A stretch of DNA of 64,000 bases from an uncultured Candidatus Saccharibacteria bacterium (GTDB taxonomy: Bacteria > Patescibacteriota > Doudnabacteria > UBA920 > 2-01-FULL-46-14), in assembly GCA_964360335.1 (NCBI GenBank), contig CAYHVH010000002.1:804-64803 (forward strand), in the 5' to 3' direction. Shown piece after piece: positions 1 to 64,000 of this stretch (position 1 is its first letter; every line of letters starts with the position of its first letter). Made by a program: the position numbers and the translations under genes. The notes below the pieces were generated by a model. It saw only the letters and a list, made by a program, of their open reading frames with translations. It was not told where the DNA came from and did no database searches.

Positions 1-900
1 AAACTTAAAAATCAGTCCATGCATGTTCGTCAGGACCTGGCGCGACATGCGGCAAAATGGTGCTGGATGCCTTATGAATATATAGGTCCCAAGGTATGGA
101 CACAACAGGATTTTTTAGATCGGATTCTTAAATTTGCAAAAAAGAGACAAGAGGCAAACCGTTTGATTAGGGAAAAACTTGCCTACCTGCGTAGATTAAA
201 AACAAGACAAAATTTTCTTGTAAAAAAATACAAAATCTCGAGGGAGGACTTGCGCTTTGTGAACAATTTGCGGCAAATTGCCACGATGCAGGACGAAAAG
301 AAATACAATTGCAGTATAGCCCAGTATGCTTTACAGGAGGCAATCTTTAAACGCATCGCGGACAAATTACATCTTAGTAACCATCAGTTCTGTATGAAAT
401 TTACCGAGGAGGAGCTTTCGAGGGCTCTAAAGAGGGGTGATGCAAATTCAATTACGAAATTGCTACCGGAGCGGCTTAAAGCAATATCTGCGATAGCGAC
501 TCCCCGCCAATTAGTAATCGTGTCGGGTAACAAGGCAATAAGATTTTATGATAAATTCAATCCCAAACTTTCCGGTGCCGAATTTTTAAAGGGACAAATT
601 GCCTCGCGTGGAACGGTACGAGGACTCGCCAAGATTCTAAATGGACCCTACGAGATTGCAAAAGTCAAGCGTGGCAATATTTTAATGGCGCCGATGACAA
701 CGCCTGATTATGTGCCGGCCATGCGTCGCGCTGCGGCAATTGTGACGAACGAAGGTGGTATGACATCGCATGCAGCCATAGTTTCCCGAGAGTTGGGCAT
801 TCCGTGCATAGTTGGGACCAAAATCGCGACTAGCATTTTCAAAAACGGCGACCTGGTCGAAGTGGATGCAAATAAAGGAGTTGTGAGGAAGTTGAAATAA
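1..900 (+). CDS. PEP-utilising-enzyme mobile (phosphohistidine swivel) domain protein, paralog 1; 5'-partial (runs off window start)
   Basis: Reading frame is open from nt 1 (no in-frame stop before the Met at 19). C-terminal ~100 aa carries G-x-aS-x-G...GGMTSHAAIVSRELGIPCIVG, the PEP-utilizers domain signature with a catalytic His. Its W-x-P motif (WCWMPYEY) sits ~200 aa deep in the other paralogs, so roughly 200 codons lie upstream of the window. Confidence 0.8.
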   Translation, partial: KLKNQSMHVRQDLARHAAKWCWMPYEYIGPKVWTQQDFLDRILKFAKKRQEANRLIREKLAYLRRLKTRQNFLVKKYKISREDLRFVNNLRQIATMQDEKKYNCSIAQYALQEAIFKRIADKLHLSNHQFCMKFTEEELSRALKRGDANSITKLLPERLKAISAIATPRQLVIVSGNKAIRFYDKFNPKLSGAEFLKGQIASRGTVRGLAKILNGPYEIAKVKRGNILMAPMTTPDYVPAMRRAAAIVTNEGGMTSHAAIVSRELGIPCIVGTKIATSIFKNGDLVEVDANKGVVRKLK

Positions 901-2399
901 TGCCTGATTATTCTTACATTTACAAAACCAAGTTTCGGAAAATGGGGAAATGGAATTTACTGCCCGCTGACAGCAATTGCAACTGGCATTCCGAGGAGAC
1001 CTCCCGATACTTCAAAAAGATTTTCGGGTTTGGCAAAGGCACCTTCATTATCCAAACCCTGGATGATGACATGCAACACGCTTATTTTCCGCAGTTTTAT
1101 ATAGATAAAATTTATAATTTCATTCTCAGAACGAATAAACAGCATTATAAAAAGTTCGCGAGGATTATCAGCAGTTTTTATCCTTTGCGGAGACAAGCTG
1201 TCAAAGCAATCCCTAAAACCGGAAAAATCGATTTAAAAAAACTTTCAAACAGGAAGCTTGTTGAAGTCTTTAAGTACAACCGTGATTGGGCGCATCGGGT
1301 GACTCCATATGACCAATTTGGCTGGATTGCCGAGGATTATTGGAACCCGGTCATGGAGAAAATCTTGGTCAGACATGGCTTGAAAAAAGGGTCGGATGAA
1401 TTTTTGCGAGTACTTTTTGTGCTGACCAAGCCCGAGGAAATTTCCACGACCTTGATGGAAAAGCGAGATGTCTTGGAACAAGCCATGAAAATAAAAGAGA
1501 AAAAGACCAATTTGATATCTGCTAGTAAATCATTGGCGAAAGAATACGGTTGGATACCGGTATTTACTTTTGGCACGCCCTGGGACAGTAAGCATTATGT
1601 TTCGGAACTGAAAGGAGTTTTGAAAAAAAGTCACCAGGGCCTTTGGCATGAGTATCTGAAACTGAAAAATTATAGACAGATAAGGAATCACGAGCTTCGG
1701 GATGTGGTCAGGAAATATAAGATTTCCAAAGAAGACTTGCAGAAATTCATTGATTTTGGCCTGGCCTTGGATGCCCGCAACGAAGCTGAATATCTGGTCA
1801 GCCTTTGCGGTTTCTACGTTTTACCAATCTATAGTGAAATAGCCAGAAGGTTGTACATTTCGGTTAAGCAGTTACGCAATCTGGTCAAAAGAGAAATTAT
1901 CGCGTGTCTGGAAGATAAAGCCAATGCCCAAGAGATTCTAGAAAATCAGGGCAAGATCATTGGTTGGGTTTTCGACAAAAGCATGTTGCATATGAAGTAT
2001 TTGGATTCCAAAGAAGCCCAAAAGTTTTTCAAGTATCTTAATAAAACTTCCAAAAATCTGCAGGGCAATGATGAAGCCAAAGGCATTTGCGCCAGCCCGG
2101 GCAAAGTTAAGGGCAAGGCGAAAATTATTCATTATCCAAGCGAGGGCGACAAAGTTAAAGAGGGCGATATTTTAATCACCCATGCCACGACTGTTGATTA
2201 CCTGCCGCCAATGAAACTCGCCGCGGCTTATGTTACGGAAGTAGGAGGTCTTACTTGCCATGCGGCCGTGGTGGCGCGTGAATTTGGCGTGCCATGTGTA
2301 GTTGGATTTAAAAACGCGACTAAGAATTTTAAAGACGGCGATTTGGTCGAGGTGGATGCGAATAAGGGGATTGTAAAATTGCTGAAAAAAGCCAAATAG
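900..2399 (+). CDS. PEP-utilising-enzyme swivel-domain protein, paralog 2 (499 aa)
   Basis: ATG at 900 overlaps the paralog 1 stop (TAATG). C-terminus GICASPGKVKGKAKII...GGLTCHAAVVAREFGVPCVVG...GDLVEVDANKG. The N-terminal ~390 aa is unique but shares the K-x-Y-x-W-I-P and EIARRLxxS motifs with the other paralogs. Confidence 0.85.
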   Translation: MPDYSYIYKTKFRKMGKWNLLPADSNCNWHSEETSRYFKKIFGFGKGTFIIQTLDDDMQHAYFPQFYIDKIYNFILRTNKQHYKKFARIISSFYPLRRQAVKAIPKTGKIDLKKLSNRKLVEVFKYNRDWAHRVTPYDQFGWIAEDYWNPVMEKILVRHGLKKGSDEFLRVLFVLTKPEEISTTLMEKRDVLEQAMKIKEKKTNLISASKSLAKEYGWIPVFTFGTPWDSKHYVSELKGVLKKSHQGLWHEYLKLKNYRQIRNHELRDVVRKYKISKEDLQKFIDFGLALDARNEAEYLVSLCGFYVLPIYSEIARRLYISVKQLRNLVKREIIACLEDKANAQEILENQGKIIGWVFDKSMLHMKYLDSKEAQKFFKYLNKTSKNLQGNDEAKGICASPGKVKGKAKIIHYPSEGDKVKEGDILITHATTVDYLPPMKLAAAYVTEVGGLTCHAAVVAREFGVPCVVGFKNATKNFKDGDLVEVDANKGIVKLLKKAK

Positions 2400-2405
2400 A
2401 CTTCT

Positions 2406-3503
2406 ATGAGCAGGTCTATTATCAAAAAAATTCGTGGCAAGAAGTTCATCCGAGCTTGGGATCATTATGATTCGCCAGTATTGTGGGTCGAATTTTTATG
2501 GATAGCTGATATGCAAAAAATGAAAAAACTATTCGGATTTACATATGGTGGCCATTGTTTTGTTTCAAGAAGTCAAAAAACAAGTTTTTACATCAATGCC
2601 GCCAGCGAAAAGAAAGCAACTAAACTGGGAGCTGAGTATTTTTCGAAACCCACTTTTCTTAAAAAATATATTAGTCAAAGTTTACAGGCCGAACAGCGGC
2701 TGTTGAATATTGTGAAAAATTTCAACGAATCTAAAGTTAGACAGTGGAGTAATAAGCAAATAAGAAAGTACTTCAATCCTTTCTGTGACGCCTTTTCCAC
2801 AATAATGGCCTACTATAGAATTTCGCGCCCGGAGTTTTATAAAAAAACTATACTAAATGCTGACTTAGCTCATAAACTAAGGCCGCTAGGTAAAAGAAGA
2901 TTTCATATGCATCGCACATGGATGGAAGCTTTTGAAAAAGCAGAGCCTTTGTTTGCTGAAATTGCCAAAAGAGCTGGCCTGACCACGATGGAAATTATAA
3001 ACTGTACACAGCGAGAGGTGAATACGATCTTAGATAAGTCGGGAATCCCAGTCAATCTGAAAGAAAGAATAAAAGGATTTGAGTTTATATATAAAGAAAA
3101 CAACTTTATTCTGAATACTTTACGTCTTAATGCTAATGTATTGGAGCCAAGGAAGAATATCACTTCGGTTTCGGGACACAATGCTTTCCCTGGAATTGTA
3201 AAAGGAAAAGTTTTATTTATAGCCGAATCTTTGAAAAAAATAACTTTGCCTATGAACGATGTGCCCAAGAGAGCTGTGCTAGTGACTAATATGACCTCAC
3301 CTAATATGCTCTCAATTATGAAAAAGGCCGTTGCGTTTGTTACTGATGAAGGAGGTATGCTTTGCCATGCAGCTATTGTCGCACGTGAGATGAAAAAACC
3401 TTGCATAATCGGCACCAAAATCGCAACCAAAGTCCTGAAGGACGGCGATTTGGTCGAAGTAGATGCGAATAGGGGAGTCGTCAGAATCTTGAAAAGATCT
3501 TGA
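2406..3503 (+). CDS. PEP-utilising-enzyme swivel-domain protein, paralog 3 (365 aa)
   Basis: ATG at 2406 lies 7 nt after the previous stop. C-terminus GGMLCHAAIVAREMKKPCIIGTKIATKVLKDGDLVEVDANRG. N-terminal region is AT-rich and divergent. Confidence 0.85.
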   Translation: MSRSIIKKIRGKKFIRAWDHYDSPVLWVEFLWIADMQKMKKLFGFTYGGHCFVSRSQKTSFYINAASEKKATKLGAEYFSKPTFLKKYISQSLQAEQRLLNIVKNFNESKVRQWSNKQIRKYFNPFCDAFSTIMAYYRISRPEFYKKTILNADLAHKLRPLGKRRFHMHRTWMEAFEKAEPLFAEIAKRAGLTTMEIINCTQREVNTILDKSGIPVNLKERIKGFEFIYKENNFILNTLRLNANVLEPRKNITSVSGHNAFPGIVKGKVLFIAESLKKITLPMNDVPKRAVLVTNMTSPNMLSIMKKAVAFVTDEGGMLCHAAIVAREMKKPCIIGTKIATKVLKDGDLVEVDANRGVVRILKRS

Positions 3504-3504
3504 C

Positions 3505-3541
3505 ATAGAATTCTATATAGAATATTATATAGTTGAAAGGA
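3505..3541 (+). promoter_or_regulatory. Palindromic operator-like site plus RBS upstream of the antitoxin gene
   Basis: Perfect palindrome ATAGAATTCTAT at 3505-3516, followed by an A/T-rich TATA stretch and AAAGGAG 7 nt before the ATG at 3549. This is the usual arrangement for an autoregulated TA operon. Confidence 0.4.
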
Positions 3542-3548
3542 GACTAAT

Positions 3549-3833
3549 ATGCCAAAAATAAGCATTTTACCCGAGACCGCCTCGGTTCAGGAAATTCAGA
3601 GAAATTATCGTCGGCTCCTCGACAAAGTCAAGTCTACAAGGACGCCTTTATTTATTTTGCGCAATAGCCTTCCCGAAGCAGTAATTGTTGATGTCAAATC
3701 CTGGAATGAAATAGTTACCCGCTTGCAAAAGGAAGAGGAGAGGTTAGCTTTAGAGGCCATAAAAACCTTCGAAACAGAGCGAAGGCGAGGTAAACTGAAG
3801 CTTTTGAAGGGCTCTCTTGCGGATTTAATTTAG
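3549..3833 (+). CDS. Phd/YefM-family antitoxin
   Basis: 94-aa protein with an N-terminal motif (VQEIQRNYRRLLDKVKSTRTPLFILRNSLPEAVIVDVKSW) typical of Phd/YefM. Stop sits 6 nt before the toxin ATG. Confidence 0.8.
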   Translation: MPKISILPETASVQEIQRNYRRLLDKVKSTRTPLFILRNSLPEAVIVDVKSWNEIVTRLQKEEERLALEAIKTFETERRRGKLKLLKGSLADLI

Positions 3834-3839
3834 TACCGC

Positions 3840-4106
3840 ATGGAAATTCGTGAGATTTATTATTCTGAGCATTTCAAAAGGGCTCTGAAAAAATTACCAG
3901 CAGAGCTTAAACCACAAATAAGAACCAGGGAAAAGATTTTTAAAAAGAACTGTTTTGACCCGAGGCTTAAAACACACAAGCTGTCAGGTGCACTGAAAAA
4001 CTTCTGGTCTTTCTCAATCACGCATTCCCACCGCGTTCTTTTTCAGTTTTTAGGAGAGAGGAGGGTAGGTTTTATTGATGTAGGGGACCACTCGATTTAT
4101 CAGTAA
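3840..4106 (+). CDS. RelE/ParE-superfamily (YoeB-like) toxin
   Basis: 88 aa. The ...KLSGALKNFWSFSITHSHRVLFQF...IDVGDHSIY pattern is typical of the RelE/YoeB mRNA-interferase fold. Paired with the upstream antitoxin. Confidence 0.8.
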   Translation: MEIREIYYSEHFKRALKKLPAELKPQIRTREKIFKKNCFDPRLKTHKLSGALKNFWSFSITHSHRVLFQFLGERRVGFIDVGDHSIYQ

Positions 4107-4142
4107 ATTTTATATCCTCCAAAGCTGCCCGATTACGACGCT

Positions 4143-5597
4143 ATGAACCGAAAAGGAATTAATTGGCTAGAGGTTGCCAGGCGAGCGAAAGTCCAGTCTA
4201 CCCTGATTACTGATGCCGCTGCCGAAGGCATCAAGCGCGGATACTATAAAAAGTTTCACGACAACAAAGTCAATTTAACTGCCTACCGTCACTTTGATGC
4301 ATCACGGTCGTTTGATGAGGCGGAAGTTGGCTCGGTCGTGGAGTGGCTCTCGGGACAGGAGAAAAAACGCCCTGGCTTTTTGATTCATTTCGCTCGAAAA
4401 TTAGCCAGGGTTTATCTCAATTTTGCAACATGGGCACACAACACAGTTTATACAGATCCGAAAAAATTCTCAAATAGCGAGTTGGCGCGAAGTTTTTGGA
4501 ATTTTTACGTTAGGAGCTTCTGGTTGGTTAATGACTACGATTATATTTTTGTAAACCGTTTTCTCCCCGACGAAATTACCGAAGCGGTCGCCAAAAAAGT
4601 GCCTGATCTTCACAGGCAGACCCAATACCTTTCTGTCCTTTTCGCCACAGACGAGGTGACCCAGATAAAAGCCGATAAATTGAGTATTCATCGGATAGCA
4701 AGTCGGGTTTTAAAGGGTGAAGGTATCGATTCTACGTCGATAAATTCTGCGATTGAGGTTCATTGGAAAAAATTTAAACATTTAAATCGCTATTACTACT
4801 TGCAGCTTGATTACTCGATTGCCGACATTAAACGACGGGTAAGGTTGACTTTGAAAAAACTTCAAAGGAGGAAAAAAGAGTCCGAGATGAACGTTGCCCA
4901 GGAAAGCAGAAGAATATTGGCCAGTCTAGCGTTTCCCCCGAGACTCGTCAAGAAAGTTTATGCAATCAAATCTTTTGGTTACTTGTCTAATGTGTTCGAT
5001 GAAACCATAACTTTTGCAATAAGCCAGTACGACCCGCTGTTTTTGGAAATCGCGCGTCGGCTGGGCCTTACCCGTACGGAACTTGTAATGGCACGGGGTG
5101 AGGAGATCGTAGACGCACTTGTCCACGGCTTAAGAAAAGATTTGAAAAAGCAGCTTCATCTTAGGAGCCAAGATTATGCGCTGGTTTTAGAGAGAGGAGA
5201 GATTGAAATCTTCACAGGAACACAACTCGCACTATACCGAAAACAGGAGCTTAAATCTGAAAATATTTCAAACAGGCTGCGCGTGCTGAAGGGGCAGGCG
5301 GCTTCGCCAGGAAAGGTCCGGGGCCGGGTTAAAGTTCTGTGGGACCTGGAAGAAATAAACAAGGTTAAAAAGGGCGATATTCTAGTTGCCCCCTCCACTT
5401 ACCCCGCCCTTGTACCTGCTATGGAAAAATCAGCAGCGATAGTGACGAACGAAGGAGGACTTCTTTCTCACGCCGCCATTGTCAGTCGAGAAATTGGGAT
5501 TCCTTGCGTCGTCGGCACGAAAATCGCCACCAAAGTCCTCAAAGACGGGGATTTGGTGGAGGTGGATGCGAATAAAGGGGTTGTGCGTAAGTTATGA
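4143..5597 (+). CDS. PEP-utilising-enzyme swivel-domain protein, paralog 4 (484 aa)
   Basis: C-terminus GQAASPGKVRGRVKVL...GGLLSHAAIVSREIGIPCVVGTKIATKVLKDGDLVEVDANKGVVRKL. Stop overlaps the next gene's start (ATGA). Confidence 0.85.
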   Translation: MNRKGINWLEVARRAKVQSTLITDAAAEGIKRGYYKKFHDNKVNLTAYRHFDASRSFDEAEVGSVVEWLSGQEKKRPGFLIHFARKLARVYLNFATWAHNTVYTDPKKFSNSELARSFWNFYVRSFWLVNDYDYIFVNRFLPDEITEAVAKKVPDLHRQTQYLSVLFATDEVTQIKADKLSIHRIASRVLKGEGIDSTSINSAIEVHWKKFKHLNRYYYLQLDYSIADIKRRVRLTLKKLQRRKKESEMNVAQESRRILASLAFPPRLVKKVYAIKSFGYLSNVFDETITFAISQYDPLFLEIARRLGLTRTELVMARGEEIVDALVHGLRKDLKKQLHLRSQDYALVLERGEIEIFTGTQLALYRKQELKSENISNRLRVLKGQAASPGKVRGRVKVLWDLEEINKVKKGDILVAPSTYPALVPAMEKSAAIVTNEGGLLSHAAIVSREIGIPCVVGTKIATKVLKDGDLVEVDANKGVVRKL

Positions 5598-6199
5598 GCA
5601 AAATTAAGCTCATCATCGTCGATTTTTACGGGGTATTAACCTTGGGCAGTTACCGCGAGACATGTCAGTGGATAGCGAAAAAATTCGGGCTAGACTACGA
5701 TAAAGTCTACAAAATCTTTTACTTTAAGTATTTCAATAAAGCGGCGCTGGGGAAGATTACAGAAAGACAATCCTTCGAGCTTCCCCTGAAAGAACTGGGT
5801 CTAAATGAGGATTGGCAAAAGCTCCGCCGGAAACATTTGTCTTTTCAGAAACTTAATAAACCGGTTTTTAGATTTTTTTTGAGTTTACAGAACAGAGGCT
5901 TTCGGATTCTGTTACTTTCAAAAAACACCCCCCGTCAGTTCAAGGAGACGGTCAAGCGACTGCGAATCAGAAGGTATTTCAAAACTATCATTAATACCTT
6001 TGATTTGCGGTTACCCAAAGCCAGCCCCAAAATGATAAAATATGTTCTGGCCAAATTTAAAATACAGCCTGGCGAGGCGGTATTTGTTGATGACCAAGAT
6101 TTTAACCTCGCAGCGCCAAGACGTTTAGGTGTTCATACAATCCTTTACAAAAATTTTCGCGACCTCAAACGCCGGGTCGAGAGATTACTATACTCCTGA
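5594..6199 (+). CDS. HAD-superfamily hydrolase (phosphatase-like)
   Basis: N-terminal IVDFYGVL (DxYGx motif I) and VFVDDQ (motif IV). 201 aa. Translationally coupled to paralog 4. Confidence 0.7.
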   Translation: MSKIKLIIVDFYGVLTLGSYRETCQWIAKKFGLDYDKVYKIFYFKYFNKAALGKITERQSFELPLKELGLNEDWQKLRRKHLSFQKLNKPVFRFFLSLQNRGFRILLLSKNTPRQFKETVKRLRIRRYFKTIINTFDLRLPKASPKMIKYVLAKFKIQPGEAVFVDDQDFNLAAPRRLGVHTILYKNFRDLKRRVERLLYS

Positions 6200-6895
6200 T
6201 TTGCTTTTGTGTGTTTTGGTTTTTAGGTAGTTGCGGAAAAAAGCAAGTTTAGTTTTGTCCTTTTGCCAGCCAAAGGCGTCGTCCACATACCAGTGCAGAA
6301 GCGTGCGCGCGTCTTTTGAAATGATTTTATGCCGGTACGAATAGTTAATAATATCATAGAGATCGCAAAAGGACTGGAGTCGCACTTTGCTGGGTTTAAT
6401 CCAACGACGATACTTCTTGGCATCTTGTCTGCGGTTTGACCTGGAGACCGGAACAATTACCCAATTTATTTTCAAACCCGCTTGTCTGATGTTCTTTATG
6501 AATTTTACCTTGGAAGCCCCGTGCCCCGTAGCGTCATCCACGAGAATCGCGGTCATTCCTTTTTTGAAGTTTCCTTCCAGTGCTTGCGCTGTCCCGCCCT
6601 TTTTCGGCTCTTTGCGAACGTAACCGTGAAGTTTACCCGACATTAGAGAGAGGGCGGTAGCGATTGGTATGCCTGCAGTAACTCCGCCAATAATGCAATC
6701 AAATTTTATTTTCTTGTCCCTTATGAACTTTAGTATTTCTTGGCAAATTATTTTCAGTCTTCGCGGATCAGAAAAGGTCTTTCGCAAATCGGGATAAATC
6801 GGCACATAATTGCCGCTGGTGGTGACTTTGGGCCCTATGACGTAAAAACCCGGTGTTCCGGCAAAAATCTTGATAATGTTTGCACTTTTTACCAT
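6188..6895 (-). CDS. Type I phosphoribosyltransferase (orotate-PRTase-like) with C-terminal extension
   Basis: PRPP-binding loop ILVDDATGHGAS preceded by GGVTAGIPIATAL. The ORF-track N-terminal extension (to 7090) is rejected; start placed at Met66 (ATG whose complement is at 6893-6895). Confidence 0.65.
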   Translation of the reverse strand: MVKSANIIKIFAGTPGFYVIGPKVTTSGNYVPIYPDLRKTFSDPRRLKIICQEILKFIRDKKIKFDCIIGGVTAGIPIATALSLMSGKLHGYVRKEPKKGGTAQALEGNFKKGMTAILVDDATGHGASKVKFIKNIRQAGLKINWVIVPVSRSNRRQDAKKYRRWIKPSKVRLQSFCDLYDIINYSYRHKIISKDARTLLHWYVDDAFGWQKDKTKLAFFRNYLKTKTHKSKSGV

Positions 6896-6986
6896 AGCTG
6901 GATTTAGTATATAAATTCCCGGACAAAAAAAGAAGGGCGGCGCAGAGCTTTTCCAGCTCTGGCCGCCCCGAATCAGTGGAGCCGGC

Positions 6987-7595
6987 CTACTGTCGGCCGA
7001 GGTTGCCGAGGTAGTCGACGTCGAGCAGGCAGTCGCTCTCAAAGGTGAGGATTGCCACGCTACCCGCTTCGAAGCGTGTACCGACCGCATCTAGTTCGAC
7101 TCCCAGCAGCGCGGCCAGTACCGGTTCCAGTCTGCCGCCGCCGTGACTGGCGATCCCGATAATTTTGCCCGGATAACCCCGGACATACTCCAGAATGGCC
7201 TCCGCCCCCTCTTTTCCACGAGCCATGAGTTGCTCGCGGAATTGAGGATCGCTTAATAGCAGTTCTTCAGCCGAAGTGCCGGTTTCCGTTGCGCGTTTCT
7301 TGAGAGCATCAATCTCTTCCGGCGCAAAGGGGTACCGACCGAGCAAAGCGTCCCCCAGTCGGGGATCGGCACTCGTGAGCGGGACGACTTCCCCCATCCC
7401 AATCATGTTGCAGTAGAGCGTGTCGATCGAGCGGAATTGCGGGGACGAAACCGCGACATCGATTGTTAAGCCCATTTCCTTCAGCCTGGAGCCGGATCTA
7501 ACCGCCCTTTTCCTGGATTCCTCCGGTAGCGCGTTCAAGGGCACATCCGAGCCTTCCCGGCTTTCGTGCCGGATAAACAAAACGGTTGTCTTCAT
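6987..7595 (-). CDS. Histidine-phosphatase superfamily protein (PGAM/SixA branch)
   Basis: N-terminal LFIRHESREG (RH catalytic dyad) and C-terminal GIASHGGG (second catalytic His). 202 aa. Visibly more GC-rich than its neighbours. Confidence 0.75.
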   Translation of the reverse strand: MKTTVLFIRHESREGSDVPLNALPEESRKRAVRSGSRLKEMGLTIDVAVSSPQFRSIDTLYCNMIGMGEVVPLTSADPRLGDALLGRYPFAPEEIDALKKRATETGTSAEELLLSDPQFREQLMARGKEGAEAILEYVRGYPGKIIGIASHGGGRLEPVLAALLGVELDAVGTRFEAGSVAILTFESDCLLDVDYLGNLGRQ

Positions 7596-7637
7596 CTTCC
7601 CCTCCGATTTTGGTTTTGGCCATCAAGAGTAGCATGT

Positions 7638-7666
7638 TTGCGGCTGTCCGTCAAGCTCTATATAAT
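7638..7666 (+). promoter_or_regulatory. Sigma-70-like promoter (TTGCGG-17-TATAAT) for paralog 5
   Basis: TTGCGG at 7638-7643, a 17-nt spacer, then TATAAT at 7661-7666. The in-frame ATG at 7679 is 12 nt downstream, giving a near-leaderless transcript. Confidence 0.4.
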
Positions 7667-7678
7667 TCAAATCAGAAT

Positions 7679-9214
7679 ATGGCTATCATTTGGAAAAAAA
7701 AGGAAGCATTGCGCTGCGATTTCAATGTTCCGGCCGACACGATTCCCGGCTGGTATCACCTGCAGACGAAAACCATCGGCCAACACGCGATCACGAAAAG
7801 TCTTTTTGTTTTTGAAAACGGGGTCTTGGCCGGCTATTACCTTCCCAAAAAAGAGCTGCGAAAAATCGCAACTCTCACTCTGCGAGCGGTATTGGAAAAC
7901 CCGACGCGCATCGACCGCGTTCACAAACGAGCCACGGATCTTAACTGGCAGTATTTTCGTTTTGCCGAAAAAATCCGGAAGCTTGATTTAACCAAGCTTA
8001 CCAACCGACAACTCCTTAAGCTCCATTCGCGGCTTTTTAGATTACAGATGCTGAGTCACTGCTATGCTCAACCCACGACTTGGTTTGTGGACAGTGACGG
8101 AAACGATTTAACTAATTATTTGATGAATTTCCTGAAGCGGCGAATTCAGGCCACTCGGGAAAGACTGGATTTTGCCGCTGCTTTCAGCATTTTGACGACA
8201 CCTTCCAGGATAACGCTCGGCAGTCAGGAAGAGAAAGAGTCACTGCAAATCCTGGAGTGGATACAAAAGCAGGCGAAAGTGAAGAACTGGTTTCTTGCCA
8301 AGAACCGTTCGCCATTAAGCCAGAAGTTCACGCAGCTTCCCGCGGCCGCCAGAAGCAAACTTTACCGCCATTATTACAAATGGACCTGGCTCCCGTACGC
8401 ATACACCGGGCCCCCATATAGCTTGGATTATTATTTGGATGTCTGGAGAGGGCTGTTGCGGGAAAGAGTAAATCCGCAAAAGGAGATTAAGGGAAAATCG
8501 CAGCAAGCCCTGGAAACGCGCAGGCGACATGCTGTTCTGTTCAAAAAGCTCAAATTTAGCGGCTATGAAAAGAAATTATTTGATACTGCTGCCGACATCG
8601 TCTGGCTTAAAGGGTTTCGCAAGGATTGTTATTTTCACGGTTTTTTCGTCCTGGATTTGATCCTTGCAGAAATCGGCAAGCGCACGGGTTTAGCCTTGAA
8701 GCAGGTAAAGTTTTTGCTGCCGCTGGAACTGCCCCTGGCGTTGCGCGGCAAAGACCTGACAAATCTTGTGAACGAAAGGATCAATTTCTCGCTGCTGTAT
8801 GGGGTCAAGGGGCGCATCAAAGCTTTGAGTGGCAGAGCCGCGCATGTTTTCTTGAAAAAATTCCGCTTTCAAAGGGAGAGGCGAGAAAGTTTTGGGGGTA
8901 AGCTCTTCGGTACTTGCGCTTGTCCAGGGGCGGCGAGGGGAGCGGTGAGGATCGTGAACTATCCCGAGGAAATGGGCAGGATGAAATCCGGCGATATCAT
9001 GTTGGCGACGCAGACTTATCCGTCATTGGTGCCGGCCATGAAAAAAGCGGCGGCAATCGTGACGGAAGAGGGCGGGCTCACTTGCCATGCCGCAATTGTC
9101 TCTCGAGAGCTCAAAATTCCCTGTATAGTAGGCATAAAGGGCCTGCTTACCTTTTTGAAAGATGGCGATAGGATAGAGGTGGATGCAAATAAAGGGGTGG
9201 TGAGGAAGTTATGA
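7679..9214 (+). CDS. PEP-utilising-enzyme swivel-domain protein, paralog 5
   Basis: C-terminus GTCACPGAARGAVRIV...GGLTCHAAIVSRELKIPCIVG...GDRIEVDANKGVVRKL. Start is ambiguous: the track uses TTG at 7586, and in-frame ATGs occur at 7634 and 7679. 7679 was chosen because of the upstream promoter-like box. Confidence 0.75.
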   Translation: MAIIWKKKEALRCDFNVPADTIPGWYHLQTKTIGQHAITKSLFVFENGVLAGYYLPKKELRKIATLTLRAVLENPTRIDRVHKRATDLNWQYFRFAEKIRKLDLTKLTNRQLLKLHSRLFRLQMLSHCYAQPTTWFVDSDGNDLTNYLMNFLKRRIQATRERLDFAAAFSILTTPSRITLGSQEEKESLQILEWIQKQAKVKNWFLAKNRSPLSQKFTQLPAAARSKLYRHYYKWTWLPYAYTGPPYSLDYYLDVWRGLLRERVNPQKEIKGKSQQALETRRRHAVLFKKLKFSGYEKKLFDTAADIVWLKGFRKDCYFHGFFVLDLILAEIGKRTGLALKQVKFLLPLELPLALRGKDLTNLVNERINFSLLYGVKGRIKALSGRAAHVFLKKFRFQRERRESFGGKLFGTCACPGAARGAVRIVNYPEEMGRMKSGDIMLATQTYPSLVPAMKKAAAIVTEEGGLTCHAAIVSRELKIPCIVGIKGLLTFLKDGDRIEVDANKGVVRKL

Positions 9215-10590
9215 AAATAACTTGGAAACGCTTGTGGGCGAGAAGGTATGCGCCGTTTTTGGGCGGTATCTTCACTCTGGCCTTCAGCAGACGCAACCCA
9301 TACGGGTTCAGTCGGAACAAATTGTTCGTACCGGAGGGAGATTTGCATGCGTGCTATTTTGCAAAACGCGAATTTGAAAACATTGTTCGCAACTACGCCC
9401 GCTTTGTCCGAAAACAAAATTTAAAACGTTATGCCGTACGTTACGAAGCGTATTTTAAACGATTTCTTAAAGGAGCAAAGCAATTCGCCAGGATAAATTA
9501 CGCCACGCTGGACAACCTAGAACTTGCTGACTTATTAGAGAGGATTACGGCATTTTACGCCGATTATGCGGAAGTTCAGTATCTTGGTTTTGTAATTTTA
9601 GAGGGGCCGGGCAGGCAACTGGAAAAAGCATTGGCGCGATACGCTAACCAAACAGAAATTTCGCAATGGGTGGCAACACTCTACAAAATTCCGAAAATTA
9701 CAAAAGCCCGTTTGGAACTACTGCGGCTGGTTCGCGACCATAAGGCCAGCGCGAGCGCGTTGAGGAGATATCTGAAAAAATATTCTTGGATTCCGATATA
9801 TGATTTTGTGGATCGACCCTGGACGCTCAAAGACATAAAAGCCCAGGTCAAGGCCGTCAAAGATGCAGGCGCAGAAATCAAGCAATACCGGGAGAGCAGG
9901 CGCAAGAGTTTGCACAGACTTCATAACTTCCTGCGAAACTTGCAAAGCCGAAAACTGAAAAAACTGATTGAAATCGTCCATACATTTTCGTATCTCAAAG
10001 ATATGCGGGACGACTATCGGCGGCAGACTTATTTTCTTTTGCGCCCATTTTGGCAGGAAGTTGGAAAAAGGCTCGGGGTTACTTTCGTGCAGGCCAATTA
10101 TCTGTTGTCGGAGGAGCTGGTCAGGCTTTTAAGTACGGGGCAGAAGCCCAGCCTCAAGCTGATTTCCGCGAGGCAAAAGACCTATTCATTTTCATTGATA
10201 GGGGGAAAACTCCGCATTTTTGCCGGAGATTTGACCAAGCAATATCTGGTCCAGCATGGTACACAAGAAACAAGTATTCTCAAGGGGACCGCTGCCCATC
10301 CAGGAATTGTGCGCGGCCCCGCGAAAGTTATTTATCATAACGGCGAGTTTGAAAAACTTAGAAAGGGTGACATTTTAGTGACAGTCATGACCCACCCGGA
10401 GTTTTTACCGATAATGAAGCTGGCCGCGGCGTTTGTGACTGACGAAGGCGGAATCACCTGCCATGCCGCAATCGTAGCGCGGGAGCTTGAGAAACCCTGC
10501 GTTATCGGCACGAAAATCGCCACCAAAGTTCTGAAGGACGGCGATTTGGTGGAAGTCGATGCTGACGAAGGAATTGTAAGAAAACTGTAA
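9211..10590 (+). CDS. PEP-utilising-enzyme swivel-domain protein, paralog 6 (459 aa)
   Basis: ATGA overlap with paralog 5. C-terminus GTAAHPGIVRGPAKVI...GGITCHAAIVARELEKPCVIGTKIATKVLKDGDLVEVDADEG. The KKYSWIPIYDF motif is present. Confidence 0.85.
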   Translation: MKITWKRLWARRYAPFLGGIFTLAFSRRNPYGFSRNKLFVPEGDLHACYFAKREFENIVRNYARFVRKQNLKRYAVRYEAYFKRFLKGAKQFARINYATLDNLELADLLERITAFYADYAEVQYLGFVILEGPGRQLEKALARYANQTEISQWVATLYKIPKITKARLELLRLVRDHKASASALRRYLKKYSWIPIYDFVDRPWTLKDIKAQVKAVKDAGAEIKQYRESRRKSLHRLHNFLRNLQSRKLKKLIEIVHTFSYLKDMRDDYRRQTYFLLRPFWQEVGKRLGVTFVQANYLLSEELVRLLSTGQKPSLKLISARQKTYSFSLIGGKLRIFAGDLTKQYLVQHGTQETSILKGTAAHPGIVRGPAKVIYHNGEFEKLRKGDILVTVMTHPEFLPIMKLAAAFVTDEGGITCHAAIVARELEKPCVIGTKIATKVLKDGDLVEVDADEGIVRKL

Positions 10591-10601
10591 CTGTAATAAG
10601 T

Positions 10602-12059
10602 ATGGCGAAATATTTTAAATTCGGGTCGTGGTCTATTAGCATACTGCATTATTCTCTTTACTATTGGAATAAAAGAGAACTAGTTTTTCTGCGCCCAATT
10701 AGGTGGCACCAAGATCAACTAGCTGAATACCTCGGTTACAAGCAAGACGAAAGGCGAATGTATCGGATTTGGAATGATCGAATTGTGAAAGACGCTCAAT
10801 ATATGTATCGGTATGGGAAAGAACACGAAAAGAATTTTAGAAATGTCGTTAATTACTTAAACAAAAAAATATCGAAAGTTAAATCAGCTAAAAGATTAGA
10901 AATTCTTAGAATTTTTAATAAATACTGGTCCCTGCTTTTTCTGTCAGAACCTATCGGTGATATAAATCACACAGTAGATGAAATCTATACTAAAAGGATA
11001 ATGGGCCCCTTGAAGCAAATTCTCTATAAGATTGGCAAGGAAGAAAAGGTTACAGAATATATGCTGGGTTTGACAACGCCTTGGGAGTCTTTGCCAACAC
11101 AGAAAGAAGATATGCAATTCCTACTCTTTGCTAGAGACGTCAATAAAGGGAAAGTTAAAGATGTCAATGCATTTTTTCAAAAACATCTTAAGCAATATGC
11201 TTGGATTCCGGTATGGTATGATAATAAACCCTGGGATATAAATGACTTGAAATCTAGACTAAATTCAGAGCTTAAGTTTGGTGATTTTGCCCAGCGAATT
11301 AATCGACTAAAAAATTACGGAAAAAGTACCAAACTAATCAATCGCAAGCAAAAAGCCGAACTTAAAGTTAGCGGTAGGCTACTTCAGGACATAGACGCTC
11401 TTAGGTACTTCACCTATATTCGGAATCTAGTTGACTTGCACACCGGTTACATAGTGCATAAAGCCAGGCCAATTTATGAAAAAATTGCCAATTTTTTGGA
11501 AATTAGCTTTGATGAGTTAAAATATCTCACTCCGAATGAAATTCGACTTGGTTTGAAAAACAAATTACCGCTAAAAGCTGTTAAAAGTCAAATCACACAG
11601 CGGCAAAAATTTGCTTTGACAATCTTTAGCAGATCAAAACAAAAAGTCTTAGCCGGGCTTAAGGCAAAAAGAGAATATCTAAGAATTAAAGAGGAGATTC
11701 AGAAAGAATCACCTAAGAAAAGTGTGGAATTAAGGGATCAAAAGCTTAGCGGAATTGGTGCCTCCCTCGGTAAGGCCAAGGGCCGGGCAAGGGTAATAAA
11801 AAGCATTTCGGAGTTGAATACGATGAAAGAGGATGAAATTTTGATTGTACCCTCAACTTCTGTTGATTTCGTGGGAGCTATGAAAAAATCGGTCGCGGTA
11901 GTGACAGAGATAGGCGGTATTACTTGTCATGCGGCAATCGTTTCTCGGGAACTTGGCAAGCCTTGTATTGTTAATACCTTAATCGCAACAAAAGTTTTTA
12001 AAACTGGCGATCTTGTGGAAGTAGATGCGAATAAAGGGATAGTAAGAAAATTAACCTAA
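10602..12059 (+). CDS. PEP-utilising-enzyme swivel-domain protein, paralog 7 (485 aa)
   Basis: C-terminus GIGASLGKAKGRARVI...GGITCHAAIVSRELGKPCIVNTLIATKVFKTGDLVEVDANKG. N-terminus is very AT-rich. The KQYAWIPVWYDNKPW motif is present. Confidence 0.85.
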   Translation: MAKYFKFGSWSISILHYSLYYWNKRELVFLRPIRWHQDQLAEYLGYKQDERRMYRIWNDRIVKDAQYMYRYGKEHEKNFRNVVNYLNKKISKVKSAKRLEILRIFNKYWSLLFLSEPIGDINHTVDEIYTKRIMGPLKQILYKIGKEEKVTEYMLGLTTPWESLPTQKEDMQFLLFARDVNKGKVKDVNAFFQKHLKQYAWIPVWYDNKPWDINDLKSRLNSELKFGDFAQRINRLKNYGKSTKLINRKQKAELKVSGRLLQDIDALRYFTYIRNLVDLHTGYIVHKARPIYEKIANFLEISFDELKYLTPNEIRLGLKNKLPLKAVKSQITQRQKFALTIFSRSKQKVLAGLKAKREYLRIKEEIQKESPKKSVELRDQKLSGIGASLGKAKGRARVIKSISELNTMKEDEILIVPSTSVDFVGAMKKSVAVVTEIGGITCHAAIVSRELGKPCIVNTLIATKVFKTGDLVEVDANKGIVRKLT

Positions 12060-12083
12060 TTGCTTTAATTGACCTAATTTCTA

Positions 12084-12440
12084 ATGTCTCACAAGTTCAG
12101 GTTTTGGCTTATATTTGTCTTTAGCGCGGTCTCGTTTTTTACGCCATTGGCGGTTGAAGAACGAGTGGGGTTGGGGCTGGATAAAGTTGTGCATGCATTT
12201 TTATTTTTCTTGCTGGTGTACTTCGCGTTCCAGGCCTACCCGGAGAGAAAAGTCTTGTCGGTAATTCTGCTGTTGCTTTATACCGTTGCTACCGAATTTA
12301 TTCAGGAGAGCTATATTCCGCATCGGAGTTTTGATGTGTATGATATTGTCGCTGATACCGCGGGAATTATTGCAGGTGCTATTTATACACTCACTAAGAG
12401 GGAGAGATCCTTCGTCCCGCCGTGGCGGGACGAAGGATGA
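12084..12440 (+). CDS. VanZ-like family membrane protein
   Basis: 118 aa. Hydrophobic segments plus HRSFDVYDIVADTAGIIAG, typical of VanZ-like proteins. Confidence 0.65.
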   Translation: MSHKFRFWLIFVFSAVSFFTPLAVEERVGLGLDKVVHAFLFFLLVYFAFQAYPERKVLSVILLLLYTVATEFIQESYIPHRSFDVYDIVADTAGIIAGAIYTLTKRERSFVPPWRDEG

Positions 12441-12450
12441 CAAACAGGGC

Positions 12451-13305
12451 GTGAATAACATCACAAGCCGAATAGTTAAAAGACTAAAGCTTCCCAAACC
12501 CACGTCGTACAAAGGTGACAACGGCCAACTTTTGATTATCGCAGGAAGCAAGCAGTACCACGGTTCGCTTCTTTATGCTATCAAAGCCGCCAGTAAAATC
12601 GTGGATTTGATTTATGTGCTGACGACAAAGGAAAATCAGCGACTGGTGCAACTGCTGAAGAACAGGAGTGCAGGGTTTATATCCGTTGGCGACCTCTCCC
12701 TCATTCCCTCCCCTCGCCAGGGGAGGGAGGTAAAAGCTGATTGCGTACTCATTGGACCGGGGATGGGGACGGGAGAACGGACTTATAAACTTGTAGAGAG
12801 AGTTTTGAAGAGCGGAGTCAAAGCGGTCCTAGACGCGGATGCCATTAATGTTTTGGATAAAAAATTACTTAATTTACTCGATACCAATCATATTTTGACT
12901 CCGCATAAAGGGGAATTCGGACGGCTATGGCAGAAATCTTCGACCTCTCCCTCATTCCCTCCCCATCGCCTGGGGAGGAAGGCCGAAGAGTTGATGCACA
13001 GATATGGCTCTACGATTGTACTAAAGGGCAGGGTAGATGTCGTAGCTCACGCCGAGCAAGGCTTAAAATTTAACTACACTGGCAACGAGGGGATGACCAA
13101 GGGAGGAACGGGGGATGTGCTGGCCGGGCTGATTGCAGGGCTTTTCTGCAAAAATGACGCCTTTGCGGCGGCCGCGGCTAGCGTTTATATAAACGGCTTG
13201 GCTGGCGATGAGCTTTATAAAAAAGTTGGGCCTTACTATAATGCCGAGGATTTGGTAGAGCAGATACCCCAAACGCTATGGCGTTTGATAAATCCTAAGC
13301 ACTAA
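12451..13305 (+). CDS. ADP-dependent NAD(P)H-hydrate dehydratase (YjeF C-terminal, carbohydrate-kinase-like)
   Basis: Motifs YKGDNGQLLIIAGS..YHGS, VLIGPGMG, HKGEF and KGGTGDVLAG. Start assigned to the GTG at 12451, just after the VanZ stop; the track ORF extends upstream into VanZ. The gene contains two copies of a GC-rich palindromic repeat. Confidence 0.75.
   Translation: MNNITSRIVKRLKLPKPTSYKGDNGQLLIIAGSKQYHGSLLYAIKAASKIVDLIYVLTTKENQRLVQLLKNRSAGFISVGDLSLIPSPRQGREVKADCVLIGPGMGTGERTYKLVERVLKSGVKAVLDADAINVLDKKLLNLLDTNHILTPHKGEFGRLWQKSSTSPSFPPHRLGRKAEELMHRYGSTIVLKGRVDVVAHAEQGLKFNYTGNEGMTKGGTGDVLAGLIAGLFCKNDAFAAAAASVYINGLAGDELYKKVGPYYNAEDLVEQIPQTLWRLINPKH
12691..12730 (+). repeat. GC-rich palindromic element, copy a (intragenic, in-frame)
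   Basis: gacctctccctcattccctcccctcgccaggggagggagg. It has a 9-bp perfect stem (ccctcccct / aggggaggg) around a cgcc loop. It lies within the NAD(P)HX dehydratase CDS and keeps the frame. Confidence 0.8.
12941..12982 (+). repeat. GC-rich palindromic element, copy b (intragenic, in-frame)
   Basis: cgacctctccctcattccctccccatcgcctggggaggaagg. Its first 23 nt are identical to copy a, 250 nt upstream in the same gene. Confidence 0.8.
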
Positions 13306-13405
13306 ATCCTAAATACTAAATAAATCCAAAATCATAAATCTCAAATCGTTCGGAATTTAAAGAGTTCGTATTTGTTTAGGATTTAGATATTAGAATTTAG
13401 AATTT
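13298..13405. repeat. AT-rich imperfect inverted repeat with short tandem 6-7-mers
   Basis: ctaaatcctaaatactaaataaatcc ... ggatttagatattagaatttag. The arms are near reverse complements and flank ~50 nt. Internal aaatcc / taaata / ctaaat periodicity. Lies between the dehydratase stop and the PIN gene start. Confidence 0.5.
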
Positions 13406-13413
13406 AACTTCCC

Positions 13414-13863
13414 ATGAAGGTCGTCATTGACACCAACATTTTAATCAGCGGTTCTTATGACGAATCTTCGCATTCTTTTAAGATACTCCAGGAAGTCATA
13501 GCCGGGAAGATTCAGGCTTGTGCGACGCATCAGACGATGAGCGAAAACCGGCAAATGCTTCGAAAACTGGTCAAGGACAGAAATTACCGGACTCTTTTGG
13601 AAAGCTATTTTCAAAAACTGCAAGTTACTAAACTTTTCAGGCCGCTTCAGGTCGTGGCAGACCCCGAGGACAATAAACTTTTTGAGTCCGCGGTGTCAGC
13701 CGGCGCCCAATATATCATCACCGAAGATCGGGAAGTTCTGGATGTTGAGGTATATCGCGACGTAAAAGTCATCACCCCAGAGGATTTTTGGGCGGTTTAC
13801 GAAAATCAAAGTGGCAGTGACTCGGCGTGGCAGGATTGGACGAAAATAGTGATGGGGAAATGA
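13414..13863 (+). CDS. PIN-domain protein (putative RNase / TA toxin-like)
   Basis: MKVVIDTNIL... with acidic residues (D5, E, D...ITED) in the PIN pattern. 149 aa. No obvious cognate antitoxin ORF upstream. Confidence 0.65.
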   Translation: MKVVIDTNILISGSYDESSHSFKILQEVIAGKIQACATHQTMSENRQMLRKLVKDRNYRTLLESYFQKLQVTKLFRPLQVVADPEDNKLFESAVSAGAQYIITEDREVLDVEVYRDVKVITPEDFWAVYENQSGSDSAWQDWTKIVMGK

Positions 13864-13875
13864 CTTTACGAACTA

Positions 13876-13930
13876 CCCCCACTCTTTCTTCCCCTATTTG
13901 CTTCGCTGTCAGGGGGAGAGGAAGAGGGGG
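13876..13930. repeat. GC-rich imperfect palindrome (related to the intragenic palindrome family)
   Basis: Left arm cccccactctttcttcccc, a 17-nt loop, right arm gggggagaggaagaggggg. Intergenic, upstream of the helicase gene. Confidence 0.5.
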
Positions 13931-13954
13931 TCATTGTGCTAGAATAATGGTGCT

Positions 13955-16933
13955 ATGCAGAAGACTAAGATCGAACTCAAAACCAAATCTAAGATTTTAG
14001 AAGGTTTAAATGATGAGCAGGCCCGAGCGGTGACTCACGGCGAAGGGCCGCTTCTGATTGTTGCTGGGGCCGGTACCGGCAAAACAACGGTTATCACCAG
14101 ACGCGTGGCTTACCTGATTGAACGGGGAATAAAACCGGAGCAGATTTTGGCGCTCGCTTTCGGCGACAAAGCCGCTCAAGAGATGGAAGAACGCGCGGAC
14201 AAGCTTTTGCCCTACGGCTACTACAATTTGCAAATTTCTACTTTCCACGCCTTCGCGGAATCGGTCCTCAAAGAGCACAGCCTGGAGATTGGCCTGCCGG
14301 ATTTTAAGGTGCTGGACGAGGTCGGCCAGTGGTTACTCATCAGAAATAACCTGGAAAAGTTTGACCTTGATTACTACCGGCCTCTGGGCAACCCCACGCG
14401 GTTTATTAAGGCCTTGGTTACGCACTTTGCCCGGGCCAAGGATGAACTTATTACCCCCGAGGAATACTTGGGATATGCGGAAAAACTTAAATTAGTATCT
14501 GACCAAGACCCTTCGACTTCACTTCGCTCCGCTCAGGGACTGAAATCGTTAGCGCCCGAGCTTGCCCGCCCGCTGAAGCTAGGCGAAGGCTGGGTCGAGG
14601 GCCAGGAACTCAAAAGGATTGCCGAGGTCGCCAACGCTTATCACGTTTATCAAAGACTTTTGCTGCAAAATAGCGTTTTGGATTTTGGGGATCTCATCAA
14701 TTATACCCTAACGCTTTTCCAGAAACGGCCGCGCGTTTTGGAGCTTTACCGGAAGCGTTTTCAGTACATCTTGATTGACGAGTTTCAGGATACGAATTAT
14801 GCGCAGTACGAGCTTTTGAAATTTCTGGCTGCGCCGAAAAACAACCTCACGGTCGTCGGCGACGACGACCAGAGTATTTTTAAGTTCCGCGGTGCTTCGA
14901 TTTCCAATATTCTGCATTTTCAAAAGGATTACCCGGACGCGGTGTTTGTTTCTCTCACCAGGAATTACCGGAGCGGCCAGAACATCTTGGACGAAGCCCA
15001 CCGGTTTATCCAGCAGAATGATCCGGACCGGCTGGAGGTCCGCCTCCAGCTTTCCAAAAAACTCCAAAATCCGGAGAACCTAAGAGGGGAGATTCAGCCG
15101 CTTCTGGCGCAAGACTATATCAGCGAGGCCCGACTGGTGGCAGAGAAAATCCTGGAATTTTTGAACAAAGACCCGGGTTTGACTTGGGACGACTTTGCCA
15201 TCCTGGCGCGCTCCCACGACACGCTCAATCCTTTTATCACGGTTCTGGAGGAAAATCACATTCCACACATTTATTTTGCCAACAAAGGCCTGTACAAAAA
15301 AGCCGCAATCTTGGATATTTTGGCCTATTTCCGGCTTTTGGACAATTATCACGAATCGCAGGCTTTGTACCGGGTGGCGAATTTTCCGCTGTTCCAAATT
15401 TCCCACGCCGCCATTGTGGAGCTTTCACACTTTGCCAAAAGGAAGTCGCTCTCGCTATTTGAAGCCTTCCGGCTGGCCCCGGCCGTCTTAAACCTTGACG
15501 AAAAAAGCCGGGAGGGACTCCAGAAACTTTTAATCCTTTTGGAGCAGCACGCCAAGCTCGCGCGCGAGAAGAGCGCCGAGCAAGTCTACATTCAGGTGGT
15601 AAACGATCTGGATTTTGCGGCAGCGGCCCTCCAGGATTATCAAAACGGGAAATATTTGGAAAATTTTCGGCGGCGCATCCAGGATTTTCAGGTCCAAAAT
15701 CCGGACAAAACTCTAAAGAACTTTATGCGGGAGCTTAATTTTGAGCAAGAGGCCGGGGGACTGGGAGAGTTGGAGTTTGACGCGGAAGCCGGCCCGGAGG
15801 CCGTAAAACTCATGACGGTCCACGGCGCCAAGGGACTGGAGTTTAGCCACGTGTTTGTCGTAGGGCTGGTGGATAAAAGATTTCCAAGTCTGGAGCGGCG
15901 GGAAGCGATCGAGATTCCGCAGGCGCTCATCAAAGAGGTTTTGCCGGTGGGGGACATTCATTTAGAAGAAGAGCGGCGGCTTTTCTACGTGGCGATGACC
16001 CGACCCAAAAAAACCTTGTTTTTGACGAGAGCCCTGGATTACGGGGGCAAGCTTCAGAAAAAGCCTTCCCGCTTTCTAGAGGAGCTAGGGCTTGCCCGAG
16101 CGACGGGGGCGAAGCCGACTGGCGAGGTGGTTTTTGCCGGAACCAACACGTCCGGAAGACCGCAAAGATTGCCGCTCCCAAAGTTGTTTTCCTTCACCCA
16201 AATCTCTGTCTTTAGAAGTTGTCCGCTGGAGTACAAATTCAAATATGTCCTGAAGCTCCCGCTTCCCGGTCGGGCAAGTTTGTCTTTCGGACAAACCATC
16301 CACCAAACCTTGGAAAAATTTTTGCGTCTCACGAAGCAACACCGGGAAAGTCAGGACCTCTTCGGTCAACACTCCGGAGCCGAACCTCTGGACTTTGACG
16401 CTCTCCGGAAGCTGTATCGCGAGTCTTGGACTGATGATTGGTACGAAAGCCGCGCGCAAATGGAAGATTACCGGGACAAAGGCGAGAAGATCCTGAAATT
16501 TTTCCATGAGGACTCAAAAACCAACCCCCCGCGTCCGAAATACCTCGAGGCGAATTTTAAACTTAAGCTCGGGCCGTATCTCCTGCAGGGTAGGATCGAC
16601 CGGGTCGACGAAGCCCCTGGGGGTTTGCTGATCATTGACTACAAAACCGGGCCTCCCCGGGGCATCAACAAAGTGGACAAAGAACAACTCCTCCTCTACC
16701 AGTGGGCCACGGAAGAGTTTCTGAAAGAACGCGTCGCCGATTTGCAATATTGGTTTCTTTGGGATAGTCTGAAAAAACAATCCTTTTTGGGGAGACCAGA
16801 AGAGATTACTAAACTTAAGGAAGATTTCACGGCGACCATTTCCGAAATCGTATCCGCCGTGCAGGGCGACGACTTTTATAACCGGGATTTGCACATCTCT
16901 CATGACTGCGAGTTCCGGGATTTAGGACTATGA
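13955..16933 (+). CDS. UvrD/PcrA/AddA-type SF1 helicase with C-terminal PD-(D/E)XK (RecB-like) nuclease domain
   Basis: Walker A AGAGTGKT; helicase motifs (DEFQDT, VGDDDQSIF, TRNYRS, MTVHGAKGLEF, VAMTR). C-terminal GRIDRVDE...LIIDYKTG is a RecB-family nuclease motif. 992 aa. Confidence 0.85.
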   Translation: MQKTKIELKTKSKILEGLNDEQARAVTHGEGPLLIVAGAGTGKTTVITRRVAYLIERGIKPEQILALAFGDKAAQEMEERADKLLPYGYYNLQISTFHAFAESVLKEHSLEIGLPDFKVLDEVGQWLLIRNNLEKFDLDYYRPLGNPTRFIKALVTHFARAKDELITPEEYLGYAEKLKLVSDQDPSTSLRSAQGLKSLAPELARPLKLGEGWVEGQELKRIAEVANAYHVYQRLLLQNSVLDFGDLINYTLTLFQKRPRVLELYRKRFQYILIDEFQDTNYAQYELLKFLAAPKNNLTVVGDDDQSIFKFRGASISNILHFQKDYPDAVFVSLTRNYRSGQNILDEAHRFIQQNDPDRLEVRLQLSKKLQNPENLRGEIQPLLAQDYISEARLVAEKILEFLNKDPGLTWDDFAILARSHDTLNPFITVLEENHIPHIYFANKGLYKKAAILDILAYFRLLDNYHESQALYRVANFPLFQISHAAIVELSHFAKRKSLSLFEAFRLAPAVLNLDEKSREGLQKLLILLEQHAKLAREKSAEQVYIQVVNDLDFAAAALQDYQNGKYLENFRRRIQDFQVQNPDKTLKNFMRELNFEQEAGGLGELEFDAEAGPEAVKLMTVHGAKGLEFSHVFVVGLVDKRFPSLERREAIEIPQALIKEVLPVGDIHLEEERRLFYVAMTRPKKTLFLTRALDYGGKLQKKPSRFLEELGLARATGAKPTGEVVFAGTNTSGRPQRLPLPKLFSFTQISVFRSCPLEYKFKYVLKLPLPGRASLSFGQTIHQTLEKFLRLTKQHRESQDLFGQHSGAEPLDFDALRKLYRESWTDDWYESRAQMEDYRDKGEKILKFFHEDSKTNPPRPKYLEANFKLKLGPYLLQGRIDRVDEAPGGLLIIDYKTGPPRGINKVDKEQLLLYQWATEEFLKERVADLQYWFLWDSLKKQSFLGRPEEITKLKEDFTATISEIVSAVQGDDFYNRDLHISHDCEFRDLGL

Positions 16934-17826
16934 GGGCAATCATTGACCCAAGCAAACAAAAATTCGTGATTATCCTGGTGGCAGCGCTCACCACGTTTTT
17001 TGGCCTGGAGGTTGCGAGCCAAACTCTCGCGACTTATCAGCTACCGCTGTTTTTGCGGGTCAGCTTGTATGTCTATTTATTTTTGATTTTTTGGCAGACT
17101 TTTGTATTTGATTTACACCTCAAAAAAGCCGGCTCTTGGCGAGCGCTGGAACACTCCCTTTGGCAGGCCTTGAAGGCTCGGTTCGAATACCTCAAGGAGC
17201 GCCACCACTGGCTGCATTTCCAGAACTACCTGATTTTGCCCGGTTTTATTTACTGGATGACGGTCGCGTTGTTGTTTCTCAATCCTTTCGACGAACTTCG
17301 GAAGCAAGTCTGGATTTTTCTCTCGACAGTAGCCCTAAGCGGCGGCTTTTGGTACCTGAAAACCGTATTTTATTCCCATCGCGAGGCGAGCCGAATCTCG
17401 CGAGAAGTCATTTTTTTGGCCAAACTCTATGCCTCCTATTTGTCCTTTGCGGCGGGGTTGGGACTTGTTCGCTACTTCGGGCTGGGGGCGGAATTTTTTA
17501 CTTTGACCGCGTTTTTGATCACGTTTTGGCTTTTGTTTCAGGCCTTGTTCCAACACCACTTTATCGGGTTTCAAACCTTAAAGTTTCTTTTGCTGGCAGG
17601 AATCGGGATGGCCGCGGCCGGTTATTTCGTGTATTCCTTGTGGAACGTCAATTTTTACAGCGGTGGACTGGTTTTGGCCGCAGTTTATAACACCATCTGG
17701 GGACTTGTGCACCACAAGTTTATTGACCAGAACTTGACCCGGAGAATCGTCTACGAGTATCTGGCCGTGCTGTTCGTGATTTTGGTGATTGTCTTTGGAA
17801 CGACTAACTTCGCTGAGCGAATTTAG
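16930..17826 (+). CDS. Polytopic membrane protein, hypothetical
   Basis: ATGA overlap with the helicase stop. At least 8 hydrophobic helices. No recognisable catalytic motif. Confidence 0.6.
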   Translation: MRAIIDPSKQKFVIILVAALTTFFGLEVASQTLATYQLPLFLRVSLYVYLFLIFWQTFVFDLHLKKAGSWRALEHSLWQALKARFEYLKERHHWLHFQNYLILPGFIYWMTVALLFLNPFDELRKQVWIFLSTVALSGGFWYLKTVFYSHREASRISREVIFLAKLYASYLSFAAGLGLVRYFGLGAEFFTLTAFLITFWLLFQALFQHHFIGFQTLKFLLLAGIGMAAAGYFVYSLWNVNFYSGGLVLAAVYNTIWGLVHHKFIDQNLTRRIVYEYLAVLFVILVIVFGTTNFAERI

Positions 17827-17878
17827 CCGAGGGCGTCGAATTCATTTCGCGCCCGAGGCACATTCGAAAAGGGAGGCA

Positions 17879-17934
17879 GTCCCGACTTGGTCGGGACGGT
17901 TGGAGGGAAAAACGCCTCTCGGGTTTTTCCCTCC
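17879..17934. terminator. Bidirectional terminator-like tandem hairpins between convergent genes
   Basis: gtcccgacttggtcgggac (8-bp stem) followed by ggagggaaaaacgcctctcgggtttttccctcc (11-bp stem with A- and T-runs), at 17902-17934. Confidence 0.55.
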
Positions 17935-17942
17935 AAGATCTG

Positions 17943-18908
17943 TTACCACCACCAAATCAGAATTGAAAGCAAAACTATCAGAATAAAAGTAAACAAGTGA
18001 TAACTGGAGTGGCTGCGTTCTATCACCGCTTCGTGTCTAGAAATGATGACGGAATCCGCCGAAAGCACCAGAAGTAAAAACACGCCAAACAGGGTAAAAA
18101 CGGTGCGGCTCAAGTTCCGCGCACTTCCCAGGAAATCAAAGACAGTCGAGCGGGCAGGTGGCGATGGTTCTGGCGCTACGAACGGCTCGGGCGCGCGTGG
18201 CGCTTTTTTTACTACGAGCGGCGGCGACTTGGCTTCTTCGCCGCTTGCCGCAGTCGTGGTCGGGGTGGAAATGGCTTCGGGAACGCTCAAGGGAGGTGGG
18301 ACTCCTGGTGCAGGAGGGGGGAGGGCCGGTGCTTCGGCCTTGACTTTGGGTTTGGGTTTCGCGGCTTCGGTCGGCGCGCCAAATAGGCTGGTAGTGAGGT
18401 TGGTATATCGCCCTTGATAATCGCCGAACAGCGCCGCCAGCCCCTGATCAAAAAAATCGGGATGCAAGAGGTTCGCTCGATGAGTGGGACTATCGATCCA
18501 GGCTTTGACTAATCCCTCGGAGGTTGCAAAATCTACTGCCAAATTTTCGCCCAGGATTTTGTACGGCGTATAACCGGCGGCGACGATTTTCGGCCAGACG
18601 TAGTTGCCATCGGGATCAACGTGAGCGAAGTAGTCGCGATCAATCATGTCTTGCGACTTCTCCGATGCCGCCGTAAGCAACGCTCGGTGGGTGAAGAGGC
18701 GAGTAAGATTGCGGTTCTCCCGCTCCTCGTTGATGAGGGACATCAAGGTTTGAGATTCGACTGCGGCGCTTTCGGCTGACAGGGCTCCCAGAAAAAGGCG
18801 CAGTAAAAGTAAGAGGATGCCGTAAATTAAAAAAGCTTTGTAGGAAAGGACGGGCGGGCGGAAATTATTCTCGGGGGAAGCTATTAAAAAACTGGCGATT
18901 TTGCCCAT
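17943..18908 (-). CDS. CAP/SCP/PR1-like (YkwD-type) domain protein with Pro/Ala-rich linker and C-terminal membrane anchor
   Basis: Central ...YFAHVDPDGNYVWPKIVAAGYTPYKILGENLAVDFATSEGLVKAWIDSPTHRANLLHPDF... matches the CAP domain. PKPKVKAEAPALPPPAPGVPPP linker. Hydrophobic N-terminus (signal/TM) and hydrophobic C-terminus. Confidence 0.7.
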   Translation of the reverse strand: MGKIASFLIASPENNFRPPVLSYKAFLIYGILLLLLRLFLGALSAESAAVESQTLMSLINEERENRNLTRLFTHRALLTAASEKSQDMIDRDYFAHVDPDGNYVWPKIVAAGYTPYKILGENLAVDFATSEGLVKAWIDSPTHRANLLHPDFFDQGLAALFGDYQGRYTNLTTSLFGAPTEAAKPKPKVKAEAPALPPPAPGVPPPLSVPEAISTPTTTAASGEEAKSPPLVVKKAPRAPEPFVAPEPSPPARSTVFDFLGSARNLSRTVFTLFGVFLLLVLSADSVIISRHEAVIERSHSSYHLFTFILIVLLSILIWWW

Positions 18909-18927
18909 AATTTGGTATAATTATAGC

Positions 18928-19293
18928 ATGGCAAGAGTGGGAATGCATCTCTGGTTGGCAGTCACAGCCGTTATTGCGGCCCTGACTGTGGGGCTATGGT
19001 TGATGAGCATGGTCAGTCCCGAGGAGGCTCAAATCTGGCAGCAAGCCGTTGTTTATGGGGCGGCATTTCTGGGAGTATTTGGGCTAGCCACACTTTTAGG
19101 ATATCTTGTGCGTGCGATTTTTTGGCCGGGCGGCCTCCGGTACGAGCACTTGAAATCTTCGAGGCGGCAAGGCATACTCTTGGGCTTTCTGGCCGTGGTT
19201 TCCCTCATTCTCCAAGCGGCCGCCATTTTTAACAGCGGCACGGCCCTGCTGCTCCTGATAATTTTTGGGCTTTTGGAACTTTATGTCCAATAA
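18928..19293 (+). CDS. Small membrane protein, hypothetical (likely leaderless)
   Basis: Extended -10 (TGgTATAAT at 18913-18921) lies 6 nt upstream of the ATG at 18928. The track start is TTG at 18901. 3-4 hydrophobic helices. Confidence 0.5.
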   Translation: MARVGMHLWLAVTAVIAALTVGLWLMSMVSPEEAQIWQQAVVYGAAFLGVFGLATLLGYLVRAIFWPGGLRYEHLKSSRRQGILLGFLAVVSLILQAAAIFNSGTALLLLIIFGLLELYVQ

Positions 19294-19414
19294 AGCAAGC
19301 CTCGGTGACCTAAAGAGGACGGCATTAAAAGAGCTTGATGCGGCAACCAGCTTATCGGCCCTGTTTCTGGTGGAAAAAAGATATTTAGGATATAAAGGAC
19401 GCTTGACCGATTAA
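19283..19414 (+). pseudogene. pheS: Detached 5' segment of pheS (43 codons) ending in a stop
   Basis: Translation is MSNKASLGDLKRTALKELDAATSLSALFLVEKRYLGYKGRLTD*. The RYLGxKGxLT motif matches the conserved N-terminal region of PheS (compare E. coli VEYLGKKGHLT). Confidence 0.5.
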
Positions 19415-19435
19415 GAACGTTAAGCCAATTTTGAC

Positions 19436-20491
19436 ATGGCCGAAAACGACCAACAGAGATCAGACCAAGAGCCTAAGGACGAAGATTTGGAATTTATTGT
19501 CATGCCCCAGGGTGAAGGGCTGGCCGTAGGAAACTCTCTTCCCTCAAAGGCCGAGCCCGGTGCGCGGAGCAAGCCGTCCTTCAAAGTCTGGTTAGTGCTC
19601 CTCGTCCTGCTGCTGGTTTTGCTTGGTGGTTTGGTTTACTGGCGCTATCCGGATGTTCTAGAGCGACTTAATTTCGGCAAGCAGGGACCCGCGTCCTTGC
19701 CGGAGTTGAGCTTGCCTGCCGGGGAAGAGGAACGAGTCGATTCCGACAAGGACGGGCTTACCGACAAGGAGGAATTTGATCTGGCCCTTAATCCGCAAAA
19801 GGCCGACAGTGACGATGACGGCCTGGCAGACAGCGATGAAATCAAGATTTATGGCTCGGACCCGCTGCTTCTGGATACGGACAATGACGGGTTTGACGAC
19901 GGCCGCGAAGTAGCCCTAGGTTACAGTCCTGTAAGCCCGTCCCCAGAGAAAGCCGGTGCCGAGGAACTTCAGCTTTGGACCGAGCGGATTCGCGTGCAGG
20001 GTTTGCATGAACCAACCAAAACCACCTTGGCGCTCAAGAGTTTTGACTCGGACCAGCCGGAGTCGGCCTATGTCAACAGCCAATACGGATATCGGTTGGT
20101 TTTACCCGCGGCCTTGACCTACCGCGAAGCTCAAGGTCAGGGCCTTGTTGGATTTTATGTAGCGGGCACCACCCCGGCCGACAGCGACCCCGCCACAGAC
20201 CCAATCAGCATCAATGTGGCTGTAAAAACGGGAAGCCAAACCTTGGAGGATTGGCTCAAGGACTTCCACCAGCCGGCAGACTATGGAAAAGCGGAAAATC
20301 TGGCAGTGAACAACCTCCAGGCGATACGCCTCCGCGGCCTCAAAACCGAAACCTGTCCCCAGGATAAGACTTTCTTCCTGAGACCAGAGCAAAGCGGAAC
20401 GGTGATTGTCTTGACTTGGACCTGCAATGAAAACACGGCATATAGCCCGATATATGAACAAATTATTACGAGTTTTGAGTTCGTGCAATGA
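19436..20491 (+). CDS. Membrane-anchored protein with thrombospondin-type-3-like Ca-binding Asp repeats
   Basis: Single TM (VWLVLLVLLLVLLGGLVYW), then DSDKDGLTDKEE / DSDDDGLADSDE / DTDNDGFDDGRE repeats (the DxDxDG calcium-binding motif). Confidence 0.7.
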   Translation: MAENDQQRSDQEPKDEDLEFIVMPQGEGLAVGNSLPSKAEPGARSKPSFKVWLVLLVLLLVLLGGLVYWRYPDVLERLNFGKQGPASLPELSLPAGEEERVDSDKDGLTDKEEFDLALNPQKADSDDDGLADSDEIKIYGSDPLLLDTDNDGFDDGREVALGYSPVSPSPEKAGAEELQLWTERIRVQGLHEPTKTTLALKSFDSDQPESAYVNSQYGYRLVLPAALTYREAQGQGLVGFYVAGTTPADSDPATDPISINVAVKTGSQTLEDWLKDFHQPADYGKAENLAVNNLQAIRLRGLKTETCPQDKTFFLRPEQSGTVIVLTWTCNENTAYSPIYEQIITSFEFVQ

Positions 20492-21669
20492 GTAGCATTT
20501 TGTCCACTGATAAAACTTTGCGCGACCATCAGCACATCAAAGTCCAATCGGCTCAAGAAACGCGTCTGAAACAGGAGCTTCAGAGTCGGACCGACGCGGA
20601 AAGCCAGAGGATAGAGCGTTATTTGGCCATGCCCGACTTATCACGTACTGAAGGCAGCCCGCTTCGGGAACTAGTAAAGCGGATAGTTAATCTGCCCGAT
20701 TTTAAGGATTTTGATGTTATCCAGGTCCCCGAGATCGTGCCCGCGGACATTAGTTTTGATTTATTTGATTTTCCGAAAGACCATCCAGCCAGATCAAAAT
20801 CTGATACCTATTACGCGGACTCAAACCACATTCTACGCACGCATACAACTGTGATGTGGTATTACTATCTCAAGCACCCCGCTATTAAAAGACGAATTGC
20901 GAATGGGGAAGCGGTTGGTTCATTCTGCTATGGCAAAGTCTATCGCAAAGATGAAATTGACCGGCATCACATGAATGTATTTCACAATATGGACGGCTGG
21001 TATCTTATCCCAAAGGACCAAAAAATAATTACCAGCCAGGACTTACAGGATGTTCTCGCGATAATTGCCAAATCGAATTTTGGTCTACGGGTAAAATATC
21101 GATTCAACGAAGATACCTTTCCATACACTGTCCCATCATTGGAAATGGAAATCGATAAAGGGGATGGCAAGTGGCTTGAAGTAGTCGGCGCTGGTATTGT
21201 AAAAGGGAGTGTGCTGGACAAATTAGGCGTCGATTCTGCGGAATACAATGGCTGGGCGTTTGGATTTGGATTGGAACGTTTGGCGATGATTAGCATGGAG
21301 CTGCCTGATATTCGGCTGTTTTGGTCCCAGGACGGACGCGTTAAAAAGCAGCTTGTCCTTGGAAACAAATTTAGGGAAGTTTCGAAATTTCCGTCGATCA
21401 CGCGCGATATTTCATTTATCGTTGATAAGAGTTTTGTTCCTAATGATTACTTTGATCTAATACGCGATATTGGCGGAGATCTGGTGGAGGAGGTTCGACT
21501 TTTGGACAAATACGAAGACCTGGAGAAGTTTGGACGAGATAAGGTGAGTTACACTTACCGGGTGGTGTACCGCAGTCCTCAAAGAACCCTGACCGCGGAG
21601 GAAGTAGAAAAGCTGCAAAGCAGACTTTATCAGCAAACAAAGATGCAGTATAAAGCCGACCTGAGATGA
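20488..21669 (+). CDS. pheS: Phenylalanine--tRNA ligase alpha subunit, catalytic portion
   Basis: Class II aaRS motifs: FPKDHPAR (motif 1), GKVYRKDEIDRHHMNVFHNMDG (motif 2), GWAFGFGLERLAM (motif 3). It lacks the N-terminal YLGKKG segment, which lies 1 kb upstream at 19283-19414. No pheT follows. Confidence 0.85.
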   Translation: MSSILSTDKTLRDHQHIKVQSAQETRLKQELQSRTDAESQRIERYLAMPDLSRTEGSPLRELVKRIVNLPDFKDFDVIQVPEIVPADISFDLFDFPKDHPARSKSDTYYADSNHILRTHTTVMWYYYLKHPAIKRRIANGEAVGSFCYGKVYRKDEIDRHHMNVFHNMDGWYLIPKDQKIITSQDLQDVLAIIAKSNFGLRVKYRFNEDTFPYTVPSLEMEIDKGDGKWLEVVGAGIVKGSVLDKLGVDSAEYNGWAFGFGLERLAMISMELPDIRLFWSQDGRVKKQLVLGNKFREVSKFPSITRDISFIVDKSFVPNDYFDLIRDIGGDLVEEVRLLDKYEDLEKFGRDKVSYTYRVVYRSPQRTLTAEEVEKLQSRLYQQTKMQYKADLR

Positions 21670-21677
21670 TATGCTAA

Positions 21678-23792
<2,115 letters not shown>

Positions 23793-23816
23793 TCGACTGT
23801 TCAATAATCAAAACGC

Positions 23817-24527
23817 ATGATACGGGGAATCGCTTTTGATCTTGAGGGCCCGATTATTAATGTGGAGTCTATTCACTTCGAAGCTTTTGTACGTGCTGCA
23901 AAAGGATTGGGTATCGATATAACGTTCGAACGAATTGTTCAAGCAATCCCTAATGCGATTGGCGGTGGAGATAAAGTTATATCAGAGGGGATCTCTAAGA
24001 TGGCTGGGGGGCGCGTCTCTGCCGAGGACGTTCATGACCGCAAACGGCAGGTGTACGATGAGCTTATAGAGACGGAAACAATCACGATGCGCGATGGTTT
24101 CAAAGAGGTTCTGGATTATTTTACACAGCAAAAGATTCCTATCTCCATAGGCTCTCTGACTCCCGTGAACCAAGCTCGTTTATTGCTGGAGAGATCCGGA
24201 CTCGACAGGTTTATTCCCCCAGAAAAAATCGTGCTCCAAGATGCGGTAAGAAATTTGAAGCCCGCACCCGATGTGTTCCTCGAGACCGCTCGTCGCATGA
24301 GGATTTCTCCTACAGAGCAATTAATTTTCGAGGATTCTGTACCCGGAGTACTGGCAGCTCGCGCGGCTCACTCGCTCGTTATTGCGGTTCCGGTTTACGC
24401 CTTTTCTGAAAATTTACTACAAATAGTCGAAGCCGGTGCGAATAGGGTTTTTGTGGATTGGAAGGAAATGAACATTGATCAGGTTTTCCGTAATCTCCAA
24501 AAAGACTCCGCAACATATTCCTCATGA
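23817..24527 (+). CDS. HAD-superfamily phosphatase (subfamily IA-like)
   Basis: N-terminal IAFDLEGPI (DxD-type motif I), ..SIGSLTP.., FEDSVPGVLAARAA (motif IV region). 236 aa. Confidence 0.75.
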   Translation: MIRGIAFDLEGPIINVESIHFEAFVRAAKGLGIDITFERIVQAIPNAIGGGDKVISEGISKMAGGRVSAEDVHDRKRQVYDELIETETITMRDGFKEVLDYFTQQKIPISIGSLTPVNQARLLLERSGLDRFIPPEKIVLQDAVRNLKPAPDVFLETARRMRISPTEQLIFEDSVPGVLAARAAHSLVIAVPVYAFSENLLQIVEAGANRVFVDWKEMNIDQVFRNLQKDSATYSS

Positions 24528-24572
24528 ATAAATTTGTTTTGGTAATGCTTTAATATTAATGTATCTGCGTAC

Positions 24573-25532
24573 ATGAAAAAAACGGTGAATGTTGGGGGCA
24601 TTCCGGTCGGGGCGGATTATCCAGCTCTGGTTATAGGAGAGATAGGTATAAACGCCAATGGCGTTATGGATATCGCAATGAAGCTGATTGATGTTGCCGC
24701 AGATGTTGGGTGTGGTGCCGTCAAGTTCCAAAAGCGCGATATTAATAAAGTTTTCTCAGCAGACGCGCTGGCGAAATCCTGGGCAGGGGGGATGCCCGCA
24801 GAGTTGCTCCAAAACGCAATTGCCAGAGGAGTTCTTCAGGAAGAGAATGTAAGACGTTTACGGGCAACGAATTTCTCGGATGTTACAGAAGGCGATTTCA
24901 GATGGACGATCGAGTTTACGGAGGAAGAGTTCAAACAAATTGACGCATACTGTAAAAAGAAGGAGATTATATGGTACGCCTCTCCCTGGGATATGGAGAG
25001 TGTGGACGTACTTGAGCGGCTCGGGGTACCATGTTACAAGGTCGCGTCTGCATCGATCTCGGATCATCCGCTTTTGAAGCATATCCGGTCAAAAGGTAAG
25101 CCCGTTATCCTTGCAACCGGGATTAGCGAGATGAACGAGGTAGATGCCGCGGTGGATATTCTGGGCAGAGAGAACCTTATTATTCTACATTGTGTTTCCA
25201 CTTATCCGTCCGAAGACTCTGAGCTGAATCTCCGCGTCATTCATACTCTACAGAATCGCTTTCCCGGTGTTCCCGTCGGCTACAGTGGACACGAGCGGGG
25301 TGTAGCGACATCAGTGGCGGCAGTGGCCCTTGGTGCCTGCATGGTTGAGCGGCATATTACGCTTGATCGCGGAATGTATGGCCCTGATCAGGCAGCTAGT
25401 GTCGATCCAGAAAACCTCCGAATAATGGTCCGCGATATTCGGAGTGTTGAGGCCGCGCTTGGTGATGGTGTGAAACGTTTTCTCGATAGGGAGCGCCCCG
25501 TCAGAAAAATGTTGGAGACCCGCTCTTCCTAA
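24573..25532 (+). CDS. NeuB-family PEP-dependent ulosonic/nonulosonic acid synthase (TIM-barrel part; no C-terminal SAF domain)
   Basis: ALVIGEIGINANGVMDIAMKLIDVAADVGCGAVKFQKR and ILHCVSTYPS...GYSGHERG match NeuB/SpsE. 319 aa, ending before the usual antifreeze-like (SAF) domain. Confidence 0.8.
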   Translation: MKKTVNVGGIPVGADYPALVIGEIGINANGVMDIAMKLIDVAADVGCGAVKFQKRDINKVFSADALAKSWAGGMPAELLQNAIARGVLQEENVRRLRATNFSDVTEGDFRWTIEFTEEEFKQIDAYCKKKEIIWYASPWDMESVDVLERLGVPCYKVASASISDHPLLKHIRSKGKPVILATGISEMNEVDAAVDILGRENLIILHCVSTYPSEDSELNLRVIHTLQNRFPGVPVGYSGHERGVATSVAAVALGACMVERHITLDRGMYGPDQAASVDPENLRIMVRDIRSVEAALGDGVKRFLDRERPVRKMLETRSS

Positions 25533-25555
25533 GTATGTCGTTAGGTAAGTAAGGG

Positions 25556-25651
25556 TCGGACATCTTCGAGACCCTGATGGGCGACGAAGTCGGCCCGCGG
25601 AAGAAATTCATTCAAACGCACGCCAAAACCGTTAAGAATTTGGATATTTAG
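25556..25651 (+). repeat. Second copy of the gyrB 3' end (last ~96 bp including the stop)
   Basis: 25576-25651 is 76/76 identical to 23717-23792. The preceding 20 nt differ only at synonymous codon positions ([10 protein letters not shown] versus [10 protein letters not shown]). Confidence 0.85.
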
Positions 25652-25721
25652 CTCGATTTTTATCGGGTAGCCAGAATAAAATCGTCCCCGAGGCGGTTTT
25701 TTTAGATTCTTATCAATTAAT

Positions 25722-25790
25722 AAAAAGGCCTTTCAAAAGGCCGATAAAGCGGCGCGCTACCGAAGCGTAGCTTGCCTATTAATAGGCATA
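25722..25790 (+). repeat. Structured tandem repeat unit 1 upstream of secE
   Basis: ggcctttcaaaaggcc hairpin, then gataaagcggcgcgctaccgaagcgtagc (stem gctac/gtagc), then the palindrome gcctattaataggc. A TTGCCT ... TATAAA promoter-like spacing overlaps it. Confidence 0.6.
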
Positions 25791-25842
25791 ACTTATAAAC
25801 TTGCATTATTCCGAGCGTTCTCGTACAATGAGCTTAAGTTAA

Positions 25843-25930
25843 AAGAAAGGCCGCGAAAGGCCTTTTAAAAAAGGGAAAAAGGCCGATAAAGCGGCGCGCT
25901 ACAGAGGTAGCTTGCCCATTTATGGGCATA
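25843..25930 (+). repeat. Structured tandem repeat unit 2 upstream of secE
   Basis: aaaggccgcgaaaggcctttt hairpin, then gataaagcggcgcgctacagaggtagc (same stem, different loop), then the palindrome gcccatttatgggc. Second copy of unit 1 with compensatory loop changes. Confidence 0.6.
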
Positions 25931-25935
25931 AGGAA

Positions 25936-26118
25936 ATGGGCAGAATTATCCAATTCTTGAAGGACGTCAGGGTTGAGCTAGCTAAGGTTGTCTGGCCGAC
26001 CCGTAAAGAGGCGTTGAAGATAACAGGCATTGTTATCCTATTTTCGGTTTTTGTCGCCCTGTTTCTTGGAGCGATCGACTACGGCCTGACGAGACTAATT
26101 AGTTTGCTTTTGAAGTAG
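25936..26118 (+). CDS. secE: Preprotein translocase subunit SecE
   Basis: 61 aa, MGRIIQFLKDVRVELAKVVWPTRKEALKITGIVILFSVFVALFLGAIDYGL. Sits immediately before nusG. The track uses an upstream TTG at 25912. Confidence 0.75.
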   Translation: MGRIIQFLKDVRVELAKVVWPTRKEALKITGIVILFSVFVALFLGAIDYGLTRLISLLLK

Positions 26119-26119
26119 C

Positions 26120-26665
26120 ATGCCCAGGCAAATCTCGACCGGCGAAACCCATTGGTACGTGCTCCATACTTACTCGGGGTATGAGGACTCGGTCGTCCAT
26201 AATTTAAAACAGAGAATCGAGTCCATGGGAATGGAGGACAAAATTTTTGAAGTTATCGTACCGAAGGAGAAAAAAATCAAAATCCGGGAGGGCAAACGGC
26301 TGACTGTCGAGGAGAAAATTTTTCCCGGATATGTTTTGGTCAACATGATTGTCACTGATGATTCCTGGTACGTGGTCAGGAACACCCCGAATGTTACCGG
26401 GTTCGTCGGTTCCGGCACCATCCCCAGCCCCATCTCGGACGAAGAGGTCAAAGTCATCCAGAAACGCATGGGGATGGAAGAGCCGAAATACAAGATCGAG
26501 TTTGTGGTCAATGACCTGGTGAGGATTACCGATGGGCCTTTCAAGAGCTATGAGGGTAAGGTCTCGGAGATTGACGAGGCGAAAGGGAAAATTAAAGTAC
26601 TGGTGTCCATTTTTGGCCGGGAAACCCCCGTAGAACTGGACTTCTTGCAGGCGAAGAAACTATGA
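26120..26665 (+). CDS. nusG: Transcription termination/antitermination factor NusG
   Basis: NGN domain (WYVLHTYSGYE...VPKEK...FPGYVLV) and KOW (GKVSEIDEAKGKIKVLVSIFGRETPVEL). Confidence 0.9.
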   Translation: MPRQISTGETHWYVLHTYSGYEDSVVHNLKQRIESMGMEDKIFEVIVPKEKKIKIREGKRLTVEEKIFPGYVLVNMIVTDDSWYVVRNTPNVTGFVGSGTIPSPISDEEVKVIQKRMGMEEPKYKIEFVVNDLVRITDGPFKSYEGKVSEIDEAKGKIKVLVSIFGRETPVELDFLQAKKL

Positions 26666-26671
26666 TTATTA

Positions 26672-26836
26672 AGTAGTCCCTCGACTTCGCTCATCCTTCG
26701 GCAAGCTCAGGATGACCTTGAGCCAGCCGAAACGGTCAGGACATTCGACTTCTTTCAACAAGAGGTCGAGGTCCTGCGGTAAGCAGGAACGAGACCATGA
26801 GCGAAGCGAGGAGGCGTTAGCGAGGAACGAAGTCGA
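26672..26836 (+). promoter_or_regulatory. Structured 5' leader element shared by rplK and rpmA (copy E1)
   Basis: About 165 nt, ending ...gaacgaagtcgaATGgc at the rplK start. Segment 26742-26752 (cattcgacttc) is the perfect complement of 26829-26839 (gaagtcgaATG). cctcgacttcgctc pairs with gagcgaagcgagg. Confidence 0.5.
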
Positions 26837-27262
26837 ATGGCAAAAAAAGTCAAAATTACTCTCAAGCTACAAATTACCGCAGGCAAAGCCAGTCCCGCGC
26901 CGCCCATCGGCCCGGCCTTGGGCCAGCACGGGATTAACATCATGGATTTTTGCAATAAATTCAACGAGAAAACCCGTGACAAAGCCGACTCCGTGATCCC
27001 CGTACTGATTACCATCTACGAGGATCGGAGTTTCGATTTTATCCTCAAAACTCCACCAGTTTCGGACTTGATTAAAAAGGCTCTCAAAATAGAAAAGGGC
27101 TCGGGTAATCCCCTCAAGGCCAAAGTCGGGAAGTTGACCCGGGCGCAATTGCGGGAAATTGCCGAAGCCAAGCGGCAGGACCTCAATGCCAGCACCATTG
27201 AAGCCGCGGAAAAAATCGTAGCCGGCACGGCCCGGAGCATGGGTGTCGAGATAGAGCAGTAG
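26837..27262 (+). CDS. rplK: 50S ribosomal protein L11
   Basis: [43 protein letters not shown]... is canonical L11. Confidence 0.95.
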
Positions 27263-27284
27263 AATTTCTAATTTCTAATGTCTA

Positions 27285-27959
27285 ATGTCTAAACGTTTTG
27301 AGGAAATTGCCAAGCTCGTGGATCCGGCTAAGGTCTACCCCATCGAGGAGGCGATAAAGCTAGCGAAGCAAACCTCAACCGTGAAGTTTGACGCCTCGGT
27401 TGAGGTGCATTTCAAGCTGAATGTTGACCCAAAGCAGACTGACCAAAAGGTCCGCACCCAGGTAATGTTGCGGCATGGAACCGGCAAAACTTTGCGCGTG
27501 GCGGCTTTTGTGACCCACACTCGGGAAAAGGAAGCGAGAGAGGCAGGGGCAGAGCCGGTTGGGGGGGAGGAACTGGTAAAGCGCATCAAGGAAACGGAAA
27601 AAACCGATTTTGATGTTGCCGTCGCCGAACCCGCGATGATGAAAAGTTTGACCATGATTGCCAAGATTTTGGGGCAACGGGGCCTAATGCCCAACCCGAA
27701 AACTGGAACCGTCGGCGAGGCAGTGGCGAAAATGATTAAAGAGCTAAAGGCCGGAAAAATCGACATCAAAACAGACGATTCCGGCAACATCCACCAAACC
27801 ATCGGCCGGGTGTCCTTTGACGATCGGAAACTTCTGGAAAATTTCCAAGATCTCAAGGAAGCGATCTATAAAGCCAAACCGGGTTCGGTCAAACGGGATT
27901 TTGTCTCTGCCATTACTTTGAGTTCCTCGATGGGCCCGGGGATCCGGGTTGAGAAATAA
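27285..27959 (+). CDS. rplA: 50S ribosomal protein L1
   Basis: MSKRFEEIAKLVDPAKVYPIEEAIKLAK...FDASVEVHFKLNVDPKQTDQKVR... is canonical L1. Preceded by tctaatttctaatgtctaatgtct repeats. Confidence 0.95.
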   Translation: MSKRFEEIAKLVDPAKVYPIEEAIKLAKQTSTVKFDASVEVHFKLNVDPKQTDQKVRTQVMLRHGTGKTLRVAAFVTHTREKEAREAGAEPVGGEELVKRIKETEKTDFDVAVAEPAMMKSLTMIAKILGQRGLMPNPKTGTVGEAVAKMIKELKAGKIDIKTDDSGNIHQTIGRVSFDDRKLLENFQDLKEAIYKAKPGSVKRDFVSAITLSSSMGPGIRVEK

Positions 27960-27973
27960 ATGTTTGGGAAAAC

Positions 27974-27996
27974 CCGACCTGGAGTCGGATTTTTTT
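27974..27996 (+). terminator. Rho-independent terminator-like hairpin after rplA
   Basis: ccgac-ctgga-gtcgg followed by a T7 run at 27990-27996. Confidence 0.45.
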
Positions 27997-28051
27997 GACC
28001 CCTGGTTTCAGATGGGGTAAGATAAGAAGGAAGAATCTAAAAAGACCTGGC

Positions 28052-28651
28052 GTGCTGCTTTCCGACAAAGACATCAAAGCGAAACTTGCAAACGGCGAGA
28101 TTAAAATTGAACCCTTGCCGGATTTGGATATAGCCCTGGGCCCAATTTCGATTGACTTGCGGCTGGGGCACCAATTTTTGGTCTACAAACGGACCGAGCA
28201 GCCCTTTATCGATGTCAAAAAACCGGAAACTTTCGAGAATTTGACCACGCTCCTGAGCAAAAACGAGGCGGAGTCGTTTACCATTCACCCCGGGGAGTTT
28301 GTTCTCGCCGGTACTCTGGAATATGTGGAGATTCCCAATAACCTGGCCGGCCGTCTGGAAGGCCGCTCCAGCCTCGGCCGTCTGGGGATTATCATCCACT
28401 CGACCGCCGGGAAGTTTGACCCGGGCTGGAAAGGCCGGCTGGTTTTGGAAATCAGCAATATCGGCCTTGTTCCGGTCCGGCTTTACCCGGAGATGCGGGT
28501 CTGCCAGCTGCTGTTTGAGGAGTTAAGCTCGGAAACTTCCCAGCCCTATACGGCGCGAAAAACCTCGAAATACAAATTCCAGGGTCAGCCGGTCGGCAGC
28601 CGGATCGTGGCCGAGGAGGAAGAATTGCAAAATAAAGGGAAACTGCTGTGA
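28052..28651 (+). CDS. dcd: dCTP deaminase
   Basis: (M)LLSDKDIKAKLANGEIKIEP...GRSSLGRLGIIIHSTAGKFDPGWKGRLVLEISN is canonical Dcd. GTG start at 28052 gives the typical MxLSDxDI N-terminus. The track uses TTG at 27995, which would overlap the terminator T-run. Confidence 0.8.
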   Translation: MLLSDKDIKAKLANGEIKIEPLPDLDIALGPISIDLRLGHQFLVYKRTEQPFIDVKKPETFENLTTLLSKNEAESFTIHPGEFVLAGTLEYVEIPNNLAGRLEGRSSLGRLGIIIHSTAGKFDPGWKGRLVLEISNIGLVPVRLYPEMRVCQLLFEELSSETSQPYTARKTSKYKFQGQPVGSRIVAEEEELQNKGKLL

Positions 28652-29073
28652 AGGTTAAAATCAAGCGGCTCGATAAAAGTTTACCCTTGCCGGACTATCA
28701 CACAAAGGGAGCAGTGGCGTTTGATATTTATTCGCGCGTTGACGAAATCATCGGGCCACACGGCAGAAAAATCGTTCCCTCGAACCTAATCATTGAGGTT
28801 CCCAAAGGTTATGTCCTGGTTCTTGCCGCCCGAAGCAGCCTGTCTAAAAAGGGGCTGAGGCTCAGTAATGGCATCGGAATCATTGACCAAGATTATCACG
28901 GACCTCAAGATGAAATCAGTATTCTTTTGAATAACTTTACGGACCAATCGGTTGAGGTAAAAAAAGGCGAAAGGATTGCGCAAGGATTCATCATTCCTGT
29001 GGAAAAGGCGGATTGGGAAGAGGTTCCGGAAATAAAAAAAGAATCAAGAGGCGGATTTGGTTCAACGGGATAA
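28648..29073 (+). CDS. dut: dUTP diphosphatase
   Basis: GTGA overlap with dcd. AFDIYSR..., GLRLSNGIGIIDQDYHGP, RIAQ, SRGGFGSTG are the dUTPase motifs. Confidence 0.9.
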   Translation: MKVKIKRLDKSLPLPDYHTKGAVAFDIYSRVDEIIGPHGRKIVPSNLIIEVPKGYVLVLAARSSLSKKGLRLSNGIGIIDQDYHGPQDEISILLNNFTDQSVEVKKGERIAQGFIIPVEKADWEEVPEIKKESRGGFGSTG

Positions 29074-29159
29074 CTACTTAGCTTCGTCATTGCGAGGAGC
29101 TCTGCGACGAAGCAATCTGCATTGGGATTGCTTCGCTTCACTCGCAATGACAAAACAAT
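29074..29159. repeat. Long-hairpin intergenic element (family R2), copy A
   Basis: ...tcattgcgaggagctctgcgacgaagcaatc tgcattggg attgcttcgcttcactcgcaatgacaaaacaata. The ends tcattgcgag / ctcgcaatga are perfectly complementary and the whole element folds as an ~80-nt hairpin. Confidence 0.7.
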
Positions 29160-29813
29160 ATGAAAGGCAAACTTATCGTCATAGACGGTACTGACGGTTC
29201 GGGCAAAGCTACCCAGACAACCACGCTCATTAAAAATTTAAAAAAGGCAGGATATAGAGTTGCCCGGATTGATTTCCCTCGATATGGGCGAAAATCAGCG
29301 GCCCTAGTTGAAGCTTATCTCAAAGGAGAACTGGGTTCGGCCAGAAAGCTAGGGCCCTATATTCCTTCCCTCTTCTACGCGGTTGATCGGTTTGCTGCAA
29401 GCCACGAAATACGCACTAAACTGCAAAAAGGACAAATCGTAATCGCCAACCGCTATGTCGCGGCTAACCTGGCCCACCAGGGCGGTAAAATCGACGATAA
29501 AAGGGCGAGGATGGCCTATTATGAGTGGGTTTTGAACCTCGAATATGGCTTGATGAAGCTACCTCATCCAGCTTTGAACATTATCCTCTATCTGCCAGCT
29601 GAAGTCGCCTTGGGTCTTGTGGAAAAACGCGGTAACAAAAAAGATATCCACGAAAAAGACCTAGCCCACCTGCGAGCCGCAGAAAAAACTTACCTTGAGA
29701 TTGCGGAAAAGTTCGGCTTTCCTGTAATCAAGTGTTATCAAAATGGCGGGCTCTTGAGTCGGGCAAAAGTCGCAGAGTTAGTTTGGAAAAAAGTTAAGCA
29801 GGTCCTGCGATGA
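29160..29813 (+). CDS. tmk: Thymidylate kinase
   Basis: P-loop [15 protein letters not shown] and a DRF-like motif (VDRFAAS); LID region present. Confidence 0.9.
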
Positions 29814-30739
29814 AACAATATCTTCAGCTTCTCGACAATGTTCTGAAAGAGGGGAGAGACCGTCCGGACCGCACGGACGTGGGAACGCGCGGGATTTTTG
29901 GCTACCAGATGCGCTTTGATCTCGAGAAAGGATTCCCGCTTTTAACAACCAAGAAAGTCAATATCAAGGCGGTTATCTACGAGTTGCTGTGGTTTTTGCG
30001 CGGGGACACAAACATCAAGTTTTTAGTCGATAACGACGTGAAGATCTGGAACGAATGGGGCTTCCAAGTTTATTTGGAAGAAAACGGTCTTCACAAACGG
30101 TACCCGATGTATTCGGAAGCCTGGAAGGAAAAATTGGAAGAATTTGTGCAGAATGTCAAAGACGATCGCGAGTTTGCGGCTAAATGGGGAGAGCTCGGGC
30201 CGGTTTACGGCAAGCAGTGGGTGAGATGGTTGGGTCCGGATGGCCAGGAAATCAACCAAATTCAAAATGTGGTGGAGATGATTAAAAAAGACCCATATTC
30301 CCGTCGGATTATTGTCAGCGGCTGGAATGTTGGCGAAATCCAGGGCTTGATTAAGCAAAAACATGCGGCACCCCCATCTTGCCACACGATTTTTCAATTC
30401 TACGTCGTGGACGGAAAACTATCCTGCCAACTTTATCAGCGAAGCGCTGACCTTTTTTTGGGCGTACCTTTTAATCTGGCGTCCTATTCACTTTTAACGA
30501 TGATGATGGCCCAGGTTTGTGGCCTTAAACCCGGCGAGTTTGTCCACACTTTCGGCGATGTCCATATTTACCAGAATCACTTTGAGCAAGTGAAATTACA
30601 GCTCTCCCGCGAGCCACGGCCCCTGCCGACGATGAAGATTAATCCGAAGGTTAAGGACATTTTTAGCTTTAAATACGAGGATTTTACCTTGGAGAATTAT
30701 AATCCTCATCCGGGAATCAAAGCGCCAATAGCCGTATGA
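29810..30739 (+). CDS. thyA: Thymidylate synthase (ThyA type)
   Basis: [25 protein letters not shown], the active-site PPCH motif ([14 protein letters not shown]) and [13 protein letters not shown]. Confidence 0.95.
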
Positions 30740-31218
30740 AAATCACACTTATCGCGGCGGTAGCCAAAAACGGGGTGATTGGCAAAGAAAACGACCTACC
30801 GTGGTATTTGCCAGAAGATCTGAGGCATTTTAAAGCCCTGACGACCGGCAAAACCGTACTAATGGGCCGGAAGACTTTAGAATCCATATTGAGACGCAAC
30901 GGCAAGCCCTTGCCAAATCGTAAAAGTGTAGTCGTTACAAGAGATCAGAACTTTCAAGCACCGGAAGACGTGGTTGTTTTTCACAGTTTGGAAGAAGCTC
31001 TGAAAAACTTGAAAGACGAAGATGTCTTCATCATCGGCGGCGGGGAGGTATTTCGCCAAACCATAACCCTGGCCGACGCCCTGGAAATCACTCGCGTCGA
31101 TCGAGAAATCGCCGGTGATGTATTTTTTCCAAAAATCGACGAGGCGAAGTGGCGAAAAATCAAGGAAGTGACGCATCAGGGTTTCTCTTTCGCGACCTAC
31201 GAGCGGGTCAAGCATTAA
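30736..31218 (+). CDS. folA: Dihydrofolate reductase
   Basis: [47 protein letters not shown]...IIGGGEV matches canonical DHFR. Confidence 0.9.
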
Positions 31219-31249
31219 CAAGTTCTTTTTTTTCTGCTATCATATTTCT

Positions 31250-32351
31250 ATGAATGAAATCAATCTGCTGGACCGGGTTAGAGAACTAAAGTCGGCTATC
31301 GACTCGTTGCGGAGGCATCTTTGAGCTACCCCAGAAAAAGCAGAAGATTCTGGAGCTCGAGGAGCAAATGCAGCAACCTGATTTCTGGTCCGACCAGAAA
31401 TCCGCGCAAGAGGCAGCAAAAAATCTTAGCACTCTGAAAAACCAAGTGGCATTCTGGAACCAATTGGAAGTGGATATCGAGGAGCTTCTAAATTTGGCAA
31501 AACTCGCGACCCAGGAAAGCGACCGAACCTTAGAGCAGGAACTGGAGAAGAAATATCGGGAAGTTCTTCGAAAATACGAGTCCACCAGAATCACCACTTT
31601 TTTTAGTGAGAAGTACGATGATCATAACGCAATTGTTTCCATCCATGCGGGCGCCGGCGGACTAGATGCCCAGGATTGGGCGGAAATGCTCTTGCGAATG
31701 TATCTTAGATTTTGCGAAAAAAAACAGTTCCAAACAGAAATGTTCGACCAAAACCGCAATCCCGAGGGAGGAATAAAAAGCGCCACATTTGAGGTGCGCG
31801 GCAATTACGCCTACGGCTTTTTCAAAAGCGAAGCAGGCGTGCACCGTCTGGTTCGGCTTTCGGCGTTCAATCCCGCCCATACCCGCGAAACGTCTTTTGC
31901 GCTTCTTGAAGTTTTACCGGTCTTGGAGGCGAAGGAGGAGCTCGAATTGAACCCGAAGGATCTGAAAATTGAAGCGAAAACTTCGCGCGGTCATGGCGGG
32001 CAATCAGTGAATACCACCTATTCTGCAGTCCGCATCACCCACCTCCCGACCGGGATAACGGTTTCCATTCAAAACGAGCGCAGCCAAACGCAGAACAAAG
32101 CCCGAGCGCTGCAAGTTCTTACGGCCAAGGTTAAGGCCCGGGAGGAGGAACGGAAACTGCAGGAAAAGCTAAAATTACGAGGCGAATTTAAAAGCGCGGA
32201 ATGGGGGAACCAAATCAGAAGTTACGTTTTGCATCCCTATAAGCTGGTGAAAGATCACCGAACCGGCTACGAAAGCGCCGACGTCGACGGCGTTCTGAAT
32301 GGGGAACTGGACCCCTTCATTGAAAAATACCTCGAAAGACAGAAAAATTAA
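31250..32351 (+). CDS. prfB: Peptide chain release factor 2, with programmed +1 ribosomal frameshift at CTT TGA G (31319-31325)
   Basis: Frame 0 gives MNEINLLDRVRELKSAIDSLRRHL then TGA at 31322-31324, preceded by the SD-like GGAGG at 31311-31315. The +1 frame continues ELPQKKQKILELEEQMQQPDFWSDQ... through the GGQ motif (SRGHGGQSVN) to 32351. Confidence 0.9.
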
Positions 32352-32386
32352 AACATCTCCGAGTTTTGAACATTGATTTTCTGGCT

Positions 32387-33067
32387 ATGATAAAGTTTGA
32401 CCATGTCACTAAATCCTACTCCAACCAAGTAGTTGCCCTGCACGACTTGGATTTTGAAATCCAAAGCGGGGAGTTCATTTCCATTGTGGGACGCTCGGGT
32501 GCCGGAAAAAGCACCCTGCTGCGCTTGATTATCCGAGAAGAATATCCCACGTCTGGCGTTGTCCTTATCGAAGGAACTGACATCGCCGGCATTAGATCGC
32601 AGGATATTCCTTACCTGCGGCGCAAAATCGGCGTCGTCTTTCAAGACATCAAGCTGCTTCCTTCTCGGACAGCGTTTGAAAATGTGTCCTTCGCCATGGA
32701 AGTCGGCGGCGTACCTTGGTCGGAAATTGAAAACGAGGTGCCGGAAATCCTGGCGCTGGTTGGCCTGGCAGAAAAGGCCAGTGCTTTTCCCAGCGAACTT
32801 TCGGGAGGGGAAAAGCAAAGGGTGGCAATCGCTCGGGCCTTGGCCCACAAACCAGCTCTCTTATTGGCGGACGAGCCGACCGGCAATCTCGACGAGATCA
32901 ATGCCATGGAACTCCTGACTGTGCTCAGAAAAATCAACGAGTTCGGCACGACCGTGGTCCTGGCGACCCACGCCAAGGAGCTCGTCGACAAAATGAAGAA
33001 ACGAGTGATTGTTCTGGAACAGGGGGAGATCGTTTCCGACCAGCAACAGGGCAAATATCGCTTATGA
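32387..33067 (+). CDS. ftsE: Cell-division ABC ATPase FtsE
   Basis: MIKFDHVTKSY...GRSGAGKSTLL (Walker A), LSGGEKQRVAIARAL (signature), LLLADEPTGNLD (Walker B). The track start is an upstream TTG. Confidence 0.9.
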   Translation: MIKFDHVTKSYSNQVVALHDLDFEIQSGEFISIVGRSGAGKSTLLRLIIREEYPTSGVVLIEGTDIAGIRSQDIPYLRRKIGVVFQDIKLLPSRTAFENVSFAMEVGGVPWSEIENEVPEILALVGLAEKASAFPSELSGGEKQRVAIARALAHKPALLLADEPTGNLDEINAMELLTVLRKINEFGTTVVLATHAKELVDKMKKRVIVLEQGEIVSDQQQGKYRL

Positions 33068-33170
33068 TTATTAATTTGGTCTTTGCGAGGAGTCCCGTCG
33101 GACGGAACGACGATGCAATCTCAAAGATTGCCGCGCCTCGTCGGACGAGGCTCGCAATGACAAAAAATAA
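33068..33170. repeat. Long-hairpin intergenic element (family R2), copy B
   Basis: ...tctttgcgaggagtcccgtcggacggaacgacgatgcaatc tcaaag attgccgcgcctcgtcggacgaggctcgcaatgacaaaaaataa. It shares the ttgcgaggag start and the ctcgcaatgacaaaa end with copy A; the internal arms differ but remain complementary. Confidence 0.7.
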
Positions 33171-34085
33171 GTGAATTCCGTAACTTTTGGCCGCATCCTG
33201 AATAACGGTTTCCTTAACTATTGGCGGAATTTTTGGCTGTCCGTGGCCGCTACCGCCATTATGGTCATTACCCTGTTTATTATCAGTAGTCTCTTGGTGC
33301 TTAATACCCTTGCGAACGTTTCCCTCGCTTCCATTCAGGAAAAGGTTGACATCGGCGTGTACTTCAAGCTCACAACAACAGAGCAGACTATCAAACAAAT
33401 CGAGCGGCAGTTGGAGCTTTTGGGGGAGGTTAAATCCATTGTCTACATTCCGCCCGTCGTGGCGCGGGAAAAGTTTAAGGAATTGCACAAGGATGAACCG
33501 CTGCTTCTAGAGTCAGTCGAGCAGTTTTCGGACGAAGAAAACCCTTTTCCGGCCTCTTTCGCCATCCGGGTGAGGAGCCTCGCCGATTATCCAACCATTA
33601 TCAATCTATTTCAGGGCGAAAAATTTACGCCCTTTGTCAAAAAGATTACCGACAAGCGCGCCGTGGTCGACCGCCTGAACAGGATCACGACCGGCATCAG
33701 GAAGTTAGGCTTTGGCCTAACCTCGGTCTTTGGGGTCATTACGCTTATTGTGATGTTCAATACTGTCCGTCTCACCATCTATAACCGCAGAGAGGAAATC
33801 GAGATTATGCGGCTAGTCGGCGCCTCGAACTGGTTCATCCGCGGGCCGTTCGTCATCGAAGGGATGCTCTACGGAATAGTGGGGGCGATTCTTACGGCCG
33901 TTTTGCTTTATCCCCTAATTTTCATCCTTACCCCAAAAATTTCCGGTTTTTTGGAGCTGGATCTCCTGACCTCAAATTATCTGGGGCTAAATTTTTGGGC
34001 CCTGTTCCTTCTGCAGTTGGCACTCGGCATCAGCTTGGGGACGATCTCCTCGGTCATCGTCATTCGCCGCTATCTGAGGATTTGA
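33171..34085 (+). CDS. ftsX: Cell-division permease-like protein FtsX
   Basis: Follows ftsE. N-terminal TM, a large extracytoplasmic loop, and three C-terminal TMs (FtsX-like permease topology). GTG start. Confidence 0.8.
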   Translation: MNSVTFGRILNNGFLNYWRNFWLSVAATAIMVITLFIISSLLVLNTLANVSLASIQEKVDIGVYFKLTTTEQTIKQIERQLELLGEVKSIVYIPPVVAREKFKELHKDEPLLLESVEQFSDEENPFPASFAIRVRSLADYPTIINLFQGEKFTPFVKKITDKRAVVDRLNRITTGIRKLGFGLTSVFGVITLIVMFNTVRLTIYNRREEIEIMRLVGASNWFIRGPFVIEGMLYGIVGAILTAVLLYPLIFILTPKISGFLELDLLTSNYLGLNFWALFLLQLALGISLGTISSVIVIRRYLRI

Positions 34086-34089
34086 ACAG

Positions 34090-34539
34090 ATGAAGATTAT
34101 TTTACTGAAGGACATTAAGAACTTGGGGCGGCTAGGCGAAATTTTAGAGGTGAAAAGCGGCTACGCGAGGAATTTTTTGATTCCCCGCCACCTCGCCCGC
34201 CTGGCAGATCTCAAAAGCGTCGAGGAAATCGAGAAGCGCCGAGACCAGGAGAGATCTCAGGAGGCCAAAGCCCAAGCGCAGGCTGAGAAACTTGCAACGA
34301 GTCTTAAGTCTCGGACCTTTGGGACAGCGGCTGCGGCTGACGAGAAAGGCCACCTTTACGCGGGCTTGAAAGAGACTGCAATTCTCGCTAAGATTAGGGA
34401 GAGCGAACCGGGACTTCCGATCGAGACCAAACTTCTGGATTACGTGCCGATTAAAGAGTTGGGAAGTTATGTGCTGAAAGTTAGGATTCGACCGGGTGCC
34501 GAGGCCGTGGAAATAAACCTTCAGGTTACCAAAGCATAA
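34090..34539 (+). CDS. rplI: 50S ribosomal protein L9
   Basis: MKIILLKDIKNLGRLGEILEVKSGYARNFLIPRHLA is canonical L9. Confidence 0.9.
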   Translation: MKIILLKDIKNLGRLGEILEVKSGYARNFLIPRHLARLADLKSVEEIEKRRDQERSQEAKAQAQAEKLATSLKSRTFGTAAAADEKGHLYAGLKETAILAKIRESEPGLPIETKLLDYVPIKELGSYVLKVRIRPGAEAVEINLQVTKA

Positions 34540-34543
34540 TTTG

Positions 34544-36214
34544 ATGGCAAAAAAAGCAAACATTTCCAAAGCCAAGCAGACGCGTTACCTCTTTGTCATC
34601 GGGGGCGTAATGTCATCTGTGGGCAAAGGAGTTACTACGGCTTCCATCGGCCGTATTTTAAAATCCAAGGGCTACAACGTCGCCATCGTGAAATGTGAGA
34701 TGTACATCAATATTGACGCCGGCACCATTCGGCCCACAGAACACGGAGAAGTCTTTGTGGGCTCAGACGGGATCGAAGCCGACCAAGATTTAGGGAACTA
34801 TGAACGCTTTACCGGGAATCTTTCGCAGTCAGAAAATTTTATCACGCAAGGCCAAATTTACTTGGAGGTCGTCCGCCGGGAACGCAATCTAGGTTACGGC
34901 GGGGAAGACGTAGAGGTCATTCCGGACATTCCCAACGAAATTATCCGCCGTCTGAAAGTCGTGGAGAAGAAACAAAGACCGGATTTTATCATCGTGGAAA
35001 TCGGCGGGACGGTGGGCGAGTATCAGGACTTGTTGTTTTTGGAGGCGGCTCGAATGATGCACCTCAAGTCGCCGGAATTGGTACAGTTTGTCCTGGTAAG
35101 CTATCTCCCGATCCCCAAGACTGTGGGAGAAATGAAGACGAAACCCACCCAGTATGCGACCCGGACTCTGAATTCGGCGGGCATCGAGCCAGACTTCATC
35201 GTTTGTCGCTCCGAACAACCCCTGGACCGGAAGCGCAAAGACAAACTCTCGGTACTGTGCAACGTCTCCCCCGACGACCTGATTTCCGCTCCCGACGCGG
35301 AATCGATTTACGAGGTACCGCTCCTTTTGGAAAAGGAAAACTTGGGCGAGAAAATCCTGCGCAAATTCGATTTGAAACCGCGCTCGCGTGACCTTCGGGA
35401 TTGGCGGCTCTTAGTGAAAAAAATCAAAAAAGCGCAAAAGCCCCTAGACATTGCGGTGGTTGGCAAATACTTCGCGACCGGCGATTATACCCTGGTTGAT
35501 TCCTACATTTCAGTGGTCGAGGCCTTGCGCCACGCCTGCTGGCAAAACAACCGCCGACCGCGCCTGCATTGGATTAACTCCGAGGACTTTGAACAAAATC
35601 CCCGGGAGGTCGAGAAACTCAAAACCATGGCCGGGATTTTAGTCCCTGGGGGGTTTGGGGGCAGGGGGGTGGAGGGCATCATCTTGGCCATCAAATACGC
35701 GCGCGAGAAAAAAATTCCCTACTTCGGTCTGTGCTATGGCATGCAACTGATGATGGTGGAGTTCGCCAGAAATATTTGCGGCTTCAGCGGAGCCCATACC
35801 ACCGAGGTGGACCGGAATACCAAATTTCCGGTAATTGACGTGATGGAAGAGCAAAAGAAAAACCTGGCCGATAAAAATTTCGGGGCGTCGATGAGGTTGG
35901 GGAACTATCCCTGCAAAATCAAAAAGGGAACGTTGGCCGCCGCCGCCTACCAGACTACCGGTCCGGTGCTGGAGCGGCACCGCCACCGCTACGAGGTGAA
36001 CAATAAGTTTCGGAAAAAAATGGAAGAAAAAGGCATGGTGTTTTCCGGGGTTTATGCCAAAAAGGACCTGGTGGAAATTGCGGAACTTGACAAAAAAAAG
36101 CACCCCTGGTACTTGGGGACGCAATTCCATCCGGAATTTGATTCTCGTCCTTGGAAGCCGCAAGCGCTGTTCGACGGCTTTATCAAAGCCTGCATTAGGC
36201 TACATTCACAATAG
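34544..36214 (+). CDS. pyrG: CTP synthase
   Basis: N-terminal [17 protein letters not shown]; C-terminal glutamine amidotransferase GLCYGMQ with HPEF. ATG at 34544 (the track uses TTG at 34541). Confidence 0.95.
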
Positions 36215-36467
36215 TCCGCGGTTTTAGCCGGCCGTTAAAAGCCCGTTTAAGTTTTTTCTGAAACCTCACGACGCCGGTCTTGAGAGAATACAGCGTGTCG
36301 TCCTTGCCGAGCCGAACGTTTTTGCCGGGATGATATTTCGTTCCGCGCTGGCGGACGATGACGTTGCCGACTCGTACCGCTTGGCCGCCAAAAATTTTGA
36401 CTCCTAAACGCTTGGAGATGGAATCGCGTCCGAGACTAGTACTACCGCCCGCTTTTTTGTGAGCCAT
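36195..36467 (-). CDS. rpmA: 50S ribosomal protein L27
   Basis: [29 protein letters not shown]... is canonical L27. Its 3' end overlaps the pyrG 3' end by 20 nt (convergent). Confidence 0.95.
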
Positions 36468-36582
36468 TCGACTTCGTTCTCCGCTTTGCTTCCAACTTCG
36501 CTCATGGTCTTCGTTCAGCTTGCGGCTGAACTTCGACCTCTAATTGAAGAAGTCGAATGTCCCGAGCGAAGTCGAGGGACTA
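36468..36582 (-). promoter_or_regulatory. Structured 5' leader element shared by rplK and rpmA (copy E2)
   Basis: The reverse complement reads (ta)gtccctcgacttcgctc gggacattcgacttc...gaacgaagtcgaATGgc. It is near-identical to E1 minus a ~46-nt block, and again ends exactly at the r-protein start codon (rpmA). Confidence 0.5.
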
Positions 36583-37866
36583 CATTAACTTGAAAATAAA
36601 AATTTCCCGACTGACAAATTGGTCCTTGCGATCGTAGATGATGCTGTTGCGCTCTGTGACTCCGAGGAAAGGGAAGCGTTCTCGTAAAACCGAGGGCAAC
36701 GGATCAACAGTAGTGTAGCCAAGTTTTAGAAGCTTGTCAACCACCGGGAAAAAACGATAATCCCGGTCCTGACGATAAGCCGGGAGCGCGACGACGATCC
36801 GCTTCCCGGGTTCCAAAATCTTGCCGAAAACCTTAAATGCAGAAAGATAAATCTTCTCCAAAACTCTGAAGTTCCCCTGAATGTCCTTTTCCGCCGGCGG
36901 CTCGCTATACGCCGGGCCCAAGGTCCCTTCTGTGACTATCGCTTGGTATGAAAGTTTTGGCAGATTCTTGGGTAAATCCTTAACGTCGCTTAAATAAAGT
37001 TCGAAACGGCCAAGGGGAAGTTTATAGCGGTTTTTAATCCAGGACAGATTTTTTTCGGCATTCTCAATTGCTTTTTCCGCCAGGTCGGCCCCTACACCTT
37101 TAAAACCCATAATCATCGCCTCCTGGAGGATCGTCCCCGAGCCGACAAAGGGATCCAGCACAGCCGCTTTGAGGTTCTGGGCGGCGCTCGCGGGGAGCTG
37201 GGCCAGGTTCAGCATCATCTGGGCAACTTTGGGCGGCAGGAGGCCGATACGGGTGTCCCGAGCCGGTCGCTGGTAGTCCCGCCGACCGTAGTCCTCAAAG
37301 TCCTGGACAGAAAGGGTCTTCGCCAAGTAAATTCGCTCAAAGCCCACCAGAAAATCCAGCTCCGCGCCATGATCAAGAAGATGCTCGTTGGTTACCGTGA
37401 CCGATGGCAAAGAAATTGCCTCCAGCTGCGGCAAAACTCCGCGGACCGAAAAACCGGCCGCGGTCAGGATGCGCTTGAGCATCAGACCGACTCTCTTGGC
37501 CTCGCCGTGCAAAGGTAACTGTTTGGCCATCGGGTAAAGGGAGATTCCGAGCTGAATCTTGCCGGTCAAGTTCCCCAAGATTTTTTCTTTCAGTAATTTG
37601 GCGTCAAAATAATCCTTAAAAACGGCTGACGGGCCAAATTGTTTCTTCCGACCGAGGGCATCCAGCACCGCCATAATCTTGATTGTCCCGCCCAGCCGCC
37701 TCTGAAGCTTGGGAATGTCTAAGCTTTGTTCAACCTCGATAATTAAAACCTCGCGATAAAAATCAACGAGGCGAAAGCTCAAACCCATGTTTTCAAACAC
37801 TGCGAACAGTTCCGCCAGTGACAAAGTAAAGACCCGACCGAGGTGGAAAGCGTATTTAAACTTCAT
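36580..37866 (-). CDS. Class I SAM-dependent RNA methyltransferase (UPF0020 / RlmL/Trm11-like, THUMP-type N-terminus)
   Basis: LDPFVGSGTILQEAMIMG (the DPFxGSGT SAM-binding motif) and a later DPP-like motif region. 428 aa. Confidence 0.65.
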   Translation of the reverse strand: MKFKYAFHLGRVFTLSLAELFAVFENMGLSFRLVDFYREVLIIEVEQSLDIPKLQRRLGGTIKIMAVLDALGRKKQFGPSAVFKDYFDAKLLKEKILGNLTGKIQLGISLYPMAKQLPLHGEAKRVGLMLKRILTAAGFSVRGVLPQLEAISLPSVTVTNEHLLDHGAELDFLVGFERIYLAKTLSVQDFEDYGRRDYQRPARDTRIGLLPPKVAQMMLNLAQLPASAAQNLKAAVLDPFVGSGTILQEAMIMGFKGVGADLAEKAIENAEKNLSWIKNRYKLPLGRFELYLSDVKDLPKNLPKLSYQAIVTEGTLGPAYSEPPAEKDIQGNFRVLEKIYLSAFKVFGKILEPGKRIVVALPAYRQDRDYRFFPVVDKLLKLGYTTVDPLPSVLRERFPFLGVTERNSIIYDRKDQFVSREIFIFKLM

Positions 37867-38248
37867 GGCCGAGATAAAAAATCATGAACGCAATTTAGCT
37901 CTGCTTCTGGGCTACATTTTGGTGGCTGGCCTGTTTTTCAATCTTGGCCGATATGCCGGTTTGAGTAATCCTCCCCAAATTCGTATCGAGGAACCTGCCC
38001 TGAACACTTCACAATTAAATGATACTCTAAAACTTTTGCAGACGCAAACCGCAAAGACCGAAACAGGCGAGGTGGCGGGAGCCGCCACCGAGCTTAATTG
38101 CGAGGGAAAAATCAAAGGCAACATTTCCGCATCCGGAAAGATTTACCACCTCCCGGGCGGAGCGTTTTACAAACGGACTAATCCGGAACTGTGCTTTGGC
38201 ACCGAAGCTGAGGCCCAAACCGCCGGTTTTCGGAAAAGCCAGCGCTAG
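37865..38248 (+). CDS. Small membrane-anchored protein with a conserved C-terminal KIKGN..KIYH.PGG.Y..T..E.CF.TE.EA...GFR.S motif
   Basis: ATG at 37865 after one TM (LALLLGYILVAGLFF). The C-terminal ~45 aa motif recurs in small secreted proteins of Gram-positive and CPR-like genomes; identity is from memory and unverified. Confidence 0.45.
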   Translation: MAEIKNHERNLALLLGYILVAGLFFNLGRYAGLSNPPQIRIEEPALNTSQLNDTLKLLQTQTAKTETGEVAGAATELNCEGKIKGNISASGKIYHLPGGAFYKRTNPELCFGTEAEAQTAGFRKSQR

Positions 38249-38292
38249 GGTATAATCGAATTGAACTAAACCCGAATTTTCGAGGGGGAGCT

Positions 38293-39000
38293 ATGGTCAA
38301 GGAAGGCCGAGAAAACTTAAAAAAGGCAGAGGGATATCTAGCTCAAGGCTCAACTCTCCGCGAACAGGCAAGTCACGCAGCCGCTTTAAGTTTCCTCAAC
38401 GCGGCGATAGCACTGTTTGTCACCGGCAAGGACTACTCCGGGCTGATAAGTGCTTTGGGCAGTCGGTGTCTCACCTGGAAGCACCTCTTGCAGCTGACCG
38501 GAGACAGGGCCTATGCTGTTTTGGCAAAAAAAGACGCGGAGGCTTGTCTTGAGTTAACTCGAATGAAAGGGGTCAAAGCCCATCTTCATACCTCCCATTT
38601 TCGCGTCGCCGAGATACTCATATACTTCAAAGACTACAGCGGCGCGATCAAACACTACGAGCTTGCTTTGCGCCACTATCGCGGGACAAGGGCGGAAAAG
38701 GGAGATTTTCGCTACCACTTGGGAGAAGCCCTTTTTCGGAATGGTCAGGAGAATCTCGGCAAAGCCACGATCCTCAAGGGCCTAAAAGAAATCCAGGACA
38801 ACCGGCGGGAAGTCGGCTCGTTTCTCAGTCACGTTTGGGAGTCGGGCGCTCTAATGCGACTCACTGAACTGTTGTGGCCATCGGAGAGGCAGCTGGCGCG
38901 CGATTACCTTGCTCGAGCGCGGCAAATAATTTCCAGGGACCAAAGACTTGTAATGCGCAAAAAACAGTTGCGTTTATTAACTCAGAGGATTCTAAAATGA
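38293..39000 (+). CDS. Alpha-helical (TPR-like) hypothetical protein
   Basis: Strong SD GAGGGGGAG 3 nt upstream. Helical repeat-like composition. No catalytic motif. Confidence 0.55.
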   Translation: MVKEGRENLKKAEGYLAQGSTLREQASHAAALSFLNAAIALFVTGKDYSGLISALGSRCLTWKHLLQLTGDRAYAVLAKKDAEACLELTRMKGVKAHLHTSHFRVAEILIYFKDYSGAIKHYELALRHYRGTRAEKGDFRYHLGEALFRNGQENLGKATILKGLKEIQDNRREVGSFLSHVWESGALMRLTELLWPSERQLARDYLARARQIISRDQRLVMRKKQLRLLTQRILK

Positions 39001-39004
39001 AACC

Positions 39005-39034
39005 GGGCCTATCTCGCGCGAGATAGGCCTTTTT
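39005..39034 (+). terminator. Rho-independent terminator
   Basis: gcctatctcgcg | cgcgagataggc (12-bp perfect palindrome) followed by TTTTT at 39030-39034, directly after the stop at 39000. Confidence 0.7.
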
Positions 39035-39091
39035 GTTCCATTGTCAACTCTTCTAAATTCCGGTAAAATTCAGTTATTGTTTAGCTTCGGA

Positions 39092-40438
39092 ATGTCTATC
39101 TTTGAAAAAGTTTTTGGCGGCAATCCAATCAAAAGTCTCGAAATTATGAAAATTGATTTTCACGTTCATACGTCCTATTCTCATGATGCTTCTGATTCGC
39201 CGCAAAAATTAATCGACCGGGCTTTGCAAATAGGTCTTGATGCAATTTGCATCACTGACCATAATACCATTGCCGGACTCGAGGAAACAGCCGCCTACGC
39301 CTCGGACAAGCCGATATTAATCATTCCCGGAATTGAAATTCATACCCGTGATGGGCATGTTTTGGGTATCAATGTCACGAAAAAAATTGAGCCGGGACTA
39401 AATTTCGAAGATACAGTGAGACAAATTCGAGATGGTGGAGGAATTGCCATTTTGGCGCACCCCTTTTTTTGGCCACACCATTTTAAGGCCTGGGAGAGGG
39501 TTGATTTTACCAAAATCCGTGATTATTTTGACGGAATAGAAATAATCAACACCTCTGTGTTTCGCAGGGCAAACCGCAAAGCTAGAGTTTTAGCGGAAAA
39601 GTTCGGCCTTCCAGTAACGGCCGGCTCTGATTCGCACAGTCGTGATTATCTCGGCAAAGGGTTTATCGAATTGACCGGTCACGGTCTTACAAGCAAAGAA
39701 GTGGTTGAGGCTATACTCTCCAACCATCCCGGAAATAGGGTTATCGGGCAGGAAATTAAACTTTTGGAAAAGGTAAAATCAGCGGGAATCATTTTTCGGG
39801 AGACGAGGAAAACCCGAGTCAGAGCCGCAGGCACGGAACTGGGGATAATGTCTTTTTTAAAAAACCGCGTCAAGCGGCGGGGTCCAAAAATTGGCAGATT
39901 GGGCTCTTCTCTAGGGCTGCCGCCTAATTTTTTTACCCTCCTGTCTATGGGGTTTGGTGGACTGGTCCTAATCTTTCTCGTAAAAATTAATCTTATTTTT
40001 GCATCTATATTTTTTGCAGCCGCGATTTTTCTGGACTTTGTGGACGGGGCTCTAGCCCGGGCCACTGGTCAGGAAACGACAAAAGGGGCTTATCTGGATA
40101 CCGTGGCTGACCGATATGTCGAAGCCCTGGCTTGGCTAGGATTTTTGTTCCTTCCCTTACCCACCTATTTTTTTGCTCCCCAGATATGGATATTTTTAGG
40201 CTTATTTGGAGGACTCATGACTGCTTACGTCAAGGCAGCAGCAGCGGAAAAAAACTTAGTTCAGGAAGAACTTCCGGATGGCTTTTTCAGTCGGCCCGAG
40301 AGAACCCTTTCCCTCTTAGTAGCTATGGCGGTCGGGCTTTTTGATCTGAAGCTAACTATGATTATTTTAATCTTCGTGGCTTTGGCCGCAAATCTCGCCG
40401 CTTGGCAGAGATTTGCAGCTTACACAAGACATGAATAA
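39092..40438 (+). CDS. Fusion protein: N-terminal PHP-family phosphoesterase plus C-terminal CDP-alcohol phosphatidyltransferase
   Basis: N-terminus: MKIDFHVHTSYSHD...CITDHNT...ILAHPF (PHP metal-binding His/Asp motifs). C-terminus: D-FVDGALARATGQETTKGAYLDTVADRYVE matches the CDP-OH phosphatidyltransferase signature DG..AR...G...D...D inside a polytopic membrane domain. The start could be ATG 39092 or 39146 (the track uses TTG 39041). Confidence 0.75.
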   Translation: MSIFEKVFGGNPIKSLEIMKIDFHVHTSYSHDASDSPQKLIDRALQIGLDAICITDHNTIAGLEETAAYASDKPILIIPGIEIHTRDGHVLGINVTKKIEPGLNFEDTVRQIRDGGGIAILAHPFFWPHHFKAWERVDFTKIRDYFDGIEIINTSVFRRANRKARVLAEKFGLPVTAGSDSHSRDYLGKGFIELTGHGLTSKEVVEAILSNHPGNRVIGQEIKLLEKVKSAGIIFRETRKTRVRAAGTELGIMSFLKNRVKRRGPKIGRLGSSLGLPPNFFTLLSMGFGGLVLIFLVKINLIFASIFFAAAIFLDFVDGALARATGQETTKGAYLDTVADRYVEALAWLGFLFLPLPTYFFAPQIWIFLGLFGGLMTAYVKAAAAEKNLVQEELPDGFFSRPERTLSLLVAMAVGLFDLKLTMIILIFVALAANLAAWQRFAAYTRHE

Positions 40439-40994
40439 CTTGATGGTCTTGATAGGGCAAAGTTTGTATTTTTATTTGCCGGCGTATTTTGCAAACATGA
40501 CTCCACCCGTGATCGCGAAGCTGGGGCTCGTAAAATTCCTGGATAAACCCATGGACTTTGGAGCAAGCTATAAAGGCATACGCATTTTGGGTGATAATAA
40601 AACTTGGCGAGGGTTAGTGTCTGGAACAATCGTCGGAATGGTTGTATTTCTGGTTCAAGCAGAACTTTTCTCCATACCCTACTTTCAAAGGATTTCGCTC
40701 CTCGACTATAATAGTGGAGAGAAAAAGCTTTTGGTTGGGTTTTTCCTGGCCTTTGGGGCCTTGTTTGGAGACGCCCTATTTAGTTTTTTTAAGCGCCGGA
40801 TCGGGCTTGCATCCGGGCGAAAGTGGATTCCCTTTGATCAAATTGACCATGTCATTGGCGCATTTCTTTTGACCTCGCTGGTCCTGCCGCTCGATTTAAA
40901 AGTTTGGCTTCTGGTTTTGATCCTGACTTTTTTCCTGCATTTATTTGTGAATCGGATCGGGTTCGGTCTAGGAATCTCAGAAAGTAAATTTTAG
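40431..40994 (+). CDS. CDP-archaeol synthase-like (CarS/DUF46) CTP:lipid cytidylyltransferase
   Basis: Membrane protein with GDNKTWRG and GDALFSFFKRRIGLASGRKWIPFDQIDHVIGA, which resembles the CarS/CdsA-type cytidylyltransferase signature. Overlaps the upstream stop (ATGAATAA). Confidence 0.6.
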   Translation: MNNLMVLIGQSLYFYLPAYFANMTPPVIAKLGLVKFLDKPMDFGASYKGIRILGDNKTWRGLVSGTIVGMVVFLVQAELFSIPYFQRISLLDYNSGEKKLLVGFFLAFGALFGDALFSFFKRRIGLASGRKWIPFDQIDHVIGAFLLTSLVLPLDLKVWLLVLILTFFLHLFVNRIGFGLGISESKF

Positions 40995-41000
40995 CACGAT

Positions 41001-43601
41001 ATGAATCTTTTGAGGAAAATTTTAGGAGTAGAAAATCCGGTCAGAGGCAGCGAGCATATGGTTGAGAAAATCAATCAACTCGAAAAAGAATTCGAGCAGC
41101 TGTCGCGTAAGGAGCTCCGGGAGAAGACTAATTTTTGGCAAGAGCACATCCGTAACCTCTCCCGGCCTCCAGCCACTCTCCCCTCGTCAGGGGAGGGAAA
41201 AGTTGTAGACTATCTAAACCAAATTCTTCCGGAGGCTTTTGCGGCAGTCCGGGAAGCGGCGAAAAGGACCTTGGGCCAGCGGCACTATGATGTCCAGCTC
41301 GTGGGAGGCATGGTGCTCCATCACGGCAAAGTCGCGGAGATGAAGACCGGCGAGGGAAAAACCTTGGCTGCCACATTAGCCGTGTATTTAAACGCCCTGA
41401 CTGGCAAAGGAGTGCATATCGTAACCGTCAACGATTATCTCGCGCGGCGCGATGCCTCCTGGATGGGTCAAATTTACGACTATCTGGGTTTATCCGTGGC
41501 CGCAATTCAGCACGAGCAGTCGTTTCTTTATACCGAAAAGGACCTCAAAGACGAAATCATTACGGAAGAAGAAAGAACCGGGGTCCAAACTGACGTCAAA
41601 AACTTGGTTTCCCGCTCGCGGAAAGAGGCCTACGCCGCAGACATTCTCTACGGGACGAACAACGAATTTGGCTTTGATTACCTGCGCGACAATATGGCCG
41701 GGAATCTGGAACAGATGGTTCAGCGCGAACTCCACTACGCCATCGTCGACGAGGTTGATTCGATTTTGATTGACGAGGCCAGAACGCCTTTGATTATTTC
41801 TGCGCCAGACGTGGAAAGCACTGACCTGTATCGGGATTTTGCGGGTTTTGCCAAGACTCTGACCGCCGAGGACTACCTGGCGGAGGAAAAACACCGGCAG
41901 GTTACTTACACCGAGAAAGGTTACGAGAAGCTGGAAAAAAAATACGGGCAGGAAATTTATAGCGACATCAAGCTCCGGCACCACGCCGACAGCGCCCTGC
42001 GGGCGGAGATTTTGTTTAAAAAAGACAAAGATTACGTCGTGCGCGAGGGCGAGATTCTCATCGTGGACGAGTTCACCGGCCGGCTGATGCTTGGGCGGCG
42101 CTACTCCGAAGGTTTGCACCAGGCCATCGAAGCCAAAGAAGGAGTGGAGGTCAAACACGAGTCCAAAACCTTGGCGACCATCACCTTCCAGAACTACTTC
42201 CGGCTTTATCAGAAACTGGCTGGGATGACCGGCACGGCCGCGACCGAAGCCGAGGAGTTTCACAAAATTTACAAACTCGACGTGGTGGAAGTTCCGACCA
42301 ACCGGGCGATGATCCGGGCTGACCTGCCGGACAGCGTTTACAAAACCGAGGCCGGAAAATTTCAAGCCATCGTCCGGGAAGTAAAACGCCGTCACGGGCT
42401 CGGCCAACCGCTTTTGATCGGCACCATTTCGATTGAAAAAAACGAACACCTCTCAAACCTCCTCCAAAAGGCCGGCGTCACGCACGAAGTTCTAAACGCC
42501 AAAAACCACGAAAGAGAAGCACAGATTATTGCCCAGGCCGGCCGCCTGGGCGCCGTGACTCTGGCTACGAACATCGCGGGCCGCGGCGTGGACATTATTC
42601 TAGGCGGCAACCCTCCCGATGGGGAGGAAGCCGAAAAAATCAAGGCCGCAGGCGGGCTCCATGTCTTGGGCACCGAACGGCACGAGGCGCGGCGGATAGA
42701 CAACCAGCTCCGCGGCCGCTCCGGGCGCCAAGGGGATCCCGGGTCCTCGCAATTCTTCCTTTCTTTAGAAGACGACTTGATGCGGCTGTTCGGCGGCGAC
42801 CGCGTAAAAGGGCTGATGGATACTTTGGGGATCCCCGAGGACGAGCCGATCGAGCACGGCATGGTGAGCAAAACCATAGAAAGTGCCCAAAAGAAAATTG
42901 AGGGGATGAATTTTGACCTGCGAAAGCACGTCTTGGAATTCGACGACGTCCTGAACAAACAGCGGGAGGTGATTTACGGGAGGCGCCGCAAGATTTTGAG
43001 GGGTGAACTGGACTTGAAAACTTATATTTTGGACAAAGTCGCGCAAGAGATTACAGAGATTGCCACTAACGAAACGGACCAAAAACTGGCGCATCAAGCC
43101 GTGAACGCAATTTTTCCGGTTCCTCAAACTCTCGGAGAGGCCAGAAAAGAAATGGAGCTGTGGATAAGTGATTTGACAAACGCCGCCAAAACTACCTACG
43201 AGGAGAAAGAAAAACGGTTGACCGCCCCTCTAATGCGGCAAATTGAACGAATTATCGCCCTGCAGGCCATCGATAATCTCTGGATGGAACACTTGGACAC
43301 CATGGATCACCTCCGGCAATCCGTGCGGCTCCGAGGTTACGCCCAAAAAGATCCGCTCGTAGAATACAAACAAGATGGCCTGCGGCTTTTTGAGCGGATG
43401 CTCAAAGAGATTGACAAAACCATCGTCTACACGATTTACAAGGTCGAGGTCAGGCCGCGGGAAGAGGTCGCTCCGGTGGGCCGGCCCGCTGAGCGGGCCC
43501 CGGGCCAAGCGAAGCTCGGCCGGAATGATCCCTGTCCCTGCGGTTCGGGCAAGAAATGGAAGAAATGCGGAATGATAAACGCGCCGTATCATAAAAAATA
43601 A
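41001..43601 (+). CDS. secA: Preprotein translocase ATPase SecA (with C-terminal Zn-finger)
   Basis: DEAD motor motifs (MKTGEGKTL, DEVDSILIDEARTPLIIS, TGTA) and the C-terminal CPCGSGKKWKKCG. It contains an in-frame GC-rich palindrome insertion near the N-terminus. Confidence 0.95.
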   Translation: MNLLRKILGVENPVRGSEHMVEKINQLEKEFEQLSRKELREKTNFWQEHIRNLSRPPATLPSSGEGKVVDYLNQILPEAFAAVREAAKRTLGQRHYDVQLVGGMVLHHGKVAEMKTGEGKTLAATLAVYLNALTGKGVHIVTVNDYLARRDASWMGQIYDYLGLSVAAIQHEQSFLYTEKDLKDEIITEEERTGVQTDVKNLVSRSRKEAYAADILYGTNNEFGFDYLRDNMAGNLEQMVQRELHYAIVDEVDSILIDEARTPLIISAPDVESTDLYRDFAGFAKTLTAEDYLAEEKHRQVTYTEKGYEKLEKKYGQEIYSDIKLRHHADSALRAEILFKKDKDYVVREGEILIVDEFTGRLMLGRRYSEGLHQAIEAKEGVEVKHESKTLATITFQNYFRLYQKLAGMTGTAATEAEEFHKIYKLDVVEVPTNRAMIRADLPDSVYKTEAGKFQAIVREVKRRHGLGQPLLIGTISIEKNEHLSNLLQKAGVTHEVLNAKNHEREAQIIAQAGRLGAVTLATNIAGRGVDIILGGNPPDGEEAEKIKAAGGLHVLGTERHEARRIDNQLRGRSGRQGDPGSSQFFLSLEDDLMRLFGGDRVKGLMDTLGIPEDEPIEHGMVSKTIESAQKKIEGMNFDLRKHVLEFDDVLNKQREVIYGRRRKILRGELDLKTYILDKVAQEITEIATNETDQKLAHQAVNAIFPVPQTLGEARKEMELWISDLTNAAKTTYEEKEKRLTAPLMRQIERIIALQAIDNLWMEHLDTMDHLRQSVRLRGYAQKDPLVEYKQDGLRLFERMLKEIDKTIVYTIYKVEVRPREEVAPVGRPAERAPGQAKLGRNDPCPCGSGKKWKKCGMINAPYHKK
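41160..41200 (+). repeat. GC-rich palindromic element, copy e (in-frame inside secA)
   Basis: ctctcccggcctccagccactctcccctcgtcaggggagggaa, with stem ctctcccct / aggggaggg and loop cgtc. It encodes ...SRPPATLPSSGEGKV..., in a stretch not matched in the E. coli SecA alignment (from memory; no search run). Confidence 0.75.
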
Positions 43602-43639
43602 AACTGGACTCTAATTGAAAATGTGCCCTGGAAAATAAT

Positions 43640-43891
43640 ATGGGAAATTTAGAACAAAGAATCCGGACGATTGAGGAAAGAAATCAGCGGGTTGAGGCTG
43701 ATAAAGTATGGGAAACAAGCTGGACAAGACGGGGTTTACTGACAGCATTCACTTATCTGGCAATCGGAGTGTATATGTGGGCGATTGATATTTCTCGACC
43801 GTGGTTGAATGCTGTGGTGCCCGCAGTAGCATTTATGCTATCCACGCTAACGATGCCGTTTTTCAAGAAAATTTGGTTGAAAATAAAATAA
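43640..43891 (+). CDS. Small 2-TM membrane protein, hypothetical
   Basis: 83 aa with two hydrophobic helices. No homology recognised. Confidence 0.4.
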   Translation: MGNLEQRIRTIEERNQRVEADKVWETSWTRRGLLTAFTYLAIGVYMWAIDISRPWLNAVVPAVAFMLSTLTMPFFKKIWLKIK

Positions 43892-43948
43892 TCCTCGCGG
43901 GACAAGTAATAAAAACCAGAGGTGTCGCGGGGCGTAGAAGGATGAAAC

Positions 43949-44338
43949 ATGAAGCAAATCACATTTAGACTAAAACCGGGTCAGTATCTGAAAGAAGAGA
44001 TCGAAAAAGCGGCCCGCGAAAAAGAGATAAGCGCGGGAGTTTTGCTGTCAATTGTTGGTGGGGTTCAAAATGCTGTTTTGCGAATGGCAAAAAATCAGAT
44101 AGTGAAAAAGTGGGATGGGCCATTCGAGATCGTCTCCGGGACAGGTACCGTATCTAAGGATGGCTGCCATATCCACCTATCCTTGTCAGACCAGAAAGGC
44201 AATGTCATTGGCGGACACTTAAAGGACGGTTGCAAAGTGAAATATACAGCAGAGATTGTCATAGGAATATTTGATGATATCTCCTATAAGAGAATTTATG
44301 ATGCTAGTACTGGTTTCAAGGAGTTAGAGATCGAATAA
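43949..44338 (+). CDS. PPC/DUF296-like (AT-hook-associated PD1 fold) protein
   Basis: The pattern ...VLLSIVGGVQNAVLRMAKNQI...FEIVSGTGTVS...HIHLSLSDQKGNVIGGHL resembles DUF296 (PPC domain). Low-to-moderate certainty. Confidence 0.5.
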   Translation: MKQITFRLKPGQYLKEEIEKAAREKEISAGVLLSIVGGVQNAVLRMAKNQIVKKWDGPFEIVSGTGTVSKDGCHIHLSLSDQKGNVIGGHLKDGCKVKYTAEIVIGIFDDISYKRIYDASTGFKELEIE

Positions 44339-44413
44339 TTCCTGCGGTCAGGTAATAAGTACCAAAATTGCCATGGGCAAAAAAAGTCAAATGAGTAATG
44401 AAAACAGAAAGTG

Positions 44414-44422
44414 TGATATAAT
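44414..44422 (+). promoter_or_regulatory. Extended -10 element (TGaTATAAT) 9 nt upstream of the secD ATG
   Basis: tgatataat at 44414-44422. No SD before the ATG at 44432, which suggests a leaderless or very-short-leader transcript. Confidence 0.35.
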
Positions 44423-44431
44423 TTCCTTGCG

Positions 44432-45703
44432 ATGTCGAAAACGCGACTCTATCTGAAATTGGTTGCGGTACTACTGCTCGCTACGGCTAGCGGTTTTATT
44501 GTTTTTGACAGACTGGATATCCTCAAACTTCGGCAAAAGTTTCCTTTTCGGCTAGGCCTCGACCTCCAGGGTGGAACGCATCTGGTCTACGAAGGCGATC
44601 TCAAGGACATTGAGGGCGCCGACCGCAGGGATGCTATGAGTTCAGTCCGGGAGGTCATCGAACGGCGAGTCAACGCGTTTGGCGTTACGGAACCGGTAGT
44701 CCAGGTGGCTGGGGAAAACCGACTGATTGTCGAACTCCCGGGAATCAAGGACATCGCGGGAGCGGTCAAACAAATTGGCCTGACGCCTTTCCTGGAATTC
44801 CGCGAGGAAAACCCAGAGTACCAGCCAGAGGAGGGGACGGGGCAGATCGACTTTTCGAAACAATATCGACCGACCGGCCTTTCCGGAAAACACCTCAAGC
44901 GTTCGGACATCGTCTTTGACCCCAACACCAACCAGCCCCAAATCACCCTGCAGTTCAATGATGAGGGGCGGGACCTGTTTCGGGAAATTACCCGCCGAAA
45001 CGTCGGCCAAACGGTAGCGATCTTTTTGGATGGCGTCCCGATTTCCGCCCCCGTGGTACAGCAAGAAATTACTGCGGGCCAAGCCGTGATCACCGGCCAA
45101 TTTAGTGTCGATGAAGCAAAGCTTTTGGCCCAGCGATTAAACGCGGGCGCCCTGCCGGTCCCGATTAAGCTTCTAGAGCAGCAAAACGTCGGTCCGTCTT
45201 TAGGCAAAATCTCCCTACAGCAAAGTGTCCTGGCCGGAGTTGTCGGCTTTATCGTGGTGGCGCTTTTCATGCTGGCCTACTACCAGCTTTCCGGATTCTC
45301 GGCCGTGCTGGCGCTTTTGGTTTACGTCCTCCTGACTTTGAGCCTCTTCAAGCTTTTCGGCGTCACCTTGACCCTAGCGGGTATTGCCGGCTTTATACTC
45401 TCTGTGGGAATGGCAGTGGATGCCAATGTTTTAGTTTTTGAAAGGGTCAAGGAGGAGCTGCGCGCCGGACTGCCGCCCCCCAAAGCGCTGGAGGAAGGTT
45501 TCCGGCGGGCTTGGAGCGCGATTCGGGATTCTAACGTTTCTTCCCTGATTACCGTCTTTATCCTGGGCTATTTCGGCACAAGCTTGATCCGCGGTTTCGC
45601 CGTAACTCTCGGGGTCGGCATCGTAGTTTCGATGTTCACGGCTTTGACAATTGCTCGAATTTTTCTGCGTACCTTTTACTCTCTAAAACGGTCGGAAAAC
45701 TGA
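44432..45703 (+). CDS. secD: Protein-export membrane protein SecD
   Basis: N-terminal TM, large periplasmic domain (LGLDLQGGTHLVYE...), and a C-terminal 5-TM bundle. Followed by secF. Confidence 0.9.
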   Translation: MSKTRLYLKLVAVLLLATASGFIVFDRLDILKLRQKFPFRLGLDLQGGTHLVYEGDLKDIEGADRRDAMSSVREVIERRVNAFGVTEPVVQVAGENRLIVELPGIKDIAGAVKQIGLTPFLEFREENPEYQPEEGTGQIDFSKQYRPTGLSGKHLKRSDIVFDPNTNQPQITLQFNDEGRDLFREITRRNVGQTVAIFLDGVPISAPVVQQEITAGQAVITGQFSVDEAKLLAQRLNAGALPVPIKLLEQQNVGPSLGKISLQQSVLAGVVGFIVVALFMLAYYQLSGFSAVLALLVYVLLTLSLFKLFGVTLTLAGIAGFILSVGMAVDANVLVFERVKEELRAGLPPPKALEEGFRRAWSAIRDSNVSSLITVFILGYFGTSLIRGFAVTLGVGIVVSMFTALTIARIFLRTFYSLKRSEN

Positions 45704-45704
45704 A

Positions 45705-46601
45705 ATGTTGACTGTCTTGAGATTTTCGAAAATCTGGTTTGGCCTCTCGGGTCTGCTGGTCGGCGGCGCTCTGGTTCTGCTGTTCACTTGGGGGCTAGAG
45801 CCGGGAATCGATTTCCGGGGGGGGGCTCTCCTGGAATTGGAATTTCCGCGAGCCATATCCGTTCCTGAACTAAGCCAGGCCCTCATGGCCCGAGGGCTCA
45901 AGGGAGCGGTAGTCCAGCCGATCAATGACCAAAGGGTAATCATCAAAACCGAAATCCTCGATGAAGCTAAAACCGAGCTCCTGAACAAGACTTTACAGGA
46001 AGAGTTCGGCGATTTCCGGGAGCTTCGATTTGAATCCATCGGGCCAACTATCAGTCGAGAGCTCATCCGGAAATCCTACTGGCAAATCATTCTAGTCTGC
46101 CTGGGAATTTTGTTCTACATCGCTTACGCTTTCCGCCGCATCAGCAAGGATACGAAGCGAACGGAAATCTCCCCTTGGCGACTGGGACTAGCCGCTGTCA
46201 TAGCGCTGTTTCATGATCTTTTAATCACGGTTGGTTTTTTTGTCCTCCTTGGCCACTTCCGGGGAGTCGAAATCGACAGCCTGTTTGTCACGGCGCTTCT
46301 CACAATTCTGGGTTTTTCCGTCCATGACACGATCGTAGTCTTTGACCGGATTAGGGAAAATGCCCAAAAGTTTCCCTACAAATCTTTCGGTACCATCATC
46401 GATCACGCCATTGCCTCTACCCTGGCCCGGTCCATCAACACCAGTTCGACTCTAGTATTCGTGCTCTTGGCCATGCTCTTGTTTGGCGGCCAAACCGTAT
46501 TTTACTTTGTCCTTGCGCTCCTCATAGGCGTTCTGGTCGGCACCTATTCTTCGATTTTTATTGCCAGTCCGCTCCTTCGAATTTGGGCAAAAGCCAAGTA
46601 A
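45705..46601 (+). CDS. secF: Protein-export membrane protein SecF
   Basis: GIDFRGG...; the typical SecF TM bundle (FHDLLITVGFFVLLG...). Confidence 0.9.
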   Translation: MLTVLRFSKIWFGLSGLLVGGALVLLFTWGLEPGIDFRGGALLELEFPRAISVPELSQALMARGLKGAVVQPINDQRVIIKTEILDEAKTELLNKTLQEEFGDFRELRFESIGPTISRELIRKSYWQIILVCLGILFYIAYAFRRISKDTKRTEISPWRLGLAAVIALFHDLLITVGFFVLLGHFRGVEIDSLFVTALLTILGFSVHDTIVVFDRIRENAQKFPYKSFGTIIDHAIASTLARSINTSSTLVFVLLAMLLFGGQTVFYFVLALLIGVLVGTYSSIFIASPLLRIWAKAK

Positions 46602-46662
46602 ACCCCGCCCCACGGGCTTACCCCCTCGTCCACATAAACGACTGATTTTTGCCAATTGTGAT

Positions 46663-46691
46663 TTGACAAAAAAAACAATTTATGCTATACT
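46663..46691 (+). promoter_or_regulatory. Consensus sigma-70 promoter (TTGACA-17-TATACT)
   Basis: TTGACA at 46663-46668, a 17-nt A-rich spacer, then TATACT at 46686-46691. It sits 27 nt upstream of the ATG at 46719. Confidence 0.6.
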
Positions 46692-46718
46692 GGCATCGTC
46701 TTATTTAACGGCTAGACT

Positions 46719-47843
46719 ATGCCAGAAGGTGATATTGAAAAAAAACCCGCGAAGTCTCCGAGTATCCTGGAGACAGTGAGCTTTTCCCAACAAACCGCGA
46801 CCCTACGAACGTTCAATCCCCAAGTTCTGCTTCAGGAGTACCTAGCGGTCCTCAAACCGCGGGAGCGACAGATTTTGGAAAACCGCCACGGCTTGCAGGA
46901 TGGGGAACCGCAAACTCTGGAAAGCATCGGGAAACACTTAAATCTCACTCGAGAACGGGTCAGGCAAATTGAAAAGGAAGCTCTGAAAAAACTGACCCGG
47001 GCCCCGTTACCCGCCCATCTCGCGGAGGCCGTGGGTTTAATTTTTGGAATTATTGAAGAGCAGGGAGCGATAATCCGAGAGACCAAAATCCTCGACACGC
47101 TGCTGGCGAGTAACAACACGCCGGTCGCTCGGCGGGGAATTTTGTTCATCCTCAACCTCGTTCCCCGTTTTATGTTGTTCCCGGAAAATTCCGAATACCA
47201 CCAGAGCTGGTATGTTAGCGGGTTTGACCAAAAACCGCTCCGAGAAGTGATTGGGCTGGCGCAGAAGGCGCTTCAAGAATCCGAAAAGCCCATCCCGCTC
47301 GGGACCGTTTTGGAGCGCGTCAAAAAAGCCACTACTGACCCGGAAATTCTAGCGCTCTCCAATGAGGCGCTCGAGAGCTACATTGGCATTTCCAAATCTC
47401 TGGGCCGCAACGCCTATGAGGAGTGGGGACTCTCGGCGTGGACAGAAATTCATCCCAAGGATATTGGTGACAAAATTTACCTCGTCCTCCTGCACTACGG
47501 GAAACCGGAACACTACGCGAAAATCACGGAACTCATCAATAAACAGAGTTTTGACCAGCGCGTGGCGAACAAGGAAACCGTGCACAACGAACTCATCAAG
47601 GACGAACGGTTCGTGCTGGTGGGCCGCGGCATTTACGCCCTCAAGGACTGGGGCTATGAGCGGGGTATCGTGGCCGATGTCATCCGGCAAATTCTGCAAA
47701 CTGCCAAGGAGCCCCTCACCAAAGCACAAATCATCGAGGAGGTCCTGAAGCGTCGTCTGGTAAAACGCAACACGGTGATTGTCGGTCTTTCCAACAAAAA
47801 ACTCTTCAAAAAAACCGCCGACAATCGATACGCAAATGTTTAG
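46719..47843 (+). CDS. Sigma-70 region-4-type HTH domain protein with a ~270-aa C-terminal domain of unknown function
   Basis: RERQILENRHGLQDGEPQTLESIGKHLNLTRERVRQIEKEALKKL is a classic sigma-70 region 4.2 HTH. The remainder is unassigned. Confidence 0.55.
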   Translation: MPEGDIEKKPAKSPSILETVSFSQQTATLRTFNPQVLLQEYLAVLKPRERQILENRHGLQDGEPQTLESIGKHLNLTRERVRQIEKEALKKLTRAPLPAHLAEAVGLIFGIIEEQGAIIRETKILDTLLASNNTPVARRGILFILNLVPRFMLFPENSEYHQSWYVSGFDQKPLREVIGLAQKALQESEKPIPLGTVLERVKKATTDPEILALSNEALESYIGISKSLGRNAYEEWGLSAWTEIHPKDIGDKIYLVLLHYGKPEHYAKITELINKQSFDQRVANKETVHNELIKDERFVLVGRGIYALKDWGYERGIVADVIRQILQTAKEPLTKAQIIEEVLKRRLVKRNTVIVGLSNKKLFKKTADNRYANV

Positions 47844-49128
47844 CGACTTGGTAGAATTATTTCGCTTAGTCGTTTTTGTCCTCCTCAAGGGCGGCTGGGT
47901 GGTGCTGGTCGCCGCCCTGATTTACATGTTTTGGAAGCTCTACATCGATTATATTCAAATCCGATATTACAATCAGCAGGAATGGGTGTATCTCAGCATA
48001 TCCGCCCCGCGGGAAAGCGAGAAAAGCCCGCTGGCTTTTGAACAGATTTTCAACCAGCTCCATGCCATACACTCTACCTACCAGCCGGCGGAAAGATACA
48101 TCGAGGGCAAAATTCACATTTGGTTTACCTGGGAAATGGTGGGGATTGGCGGGACAATCAGCAACTTTGTAAAAATTCTCACCAAGCACCGCGACACGCT
48201 GGAAGCGGCAATTTATTCCCAATTTCCCGAGGCGGAAATCACGGAAACCGACGATTACTTTGACCGCCTGCCGCGCTACCACACTGACACCTCGGATTTT
48301 GACATCTTTGCTTTCAGCTTCAAGCTCGCTAATCCCGATCCTTACCCGATCCGCAGTTACCTGGATTTCGAACACCCCACTGCCGATACTTTCGTGGATC
48401 CGGTGACCGGGATCTGGGAAGAACTGGGAAAACTCAATCCCTACGAGATGTTTGTCGTCCAGTACCTCATCCGGCCCTGGGATGACAAATGGAAAGTCAA
48501 AGGTTACGAACTAGTCCAAAAGCTGAAAGGCGTGCCGGAGGCCAACAGAAAACCGGCGGGAATTGGCGGGATTATCGGAAAAGTTTTCGGACCCTTCCTC
48601 GATATTTTGATTCGCCCCGAACCGACTATGGCTAGGCCGAAAAAGGAAGAGCCGCCCAGCTTGATGCTCCACCTCTCCGAAGGGGAAAAGATCATTATCG
48701 CTGCGATTGAGCGCAAACTCTCCAAACTCTCTTTCAAGGTCAAGATCCGCTGTCTATATCTCGCCCCGCGGGAAAAATACAACCCCAGTCCCGTCTATAC
48801 TGCGGTAATCGGGGCTTTTAAAAGCTGGCGCGCTACCAACCTCAATGCCCTAAAACCCGACACGGATCACTGGACCAAACCGCATTATTGGGTGGACAAA
48901 GACTGGGAAAAATCGATCCATGAGTTGCGCAACAAATACCGTAAACGCCGATTCTGGTCCCAGATTCGTCGCCGGTTCATCATCCACGGTCGAAAGCATA
49001 TGATGCTGAATTCTGAGGAGCTGGCCACCATTCTACATTTCCCGACCATCGAAGTCACGGTGCCGCGCATTGAGAAGGTTACGGTCACCAAAATCCAGCC
49101 CCCGCCCGAACTTCCCGTAGCCCCATAG
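47836..49128 (+). CDS. N-terminally membrane-anchored hypothetical protein (possible partner of the downstream T4CP-like ATPase)
   Basis: ATG at 47836 overlaps the upstream stop. One TM (VVFVLLKGGWVVLVAALIYMFW), then a ~400-aa soluble domain. Shares the MFS- start context aaATGtttagc with the next gene. Confidence 0.5.
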   Translation: MFSDLVELFRLVVFVLLKGGWVVLVAALIYMFWKLYIDYIQIRYYNQQEWVYLSISAPRESEKSPLAFEQIFNQLHAIHSTYQPAERYIEGKIHIWFTWEMVGIGGTISNFVKILTKHRDTLEAAIYSQFPEAEITETDDYFDRLPRYHTDTSDFDIFAFSFKLANPDPYPIRSYLDFEHPTADTFVDPVTGIWEELGKLNPYEMFVVQYLIRPWDDKWKVKGYELVQKLKGVPEANRKPAGIGGIIGKVFGPFLDILIRPEPTMARPKKEEPPSLMLHLSEGEKIIIAAIERKLSKLSFKVKIRCLYLAPREKYNPSPVYTAVIGAFKSWRATNLNALKPDTDHWTKPHYWVDKDWEKSIHELRNKYRKRRFWSQIRRRFIIHGRKHMMLNSEELATILHFPTIEVTVPRIEKVTVTKIQPPPELPVAP

Positions 49129-49159
49129 CAAATTATTTATCCGGCCATAAAAAATTAAA

Positions 49160-50758
49160 ATGTTTAGCAACGCGGGCCTCAACCCAACCAAGGAGCACAT
49201 CAACGTGTTCGCCAGAACGAACTTCCGAAACCGAGAAGTGGCTTTTGGCATCAAGCAGGACGACCGGCGCCGCCATATGTACATCATCGGCAAAACCGGG
49301 ATGGGCAAAACAACGATGATTGAAAACATGATTGTCCAGGACATTATCGCCGGACACGGGGTGGCGTTCGTCGATCCGCATGGCGAATCCGTGGAGAAAA
49401 TCCTCAACTACATACCCACGTCCCGCGTCAATGACGTCATCTATTTTAACCCGGCCGATCTGGATTATCCAATTGCCTTTAATCCCCTAGAATCCGTGGA
49501 CCCAAAATATAAACACCTGGTGGCTTCGGGACTGATGGGGGTATTTACGAAAATTTGGGAAAACGTCTGGAGCGCGCGCATGGAGTACATCCTCAACAAT
49601 ACCATCCTCGCCCTCTTGGACACTCCCGGCAACACCATGCTCGGGATCGCCCGGATGCTCGTGGACAAGCAGTTCCGCAAAAAAATCGTGGACAATATCC
49701 GGGATCCGATTGTCAAATCCTTTTGGGTCGATGAATTTGCCAACTACAACGACCGCTTCCGCAACGAGGCCATTGCTCCGATTCAAAATAAAGTCGGGCA
49801 ATTCCTGTCTTCGGCCATCATCAGGAACATCGTCGGCCAGCCGAAAAGCACGATTGACCTCCGGGAAATTATGGATCAAAAAAAGATTCTCCTTTTGAAC
49901 CTTTCCAAAGGCCGCATCGGGGAAGACAACTCCGCGCTCCTGGGCGCAATGTTCATCACCAAAGTGCAGCTCGCCGCCATGAGCCGGGTGGATATGCCGG
50001 AGGAGAATCGCACTGACTTTTATCTCTACGTCGACGAATTCCAAAATTTCGCCACCGAGTCATTTGCGACCATTCTCTCGGAGGCCAGGAAGTACCATCT
50101 CAACCTCACGATTGCCCACCAGTACATCGAACAGCTCGACGAAAAAGTCGCCGCCGCGGTTTTCGGCAACGTCGGAACGATTATCGTCTTTCGGATCGGC
50201 GCCACGGATGCGGAAGCCCTGGAACCGGAATTCGAACCAATCTTTGAGATGACTGATTTGGTCAACTTGAGCAAATACCACATTTATCTCAAATTGATGA
50301 TTAATGGCGTGGCTTCCCAGCCGTTCTCCGCCGTAACCCTGCCCCCGCTCGCGGAAAAAACTGGAAACGAGGAGAAAATCATCCGGGTGTCGCGCGAACG
50401 TTACAGCCGTCTTCGGGAAAAGATCGAGGAGAAAATTACGCGCTGGATGGGTCAGGAATACCATCAGGAAGCCGCCCAGCAAGATCTCACGGCAGAAGAC
50501 GAAGATCAGGAAAGGGGAGGGGTGATCTTTACCGGCCCCACGGCCCGGAGACCAAACGTCGCCAGCACGGAAATGCCCAAAGCAGCGCCCGCTCCCGAGA
50601 GGCCTCAACCAAAACCGGCGGCGCGGCAGGAACATCCGGTCTGGCAACAGGTCGCCGCAGAAACGCAAAAAAAGACCGAGGAGGCGGCCAAAAAACTCGC
50701 CAAAGGCTTGCGTTTTGACTTCGGCAAAAACAGGCCGGAACCACCCCAACAGCAATAG
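49160..50758 (+). CDS. VirD4/TraG/TraD-superfamily (type IV coupling-protein-like) P-loop ATPase with disordered Pro/Glu-rich tail
   Basis: Walker A IIGKTGMGKTT; Walker B-like FYLYVDEFQNFATESFATILSEARKYHLNLTIAHQYIEQLD. C-terminal ~110 aa is low-complexity (PKAAPAPERPQPKPAARQ...). The family call is from motif pattern only. Confidence 0.55.
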   Translation: MFSNAGLNPTKEHINVFARTNFRNREVAFGIKQDDRRRHMYIIGKTGMGKTTMIENMIVQDIIAGHGVAFVDPHGESVEKILNYIPTSRVNDVIYFNPADLDYPIAFNPLESVDPKYKHLVASGLMGVFTKIWENVWSARMEYILNNTILALLDTPGNTMLGIARMLVDKQFRKKIVDNIRDPIVKSFWVDEFANYNDRFRNEAIAPIQNKVGQFLSSAIIRNIVGQPKSTIDLREIMDQKKILLLNLSKGRIGEDNSALLGAMFITKVQLAAMSRVDMPEENRTDFYLYVDEFQNFATESFATILSEARKYHLNLTIAHQYIEQLDEKVAAAVFGNVGTIIVFRIGATDAEALEPEFEPIFEMTDLVNLSKYHIYLKLMINGVASQPFSAVTLPPLAEKTGNEEKIIRVSRERYSRLREKIEEKITRWMGQEYHQEAAQQDLTAEDEDQERGGVIFTGPTARRPNVASTEMPKAAPAPERPQPKPAARQEHPVWQQVAAETQKKTEEAAKKLAKGLRFDFGKNRPEPPQQQ

Positions 50759-50779
50759 AGTGCCACAGAAAGAAACGAT

Positions 50780-51625
50780 CTACAGGCTACAACTGCTGCT
50801 CTTGTCTCGTTCCACGGGTAGCAACTGTTTCAAAACCTCCTGATAGCCGCTGGCGCTGGAATACGGTACACCTAAAACAACTTTCGGATCAACATCAATC
50901 CACTCCAAACCTTTGGTGGCAAGGTATTTAGCGATCGTTAGATAGGTGCCCGGAAACCAAAACGAATTGACCTGAAGAGCGACTTGATACATCTCGGTTT
51001 CGGAAACGCCCTGAGCGGCCATAAGTTCCAAAAGTCCGAGCATTGCCATGCCGTGGTTGCAATCCGGAAAATAGGTCGGGTTATCGCAGCAGGGGCGATA
51101 GATATTTTTGGAAACCCGCTCGACCAAAGCTTGTTCCTGGGCATTGAGCGGCACGAACTGATATTTCGCATAATGTTCCATGGCGTTTCCCTTAGAGAGG
51201 GTCCAGCCGCCGGTTGAAGCAAAAACTTGAGCACCGCCGTATTGCGGATCGGTCATCGGCCCGCGTTCCAAAATTTCGTTCTTGTTGCTCAGGCCAAAGC
51301 CCCAGAGTAAAGTTAGCAAAAAATTGGCATTGGCCGCGGTTATTTTTATGTTGCCATCAACTTTCTCGGTCAAGAGTCTGTTATTCTCGCCACTCAAGTC
51401 GCCCGAGGGACCATAAACTGCCTGAAGCTTTTCTGGATCAAGCACCCCTCTCTCAACCATTTTAATCCCGAGGTCGCCCCAGGTTATCGGCAAAATCACT
51501 CCCCCTGGCGGCAAAACGGATTTCTCCAGATCGGCAGTATCGGTTTTTACCTCAACTCTGCTGCCCAGAATCACTAAAACGGCTAGGAGCAAACCCAAGA
51601 CGACTGGATAAAACTTTTCTGTCAT
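50780..51625 (-). CDS. Exported Cys-containing hypothetical protein (adjacent to Cu-ATPase)
   Basis: N-terminal signal/TM, then a CCDNPTYFPDCNHGM cysteine cluster. 281 aa. Confidence 0.5.
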   Translation of the reverse strand: MTEKFYPVVLGLLLAVLVILGSRVEVKTDTADLEKSVLPPGGVILPITWGDLGIKMVERGVLDPEKLQAVYGPSGDLSGENNRLLTEKVDGNIKITAANANFLLTLLWGFGLSNKNEILERGPMTDPQYGGAQVFASTGGWTLSKGNAMEHYAKYQFVPLNAQEQALVERVSKNIYRPCCDNPTYFPDCNHGMAMLGLLELMAAQGVSETEMYQVALQVNSFWFPGTYLTIAKYLATKGLEWIDVDPKVVLGVPYSSASGYQEVLKQLLPVERDKSSSCSL

Positions 51626-51632
51626 ACGGAAC

Positions 51633-53792
51633 TTAGAGTTTCTGTCTTCTTAAGAATAAAGCGTTAATGGCCACAATAATCGTGCTCAAAGACATAAAGA
51701 CGGCGGCCAAGGCGGGTTGTAACAAAATACCTTTAAAAGCCAAAACCCCAGCGGCCAGGGGCAGGGCTACGACGTTGTAGCCGGTAGCCCAGAACAAGTT
51801 TTGAATCATTTTCCGGTAAGTGGTCCGCGAGAGTTTGATAATCTTTACGATGTCGCGCGGGTCATTTTTGACCAAAATTATTCCCGCTGATTCGATTGCT
51901 ACATTGGTTCCCGCCCCAATGGCAATCCCAATATCGGCGTGCGTCAAGGCCGGCGCATCGTTTACGCCGTCCCCGACCATGGCGACTTTGTACCCCTTGG
52001 CCTGCAAAAGTTTAACCTTTGCCGATTTGGCCCCGGGCAAGACCCTGGCAAAGTATTCGTCAATGCCCAGCTCACTCGCGACCCAAAGGGCGACCTCTTC
52101 CGAATCACCGGTGAGCATCGCGACCTTTACCCCCATGGTTTTTAAGTCTTTTACCGCTTGTCGCGATTCCTCGCGGATCAAATCAGAAAGAGCAATAACG
52201 CCCAGGAGGCTGTTTTCCATGACCACGTAGATGATGGTTTTACCAAGACCGGCGAGATGCGAAATTTCAGGCAAGAGGTTAACCGGAACTACTACCCCCA
52301 GGTCCTTCAAGAGCGCCTCGCTGCCGACATAAACCATCTGATCTTTAATTTTGGCCTTGGCTCCAAGTCCCGGGATTCTTAGGAAATCACTGACCTCAAG
52401 CAATTGCAATTTTGACTCCTCGGCTCTTTTGACAATCGCTCGAGCAATATAGTGCTCCGACCCCCGGTCGACCGAGGCCGCGTACTCCAAAACTTTCGCG
52501 ACACCCTGTGCCCTATCTCCTAGCTCTGGTCCAAGATTGGGAAGCACTCGTTCTACGCCAAACTCACCTGTAGTTAAAGTACCCGTTTTATCAAAAAGCA
52601 CCATGTCGAGCTTTCGGGCGGCTTCCAAAGCCATCCTTTGTTTAACTAGAAGTCCGTTGCGGGCCGCTAGGGTGGTGGAAATGGAGGCGACCAGAGGAAC
52701 GGCCAGGCCCAAGGCGTGGGGGCAGGCGATAACGAGCACGGCCACCAACCGTTCGGTCGCGAAAACTACCCCAGCCCGCGCCAAAAGCCAGACAACGAAG
52801 GTCAGAGTGCCAGTGGCGATGGCAATTATTGTTAGATAAAAAGCCGCACGGTCGGAAAGAACCTGGAGTCGAGACTTAGACGCTTGAGCCTCCGCCACGA
52901 GTCTCATCACCCCGGCCAGAAAAGTAGACTCACCAATTTTGTTGACGCGAATCTGGAGGCTCCCGTCCCCATTGATTGTCCCAGCAATCACCTGACTGCC
53001 AACCGTTTTCTCCACTGGCTTTGACTCGCCGGTAACAATTGATTCATTAACTTCTGACTTGCCCTTAATGACCGCGGCATCAGAGGGGACCTTACCTCCA
53101 GGTTTTACCAAAACAATGTCCCCGACGCGGAGCTCGGCTAGAGGAATAATTTTTGTGCTATTCCCGCTAACCACCTCGGCGGTATCCGGCAAAAGTTTCG
53201 AAAGCTCCTTGAGGGCGCCCTGCGCTCCTTGGACGGCTTTCATCTCCAGGTAGTGACCGAGAAGCATGATAGTGATCAGGGTCACAAGCTCCCAAAACAG
53301 GGTATGGGGACTGCCCCGCAGAGTTTCAAAAACACTAAAAAGATAAGCCGCCGAGATCGCGACCGCGATAAGAGTCATCATCCCCGGCAAACGCGCCCTT
53401 AGCTCCCGCCAGGCCCCTGCTAAAAAGACCCAGCCGCCGTAGAAGAAGACGATTGAGCCCAAGCCCAACGCCAGGTACTGCGCGCCCGGGAACGGGGGAG
53501 CCGTGATCTTTAAGAGCTCTTTCGCCAAGTCAGAATACCAGAGTACCGGAACCGTCAAAATCAAACTCACCCAGAATTTCCGAGCAAATTGAGCAAGGCT
53601 ATGGCCTTCGTGTTTATTGAACCCTTCGTGCTGCTCATGTCCCGACTGTTTCGCCTCGCCCCTTTCGCTTTTCGCCTTGACCAGAGCCATCCCGCATTCC
53701 GGGCAAATCCCGGGACCATCCTGCCGGACCTCCGGGTGCATGGGGCAGATGTATACCTGCTCCTCCTTTTGTCCGTGATTTTGCGCGTCCAT
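51633..53792 (-). CDS. P1B-type heavy-metal (copper) translocating P-type ATPase with N-terminal CPxHP...CPxCGM metal-binding domain
   Basis: DKTGTLT phosphorylation motif; CPH motif in the TM helix (IACPHALGLA); TGES-like, GDGVNDAPAL. N-terminus CPMHPEVRQDGPGICPECGM and His-rich HEQHEGFNKHEGH. Confidence 0.9.
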   Translation of the reverse strand: MDAQNHGQKEEQVYICPMHPEVRQDGPGICPECGMALVKAKSERGEAKQSGHEQHEGFNKHEGHSLAQFARKFWVSLILTVPVLWYSDLAKELLKITAPPFPGAQYLALGLGSIVFFYGGWVFLAGAWRELRARLPGMMTLIAVAISAAYLFSVFETLRGSPHTLFWELVTLITIMLLGHYLEMKAVQGAQGALKELSKLLPDTAEVVSGNSTKIIPLAELRVGDIVLVKPGGKVPSDAAVIKGKSEVNESIVTGESKPVEKTVGSQVIAGTINGDGSLQIRVNKIGESTFLAGVMRLVAEAQASKSRLQVLSDRAAFYLTIIAIATGTLTFVVWLLARAGVVFATERLVAVLVIACPHALGLAVPLVASISTTLAARNGLLVKQRMALEAARKLDMVLFDKTGTLTTGEFGVERVLPNLGPELGDRAQGVAKVLEYAASVDRGSEHYIARAIVKRAEESKLQLLEVSDFLRIPGLGAKAKIKDQMVYVGSEALLKDLGVVVPVNLLPEISHLAGLGKTIIYVVMENSLLGVIALSDLIREESRQAVKDLKTMGVKVAMLTGDSEEVALWVASELGIDEYFARVLPGAKSAKVKLLQAKGYKVAMVGDGVNDAPALTHADIGIAIGAGTNVAIESAGIILVKNDPRDIVKIIKLSRTTYRKMIQNLFWATGYNVVALPLAAGVLAFKGILLQPALAAVFMSLSTIIVAINALFLRRQKL

Positions 53793-53796
53793 ATCC

Positions 53797-54072
53797 TTAT
53801 TGCTCCGTCTGCTTAGTAAGGGAATTATACATTACGGCAAACAAATAATCCGCTGCCCAAGCCACAATCACGATACTAACCAGGCCGAACAGGAAGGAAC
53901 CGAAAGTTACGTCAACACCTTTGATTTTAGCAAGGTCGATCGCATGAAACCATGAGTTTCCGAGGGAGATTAAGAAATCCGGAGCTCCTACTGTCAATCC
54001 TACGCACACGACATAAAGGATGCCGACAATGACCGCCGAGGCATTGGCAAAAGCTTTAGCATTAAGTTTCAT
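53797..54072 (-). CDS. Small membrane protein, hypothetical
   Basis: 91 aa, 2-3 hydrophobic helices. In the copper island operon. Confidence 0.4.
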   Translation of the reverse strand: MKLNAKAFANASAVIVGILYVVCVGLTVGAPDFLISLGNSWFHAIDLAKIKGVDVTFGSFLFGLVSIVIVAWAADYLFAVMYNSLTKQTEQ

Positions 54073-54518
54073 TTAAATTCACCCCCTTTCCATTCGAAAA
54101 TTCTTAGGGGTATGCTTCCGACATTTTGAATCCTGACCTCAAGACGTGAGGGAAAAGGGGTGAGGGATTTAAACACCAGCCGACCTTCACGGTGATGGCC
54201 GCCAGGCGGATCACCTTCCCAGGCCAGAGCTCCTAGCCGTCTACCCGCGTCGTCAATCAGGATGGCGCTTGCTGACATATCCTCGTCTAATTCAACCGAG
54301 TGAGTATTCAAGGTTACCTTGAACTTCCAAACTGCCGCGTCCGGCGACAGATCTTCCGGCGCCACTTCAACACTTACCGGTCCTTGTTCATCCAGCTTCG
54401 GTTCCCAAGTCCTTCTTGGCACTTCTTGCGATATCGGCGACCCGTCCGACCACAGGAGAAAGAACAGAATGATTCCTGCCGCAACAAACAAAATCAGCCC
54501 TAATTTTTTTAAGTTCAT
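54069..54518 (-). CDS. Exported/membrane-anchored hypothetical protein
   Basis: N-terminal TM, then a soluble beta-rich-looking domain with a His cluster (GDPPGGHHREG). Overlaps its neighbours by 4 nt. Confidence 0.45.
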   Translation of the reverse strand: MNLKKLGLILFVAAGIILFFLLWSDGSPISQEVPRRTWEPKLDEQGPVSVEVAPEDLSPDAAVWKFKVTLNTHSVELDEDMSASAILIDDAGRRLGALAWEGDPPGGHHREGRLVFKSLTPFPSRLEVRIQNVGSIPLRIFEWKGGEFK

Positions 54519-54976
54519 AGCGCTGCCTGCTTTCTGAATTGCATCACCCGCCTACCAACATAAGCGATTCCAAAAAGGTTGAAGGCCAACCCGACCCAAA
54601 AAAATTGTGTTTGGTATTGCGCGGCGACGCTCAAGAAACCGGAGATTCCCAAGATCGGCACTAAATTTACGAGATAATGGGCGCAACAGGAGATCATTGC
54701 GGCTGTGGAAGTCGTTCCGGAAACCGCCAAGACTTTGCCTGAAGAACCACCAGCGCGGTGAACTGAGTTTTTGAGGTATGTAAAGAGGCTTACTTGGATG
54801 CCAAAGCCGATAGCTAAAGCCAAAATGAAATACCAAAAACTTCTAAATTGATCTCTTGCGAAGGTCCAATCGTTTAACGAGGTCAGAACAAAAAAATAGA
54901 CAGCAAGCAAGATGCTACTTGCTAATATGCCAAAAAATGCGGCCCTTATTTTGAGGCTATTTTCTCTTGGAGACAT
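54515..54976 (-). CDS. Polytopic membrane protein, hypothetical (CCAHY motif)
   Basis: 153 aa with 4 hydrophobic helices. Overlaps csoR by 20 nt. Confidence 0.45.
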   Translation of the reverse strand: MSPRENSLKIRAAFFGILASSILLAVYFFVLTSLNDWTFARDQFRSFWYFILALAIGFGIQVSLFTYLKNSVHRAGGSSGKVLAVSGTTSTAAMISCCAHYLVNLVPILGISGFLSVAAQYQTQFFWVGLAFNLFGIAYVGRRVMQFRKQAAL

Positions 54977-55226
54977 TGAAGACTGAAAGGATTTCCCTAA
55001 TGGCTTTACCCTCTTTACCGGATTTCATTTGCTCGATGACGTGGGTTTCAAGATGGTTCCCTAGGAGCAAATCCTCTACGCTGGAGAGCGCTTCTTTCAC
55101 CGCTTGCGACTGGTTGATGATATCAATGCAGTACTTGTCTTCGTCAACCAACCGCTCAAGACCGCGCACCTGGCCCTCAACAATCTTCAGTCGTCTAATC
55201 AGTTTGTTTCTGATATCGTGTTTCAT
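54957..55226 (-). CDS. csoR: CsoR/RcnR/FrmR-family metal-sensing transcriptional repressor
   Basis: 89 aa helical protein with metal-ligand pattern Cys (YCIDIINQ) ... His/His (LGNHLETHV), as in CsoR (DUF156). First gene of the minus-strand metal operon. Confidence 0.75.
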   Translation of the reverse strand: MKHDIRNKLIRRLKIVEGQVRGLERLVDEDKYCIDIINQSQAVKEALSSVEDLLLGNHLETHVIEQMKSGKEGKAIREILSVFNVSKRK

Positions 55227-55393
55227 AATTTTGCATTTTCTTCACTTTTCCGCCAAAGGCGGATCCGCCTCGGGCGGAAAACTTTGTACTTCCATGATAC
55301 CCCCAGGGGGTATATCTGTCAAGAGTCGATATTCTTCGAGCGAAGTCGAGAAGAGTTCTCGACAGGCTCGAACAATAATATTATAATTTAGCT

Positions 55394-56584
55394 ATGAAAA
55401 AAGTTCATCCTGAGCGTAGCCGAAGGATTCTGGTAGCAATGAGCGGGGGTGTGGACTCTTCGGTGGCGGCGGCCTTGCTAAAAAAGCAAGGTTATCTAGT
55501 GGTGGGCGCGTATATGAAAAACTTCTCCGAAGAGTCCTGGAAAGGAGTGATCAAAGCCGATTGTCCATGGCGGCAGGACCTCGCGGACGCCCGCGCAGTC
55601 TGCGAACTTTTGGGAATTGAGCTTCGGAGCTTTAATTTCGAAAAAGAGTATTCAGAAAAGGTCATCGAATACTTTTTCGCCGAGTATGCCGCCGGCCGGA
55701 CTCCCAATCCCGACATCAAGTGCAATAAAGAAATTAAATTTGGCTTATTTTTGGAAAAGGCCCTGGGGTTAGGCTTTGATTATATCGCCACCGGACATTA
55801 TGCGCGGATTCGAAAGGCTAACGCCCCCCAACCCCCGCTTAAGGTAAGAGGGGGAGAGGGGGAGTTATGCCTTCTCAAAGGCCGCGACCCTCAAAAAGAT
55901 CAGTCTTACTTTCTCTACACCCTCACCCAAAACCAACTCGCTCGGACTTTATTTCCGATCGGCAAGTACACCAAGCTCCAAGTCCGGGCCTTGGCGCGAA
56001 AATTCGGCCTCCCCAACGCCGAAAAAAAGGACTCGCAGGGAGTGTGCTTTGTCGGGCACATCAACTTACGCGAATTCTTGAAGCAGCGAATACCCGAAAG
56101 GGTAGGGGAGATTGTTACGACTTCCGGACAAGTCATTGGATCTCATCATGGCGCTGCCTACTTTACGATTGGCCAAAGGGAAGGAATAGGAATTGGCGGC
56201 GGTAGCCCTTATTATGTTGTGCAAAAGGACGTCATAAAGAATCGGGTAGTCGTCGCACGAAAAACTTTAGTCCCTGAGCTTGCCCCCCCGCCGAAGCCAG
56301 GCGAAGGCTGGGTCGAGGGGCCACCGACTTTGTATTCAAAATCCGTGATGGTCAAGGACATTCACTGGATTGGTGAAAAACCCAAACTGCCGCTTAAGTG
56401 TTCTGCCAAAATCCGCTACCAGCAAGAAGATCAGGAGTGCGCTGTATTTCCCTCCCCAGGCGTGGGGAGGGTAGGGGAGAGGTCGCTCTTGGTCAAATTC
56501 AAAATCCCCCAGTTCGCCCCTGCTCCCGGCCAGGCGGTAGTGTTTTATGACGGCGAAAAGGTCTTAGGAGGCGGTACTATTTAA
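55394..56584 (+). CDS. mnmA: tRNA-specific 2-thiouridylase MnmA
   Basis: PP-loop VAMSGGVDSSVAA; catalytic Cys region; DQSYFLY. About 35 aa longer than typical because it contains two GC-rich palindrome-encoded segments. Confidence 0.9.
   Translation: MKKVHPERSRRILVAMSGGVDSSVAAALLKKQGYLVVGAYMKNFSEESWKGVIKADCPWRQDLADARAVCELLGIELRSFNFEKEYSEKVIEYFFAEYAAGRTPNPDIKCNKEIKFGLFLEKALGLGFDYIATGHYARIRKANAPQPPLKVRGGEGELCLLKGRDPQKDQSYFLYTLTQNQLARTLFPIGKYTKLQVRALARKFGLPNAEKKDSQGVCFVGHINLREFLKQRIPERVGEIVTTSGQVIGSHHGAAYFTIGQREGIGIGGGSPYYVVQKDVIKNRVVVARKTLVPELAPPPKPGEGWVEGPPTLYSKSVMVKDIHWIGEKPKLPLKCSAKIRYQQEDQECAVFPSPGVGRVGERSLLVKFKIPQFAPAPGQAVVFYDGEKVLGGGTI
55822..55864 (+). repeat. GC-rich palindrome variant (in-frame inside mnmA), copy g
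   Basis: cccccaacccccgcttaaggtaagagggggagagggggag: arms ccccc(aa)ccccc / ggggg(aga)ggggg around a 13-nt loop. It encodes NAPQPPLKVRGGEGE. Confidence 0.55.
56444..56480 (+). repeat. GC-rich palindromic element, copy f (in-frame inside mnmA)
   Basis: tttccctccccaggcgtggggagggtaggggagagg, with a perfect 8-bp stem ccctcccc / ggggaggg and loop aggcgt (same subtype as copy c). It encodes [12 protein letters not shown]. Confidence 0.75.
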
Positions 56585-56707
56585 GAAGTTTCCGCTTGCT
56601 CACTTTTGCGCGATCGCACAAAAGTTGACAATCAAAAAACGGCTCAACCGACGGTTGAGCCGTTTTGCGGACTAGATTCTTCGCTACGCTCAGAATGACG
56701 AGAAAAA

Positions 56708-58843
56708 CTAAACCAAAAACCTCACAATCAGCAAGGCGACGATATTGATGATTTTAATCATCGGGTTGATGGCTGGCCCGGCTGTGTCTTTGTACGGATC
56801 GCCGACCGTGTCGCCGGTGACAGCCGCGGCGTGGGCCGGGGAGCCCTTGCCGTCCAGGTTTCCTTCCTCAATAAACTTTTTGGCATTGTCCCAAGCTGCC
56901 CCGCCGGAAGTCATGGAGATTGCCACAAACAGGCCAGTGATGATGGAACCCACGAGTAATCCGCCGAGGGCCTTGGGGCCAAGCGTAAAACCAACTAAAA
57001 TCGGCACGGCGACCGGCAGCAGTGCTGGAATTATCATCTCCTTAATTGCGGCCCGGGTTACAATATCAACTGCCCGGGCATAATCCGGCTTTGTCGTGCC
57101 TGCCATAATTCCTTTGATTTCCCGAAATTGCCGCCGGACTTCTTCTACTACGGCGCTCCCGGCTTTCCCCACCGCCCGCATGGCCATCGAGCCGAAAAGA
57201 TAGGGAAGGAGCGCGCCGATTAAAAGTCCCGCCAAAACTTCCACATCAGACAATTCGAACGCAAGACGCGCTCCTAGACCAGCCAGTTCCTGGGTATACG
57301 CGCCAAACAGGACAAGTGCGGCAAGGCCAGCCGACGCGATAGCATAGCCCTTGGTCACGGCCTTCGTGGTATTACCAACGGCATCCAGAGCGTCGGTTAC
57401 TTTTCGCACATCGTCCGGGAGATGAGCCATTTCCGCAATTCCACCAGCGTTGTCCGTGATTGGGCCAAATGCATCAACCGCAACGATGATACCAGTAAGT
57501 GACAGGAGCGCTACGACAGCAATGCCTACTCCATAGATGCCCGCTAAGCCAAAACTCACCAGAATCCCGGCAACGATCAGAAGGGCAGGTAATGCGGTCG
57601 ACTCCATGCTCATCGCAAGACCGGTGATGATGTTTGTGCCATGCCCGGTCGTCGAAGATTTGGCAATTGACTGTACGGGACGGAATTTTTTTGAGGTGTA
57701 ATATTCGGTTATAACAAACATCCCCAGGGCGATTAAAAGTCCAACAGCGGAAGCCAAAAAGACATGACTAGGAGACGGCAAATTGACGAGCTCGCATTTC
57801 GCTCCGACCATGTCCGGGCAGCCGCCACTGATTTGTCCGTTGATCAGAAAGTAATCCCCTATGTACATCGAGTCAAAGCTTTTCAGGCCAAGAGCGGTTG
57901 GGTTGGCAATCACGTAGTAGAAACCTAATAGCCCCAGCATCCCGCTAACTAGGAGACCCTTATAGAGCGCAGTCATAATCTTTAGCTTTTCTGATTTCGG
58001 GAGTCTCACGAAAAAAGAACCAATAATGGAAGCGAATATTGCGATGCCCCCCATAACCAAAGGCAGGTTCACCACTCCGGCCGAGCCTGGATACAGGAGT
58101 TTTCCAAGAAGCATCACAGACAGGAGAGAAACTACGTAAGTCTCGAAAAGGTCCGCGGCCATGCCTGCGCAATCACCGACATTGTCACCCACATTATCCG
58201 CAATGACTCCTGGATTGCGCGGGTCGTCCTCCGGGATACCCGCCTCAATTTTCCCTACCAAGTCCGCGCCGACATCCGCGCCTTTGGTGAAAATTCCGCC
58301 GCCTAAGCGGGCAAAAACAGAAATGAGCGAGCCGCCAAAGCCCAGACCGACCAACGCTTTCAAGTCCCCGGTTACGGCGTAAAATCCGGCGACGGACAGC
58401 AAAGCCAGGCCTACCACCAGGAAACCGGTAACCGAGCCGCCCTTGAAGGCCAAGTGCAACGCCTGCGCAAGTCCGCTTTTCGCCGCCTCGGCAGTCCGGA
58501 CATTAGCCCGCACTGATACACTCATTCCAATATACCCGGCCAAAGCCGAAGCGACAGCGCCCACCAGAAACGCCAGAGCGGTCGAACCGTTGAGCAGAAG
58601 CCAAATCAGAATGGCGAGGACCACAGCCACAATCCCGACCGCGAGATATTGCCTCTTGAGATACGCTCTCGCGCCCTCCTGAATGGCCGCGGCAATACTT
58701 CGCATTTTTTCATCACCAGCCGGCTTCTGGACGATTTGATAGGTCAAAAGCAAACCGTAACCGATAGCCAGAAGCGACGAAATGATCGCAAACCCTAAAA
58801 CACTCATAATATTAAAAAAATTAACTTCTCGCCATAACTTCAA
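56708..58843 (-). CDS. hppA: Membrane-bound proton/sodium-translocating pyrophosphatase (V-PPase / HppA)
   Basis: 711 aa, ~15 TM. Signature [41 protein letters not shown]. Confidence 0.9.
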
Positions 58844-58988
58844 TTACCCTAATTCTAGCCAAAAAGGGGGCGAACACGCAAATCTCTGAAAAACTTATCC
58901 ACACAGAATTTTGGCGCTCCCGGAAGCTTTCTTTTATAATGGATGTGAAAAAAGATGCAGGCGAGACTGAAGCCCAGAAGGAAAGGGG

Positions 58989-59360
58989 GTGATTAGCAAG
59001 ATGGCAAAAACGTTTGCAATGTTAGTAGGATGGGTACTGGTTATTGTTGGAGTTCTCAACTTCTTTGTAGAACCGATTAGACTTCTGCCCGCGCACGGTG
59101 TGTTTCACATTGCCGCCGGTGCTTTAGGTATTTGGGCCGCCAAAAGCCACGCTGTAGGATATGCGATGTGGGTCGGAATTATCGGGGTGGTGTTGGCAGT
59201 TTTGGGATTCTTTGGACTCACAAACGTCCTCGATTTGATTAATCTCCCTACCTGGATCAACGTCATTCACCTGGTCTTGGGAATCTGGGGTCTGTGGACG
59301 TACTGGGCGGCAACCAAGAAACCAGCTGCGACCGGAGCCGGTCCCGCCGGGGCGATGTAG
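58989..59360 (+). CDS. Small 4-TM membrane protein (DUF4383-like), hypothetical
   Basis: 123 aa with four hydrophobic helices. The family guess is from composition only. Confidence 0.45.
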   Translation: MISKMAKTFAMLVGWVLVIVGVLNFFVEPIRLLPAHGVFHIAAGALGIWAAKSHAVGYAMWVGIIGVVLAVLGFFGLTNVLDLINLPTWINVIHLVLGIWGLWTYWAATKKPAATGAGPAGAM

Positions 59361-59481
59361 TTAGTCTAGAAATTTGCGATAAACCCCGCACCACTTTTGC
59401 TTAGGTTCGGGTCGGTAGTTATGGTAATCCGAGGATTTCTCGTCGCTTATCCTAAAAAGCATACTCCGTTCAAAAGTCGTC

Positions 59482-59510
59482 GGGGTAAACCAAAAACCCT
59501 CGCTCCTAGC
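59482..59510. terminator. Bidirectional rho-independent terminator
   Basis: aaaaa-ccctcgct-cct-agcggggg-ttttt: an A5 / 8-bp stem / T5 arrangement. It lies downstream of both the + strand membrane gene and the minus-strand small ORF. Confidence 0.65.
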
Positions 59511-59521
59511 GGGGGTTTTTG

Positions 59522-59689
59522 TCATTCCTGACGCGGTTTCTTGAAGACAGCAAACATTTCCTGCCGGTAGCGATACAAGAAATAGAACATTGCCAATATT
59601 ACCAGGGCAAATTCCAGCTGGTGAAGATAGTGTACGAGCCACTCCTGAAGGGGATTGGTTGTTGCTCGCGAAGGAAGCTCGTGATGCAT
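59522..59689 (-). CDS. Small hydrophobic peptide, hypothetical (co-transcribed with the RRM protein gene?)
   Basis: 55 codons from the ATG (complement of 59687-59689): MHHELPSRATTNPLQEWLVHYLHQLEFALVILAMFYFLYRYRQEMFAVFKKPRQE, with one TM. It ends 12 nt before the terminator. The track start is an upstream TTG. Confidence 0.3.
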   Translation of the reverse strand: MHHELPSRATTNPLQEWLVHYLHQLEFALVILAMFYFLYRYRQEMFAVFKKPRQE

Positions 59690-59744
59690 AGAAAGGCAAA
59701 CTCCGCCCTCGATAAGCTCGGGGCGGAGTCGCAAGTCTCAAACC

Positions 59745-60071
59745 TTAAAAACTATCCTGCCGTGATCCGTAGCCGCCTCTGCCACCGCCGCGGTCGCCGA
59801 AATTTCGGCGGGGGGCGCGGGGCTGCAAGGGACGGGCTTCGTTGACCACAATCTTTCTGCCTTCGATCTCATAGCCATTGAGCATTTCAACAGCCTTGTC
59901 CGACTCCTCGTCGGATGACATCTCGACAAACCCGAAGCCTTTGGACCGGCCGGAGAATTTGTCGGTGATGACGGAGGCAGAAGAGACGGTGCCTGCTTGG
60001 GAAAAAAGATCCTGCAGGTCGCGATCAGTGGTTTTGTAAGGAAGACTCCCTACGAAAAGCCGTTTGGTCAC
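59745..60071 (-). CDS. RRM-domain RNA-binding protein with Gly/Arg-rich C-terminus
   Basis: RNP-2 LFVGSL and RNP-1 KGFGFVEM; C-terminal RGGGRGGYG. Probable GTG start at 60071 (VTKRLFVGSL) with AAGGA 9 nt upstream. The track start is an upstream ATG at 60116. Confidence 0.75.
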   Translation of the reverse strand: MTKRLFVGSLPYKTTDRDLQDLFSQAGTVSSASVITDKFSGRSKGFGFVEMSSDEESDKAVEMLNGYEIEGRKIVVNEARPLQPRAPRRNFGDRGGGRGGYGSRQDSF

Positions 60072-60373
60072 TTCTCTGTCCTTATTTAGCACGAGTAGGG
60101 GTCCGAACAAAACCACACTAACTAGTTGCTAACTTGTTAAGATTCAAGCAGTTCACGGGTCCGCGAACGGATGTGTGTTCGTACTGCCTCCGCAGTATAA
60201 CCCACAGCGCCAAATAAATCAAGTGCGTGAGGGTTTTCTGGCAAAAAGCCCCTGCACGAAGCTCTTGGTCAGGTGGACGAGCTGCCGCATAAACAAAAAC
60301 GCGGCAACTGCCGTATTTAGCCGCGCTCGCCGGTCATACCATTGCCAAAACCTCTTCATCCCCAGGGGAGAAA

Positions 60374-60631
60374 CTAGAGGCTGTTCAAGTCAGCATCGAC
60401 CGCCTGAAATTCGGCGTCCAGATCCCCAAGGTTAAGAGTCCCGAGATCCTGCTCAATACTCATGGTCTGGTCGTCTGGTGCCGCCGAGAGGTCCTGCTGC
60501 CCGGCCGGGGGTGTGGCCAGTGGTTGAGGAGATCCCTTCCGGCCCGGCCCGATAAACTGGGTGAAGAGCAGGGCCAAGACCGTCACCGCGACGATGAAGA
60601 CCACCAGAAAAATTAGTTTTTTGTAATTCAT
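60374..60631 (-). CDS. Small membrane-anchored acidic protein, hypothetical
   Basis: N-terminal TM (LIFLVVFIVAVTVLALLF), then an acidic Pro/Gln-rich tail. ATGA overlap with the upstream gene. Confidence 0.45.
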   Translation of the reverse strand: MNYKKLIFLVVFIVAVTVLALLFTQFIGPGRKGSPQPLATPPAGQQDLSAAPDDQTMSIEQDLGTLNLGDLDAEFQAVDADLNSL

Positions 60632-61497
60632 GGCAATAACTGGCTGGTTGAAGTGTTCTCGGCTTCATCTTCAGGTTCGATGTCGACTCGGGGAATTTTC
60701 GCCAAGGAAACGGCGGCGTTACGGACCGCGTCATGGGCCGCTTTTACCGTCTGGCGAACCCGCCGCAAATCGGCGTGGAGCGCCTGCCTGGCTTTGCCGA
60801 CATCAACGCGTAAAGCCCCTTCGGTGCTGATCACAATCTCATAGGTCTTGCCTGCCTGAGTTTCGACTGCAGAGCGGCTCGCCCGGATGGCCTCGTCCGC
60901 CTCCGTGATGGCCTGCCGAACGGCGCTCACGTCCAAACCCCGTTCGGCCGCCTTGTCGGCCCGGCTACTCACTCGCTCCAAAATTCCCTCAAGCTTGTCC
61001 AGAACATTCGATAAGTGATTCAGGACCCGCTTGTTCAGCTCGTCTAGCTGCTCGTCAATGCGTTCCACGACCCGCTTTTTCCGCTCGTCCCGAATCTTCG
61101 CCAAACGGGCTTTGAGCTCTTCGCGCTTTTCTCTAATCCGTGCTTCCAAATCCTCCCGCTTCTCCTCCAGACGCTGCTGAAATTCATCGCGACGTTCTTG
61201 AAATTTCTCCTTCAGTTCCTCGCGTTTCTCCTGGAGGCGATTCTTCAATTCCTCAAGCCGTTTTTCCCGCTCCTCGTCATCCAGACGGCCGTCTCGCGGG
61301 GTACTCGTGGCGTTGAGGGCACCCACGCGCCGAGTTTCGGTCCCGACTTCCTGGCCTGCTTCCCTTACTCGACTCTGACCCTGCTGCGCGGCCTCTTGCC
61401 TCGACTTCGGGGGTCGGATCTCATTCGTTTGAGCCAAAGCCGGGGAGGCCAGCAAAAAAACGAGGAGGAAGATAGCGAGAATTTTTGTTTCAGTCAT
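60628..61497 (-). CDS. Secreted charged coiled-coil repeat protein, hypothetical
   Basis: Signal peptide (ILAIFLLVFLLASPALA), then repeated EKREELK / ERRDEFQQRLEEKREDLEARIREKREELKARL heptad-like repeats. Confidence 0.55.
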   Translation of the reverse strand: MTETKILAIFLLVFLLASPALAQTNEIRPPKSRQEAAQQGQSRVREAGQEVGTETRRVGALNATSTPRDGRLDDEEREKRLEELKNRLQEKREELKEKFQERRDEFQQRLEEKREDLEARIREKREELKARLAKIRDERKKRVVERIDEQLDELNKRVLNHLSNVLDKLEGILERVSSRADKAAERGLDVSAVRQAITEADEAIRASRSAVETQAGKTYEIVISTEGALRVDVGKARQALHADLRRVRQTVKAAHDAVRNAAVSLAKIPRVDIEPEDEAENTSTSQLLP

Positions 61498-61550
61498 ACC
61501 TGCATTAAAGACTAAGGTCTAAGGCTTTGTCAAAAAATCAGTGGATAAAT

Positions 61551-62030
61551 TTAGTCTGTTTTCTGGAGCGGGGGATAAAAATCTTTATCGATTGTTCGCT
61601 CGAAGCATATATAACCCACGGCGTGATCCCAAGCCTCAACCCCAGAGTACGGAGCGACCGGTCGCGGTCCTTTGGCCGGAATGAAGGCTTCTGGTTCTCG
61701 TCCACTGGCAGACGGGCTCGAGCGGAGAAAGGTTGCGCAGAGGGCGAAGGTCAGGGGACCTCTAACCTCGTAGCCATACTCCGCGCCTGTCTGCGGATCG
61801 AGCGGCACTACTGTCCCGCGAATGTCATCTCGGAGATCAAGAAGTCTCGCCGGCAGGCGATCTTTACCTTGCCAGTAATAAATGATTTCCGACTGCAGAT
61901 ACTGAAGGTTCTGCACGCGTCGTTCGTCAAAACTGCGCAGACGCTGGTCCTGCGGGGAGCCGACGACAAAAAATCCCGCAATAACAGAAGCGGTGACAAC
62001 GGCAATGATGAGGTAGATGAAGTACTTCAT
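61551..62030 (-). CDS. N-terminally anchored hypothetical protein
   Basis: Start at Met67 of the track ORF (MKYFIYLIIAVVTASVIAGFFVVG). The upstream extension is Arg-rich and low-complexity, and is rejected. Confidence 0.45.
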   Translation of the reverse strand: MKYFIYLIIAVVTASVIAGFFVVGSPQDQRLRSFDERRVQNLQYLQSEIIYYWQGKDRLPARLLDLRDDIRGTVVPLDPQTGAEYGYEVRGPLTFALCATFLRSSPSASGREPEAFIPAKGPRPVAPYSGVEAWDHAVGYICFERTIDKDFYPPLQKTD

Positions 62031-62035
62031 CGGAA

Positions 62036-62560
62036 CTAACCCTCGTCCTTGTGTTTGCGCAGATCCCAGAGATAGTAGGAAAAAACTGAAACCGCGATAA
62101 ACATGACGGTCAGAATTTTCAGGATAAACCGCCATGTCAGATCGCCGCCGAGGAGGCTGTAAACGAGCGTTACCAAATCGACAATGATGATTATCGCGGC
62201 GAGAAACAGCGTGAGATAAATGAGCCACTTCCGGGTGCGCAAATTGAGCTTCTCGGGGCTCGCGGAGTAGATTTTGTTGAGGTACCGCGTCACCAGGACA
62301 TAGGTCGGAAAAACTATGATCAGGGAGGCAATAGATAACCGAATGGAGTTATAAGCGGCCGACAGCGAATAAGAGTTGCCCCCTTCTAGCGGATCCGGGA
62401 TGCCGATGTTGATGTACTGGAAGATGAGAAGCCCGAATCGAATCGCGCTGAAGTACAGGGTAAAAATCGCCAGGAGATGCAAAAATACATCCTTTGGCCC
62501 GGTTTTAGGTCTTGGTGTTTGTTGCAAAAATGGCTCTGCCATGCAGTTCCAATTTAGCAT
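62036..62560 (-). CDS. 4-TM membrane protein, hypothetical
   Basis: 174 aa with four hydrophobic helices. 5 nt from the downstream gene. Confidence 0.45.
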   Translation of the reverse strand: MLNWNCMAEPFLQQTPRPKTGPKDVFLHLLAIFTLYFSAIRFGLLIFQYINIGIPDPLEGGNSYSLSAAYNSIRLSIASLIIVFPTYVLVTRYLNKIYSASPEKLNLRTRKWLIYLTLFLAAIIIIVDLVTLVYSLLGGDLTWRFILKILTVMFIAVSVFSYYLWDLRKHKDEG

Positions 62561-62580
62561 ATCCGATCTCGAAGTGCAAA

Positions 62581-63978
62581 TCAGGCGTGGTAGGTTTCGG
62601 TATAACCCGGGAAGTAATCCCGCTTGATGTTTCCCGAGGCCACTCCCATACCGGACAGCATTTTTTCAAAGGCCTCAACCATCGGTTCCGGCCCGGAAAC
62701 ATAAAACCGGGCGGTTTGCCAGTCCGGTACTTCGGCCCGAATCATTTCCTGGTCCACAAATCCCACGCGCCCGGCCCAGTCCTTAGGCGCTTCTAGCTTA
62801 TCGGTGAGAACATAGATGACCTCGAGCCGCAATTTCCGGCTTCCCTCCTCAAAAATTTCCCGAAACGCGACGTCCTTTGCGGTTTTGCAGGAATAAAGCA
62901 GAGTGATTTTGTAGCTTGTGTTTTGCCGGTCCGAAAGGTCCTTAATCATGCTGCGGAAGGGCGTAATGCCGATGCCGCCGGCGATAAAAACGCACGGTTG
63001 ACTTGGAGTGGGCGGGAGTACAAATTCTCCCTCCCGATTGGAGACAATGATGTCGTCGCCGGCCTTAAGGGCGTTCAGGGCTTTTTTGAAACTGCTGGAG
63101 TCAGGCGAGAATTTCGTGGCGAGAAGAATACGACTTTCCGTCGGCGAGGAAGCAATTGTGAAATAACGGCGCACGCCGCGGCTATCAGGATGGGAGTGTG
63201 GTAAGGTCCACTCCAAAAACTGGCCGGCCGTAAAGGGAAAGGGATGCTGAGGTTCAAACCAAAAGGCAGAGGTATTGGCCGCAACCTCCTGTTTCCGCCT
63301 CAGAGTCAGGACCAACCGCGGATCCTGGCTCACGAACCGGGCCACCAGGTTGCCAACGAGAAGAGAAAGCTCCAAACCGTAAGAAATTTGCGCAAAATAT
63401 TTCTGGAGGATTACTGCGACCGCGGCAATCAGAAAGCCGTAACCCAGGCGCCAGCGGCGATCCTGCGGGCCGGTCAGGGGCTCCACCAACATCACGAAAG
63501 AGAAAAAGAGCAGGGGAGAAAACAGGAAGAGATTTTTTGCCGCGTTTAACGTTTGAACTAGAGGCTGCCCTCCTAGAAAAGCAAACAGCACATAAAAAAC
63601 CAAGTAACCCAAAAGAAACGAACCCACTAAATGGAACCGCCGGATTTTGGCGACCACGAGAAGGCCCCCCAGAAGCACGAACGGCAGGAGAATCTGATGC
63701 CCCACCCACCAGCTGGCCCCCTCGCCCAGAAAAAGCGCCACCGCGACGGCCGCGAAAGCGGCCGGATTGAAAATGTGCCGCCGCTTGATGACCAGCAGAT
63801 ATTTCGAAGCCATGGCAATTGCCGCGAGCGCTGTCAAAAACCAAAAATTCGAGGCGACAGAGAGCGGCCCGACAATCAGGGTGAGAATCAAGGCGGTTAT
63901 CGACCGGGATTCCAAATTCGGCCGGGTCCGGAACAGAAAAGCCAACAGCCGATTGGCGAGATAACAAATCAGCACCAA
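62581..63978 (-). CDS. Membrane-anchored FAD/NAD(P)-binding oxidoreductase (ferredoxin-reductase-type FNR module fused to a 6-TM domain)
   Basis: FAD motif RRYFTIAS (RxY[ST]); NAD(P) motif FIAGGIGITP; C-terminal YVSGPEPMVE. N-terminal ~230 aa is polytopic membrane. Confidence 0.7.
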   Translation of the reverse strand: MVLICYLANRLLAFLFRTRPNLESRSITALILTLIVGPLSVASNFWFLTALAAIAMASKYLLVIKRRHIFNPAAFAAVAVALFLGEGASWWVGHQILLPFVLLGGLLVVAKIRRFHLVGSFLLGYLVFYVLFAFLGGQPLVQTLNAAKNLFLFSPLLFFSFVMLVEPLTGPQDRRWRLGYGFLIAAVAVILQKYFAQISYGLELSLLVGNLVARFVSQDPRLVLTLRRKQEVAANTSAFWFEPQHPFPFTAGQFLEWTLPHSHPDSRGVRRYFTIASSPTESRILLATKFSPDSSSFKKALNALKAGDDIIVSNREGEFVLPPTPSQPCVFIAGGIGITPFRSMIKDLSDRQNTSYKITLLYSCKTAKDVAFREIFEEGSRKLRLEVIYVLTDKLEAPKDWAGRVGFVDQEMIRAEVPDWQTARFYVSGPEPMVEAFEKMLSGMGVASGNIKRDYFPGYTETYHA

Positions 63979-64000
63979 AAAAGCCCCGGAGGAGAGAATA

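Follow-up and report, generated by a model that had tools for sequence, protein, structure and literature searches.

Two-component dikinases acting on small molecules have been proven biochemically in HpeHI of Rhodococcus, CreHI of Corynebacterium and the phenylphosphate synthase PpsAB of Thauera, and their His subunits HpeH, CreH and PpsA are about 45% identical among themselves, with a Met at position -2 from the His (PMC12167813). The rifampin phosphotransferase RPH (PDB 5HV1, 5FBT; PMC4844700) is a single 865-aa chain, as opposed to the array described here, where the ATP-grasp has a gene of its own. The stretch of DNA analysed (64,000 nucleotides, hereafter the window) belongs to a tiny groundwater bacterium (Doudnabacteria). 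With a probability of roughly three in four, the products of its array of seven paralogous genes are His subunits in a split ATP-dependent dikinase resembling RPH, a reading drawn from the swivel domains of the paralogs, a separate ATP-grasp gene upstream and the RPH-like fold of the N-terminal domains (N-domains). The initial annotation considered this architecture undescribed, which does not hold, since PpsAB, CreHI and HpeHI are already known as two-component small-molecule dikinases (PMC12167813).

All seven genes (par1 to par7) were found on the plus strand as initially annotated, each product ending in a swivel module. For par1 (1..900), the window holds the 3' 900 nt; the full gene, at 2585-4093 of the overlapping contig L001, extends 609 nt further in the 5' direction and encodes a 502-aa His subunit with a helical N-domain and a swivel (His codon 769-771; PF00391 E 8.8e-29). 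Then come the genes for the His subunits par2 (900..2399; 499 aa; His454, codon 2259-2261; E 4.8e-25), the short par3 (2406..3503; 365 aa; His321, codon 3366-3368; E 1.4e-25), par4 (4143..5597; 484 aa; His443, codon 5469-5471; E 1.5e-26), par5 (7679..9214; 511 aa; His470, codon 9086-9088; E 1.6e-25), par6 (9211..10590; 459 aa; His418, codon 10462-10464) and par7 (10602..12059; 485 aa; His443, codon 11928-11930; E 2e-21). The N-domain of par6 comprises residues 1-345 and its swivel residues about 355-459, the helix YLKDMRDDYRR being encoded at 9991-10023. An independent gene call also let par5 begin with the ATG at 7679, which gives its 511-aa product. Translational coupling was seen as claimed: par2 overlaps the stop of par1 (TAATG), and ATGA junctions join par4 to a HAD gene and par5 to par6. 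The paralogs are, however, not strictly consecutive as first described: between them lie a Phd/YafQ-like pair, a single HAD gene and, on the minus strand, a PRTase and a His_Phos_1 gene. The GC content is mosaic over the array and lowest in par7 (0.369), and the surroundings of the array in the window are housekeeping genes.

The identification of the C-terminal module as a PEP-utilizers phosphohistidine swivel with its catalytic His was confirmed by the PF00391 search, which covered profile positions 2-72 of 72 in all seven proteins with 75.8-99.4 bits (E 2e-21 to 9e-29) against a gathering score of 23.1 bits. The fold of the module matches solved swivel domains, and every paralog carries the motif GG-x-[TL]-[CS]-H-AA with its invariant His, preceded at position -2 by Thr in five and by Leu in two (par3 GGMLCH, par4 GGLLSH). 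To call the modules near-identical was an overstatement, as pairwise identity over the last 105 aa is 48-71%, near identity being confined to the final ~18 aa. In the comparison of the paralogs, conservation of the swivel is seen in the protein and not in the synonymous codons, which are scrambled; read from the sequences, this is the pattern of purifying selection on the protein. Pfam returned no domain besides PF00391 in the seven proteins, in line with the earlier statement that neither an ATP-grasp nor a PEP/pyruvate barrel is fused to them, and the 64-kb window contained no PPDK_N and no swivel domain beyond the seven.

An ATP-grasp gene is present outside the window, and it is known from contig L001 only, which overlaps window positions 1-6530, all 6530 nt being identical. 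The gene order on L001 is an ArsR-type HTH gene, a PPDK_N gene (312 aa), an NYN gene and par1. The PPDK_N gene (L001:947-1885) lies 700 nt upstream of par1 and 1.3 kb upstream of the first base of the window. The upstream search that had been suggested thus recovered a stand-alone ATP-grasp, and the 5' part of par1 on the same contig bears out that the array extends beyond the window; the paralogs can no longer be regarded as orphan carriers, since the predicted partner is encoded next to them. The 312-aa protein matches RPH residues 6-316 (E 2e-60), the PEP synthase 8a8e (E 2e-68) and positions 4-314 of 891 in PRK06241 and, judged by its sequence, is a complete ATP-grasp. It keeps K20, R112 and T131 (counted by eye), spaced as K22, R117 and T136 in RPH. 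Since it scored 329 bits to PEP synthase (NF005057) and 63 bits to PPDK, it belongs to the water-dikinase type.

In comparison with the swivels, the N-domains of the seven paralogs are only about 20-30% identical. The AF2 model of par6 had a pLDDT of 93.9, and its N-domain modelled alone 96.3. In a Foldseek search with the latter, the six top matches were all RPH-Lm (prob 1.00, TMq 0.48-0.57), followed by a match with prob 0.10. The match to the small-molecule-binding domain of RPH spans 278 residues at 13-17% identity over the N-domain. According to the models, the rifampin-binding domain of RPH is the one real structural relative of the N-domain, and the structure comparison therefore backs the original view of the N-terminal part as a diversified domain nearest to it. 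It is the probable substrate-binding domain, different in each of the seven genes, and its family comprises about 2,300 clusters at 50% identity, none with a characterised member. Within the array, the par6 N-domain profile recovered par7 with 53.4 bits and par3 weakly (13.8 bits). The pair R666-E667 of RPH, needed for the second phosphotransfer, lies together with Lys670 on a helix facing the phospho-His (PMC4844700). HMMER pairs RPH Y665-R666-E667 with L262-K263-D264 in a conserved helix of basic and acidic residues in par6 (YLKDMRDDYRR), and a one-turn shift would pair R266-D267 and R270 instead. In a MAFFT alignment, unreliable in this stretch, five of the seven paralogs have the Arg of the RPH-like dyad, and in its place par1 has Q and par4 has F.

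In sequence, the swivel region best matches PEP synthase (from about position 345 to 462 of 798) and the archaeal PEP synthase 8a8e, which would also suit decayed pps/ppdK fragments, i.e., N-terminally truncated pseudogenes matching the contiguous middle of PpsA. This explanation is refuted, and the chance that it is correct is negligible: the ORFs are intact (365-511 aa), the N-domains have no match to PpsA, the fold is confidently predicted (AF2 pLDDT 94-96), orthologues are kept across phyla in a family of about 2,300 clusters, and the codon patterns are those of purifying selection on the protein.

Among the genes interspersed in the array, those for a Phd/YefM antitoxin (3549-3833, plus strand; PF02604 E 1.5e-8) and a YafQ/RelE-like toxin (3840-4106, plus strand; PF15738 E 9e-4, weak and below the cut-off) form a pair (3549..4106) that is probably an unrelated insertion, incidental to the array. 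The same pair occurs on contigs of the same population (L001, L022), and the gene tables read for arrays in other genomes showed no toxin-antitoxin pair. The HAD-family phosphatase gene (5594..6199, plus strand; PF00702 E 5.6e-16), whose start overlaps the par4 stop, has close relatives in or beside the arrays L020 (1e-77), L021 (4e-67) and L011 (3e-10), and a HAD gene is also embedded in the L024 array. It is the only one in the region, where several had been annotated; the second HAD of the window is far off, at 23817-24527. On the minus strand lie genes for an orotate-PRTase-like phosphoribosyltransferase (6188..6895; 235 aa as called elsewhere; NF001729 E 6.5e-28, below the cut-off) and for a protein of the histidine-phosphatase superfamily, branch 1 (6987..7595; 202 aa; PF00300 E 4.5e-6, weak). 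A Pribosyltran gene was also seen near the L004 array, and the link of the PRTase to the array is uncertain. His_Phos_1 genes also lie within the arrays L004, L010 and L025 (two in the last). The HAD and His_Phos_1 genes are candidate accessory enzymes. Of the embedded genes to which a phosphoryl-relay theme was initially ascribed, these two do recur in other arrays; the toxin-antitoxin pair has no link to such a theme.

As an alternative, the swivels might hand their phosphate to proteins, as from Enzyme I to HPr, or have a regulatory function, and the His_Phos_1 protein would then be a SixA-like phospho-His phosphatase. We consider such a protein phosphorelay improbable. The N-domain fits the small-molecule-binding domain of RPH over 278 residues and not the subdomain with which Enzyme I binds HPr, none of the clusters examined had an HPr-like gene or a PEP-binding domain, and all characterised relatives sharing the architecture act on small molecules. 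A ligase-type use, known from PigC and RedH, is less probable still: phosphorylation would turn a carbonyl or hydroxyl into a leaving group for condensation by biosynthetic ligases, and no phospho-product would be released. The PigC/RedH models match the swivel, some upstream regions (par7 residues 327-482, par6 residues 236-456) and the ATP-grasp (241 bits), and the chemistry is identical as far as the phospho-intermediate. Yet none of the scores comes near the equivalog cut-offs, the arrays do not lie in biosynthetic gene clusters, and the co-encoded phosphatases suit released phospho-products better.

The co-occurrence in related genomes, proposed earlier as a check, was found: arrays with several His subunits recur in genomes of DPANN and of Patescibacteria (CPR), where HAD or histidine-phosphatase genes often accompany them, and one PPDK_N gene stands beside 3-8 swivel genes in seven other loci (L003, L004, L010, L011, L014, L021, L025). 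PPDK_N was absent within the DNA retrieved for eight more, which hold arrays or single genes (L005, L006, L012, L013, L017, L018, L019, L026). Natural fusions also occur: P0190 carries an ATP-grasp (41% identical to that of L001), an N-domain and a swivel in one chain, while in P0144 and P0228 one PPDK_N is joined to 3 and 4 swivel units, respectively. Full-length orthologues of par2, par4, par5 and par6 are present in other CPR genomes at 33-53% identity. The N-domain of par2 has orthologues in L003 and L012 (52-53% identity), the par4 orthogroup (35-52% over the full length) includes CPR and MAGs labelled Micrarchaeota, and par6, the most widely conserved member of the array, has orthologues in many CPR and DPANN MAGs (40-52%). 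The adjacency of par5 and par6 is kept in L007 and L021. No close orthologue of par1, par3 or par7 was found in the loci sampled. The composition of the arrays varies between genomes, and the swivel domains group by orthology, not by genome. As far as the sequences tell, the paralogs are old, separately conserved lineages and not the outcome of recent local diversification; the orthologues of par2, par4, par5 and par6 in distant CPR, the swivels following orthology and the scrambled synonymous sites all contradict a family diversifying in place.

The same data bear on a multi-specificity arsenal, in which antibiotics or toxic metabolites would be inactivated by phosphorylation as by RPH, or competitors fought, with the paralogs evolving fast to track new targets. 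The sole structural relative of the N-domain being RPH, the array composition differing by genome, with par1, par3 and par7 lacking close orthologues in the sampled loci, and the mosaic GC all fit this. Nonetheless, we hold it to be unlikely, although the least so of the alternatives: four paralogs belong to full-length orthogroups in distant CPR (those of par4 and par6 extend to MAGs labelled DPANN), the swivels follow orthology, no kinase component matched a PADLOC defence model, all scores to the RPH equivalogs are far below the cut-offs, and the array sits among housekeeping genes.

For the split RPH-like dikinase, the data above show what the domains are, how they fold, how the genes are linked and fused and where they occur; we infer catalysis, small-molecule substrates and a physiological role, and the mechanism is proposed by homology to RPH, PpsAB and HpeHI. 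ATP would be bound by the one stand-alone 312-aa ATP-grasp protein, on which any of the seven paralogs would dock through its swivel; that they share it is suggested by gene counts only. The swivel His would attack the beta-phosphate of ATP, with release of AMP and loss of the gamma-phosphate as Pi, as in water dikinases. The phospho-His domain would then swing back to its own helical N-domain and pass the phosphate to a small molecule held there. Substrates would differ from paralog to paralog, so that one ATP module is proposed to serve many specificity modules; a protein or polymer may also be the substrate of a paralog. The probable targets of the co-encoded HAD and His_Phos_1 phosphatases are the phosphorylated products or the carrier, which they would reset. 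Our best guess for the role is that a symbiont poor in biosynthesis uses the system to trap or activate the metabolites it scavenges.

Overall, the array is best seen as a known two-part kinase in a version with many arms, which is common in ultra-small microbes. As in PEP synthase (pyruvate, water dikinase, PpsA; PDB 8A8E, 2OLS), which is the closest in sequence for both the swivel (profile E 1e-50) and the ATP-grasp, the motif GG-x-T-[CS]-H is present; PEP synthase has a PEP/pyruvate-binding TIM barrel, whereas the array has an RPH-like helical domain before the swivel instead, with no PF02896 barrel in the proteins (Pfam) and none annotated in the retrieved clusters. PTS Enzyme I takes phosphate from PEP via its C-terminal barrel and passes it to HPr, and the array has neither barrel nor HPr; the Enzyme I model TIGR01417 scored 32-43 bits, over the swivel only, against a cut-off of 341.7. 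PigC, RedH and HapC possess the same ATP-grasp and swivel modules and an RPH-type helical substrate domain, but as single chains of 880 aa in pigment gene clusters, and the array scores 50-89 bits where their cut-offs are 1300-1350. RPH has a rifampin-binding domain of about 430 aa, compared with about 260-400 aa for the N-domains, and the RPH models NF041857 and NF000283 gave the paralogs 36-79 bits, with cut-offs of 999 and 1700. Models of the PRK08296 type (600 aa), which we take to represent the PpsA-like group, match the paralogs only over the last ~105 aa, i.e., the swivel; judged through these models, the N-domains have no detectable similarity to the HpeH/CreH/PpsA families. The array shares with HpeHI, CreHI and PpsAB a separate ATP-grasp subunit (HpeI and PpsB there) encoded adjacent to the His-subunit gene or genes, a His subunit built of an RPH-like substrate domain followed by the C-terminal swivel and, by analogy, presumably the chemistry (ATP + X-OH -> AMP + Pi + X-O-P via phospho-His). 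It differs in the hosts (CPR and DPANN versus aromatic degraders), in the length of the His subunits (365-511 versus about 600-640 aa) and at position -2 from the His, which is Thr or Leu, as in PEP synthase, and Met in HpeH, CreH, PpsA and RPH. The ATP-grasp to His subunit ratio is 1:7 here and 1:1 in those three systems, and it is this ratio, one ATP-grasp to 3-10 His subunits, that appears undescribed.

The window opens with seven plus-strand paralogs of one family, par1 (1-900), par2 (900-2399), par3 (2406-3503), par4 (4143-5597), par5 (7679-9214), par6 (9211-10590) and par7 (10602-12059). The profile PF00391 ('PEP-utilising enzyme, mobile domain') was complete at the C-terminus of all seven products (E-values from 2e-21 to 9e-29, profile positions 2-72 of 72), and the histidine of the swivel loop GG-x-[TL]-[CS]-H-AA was invariant (motifs at 754-777, 2244-2267, 3351-3374, 5454-5477, 9071-9094, 10447-10470 and 11913-11936). 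The initial annotation was therefore right in reporting seven paralogs with a C-terminal phosphohistidine swivel, and the start/stop overlaps TAATG and ATGA that it noted between array genes are both present. Its description of the C-terminal module as near-identical holds for the last ~18 residues only, since pairwise identity among the paralogs was 48-71% over the last 105 residues; over the preceding 260-400 residues it was 20-30%. The idea that the genes are pseudogenes was refuted. The residue at position -2 from the catalytic histidine is threonine in five of the seven and leucine in par3 and par4. A threonine at this position serves as the regulatory phosphorylation site in PEP synthase and PPDK.

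Other genes lie between the paralogs: a Phd antitoxin with a weak YafQ/RelE-like toxin (3549-4106), a single HAD hydrolase gene (5594-6199) whose start overlaps the stop of par4, and two minus-strand genes, one orotate-PRTase-like (6188-6895) and one of the histidine-phosphatase superfamily (His_Phos_1, 6987-7595). The GC content of the array was uneven (par7 0.369, par3 0.378, par2 0.418, par5 0.492, with 0.586 in the His_Phos_1 gene) against about 0.51 in the rest of the window, and this mosaic may reflect members of different origin or age. Overall, the seven paralogs of a single enzyme type take up ~10 kb of a Doudnabacteria genome, and in related genomes their number reaches ten or more.

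An ATP-grasp domain or a further swivel domain was searched for elsewhere in the 64-kb window and none was found. The region beyond window base 1 is known from an identical overlapping contig, L001, the groundwater contigs having been found by exact-protein look-up and originating from the Hainich 0.1-µm filter fraction. L001 agrees with window positions 1-6530 without a mismatch in 6530 nt and reaches 3193 nt further upstream. There, outside the window and on the same strand as the array, are an ArsR/SmtB-type HTH regulator gene (L001:605-886), directly downstream of it a gene for a stand-alone 312-aa PPDK_N (ATP-grasp) protein (L001:947-1885), a NYN-domain gene (L001:1825-2388) overlapping the ATP-grasp gene at its 3' end, and then the full par1 gene, encoding 502 aa. 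The array thus extends upstream of the window, as had been proposed, and its members are not the orphan phosphocarrier domains they were first taken for. Either the ArsR-type HTH gene or the NYN gene could regulate the operon; weaker NYN relatives also lie within two arrays elsewhere (L014 and L015).

Judged by its sequence, the 312-aa protein is a complete ATP-grasp module, matching end to end residues 6-316 of rifampin phosphotransferase (RPH; E 2e-60), the archaeal PEP synthase 8a8e (2e-68) and positions 4-314 of the 891 of PRK06241. Its C-terminal motif QSRPITTL is the one that closes the ATP-grasp module in 8a8e. By manual count on the sequence it keeps K20, R112 and T131, with the spacing of RPH K22, R117 and T136, the residues that hold the phosphates of ATP in place (PMC4844700). 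Because it scored 329 bits against PEP synthase and 63 bits against PPDK, the module looks like that of a water dikinase.

The fold of the N-terminal domains was less accessible from sequence: a profile of the par6 N-domain retrieved no PDB chain at E<=1, and the seven N-domains alone matched no NCBIfam model beyond noise. Long alignments to RPH-type models were swivel-driven and were left out as independent evidence on this domain. The par6 N-domain HMM recognised the N-domains in the window at 68.8 down to 29.4 bits, with the short par3 as the exception (13.8 bits). AF2 modelling of par6 from a 44-sequence alignment gave a pLDDT of 93.9 and a pTM of 0.89, and the N-domain alone (residues 1-345) a pLDDT of 96.3. 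When the N-domain model was used as a Foldseek query, the top six hits were six RPH-Lm entries (E about 2e-3, prob 1.00, TMq 0.48-0.57), after which the values fell to prob 0.10 and TM 0.14; this bears out the early suggestion that the N-terminal part is closest to the RIF-binding domain of RPH. A strongly conserved par6 helix, YLKDMRDDYRR (residues 261-271), aligns in HMMER, in an uncertain exact register, with RPH Y665-R666-E667-Y-P-K670, where loss of R666 or E667 abolishes the second phosphotransfer (PMC4844700). A resistance arsenal built on such RPH-like domains is judged less likely than the small-molecule kinase reading that follows.

By analogy with known dikinases, the most probable reading (roughly 0.75) is that ATP would bind to the separate ATP-grasp protein and the swivel histidine of a paralog would take the beta-phosphate, with release of AMP and Pi, whereupon the charged swivel would go back to its own N-domain and phosphorylate a small molecule bound there. 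One ATP-grasp would presumably be common to all paralogs, the substrates would be small molecules, and the role would be the trapping or activation of scavenged metabolites. A trapping role was suggested by the authors of HpeHI for their enzyme (PMC12167813). PigC-like ligases, in which the same parts would serve ligation, are less likely than such kinases, as is a phosphorelay in which the swivels would pass phosphate to proteins. A defence-system reading was rejected, the kinase parts having no PADLOC match.

An important question is whether the family has been diversifying in place, as the initial annotation assumed. It has not: par6 has full-length orthologues in many genomes (40-52% identity), par4 forms an orthogroup of its own (35-52%), the par2 N-domain has orthologues in the loci L003 and L012 (52-53%), and par5-par6 synteny is shared by L007 and L021. 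The swivels, too, have a higher mean identity to cross-genome orthologues (68.7%) than to paralogs of the same genome (57.6%), and at identical residues of the C-termini the same codon was used in only 32-57% of cases. Taken together, the two measures exclude recent gene conversion as the explanation for the C-terminal conservation and point to purifying selection, which fits docking of all paralogs on one ATP-grasp. Since no close orthologue of par1, par3 or par7 was present among the sampled loci and GC ranges from 0.37 (par7) to 0.49 (par5), the array looks like a conserved core with variable members.

The arrangement recurs elsewhere. One PPDK_N gene accompanies 3-8 swivel genes in seven loci (L003, L004, L010, L011, L014, L021 and L025), and in other loci as many as ten swivel genes stand in arrays that continue past the ends of the DNA retrieved. 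Moreover, a 755-aa protein (P0190) is a natural fusion of an ATP-grasp (residues 1-288, 41% identical to that of L001), an N-domain (291-621) and a swivel, while P0144 (1794 aa) and P0228 (2309 aa) join one PPDK_N to three and four N-domain-plus-swivel units, respectively; if real rather than gene-calling read-through, each of these two represents the whole array as a single chain. The conserved neighbourhood and the natural fusions strongly support joint action of the ATP-grasp and the swivel-bearing subunits.

HAD genes were found in the array neighbourhoods of the window, L011, L020, L021 and L024, and His_Phos_1 genes in those of the window, L004, L010 and, twice, L025. The 746-aa protein P0065 is of par6 type, with a full-length identity of 38% to par6. 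Its N-terminus is extended by 285 aa, in which HAD motif I (DVDGVL) and, weakly, T6PP_C were recognised, so that by its sequence the protein is a putative fusion of a phosphatase-like domain to a kinase subunit; this N-terminus has no similarity to the HAD protein of the window. Embedded in two arrays (L010:8913-9989 and L014:11420-13728) are an N-formylglutamate-amidohydrolase-family gene, an M20 peptidase gene and a gene with an aspartate/ornithine carbamoyltransferase carbamoyl-phosphate-binding domain, which may hint at amino-acid-related substrates. IS200/IS605-type Y1 transposase genes lie inside two arrays of other genomes (L005:16746-17309 and L025:2324-2866).

At E<=1e-3 the N-domain profile collected 2,272 cluster representatives (50% identity), of which 853 passed E<=1e-10; the natural fusions described above belong to this set. 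Organisms with the recurring arrangement, as labelled, were Doudna-, Magasanik-, Kerfeld-, Falkow- and Staskawiczbacteria, 'Saccharibacteria', and Nano-, Woese- and Micrarchaeota MAGs. The Micrarchaeota-labelled contig L026 (GCA_043813365.1) has par4-type genes as singletons, together with genes for deoxyhypusine synthase and a Rad50-like SMC protein; the latter two we take to be typical of archaea. Both bacteria (CPR) and archaea (DPANN) appear to have the family, possibly through inter-domain transfer.

The remaining window is ordinary chromosome (UvrD/PD-(D/E)XK, GyrB, NusG, L1, Tmk and others), and the best named relatives of its GyrB are from Candidatus Doudnabacteria (Patescibacteria/CPR; 70-82% identity). 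Neither tRNA genes nor Rfam families at gathering score were found across 1-64000. In a 393-aa protein (20488-21669, plus strand), PF01409, a catalytic core of the class II PheS type, is followed at the C-terminus by the FDX-ACB anticodon-binding domain PF03147; this is the layout of the monomeric mitochondrial-type PheRS, unlike bacterial PheS/PheT. At 17943-20491, a minus-strand CAP-domain (cysteine-rich secretory protein family) protein adjoins one with bacterial TSP3 repeats, and the two are probably secreted or located at the surface.

CPR and DPANN account for much of microbial diversity, with tiny genomes from which many standard biosynthetic and kinase genes are absent. More tentatively, and less likely than not, the arrays could form a widespread hub-and-spoke phosphorylation system of these ultra-small symbionts, in which a single ATP-grasp would charge up to ten or more interchangeable metabolite-specific phosphocarriers, as a major uncharacterised route to trap, activate or recycle host-scavenged compounds, with dedicated HAD and histidine phosphatases completing the cycles. 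We know of no characterised member among the ~2,300 clusters at 50% identity, and no literature on the family was found. In the sources, members go by 'PEP-utilizing enzyme' or even by 'phosphoenolpyruvate synthase/pyruvate phosphate dikinase', and through such labels metabolic reconstructions can acquire a spurious gluconeogenic step. The split RPH-like dikinase reading with a common ATP module is a concrete, testable biochemical hypothesis that takes the recently defined two-component dikinases past aromatic catabolism; a layout of one ATP module to many specificity modules would be of interest to enzyme engineers.

No literature on such arrays in CPR or Patescibacteria was found. Their architecture is nevertheless not undescribed, as had been claimed: the name 'two-component small-molecule dikinases' covers PpsAB (phenylphosphate synthase), CreHI and HpeHI, whose small subunit is the counterpart of the RPH ATP-grasp and whose large subunit is that of its rifampin-binding and swivel domains, and mutation of the swivel histidine abolishes their activity (PMC12167813). 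With split RPH-like enzymes already described, the array would work like a known kind. It differs from PpsAB, CreHI and HpeHI in its one ATP-grasp to many swivel-bearing subunits, in its hosts and in the recurrent HAD and His_Phos_1 genes. By the published description and profile models, its N-domains are also smaller than, and unrelated in sequence to, HpeH, CreH and PpsA, and its swivels are of the PEP-synthase type at position -2, where HpeH, CreH, PpsA and RPH have methionine.

Follow-up and report, generated by a model that had tools for sequence, protein, structure and literature searches.

In-frame hairpin elements in conserved genes of a Candidatus Doudnabacteria genome, probable remnants of a small mobile DNA element

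Six copies of one hairpin family are present in the 64,000-nt stretch of a Candidatus Doudnabacteria genome that we analysed as a whole (the window), and four of them lie inside protein-coding genes: two in the NAD(P)HX dehydratase gene, one in secA, and one, antisense, in mnmA. The other two are intergenic. In our view, the six copies probably descend from a non-autonomous, MITE/REPIN-like mobile DNA element that is tolerated in frame, and are its remnants. In the literature, we found no account of in-frame hairpin elements in candidate-phyla-radiation (CPR) bacteria. The features concerned are as follows.

12451..13305, plus strand: NAD(P)H-hydrate dehydratase gene, 284 aa (TIGR00196, E = 2.7e-57), hosting copies A and B
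12690..12730 (model match 12689-12728), plus strand: copy A, inside the dehydratase gene
12941..12980 (model match 12940-12980), plus strand: copy B, same gene, 251 nt 3' of copy A
13875..13931, no strand given: loosely related C-rich/G-rich palindrome between a PIN gene and a helicase gene
21716..21770 (model match 21724-21770), minus strand: copy C, intergenic, head to head with copy D
21783..21825 (model match 21783-21820), plus strand: copy D, intergenic, upstream of gyrB
21858..23792, plus strand: gyrB, start corrected, with copies C and D upstream and outside the gene
41001..43601, plus strand: secA (NCBIfam PRK12904, 1083.7 bits), hosting copy E
41152..41198, plus strand: copy E, inside secA
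55394..56584, plus strand: mnmA (NCBIfam PRK00143, E = 3.3e-127), hosting the F-type palindrome and copy G
55817..55868, plus strand: F-type palindrome of a second family, inside mnmA
56261-56319: non-palindromic repeat in mnmA
56447..56486 (model match 56449-56486), minus strand: copy G, inside mnmA, antisense to the gene

Members of the family are laid out as a box, (C)GACCTCTCC, then a spacer, then a hairpin CCCTCCCC-N6/7-GGGGAGGG; exact stretches of 18-24 nt are common to the window copies. The elements have a GC content of 63-74% and the surrounding window 40-55%, a background that is not AT-rich, contrary to what had been stated of it. The palindrome CCCC-N2-10-GGGGAG has 12 matches at 6 palindromic sites, with 1.5 expected and at least 12 found in 0 of 100 shuffles, while ACCTCTCC, with 7 matches vs. 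1.5 expected, lies 4-17 nt 5' of five of the six sites. A covariance model (R1), trained on 13 Doudnabacteria copies, found exactly six copies in the window (E 6e-18 to 3e-13) and, reverse-strand echoes excepted, no further window match below E = 1e-5. Of the 14 perfect GC-rich hairpins in the window, six belong to the family; this class of hairpin had 27 raw matches against a Markov-shuffle mean of 7.3. The first-pass annotation had counted at least eight copies of one element; six stand, while those at 55822-55864 and 13876-13930 are other palindromes. The F-type palindrome (TAACGCCCCCCAACCCCCGCTTAAGGTAAGAGGGGGAGAGGGGGAGTTA, nested, peptide ANAPQPPLKVRGGEGEL) was rejected as a member because it has no match to R1; it folds well as DNA (z = -3.6, equalled in 0 of 200 shuffles), and its family recurs at the SecA site of the Doudnabacteria orthologues P0011 and P0030, as well as in further MnmA orthologues. 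The intergenic palindrome at 13875-13931 (DNA fold z = -2.2) was likewise rejected, with no covariance-model match at E <= 1.

The two copies that had been placed in the dehydratase gene, at 12691-12730 and 12941-12982, are both model matches. Copy A (60.3 bits, E = 1.3e-16) consists of the box CGACCTCTCC, the spacer CTCATT, and the hairpin CCCTCCCC-TCGCCA-GGGGAGGG, which forms a perfect 10-bp hairpin at 12705-12728. Copy B (E = 7.6e-14) has the same box and spacer, followed by CCTCCCC-ATCGCCT-GGGGAGG. Although the two share 24 identical bases, they are read in frames one base apart and encode DLSLIPSPRQGREV (A) and STSPSFPPHRLGRK (B). The secA copy, first reported at 41160-41200, is matched at 41152-41198 (copy E, E = 3.3e-13); it reads AACCTCTCC, a degenerate hairpin 1 CGGCCTCCAGCC, A, then CTCTCCCC-TCGTCA-GGGGAGGG, and encodes NLSRPPATLPSSGEGK. 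Of the two mnmA segments, only that at 56444-56480 belongs to the family. This is copy G, the top match to the model (64.6 bits, E = 5.9e-18), which is translated as 13 residues.

Copies C and D form an inverted, REPIN-like doublet 5' of gyrB. On the minus strand, copy C (E = 4e-15) reads CGACCTCTCC, a degenerate hairpin 1 TGACTTTCA, then CCCTCCCC-ACGCCT-GGGGAGGG; copy D (E = 2.4e-14, DNA fold z = -3.2) has the box variant CAACCTCTCTCC, the spacer TTCT, and the hairpin CTCTCCCC-TCGCCA-GGGGAGAG. They had been assigned to the gyrB 5' region (21716-21750 and 21787-21825) but are intergenic because gyrB starts at ATG 21858: NCBIfam GyrB models begin to align at residue 60-66 of the long open reading frame (ORF), and the corrected N terminus agrees with the syntenic orthologue in L124. 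The spacer between gyrB and the PheS-like gene on its 5' side (stop at 21669) measures 188 nt with the doublet and only 12 nt in L124.

The first-pass proposal of lineage-specific insertions is supported by every test applied to it. The segments are missing from most close orthologues of SecA, MnmA, and the dehydratase (whose record P0241 is 100% identical to the window protein). The SecA alignment includes an empty site in P0002, at 78% identity, and related elements at the insert site in P0006 and P0023. Nor are the segments present in E. coli MnmA (2DER) or Thermotoga Nnr (2AX3), which for MnmA bears out the claimed absence from the E. coli homologue: the window protein has +10, +17, and +6 residues, the 10 at the F-type palindrome and the 6 at copy G. 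No insert of at least 5 residues is found at the copy B site in 51 of 58 dehydratase orthologues; at the copy A site, 16-19 of the 58 have at least 5 extra residues, as do 20/65, 21/65, and 9/65 MnmA orthologues at three sites. The additions at these hot spots in MnmA and the dehydratase have a high content of S, R, P, and G. Among orthologues of all three proteins, SecA included, some have the same loops occupied by other palindrome-derived inserts. Orthologues with the same peptide also keep the perfect palindrome in their DNA, the opposite of the pattern (same peptide, non-palindromic DNA) that had been set against the original proposal. No very recent gain or loss was caught, the SecA copy being present in all three near-identical strains. 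Orthologous copies are more conserved than their flanks, which is unexpected for decaying selfish DNA and speaks against a mobile element.

In relatives, full-length copies are about 59-64 nt long and form a nested palindrome with two internal hairpins, enclosed by terminal inverted repeats of 11-13 bp (TTCGACCTCTCCC), namely (T)TCGACCTCTCCC / GGGAGAGGTCGA(A). Hairpin 1 is small and variable in sequence, usually with a 4-7-bp stem and a TTC-like loop, whereas hairpin 2 is fixed (CCCTCCCC-N6-GGGGAGGG). The window copies are one-ended derivatives of this form, and hairpin 1 is gone from most. Three intact copies have 11-bp inverted ends and DNA fold z of -4.2 to -6.0:

L103:5584-5646: intact copy
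L125:1575-1637: intact copy
L101:2220-2282: intact copy

Three more intact copies come from JGI metagenomes. The same architecture occurs within real genes in Saccharibacteria and Nomurabacteria, and also in Rikenellaceae (nearly always intergenic), Clostridia, alphaproteobacteria, and viral contigs. What had been taken for a single family of one genome is one of many, recurring across CPR lineages and with relatives outside them. In CPR, copies do not avoid coding sequence: 14 of 22 lie deep inside open frames (0.61 for random positions), and the ORFs that host them are genuine, encoding PurL, a class I aminoacyl-tRNA synthetase, MnmA, OMP decarboxylase, Ddl, and DinB. In Rikenellaceae, the corresponding figures are 2 of 25 and 0.74.

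Could the element be a functional nucleic-acid signal kept by the host, a structured RNA or single-stranded DNA motif whose copies spread or persist through a role in, for example, protein binding, processing, or replication/recombination? We regard this as unlikely, although several findings fit it. Hairpin 1 has changed in a compensatory manner among 32 distinct copies drawn from several phyla: 80.6% of cells pair vs. 31-38% with slid partners, two-sided changes number 43 vs. 4-16, and the covariation score is 0.68 vs. at most 0.13, values reached by 0 of 500 shuffles. CPR, Rikenellaceae, Clostridia, and viral contigs all have the order box, hairpin 1, hairpin 2, and triplex structures are conceivable for the homopyrimidine/homopurine mirror arms. 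Identity is 92-97% between orthologous copies and 67-75% for the conserved codons next to them; copy A matches its counterpart in L124 at 37 of 40 positions (flanks 72-75%), and copy G its counterpart in L126 at 38 of 39 (flanks 67-72%). However, recent re-insertion or gene conversion among copies could account for such conservation just as well, and the covariation, which we also count in favour of a mobile element, is to be expected too if a transposase must recognise the fold. Moreover, Rfam gave no family match at gathering thresholds or at E <= 5, the copies run either with or against the host gene and lie at unrelated points of genes that are themselves unrelated, and most orthologues dispense with them.

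Compared with the closest empty orthologues, the net length gain is 21-30 nt, while the recognisable element sequence spans 38-47 nt, so that simple cut-and-paste insertion is not the whole story. Copies might instead be made or homogenised locally by repair or replication errors, for instance through template switching at quasi-palindromes or microhomology-mediated patching from another copy, with loops overwritten rather than transposed into. The small net gain, which implies that native codons were replaced, is in line with this idea, as are empty sites that often encode (N/D/E/K)-L as RAYCTC, like the start of the element box, and the absence of a visible target-site duplication at the copies. 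We nevertheless find it quite improbable, since several genomes carry intact, sharply bounded copies that retain both inverted ends, identical sequence families occur in unrelated genes, distant phyla, and viral contigs, and the intergenic doublet amounts to ~176 nt extra relative to the syntenic genome.

The claim that intragenic copies preserve the reading frame holds for all four, and all seven intragenic inserts in the window, of any family, keep the frame and contain no stop codons, so ordinary translation suffices. Copies have on average 5.1 of 6 frames free of stops (3.7 for random window segments and 4.4 for shuffled copies), because their arms are pyrimidine-only or purine-only; these encode Pro/Ser/Leu and Gly/Glu/Arg. 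The AlphaFold model of MnmA has a mean pLDDT of 89.3, and each of its three inserts is a low-confidence stretch lying between beta-strands: pLDDT is 67-76 at the F-type insert and drops to 76 at copy G (residues 351-360, between strands 347-353 and 365-374). Location in surface loops of essential enzymes and retention in some orthologue pairs might suggest lineage-specific protein adaptations with incidental DNA palindromy, which is very unlikely and contradicted by the frame and orientation data: one DNA is read in two sense phases and antisense, giving unrelated peptides, is also found between genes, is conserved at the nucleotide level with perfect stems, and yields segments modelled with low confidence. 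Nor is there any real chance of assembly or chimera artefacts, even if GC-rich hairpins may misassemble locally in short-read metagenomes, as three assemblies (one from NCBI, two from ENA) agree fully on the SecA insert while differing by single residues elsewhere, the window MnmA sequence is recorded on 4 contigs, same-site orthologous copies exist in the independent genomes L124 and L126, and every host ORF is intact.

If the copies do descend from a mobile element, it would have been copied to new sites by a trans-acting enzyme recognising the folded hairpins, most plausibly, as a guess, a single-strand HUH/RAYT-like transposase. In-frame landings in permissive surface loops would persist and be translated, a step that the intragenic copies bear out in part, and copies may later shrink or overwrite a few native codons. 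The result would be what is seen today, hot-spot loops of essential enzymes filled with different palindrome-derived peptides in each lineage. No transposase was found, all-against-all ORF clustering over ~1.3 Mb of loci giving no family common near elements, and the search for a longer element bounded by the same inverted ends found none; these negative results, like the absence of a visible target-site duplication, weigh against the mobile-element reading.

Rickettsia palindromic elements (RPEs) are AT-rich. The proposed RPE-like colonisation of conserved ORFs is supported by the two sense phases, the antisense and intergenic copies, and the empty orthologues, but the element is RPE-like in behaviour only and is not an RPE, because length, base composition, and host do not fit. 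Elements here are 38-64 nt long with 63-79% GC and pyrimidine-only and purine-only arms, and they reside in CPR bacteria, other phyla having extragenic relatives; a sequence relationship to RPEs was neither seen nor expected. PMC10969869 describes RPEs (Ogata et al. 2000, 2002) as ~150 bp long and found only in Rickettsia, and the likeness extends to repeated palindromic DNA lying in frame in unrelated conserved genes, extra peptides that fit the fold, the coexistence of several families in a lineage, the lack of a known transposase, and the decay of copies over time.

The Rikenellaceae relatives are extragenic, like REPs. REPs are extragenic by definition and have a GTAG- or CGTC-type head, whereas the elements here have the head (TT)CGACCTCTCC and two hairpins, and their CPR copies are mostly intragenic. 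A search of the neighbourhoods of the copies turned up no RAYT gene. With RAYT-mobilised REPs/REPINs, they share short GC-rich imperfect palindromes, a conserved single-stranded head beside the hairpin, inverted doublets (here copies C/D and the full-length forms), compensatory change that keeps pairing, no target duplication, and possible long persistence (PMC3116915, PMC3337134). ERIC, Correia, and cyanobacterial MITEs resemble them in terminal inverted repeats, in being small and non-autonomous, and in occasional in-frame host-ORF fusion (PMC10969869, PMC3184786). In contrast to bacterial MITEs, the element, at 55-64 nt, is at or below the usual lower size limit, has neither a visible target-site duplication nor a parent insertion sequence that we could find, and resides in frame in essential genes as a rule rather than an exception. 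Mitochondrial GC clusters and the translational-bypass elements (byps) of Magnusiomyces are also short GC-rich palindromic mobile elements inside protein-coding genes. Byps disrupt the frame, and the ribosome passes over them, whereas the elements described here keep the frame and are free of stop codons.

In the window, the pattern CCCC-N2-10-GGGGAG has 12 strand-wise matches at 6 palindromic sites, compared to 1.5 expected, and 0 of 100 shuffles reach 12. The motif ACCTCTCC lies 4-17 nt upstream on the same strand at five of these six sites (7 matches vs 1.5 expected); the repeat unit is therefore oriented, with the order (C)GACCTCTCC, spacer, CCCTCCCC, a 6-7-nt loop and GGGGAGGG, and every copy has the head (TT)CGACCTCTCC(C) on the 5' side of the hairpin. 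A family covariance model, trained on 13 Doudnabacteria copies, found exactly six copies in the window with E-values from 6e-18 to 3e-13 and, except for reverse-strand echoes of the same hairpins, no further window sites below E = 1e-5.

Copies of the hairpin-element family found in the window by the covariance model
Copy A: 12689-12728, plus strand, in the NAD(P)H-hydrate dehydratase gene
Copy B: 12940-12980, plus strand, in the NAD(P)H-hydrate dehydratase gene
Copy C: 21724-21770, minus strand, intergenic
Copy D: 21783-21820, plus strand, intergenic
Copy E: 41152-41198, plus strand, in secA
Copy G: 56449-56486, minus strand, in mnmA, antisense to the gene

The element has a GC content of 63-79%, and the window copies are 38-47 nt long. 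A window-wide census of perfect hairpins of high GC content gave 14 distinct hairpins, 6 of them family copies, with 27 raw matches vs a mean of 7.3 in Markov shuffles; this census was used instead of a GC-island scan in 30-nt windows, which was dropped as too noisy because the genome is ~50% GC. The first-pass annotation had counted eight copies, six of which do belong to the family, while the remaining two, at 55822-55864 and 13876-13930, are unmatched by the model. The former does form a nested palindrome, with a DNA fold z of -3.6, but one of another family, hereafter F-type, and the latter, which had been proposed as a looser copy, is an intergenic palindrome (z = -2.2).

The host genes of the intragenic copies encode NAD(P)H-hydrate dehydratase, SecA and MnmA. 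As had been proposed from the sequence, the reading frame is preserved: four copies of the family and one of the F-type lie in frame in the dehydratase, secA and mnmA genes, and every intragenic insert in the window maintains the frame and is stop-free in that of its gene. The peptides they encode include FPSPGVGR and NLSRPPATLPSSGEGK. Copies A and B have 24 bases in common, which are read in frames one base apart, as DLSLIPSPRQGREV and STSPSFPPHRLGRK; the phase of copy E is that of copy A, and copy G is antisense to mnmA. Protein-level adaptation, in which the inserts would be kept for the peptides they encode, is effectively excluded. Stop-free frames average 5.1 of 6 per copy vs 3.7 in random window segments and 4.4 in composition-matched shuffles, and the arms encode P/S/L where they are pyrimidine-only and G/E/R where they are purine-only; both the paucity of stop codons and the composition of the arms fit with tolerance in loops. 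Copies C and D, which had been assigned to the 5' region of gyrB, are both intergenic, the gyrB ATG at 21858 agreeing with the N-terminus of the syntenic orthologue. They lie head to head (21716-21825) like a REPIN doublet, and the PheS-like gene and gyrB are 188 nt apart in the window vs 12 nt in a syntenic genome; a second doublet is found at 950-1048 of L103, a related locus. The gene upstream of gyrB (20488-21669) matches NF051887, "PheS-related mystery ligase SrmL", with E = 7.1e-70, which is below the cutoff of the model, also scores for mitochondrial-type PheS, and has a C-terminal FDX-ACB-like part. Judging from these matches, its product appears to be a single-chain PheRS-like enzyme.

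The homology of its SecA, MnmA and dehydratase assigns the window to Candidatus Doudnabacteria, in the candidate phyla radiation (CPR). Three assemblies, one from NCBI and two from ENA, have an identical SecA insert despite single-residue differences elsewhere, the window SecA allele being P0361, one residue from the cluster representative, and the window MnmA sequence is recorded on four contigs. This agreement between assemblies and multiple contigs speaks against misassembly, a concern voiced in the first-pass annotation, which is excluded for practical purposes; an assembly or chimera artefact is likewise effectively excluded.

Alignment of orthologues bears out the idea that the inserts are lineage-specific. 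Most SecA orthologues are empty at the site of copy E, including P0002 with 78% identity, whose site is empty at the DNA level. Six other orthologues carry inserts there; those of P0006 and P0023 are related nested palindromes with compensated stems (CCCTCTCC and GGAGAGGG), and that of P0011 is an F-type palindrome, as in the window mnmA. Consistent with the suggested absence of the inserts from E. coli homologues, the window MnmA has 10, 17 and 6 additional residues when compared to E. coli 2DER, the alignment being continuous outside these three inserts, and the dehydratase has twice 4 additional residues when compared to Thermotoga 2AX3. Five or more extra residues are present in 20, 9 and 21 of 65 MnmA orthologues at the three sites, in 16-19 of 58 dehydratase orthologues at site A and in 7 of 58 at site B, and these residues are enriched in S, R, P and G. 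A similar insert pattern is seen in the UvrD-like helicase when the window is compared to L124, from a Doudnabacteria relative.

Several types of insert peptide recur, including TLPSSGEG, NAPQPPLKVRGGEGEL, FPPLEGEGKGG, SLR..AKQS...PRDD and IPNSKFQIPN. Where DNA is available for types other than the family itself, several are strong palindromes, including those at mnmA site 1 of the Doudnabacteria relative L126 (z = -5.3) and in the L124 helicase (z = -5.7), and others are weak (z between -0.6 and -1.7). One more family, found in frame, consists of long perfect hairpins encoding SLR..AKQS...RH...PRDD / ARNDR-type peptides. Its carriers are MnmA, dehydratase and helicase orthologues (P0124, P0130, P0149, P0150, P0157 and P0158) and L126:3494-3571, and its hairpins, such as the L126 mnmA copy with z = -5.3, recur at several hot-spot loops across different Doudnabacteria. 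After the dehydratase gene, an AT-rich intergenic stretch (13289-13399) contains TAAATCC/TAAAT-type units forming a 25-nt inverted repeat, and sequence of this type seems to underlie the IPNSKFQIPN-type in-frame inserts of MnmA orthologues. A 59-nt direct repeat (14543-14601 and 56261-56319, 86% identical) lies in frame in the unrelated UvrD-like helicase and mnmA genes and is read in the same frame in both, as SLAPELARPLKLGEGWVEG and TLVPELAPPPKPGEGWVEG, with 17 residues absent from E. coli MnmA. It was ruled out as a family member, being not palindromic (DNA fold z about 0), so that it represents another type of in-frame repeat.

An AlphaFold model of the window MnmA, produced with a 74-sequence alignment, has a mean pLDDT of 89.3. 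The first-pass annotation had asked whether the inserts map to surface loops; in this model, all three MnmA inserts are low-confidence segments between beta-strands, and the only other low-confidence internal segment is residues 41-60.

Inserts in the AlphaFold model of the window MnmA, with mean pLDDT per 10-residue block and flanking strands
Residues 141-160: pLDDT 67 and 76, between strands 137-141 and 158-162
Residues 291-310: pLDDT 58 and 52, between strands 284-289 and 314-325
Residues 351-360: pLDDT 76, between strands 347-353 and 365-374

The inserts are thereby predicted to be in surface loops of the protein, with its fold intact.

At site A, the window and L124 are identical at 37 of 40 positions (92%), compared to 72-75% in the flanks and 73% gene-wide. 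At site G, the window and L126 are identical at 38 of 39 positions (97%), compared to 67-72% in the flanks and 70% gene-wide. The copies are thus better conserved than their hosts, which is unexpected for decaying junk, and at these two sites such conservation points to constraint on fold and sequence, re-insertion at hot spots, or gene conversion among copies. The net gain relative to the closest empty orthologues is 21-30 nt (7-10 residues), which is shorter than the recognisable element of 38-47 nt; therefore, some native codons have been replaced. Empty sites often read RAYCTC, resembling the start of the box.

Complete copies were revealed in related loci by overlapping forward and reverse matches of the model.

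Intact copies in related loci
L103:5584-5646: TCGACCTCTCCC-GGTGTTCGACCA-CCCTCCCC-ACGCCT-GGGGAGGG-GTTG-GGGGAGAGGTCGC
L125:1575-1637 and L101:2220-2282: overlapping model matches

These three copies have 11-bp inverted ends and two internal hairpins, with a DNA fold z from -4.2 to -6.0. Three more, found with a strict pattern in JGI metagenomes, have inverted ends that extend to TTCGACC...GGTCGAA, with GACC-to-GGTC lengths of 55, 55 and 60 nt. The six intact copies are 59-64 nt long, with terminal inverted repeats TTCGACCTCTCCC / GGGAGAGGTCGAA of 11-13 bp. An intact length of 63 nt, or 21 codons, fitted the first three copies and was dropped on the metagenome lengths. Compared to intact copies, all window copies keep one end only, and hairpin 1, the small variable stem between the box and the fixed hairpin, is gone from A, B, D and G and degenerate in C and E; a mini-hairpin, GGCC-GGA-GGCC, is still present in the spacer of the copy G orthologue in L126. 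Copies are dense in some relatives, with about nine model matches in the 4.3-kb L125 contig. No direct repeat that would represent a target-site duplication flanks the intact copies, whose TTC...GAA flanks are indistinguishable from a longer inverted repeat. In the loci examined, there were no end pairs 300-4000 nt apart around a transposase-sized ORF, as expected of a parent insertion sequence (IS), and no RAYT (Y1 HUH transposase) among the called genes; all-against-all BLASTP clustering of their 4,337 ORFs gave only housekeeping and phage clusters, with no shared transposase.

How widespread the family is was assessed by scanning one genome per species, with taxonomic labels of metagenome-assembled genomes as deposited, using a pattern with 20 fixed bases. 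This identified at least 119 loci vs ~45 chance matches estimated for the whole library, and the family is therefore far commoner than chance. Among the matches listed are 1) multi-copy families in Tidjanibacter, Alistipes and other Rikenellaceae, 2) Oscillospiraceae, Faecalibacterium and alphaproteobacteria, 3) Saccharibacteria, Nomurabacteria, Peribacteria and Doudnabacteria, and 4) a Chloroflexia contig (L081, CAWHEB010000001.1, 680 kb) with a copy at 2271-2302, CGACCTCTCCCTACCCTCCCCTCGCCAGGGGAGGGAAAA, near-identical to the Doudnabacteria consensus. By its sequence, the last might reflect transfer between phyla or the sharing of elements by a CPR symbiont with its host. The element is also present at 46 loci on viral contigs; a putative viral contig of 10.2 kb (L157, IMGVR_UViG_3300035520_000635) has six Rikenellaceae-type copies and may be a phage/prophage vehicle or else a piece of host DNA wrongly classed as viral. 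A stem of at least 4 bp, a feature left free by the search pattern, is formed by 43 of 68 distinct spacers of at least 11 nt. In 32 distinct copies with a 15-nt spacer, hairpin 1 pairs in 80.6% of cells vs 31-38% with slid partners, shows 43 two-sided changes vs 4-16, and has a covariation score of 0.68 vs at most 0.13; 0 of 500 shuffles match the observed values. In Rikenellaceae and Clostridia-type copies, conservation stops at the edge of the element. How copies are placed relative to open frames is sharply different between lineages.

Copies lying deep in an open frame, and the fraction for random positions
CPR: 14 of 22 copies (0.64); random positions 0.61
Rikenellaceae: 2 of 25 copies (0.08); random positions 0.74
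Clostridia-type: 7 of 13 copies (0.54); random positions 0.82
Other phyla: 26 of 48 copies (0.54); random positions 0.82

The host ORFs in CPR are real genes, encoding PurL (with two oppositely oriented copies), a class I aminoacyl-tRNA synthetase, OMP decarboxylase, D-Ala-D-Ala ligase (Ddl), a GT2 glycosyltransferase, PGA_cap and DinB. In these other CPR genomes, the PurL, class I aminoacyl-tRNA synthetase, Ddl, OMP decarboxylase and DinB copies are in frame, and a Nomurabacteria MnmA has a copy in the identical loop, after GHYA(R/K).

Taken together, these findings make it likely that the window copies are remnants of a mobile hairpin element. Their family is a DNA repeat whose ends are defined, whose fold covaries and whose presence or absence varies by lineage, and copies within essential genes lie in surface loops in a translation-compatible manner. 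A number of further palindrome families behave likewise, and the element has non-CPR relatives that stay out of genes. Copies would have spread by transposition of the hairpin-forming unit, with a trans-acting enzyme presumably driving the process. More tentatively, the family might be a cross-phylum one, with two hairpins and homopyrimidine/homopurine arms, a fold under selection and possibly carriage by phages, which is extragenic in ordinary bacteria, enters coding sequence freely in CPR and would there be a main source of the loops by which essential enzymes differ between lineages, with different palindrome families repeatedly striking the same SecA, MnmA, Nnr (dehydratase) and UvrD-like helicase loops. 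The copies, being better conserved than the surrounding genes, may have a host function or be continually renewed; that they are a structural signal maintained by the host is, in our estimation, unlikely, with sites empty in most SecA orthologues set beside the covarying fold. Patching mediated by repair or template switching, to be weighed with the replaced native codons on one side and the inverted ends of intact copies on the other, we find quite improbable. A mobile hairpin element is thus our preferred reading, and copies more conserved than host codons make the question of selfish vs functional elements directly testable.

Among the closest known systems are the Rickettsia palindromic elements (RPEs), which are found in frame in unrelated conserved genes, at the protein surface (PMC10969869). 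Like RPEs, the CPR elements are palindromic repeats in frame in unrelated protein-coding genes, and their inserts are predicted at the protein surface with the fold kept, according to the AlphaFold model; RPEs are likewise without a transposase, parent element or target duplication found. Unlike RPEs, which are ~100-150 bp with a conserved peptide of ~30-50 residues, they are 38-47 nt (59-64 nt when intact), with a net gain of 7-10 residues, and their host is Candidatus Doudnabacteria, not Rickettsia. RPEs are AT-rich, in contrast to the GC content of 63-79% here. REP/REPIN-RAYT systems (PMC3116915, PMC3337134) are similar in size, GC-rich hairpins, many copies, inverted doublets and compensatory change. 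However, four of the six window copies are intragenic, and only the Rikenellaceae relatives are extragenic as REPs are (2 of 25 in open frames); moreover, there is no GTAG/CGTC-type head and no RAYT in the examined loci. Intact copies resemble MITEs in having terminal inverted repeats, of which window copies retain one end, but show no visible target duplication, with no parent IS in the loci examined. Inserts of translational-bypass elements (byps) break the frame or have stops and are skipped, whereas the window inserts are in frame and stop-free. At gathering thresholds, no Rfam 15 model matched the window or seven loci, and at E <= 5 there were only chance hairpin matches to miRNA models, none on the elements. 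The first-pass annotation had not seen such elements described for this kind of genome, and we found no published account of palindromic or in-frame elements in CPR/Patescibacteria; a full-text search likewise returned no description of REPIN/RAYT in Patescibacteria or of the motif itself.

While RPEs, as selfish palindromes residing in essential genes, have been a long-standing curiosity of Rickettsia, the CPR elements look like a second, independent and broader case, in which the elements are much shorter and a minimum of five or six palindrome families compete for the same permissive loops. The difference between CPR, where coding sequence is not avoided, and Rikenellaceae, with 8% in open frames, offers a natural experiment on what bars repeats from genes. 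If genome-wide, the phenomenon would 1) explain part of the unexplained variation in CPR protein length and low-complexity loops, 2) provide a marker for typing strains and lineages, and 3) make repeat-derived loops a warning to annotators and structure predictors.

Other repeats are present in the window. On the plus strand, 19-12059 consists of seven tandem paralogous genes (293-542 aa) sharing only their C-terminal ~200 nt (60-72% DNA identity), which encode PF00391, the mobile ("swivel") domain of PEP-utilising enzymes (tested in four of the genes, with E between 2e-21 and 1.5e-26); their N-terminal ~400 residues have no Pfam match. A 104-nt direct repeat (23689-23792 and 25548-25651, 93% identical) appears to be a duplicated fragment of a gene end, its first copy forming the 3' end of gyrB and its second closely following a NeuB-family gene (24573-25532). 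Finally, the copies of a ~95-nt inverted repeat (26754-26848 and 36456-36548, 77-83% complementary), one entering the start of an ORF at 26837 (ATGGCAAAAAAA) and the other ending ATGGCTCACAAA on the minus strand, could be a 5' leader or promoter region shared by two genes.

Follow-up and report, generated by a model that had tools for sequence, protein, structure and literature searches.

The REP2 repeats of Neisseria and the IR-A and IR-B repeats of Borrelia are 120-180 bp long and are found immediately 5' of several unrelated ORFs (Delihas, 2011; PMC3184786). These repeats contain a ribosome-binding site, the ATG that starts the ORF and two internal stem-loops, and their probable origin is the 5' UTR of one gene that was later copied elsewhere (PMC3184786). 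REP2 has been described as possessing a promoter and as having no terminal inverted repeats (PMC3184786). ERIC and Correia/NEMIS elements are imperfect palindromes of about 100-160 bp, with long and short forms that differ by an internal block. They are co-transcribed, fold in the mRNA and affect its fate, and they can be present or absent among strains (PMC3184786). Rickettsia palindromic elements (RPE) are palindromic repeats of about 100-150 bp that are tolerated in a small genome (PMC3184786). In translational coupling by RNA unfolding, as at rpmI-rplT, f1 genes VII-IX and MS2 coat-lysis, ribosomes on the upstream ORF open an inhibitory structure at the next start across tens of nucleotides. 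This type of coupling is established, including for rpmI-rplT at a spacing of +52 nt (PMC12548453).

Here, a family of intercistronic elements is described through its gene contexts, its exact junction with the ATG of the downstream gene, the constraint on its sequence, the covariation of one stem (P3) and its predicted folding energies. It was found in a 64,000-nucleotide stretch of DNA, called the window from here on. The first-pass annotation had placed two copies ahead of rplK and rpmA on opposite strands, and this was confirmed. Copy A (26673-26839, +) opens with a GTAG at 26673 and closes with the rplK ATG (26837-26839). Copy B (36465-36583, -) opens with a GTAG as well (36583-36580) and closes with the rpmA ATG (36467-36465). 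Both copies finish at ATG-GC. The length of the element is about 120 nt, which rises to 165 nt where a nested extra hairpin is included. The gene order at copy A is secE-nusG-[element]-rplK-rplA, followed by genes for dCTP deaminase and dUTPase. The closest named homologues of the L11 protein are from Candidatus Doudnabacteria (CPR/Patescibacteria), and the same L11 protein is also encoded on Hainich groundwater contigs from the 0.1-0.2 um filter fractions. The features of the two loci are as follows.

26120..26665 (+): nusG, the gene 5' of copy A (Pfam NusG and KOW, ORF list), with its TGA stop at 26663-26665
26668..26676 (+): 5' edge motif ATTAA-GTAG of copy A, with TAA and TAG in two frames
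26677..26692 (+): 5' arm TCCCTCGACTTCGCTC, whose predicted partner is either GAGCGAAG.. or AGTCGA-ATGGC (folds)
26693..26737 (+): nested extra hairpin, in copy A only (alignments), a hairpin of its own that holds the common unit GCAAGCTCAGGATGAC
26738..26771 (+): AGGAC and the P2 hairpin (CATTCGACTTCTT / AAGAGGTCGAGG, with a conserved U-G pair; RNAalifold, pair counts)
26772..26788 (+): P3 hairpin TCCTGCGGTAAGCAGGA, with a covarying stem (pairs 118:128 and 116:130 across copies)
26789..26814 (+): invariant junction ..GACCATGAGCGAAG and CGAGGAGG, the predicted internal partner of the 5' arm
26815..26828 (+): linker with a Shine-Dalgarno-like GAGGA (26822-26826), 10 nt 5' of the ATG
26829..26841 (+): start-codon segment GAAGTCGA-ATG-GC, invariant in all six copies of the family and paired with the 5' arm in the consensus fold
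26837..27262 (+): rplK, ribosomal protein L11 (Pfam Ribosomal_L11_N and Ribosomal_L11)
36195..36467 (-): rpmA, ribosomal protein L27 (Pfam Ribosomal_L27)
36465..36583 (-): copy B, the short form, with GTAG at 36583-36580, 5' arm at 36579-36564, P2 at 36563-36531, P3 at 36530-36514, GAGCGAAG at 36503-36496, GGAGA at 36482-36478 and GAAGTCGAATG at 36475-36465
36580..37866 (-): 428-aa methyltransferase-like ORF 5' of copy B (ORF list; weak Pfam methyltransferase hits)

The repeat is clear from exact matches. The window has exactly two occurrences of the sequence GTAGTCCCTCGACTTCGCTC, one at 26673-26692 (+) and the other at 36564-36583 (-), with a chance expectation of 0.02 (exact search). The 15-mer GAACGAAGTCGAATG is present at 26825-26839 (+) and 36465-36479 (-), and its last bases are the ATG of rplK and rpmA, respectively. 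Between these ends, invariant blocks alternate with diverged loops and a diverged linker. The two copies had been called near-identical. The conserved blocks are indeed perfect, but overall identity outside the extra block is 75% (92/122). A block of about 46 nt had been assigned to the rplK copy alone, and it is present only there, with a length of 45 nt (26693-26737). Recent intragenomic duplication was rejected, as at 75% identity the window copies are no nearer to each other than copies from different species are. The two complementarities proposed earlier are both present: CATTCGACTTC (26742-26752; 36559-36549) exactly complements GAAGTCGAATG, and the second helix, CCCTCGACTTCGCTC / GAGCGAAG..GAGG, lies within the minimum-energy fold of both window copies. 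The termini are also complementary, with CCYTCGACTTCGCTC and the reverse complement of GAACGAAGTCGAATGG agreeing at 13/15 positions, similar to a terminal inverted repeat. P2 and P3 are the two internal stem-loops of the element.

The methyltransferase-like ORF upstream of copy B ends in the element itself, where its stop TAG (36582-36580) is the TAG of the GTAG edge; this ORF is called likewise in sister contigs. No sigma-70-like promoter was found inside copy A or copy B in a scan limited to the sigma-70 consensus. A single weak sigma-70-like site ends at 26666, immediately 5' of copy A. An internal consensus promoter or terminator was rejected, with no such site in either copy. A conserved small ORF starting from the invariant ATGAGCGAAG was also rejected on our own reading of the sequence, where its frame and length vary by copy and it is never in the frame of the downstream gene. 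Rfam gave no family at gathering score in the whole 64-kb window and nothing relevant at E<=10 over 26500-27000. ARAGORN identified no tRNA or tmRNA in the window, and no rRNA is present there. Literature searches on the sequence motif, on CPR structured RNAs and on CPR palindromic repeats returned no earlier description of the element, and no described cis-acting RNA elements for these CPR/Patescibacteria lineages were found in Rfam (64 kb) or in the literature searched.

Metagenome contigs were scanned with a gapped pattern from the inner helices. Eight loci were matched, six of which have full-length relatives that represent four distinct copies. The contigs with these four extra copies are Doudnabacteria-like CPR, from a group of ultra-small bacteria of groundwater.

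L132: copy between the orthologous methyltransferase gene and rpmA
L133 (identical sequence in L134 and L139): copy between nusG and rplK
L135: copy 3' of dnaK and a 242-aa ORF, directly 5' of dnaJ
L138 (= part of L150 and L152): copy between rplE and rpsN

The family thus sampled consists of six sequences from about three species. All six distinct copies are on the strand of the downstream gene, which is rplK twice, rpmA twice, dnaJ and rpsN. All six close with ...GCGAGGA(A)CGAAGTCGA|ATGGC on the start codon of that gene, with zero offset at four different genes. A GAGGA or GGAGA is found 9-10 nt 5' of the ATG that starts L11, L27, S14 and DnaJ. At the other end, an ATTAA...(T)AG edge is present in every copy, and the GTAG head is present in four, the other two having ATAG and AAAG. 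The upstream ORF's stop codon is the element's own TAG in copy B, L132 and L135, and it lies 7, 11 or 19 nt 5' of the element in the remaining three copies (11-19 nt in L138 and L133). The earlier claim of an element copied ahead of unlinked genes, with the start codon within its 3' strand, holds for six copies. The first-pass annotation had also taken copies at unrelated genes that do not overlap start codons as the mark of a generic mobile repeat; dnaJ is an unrelated gene, but its copy, like every other, still ends on the start codon.

Copy number appears to be low, with two copies in the 64-kb window and one in the 20-kb ribosomal protein operon of L150. A covariance model (R1) returned zero copies in the window beyond A and B, and it added none in nine related rplK loci, in the L150 operon or in viral contigs. 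Pattern scans of the viral contigs gave nothing or chance matches.

The sequence of the element is far more constrained than that of silent positions in the neighboring genes. When the window is compared with L133 or L132, third-codon positions of nusG, rplK and rpmA show only 35-43% identity, which indicates saturation, and the element shows 79-81% identity over the same pairs. About 75 core positions never vary among the copies. Recent copying fails to explain this conservation because paralogous copies within a genome have diverged as much as orthologous copies from different genomes have. Variable positions are confined to the P2 loop, P3 and the linker. In P3, the pair 118:128 is C-G, U-A or A-U across copies and the pair 116:130 is U-A, C-G or G-U, so that pairing survives two-sided changes; this covariation score was matched by 1/500 shuffles. 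Four other pairs vary on one side only, and all four alternate between Watson-Crick and G-U. P2 has an invariant U-G pair. Since G-U pairs would become A-C mismatches on the opposite strand, the sense-strand RNA is probably the selected form. The window copies fold far better than shuffled controls (z of -6.3 for A and -3.9 for B). Folding energy alone cannot name the active strand because the reverse strands of both copies fold nearly as well. Together, the core invariance against saturated synonymous sites, the P3 covariation and the G-U pattern agree with the earlier opinion that this is not a random repeat, and they support a selected structured element working on the sense strand. Alternatively, the core could be invariant because a recombinase or transposase recognizes it.

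The start codon can be paired in more than one way. Two forward units, CCYUCGACUUCGCUC and CAUUCGACUUC, are present in the element along with three reverse units, GAGGUCGAAG, GAGCGAAG.. and GAAGUCGAAUGG, the last with the start codon. Several folds compete because the two forward units face three reverse units. In the consensus fold, GYCC.UCGACU at the 5' end pairs with AGUCGA.AUGGC to form a terminal helix, P0, which includes the AUG (100% of cells). This helix is short and interrupted (3 + 6 bp). Single-sequence optima vary by copy. In constrained folds of the five short copies, forcing P0 costs either nothing or no more than 2.6 kcal/mol relative to the optimum, and the resulting fold beats the best start-unpaired one by 0.8-5.7 kcal/mol. 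When a sequence is rich in repeats, gaps of a few kcal/mol between its folds are unreliable. For copy A, where the internal partner CGAGGAGG is extended, the prediction favors the start-free fold over the start-buried one by 4 kcal/mol. The AUG is partly paired in the predicted ensemble of all six copies. The predicted start-buried and start-free pairings are alternative states, one of which sequesters the AUG, and the element can be modelled as a three-way junction in which P2 is invariant and P3 covaries.

The first-pass annotation had the start codon held in an 11-bp helix and suggested a covariance analysis of the fold. The 11-bp helix is possible, yet it is outside the optimum of both window copies, where forcing it costs 8-12 kcal/mol. 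As the main fold, CAUUCGACUUC with GAAGUCGAAUG was rejected; it is 2.5-12.7 kcal/mol above the optimum in all six copies. In these models the 5' terminal arm is a likelier partner than CATTCGACTTC for a helix that encloses the AUG. Covariation was found in P3 only and cannot choose among the start-codon helices because P0, P1 and P2 are invariant among the six sequences.

The presence of the element at orthologous sites is variable. Other lineages with an L11 that is 72-84% identical were compared at the nusG-rplK spacer. The element is present there in the window and in L133 and is absent from L126, L127, L130, L140, L144, L147 and L149. The spacer is 6 nt in L127 and 22 nt in L140. It is unrelated and AT-rich in L126, unrelated in L149, and it contains other palindromic repeats in L130 and L147. 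L128 and L148 retain only the 3' end of about 20 nt beside the ATG (GAGGAACGAAGTCGAATGGC in L128, a variant in L148). N-terminally extended L11 homologues were tried as a detector of the element and rejected; P0013 has only a diverged 3' remnant. The most informative comparison is that of L144 with L133, where nusG and rplK have 98-99% nucleotide identity (third positions 95-97%). L144 has an unrelated 33-nt spacer in place of the L133 element. Divergence begins about 12 nt before the nusG stop, with five synonymous changes, and ends exactly at the ATG. In sequence, this looks like replacement of the whole junction via flanking homology and not a clean transposon insertion.

The building blocks of the element are widespread. 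The 17-mer GTCCCTCGACTTCGCTC, which spans the last G of the GTAG edge and continues into the 5' arm, is a member of a multi-phylum palindromic repeat. It was found at more than 120 loci in genome contigs, none of which has the whole element, from Sphingomonadaceae, Acidobacteriota, Verrucomicrobiota, Omnitrophota, Planctomycetota, CPR and others. It continues as ...GGGA in 116/133 matches, and its inverted partner lies within 200 nt in 71/133. As a probe for the family the 17-mer was rejected as too unspecific, the matched loci sharing the palindromic unit alone. The nested block of copy A has a 24-nt match with an unrelated genome (L041). The module appears to be a mosaic of ubiquitous palindromic units because the 5' arm and the nested block of copy A both hold common units. 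The unit GTCCCTCGACTTCGCTCGGGA(T/C)GA is nearly letter-identical in intergenic palindromes of many phyla (L006-L125) and is commonest in Sphingomonadaceae. No paper on this unit was found in literature searches.

Other palindromic repeats are present in the window. A 59-nt GC-rich repeat is found at 14543-14601 and 56261-56319, in copies that are 86% identical. It is in frame in a UvrD/AddA-like helicase-nuclease ORF (13955-16933) and in mnmA (55394-56584). Its position in mnmA is precisely the boundary of the PRC-barrel and C-terminal domains, and it resembles Rickettsia palindromic elements. A hairpin repeat, CCCTCCCC..GGGGAGGG, is present six times (12696-12725, 12947-12976, 21715-21744, 21788-21817, 41166-41195 and 56440-56469). 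One copy is in frame in secA, where it encodes PPATLPSSGEGK, one is inside mnmA, and two are 5' of the likely true start of gyrB (M52 of the ORF from 21705). A second palindromic type, GTCATTGCGAGGAG...CTCGCAATGAC, is found at 29086-29151 and 33079-33162 (z of -5.5 and -4.2), ending 8-9 nt before the starts of tmk (29160) and ftsX (33171). In L130 and L147, a comparable end, ...GGGAATGACAAAA, is found ahead of rplK.

Structured junctions of a different sequence are found in the ribosomal protein operon of L150. Four mutually unrelated long hairpins (5517-5625, 6627-6758, 8288-8420 and 11153-11285) fill the L2-S19, L22-S3, S17-L14 and L6-L18 junctions from stop to start codon, with z of -5.1, -9.4, -4.1 and -7.3, respectively. 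In the L2-S19 helix, the last A of the UAA stop pairs with the U of AUG. Long structured junctions are common in this lineage, and the family described here is special only in its reuse and in ending on the ATG.

A number of other observations were made in the window. Most of its genes have no Shine-Dalgarno sequence, and several have a TATAAT-like box less than about 20 nt from the ATG (for example, 17943-18908, 44432 and 55394), which suggests that leaders are very short or absent. The last 104 nt of gyrB (23689-23792) are repeated at 25548-25651 with 93% identity, after genes for a HAD hydrolase and neuB. Relatives have gyrB near secE-nusG with neither of these genes, and the arrangement looks like the scar of a two-gene insertion. 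A 29-nt segment just 5' of the secE start (25877-25905) is duplicated 142 nt further upstream (25735-25763), with a GGCC hairpin before each. The region from 19 to 12059 contains seven paralogous genes ending in a PEP-utilizers mobile domain, six in tandem and the seventh past a short gap. This array is broken up by genes for a Phd/YefM antitoxin and a HAD hydrolase and by further small ORFs.

We tentatively read the element as a portable intercistronic leader that acts on the sense strand and gates initiation at the downstream gene, probably by translational coupling. Its transcription as part of an mRNA, the gating of initiation and the triggering role of the upstream ribosome are all inferred. 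The module is located between co-oriented genes of a Doudnabacteria-like CPR lineage. Its 5' edge (ATTAA..UAG) often gives the preceding gene its stop codon, and its 3' end gives the next gene (L11, L27, S14 or DnaJ) a Shine-Dalgarno-like GAGGA and AUG-GC. With the 5' arm paired to the internal GAGCGAAG, the start codon would be free; with the arm paired to AGUCGA-AUGGC, it would be buried. A ribosome that terminates on the upstream gene, at 0-19 nt from the 5' arm, could strip the arm from the start codon. Because the arm starts at or just past the upstream stop, a terminating ribosome would occupy or unwind it, which would free the AUG. In this way the two genes may be translationally coupled over a spacer of 110-170 nt. 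The stops of L138 and L133, 11-19 nt upstream, count against coupling, as a ribosome terminating there would only partly reach the 5' arm, and the predicted preference of copy A for the start-free fold counts against this reading as well. The module appears to be assembled from widespread palindromic-repeat units and may be gained and lost as a cassette between near-identical strains.

A wider proposal is rather doubtful, namely that the family represents an undescribed CPR-specific class of cis-regulatory RNA, an exchangeable 'stop - fold - start' cassette that spreads between loci and strains much like a mobile element. Such a cassette would supplant a short gene junction with an upstream stop, a switchable three-way junction, a ribosome-binding site and AUG-GC. 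Initiation would then be set by a conformational switch, via the upstream ribosome or some other factor.

The same observations can be read in other ways. The element may do nothing for its host and be a selfish, non-autonomous mobile repeat of the MITE, REP or REPIN-like kind, in which case the core would be recognized by a transposase or recombinase and the ATGGC junction would reflect a target-site preference. This is unlikely. It would fit the presence/absence of the element between the 98-99% identical flanks of L133 and L144, its absence from most orthologous spacers, the inverted repeat-like termini, the 5' arm shared with a multi-phylum palindromic repeat and the other palindromic repeats inserted in the window, some of them in frame in genes. 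The GTAG head of four of the six copies would fit as well; such a head is a trait of REP sequences. However, there is no target-site duplication, the left flank (ATTAA..TAG) and the right flank (ATGGC) having no direct repeat, and no transposase or Y1/RAYT gene was identified by Pfam among about 60 of the 62 window ORFs. A mobile repeat also does not agree with an orientation that always follows the downstream gene at zero offset from the ATG, with the G-U-only variation that indicates sense-strand RNA, with an L133/L144 pattern (synonymous changes in the last nusG codons) that is like allelic replacement, or with so few copies. The autoregulatory leader proposed in the first-pass annotation, in which one ribosomal protein binds the structure and represses its own operon, is very improbable. 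Both window copies and the rpsN copy of a relative do precede ribosomal protein genes. Feedback by a single ribosomal protein is excluded because the element precedes dnaJ and three different ribosomal protein genes (L11, L27 and S14). Orthologous sites are mostly without it, and the suggested comparison with Rfam matched no ribosomal protein leader or other model.

A switch similar to a riboswitch, as was also proposed in the first-pass annotation, or to a thermometer could select the start-free or start-buried fold in response to a ligand, a protein or temperature, with upstream translation being irrelevant. The invariant core of about 75 nt has mutually exclusive pairings, the two UUCGACUUC copies compete for three partners, the AUG is partly paired in all six ensembles, and the heat-shock gene dnaJ is among the clients. 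We consider this quite unlikely, given that L11, L27, S14 and DnaJ share no common metabolite logic, that no Rfam family was matched even at E<=10, that the putative core has no covariation and that the element is dispensable in near-identical strains, which would be unusual for the sensor of an essential signal. It is improbable that the element is instead a signal for RNA processing, a long end-to-end helix whose cleavage, by RNase III or by the RNA itself, would part the cistrons and leave the downstream mRNA a defined, very short leader. The two ends of the element do pair together, the related L150 operon has its four other stop-to-start hairpins, and short or leaderless mRNAs are suggested by the window genes described above. 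Yet a terminal helix of 3 + 6 bp would be a poor substrate for RNase III, no known ribozyme model was matched, and the element's own Shine-Dalgarno-like GAGGA would be pointless if it were removed by cleavage.

If the element does act as a leader, a reusable start module for essential genes such as those of L11, L27, S14 and DnaJ would indicate how a tiny genome arranges translation within operons, and it would be an example of ubiquitous palindromic repeats domesticated into control elements. The element provides a covariance model for searches. It is also a warning for annotation, as such spacers and the nearby in-frame repeat insertions differ from ordinary intergenic DNA.

Among the known systems, Rickettsia palindromic elements are brought to mind by the palindromic repeats set in frame within three genes of the window (helicase, mnmA and secA). 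RPEs are known for insertions in coding sequences, whereas the present element lies between cistrons and is joined to start codons. ERIC and Correia/NEMIS elements are alike in having long and short forms, in being present or absent by strain and presumably in being co-transcribed. They have a TA target duplication, either orientation and a variable distance to genes; in contrast, this element is always in one orientation and always abuts the ATG. The structures at rpmI-rplT, f1 and MS2 are specific to their loci, whereas this one is portable, is found at several loci, spans 110-170 nt and would act by coupling of the same type. As in the REP2 and Borrelia IR repeats, a ribosome-binding site, together with an ATG, is supplied to unrelated ORFs and two internal stem-loops are present. 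Unlike REP2, the element has no detectable sigma-70-like promoter, and its complementary termini include the start codon. It also differs in lying inside operons directly behind the upstream ORF, in its CPR host and in a repeat unit that is common to many phyla. The resemblance, drawn from the descriptions of REP2 and IR, is one of kind and not of ancestry, and the REP2/Borrelia IR class is the closest known kind.
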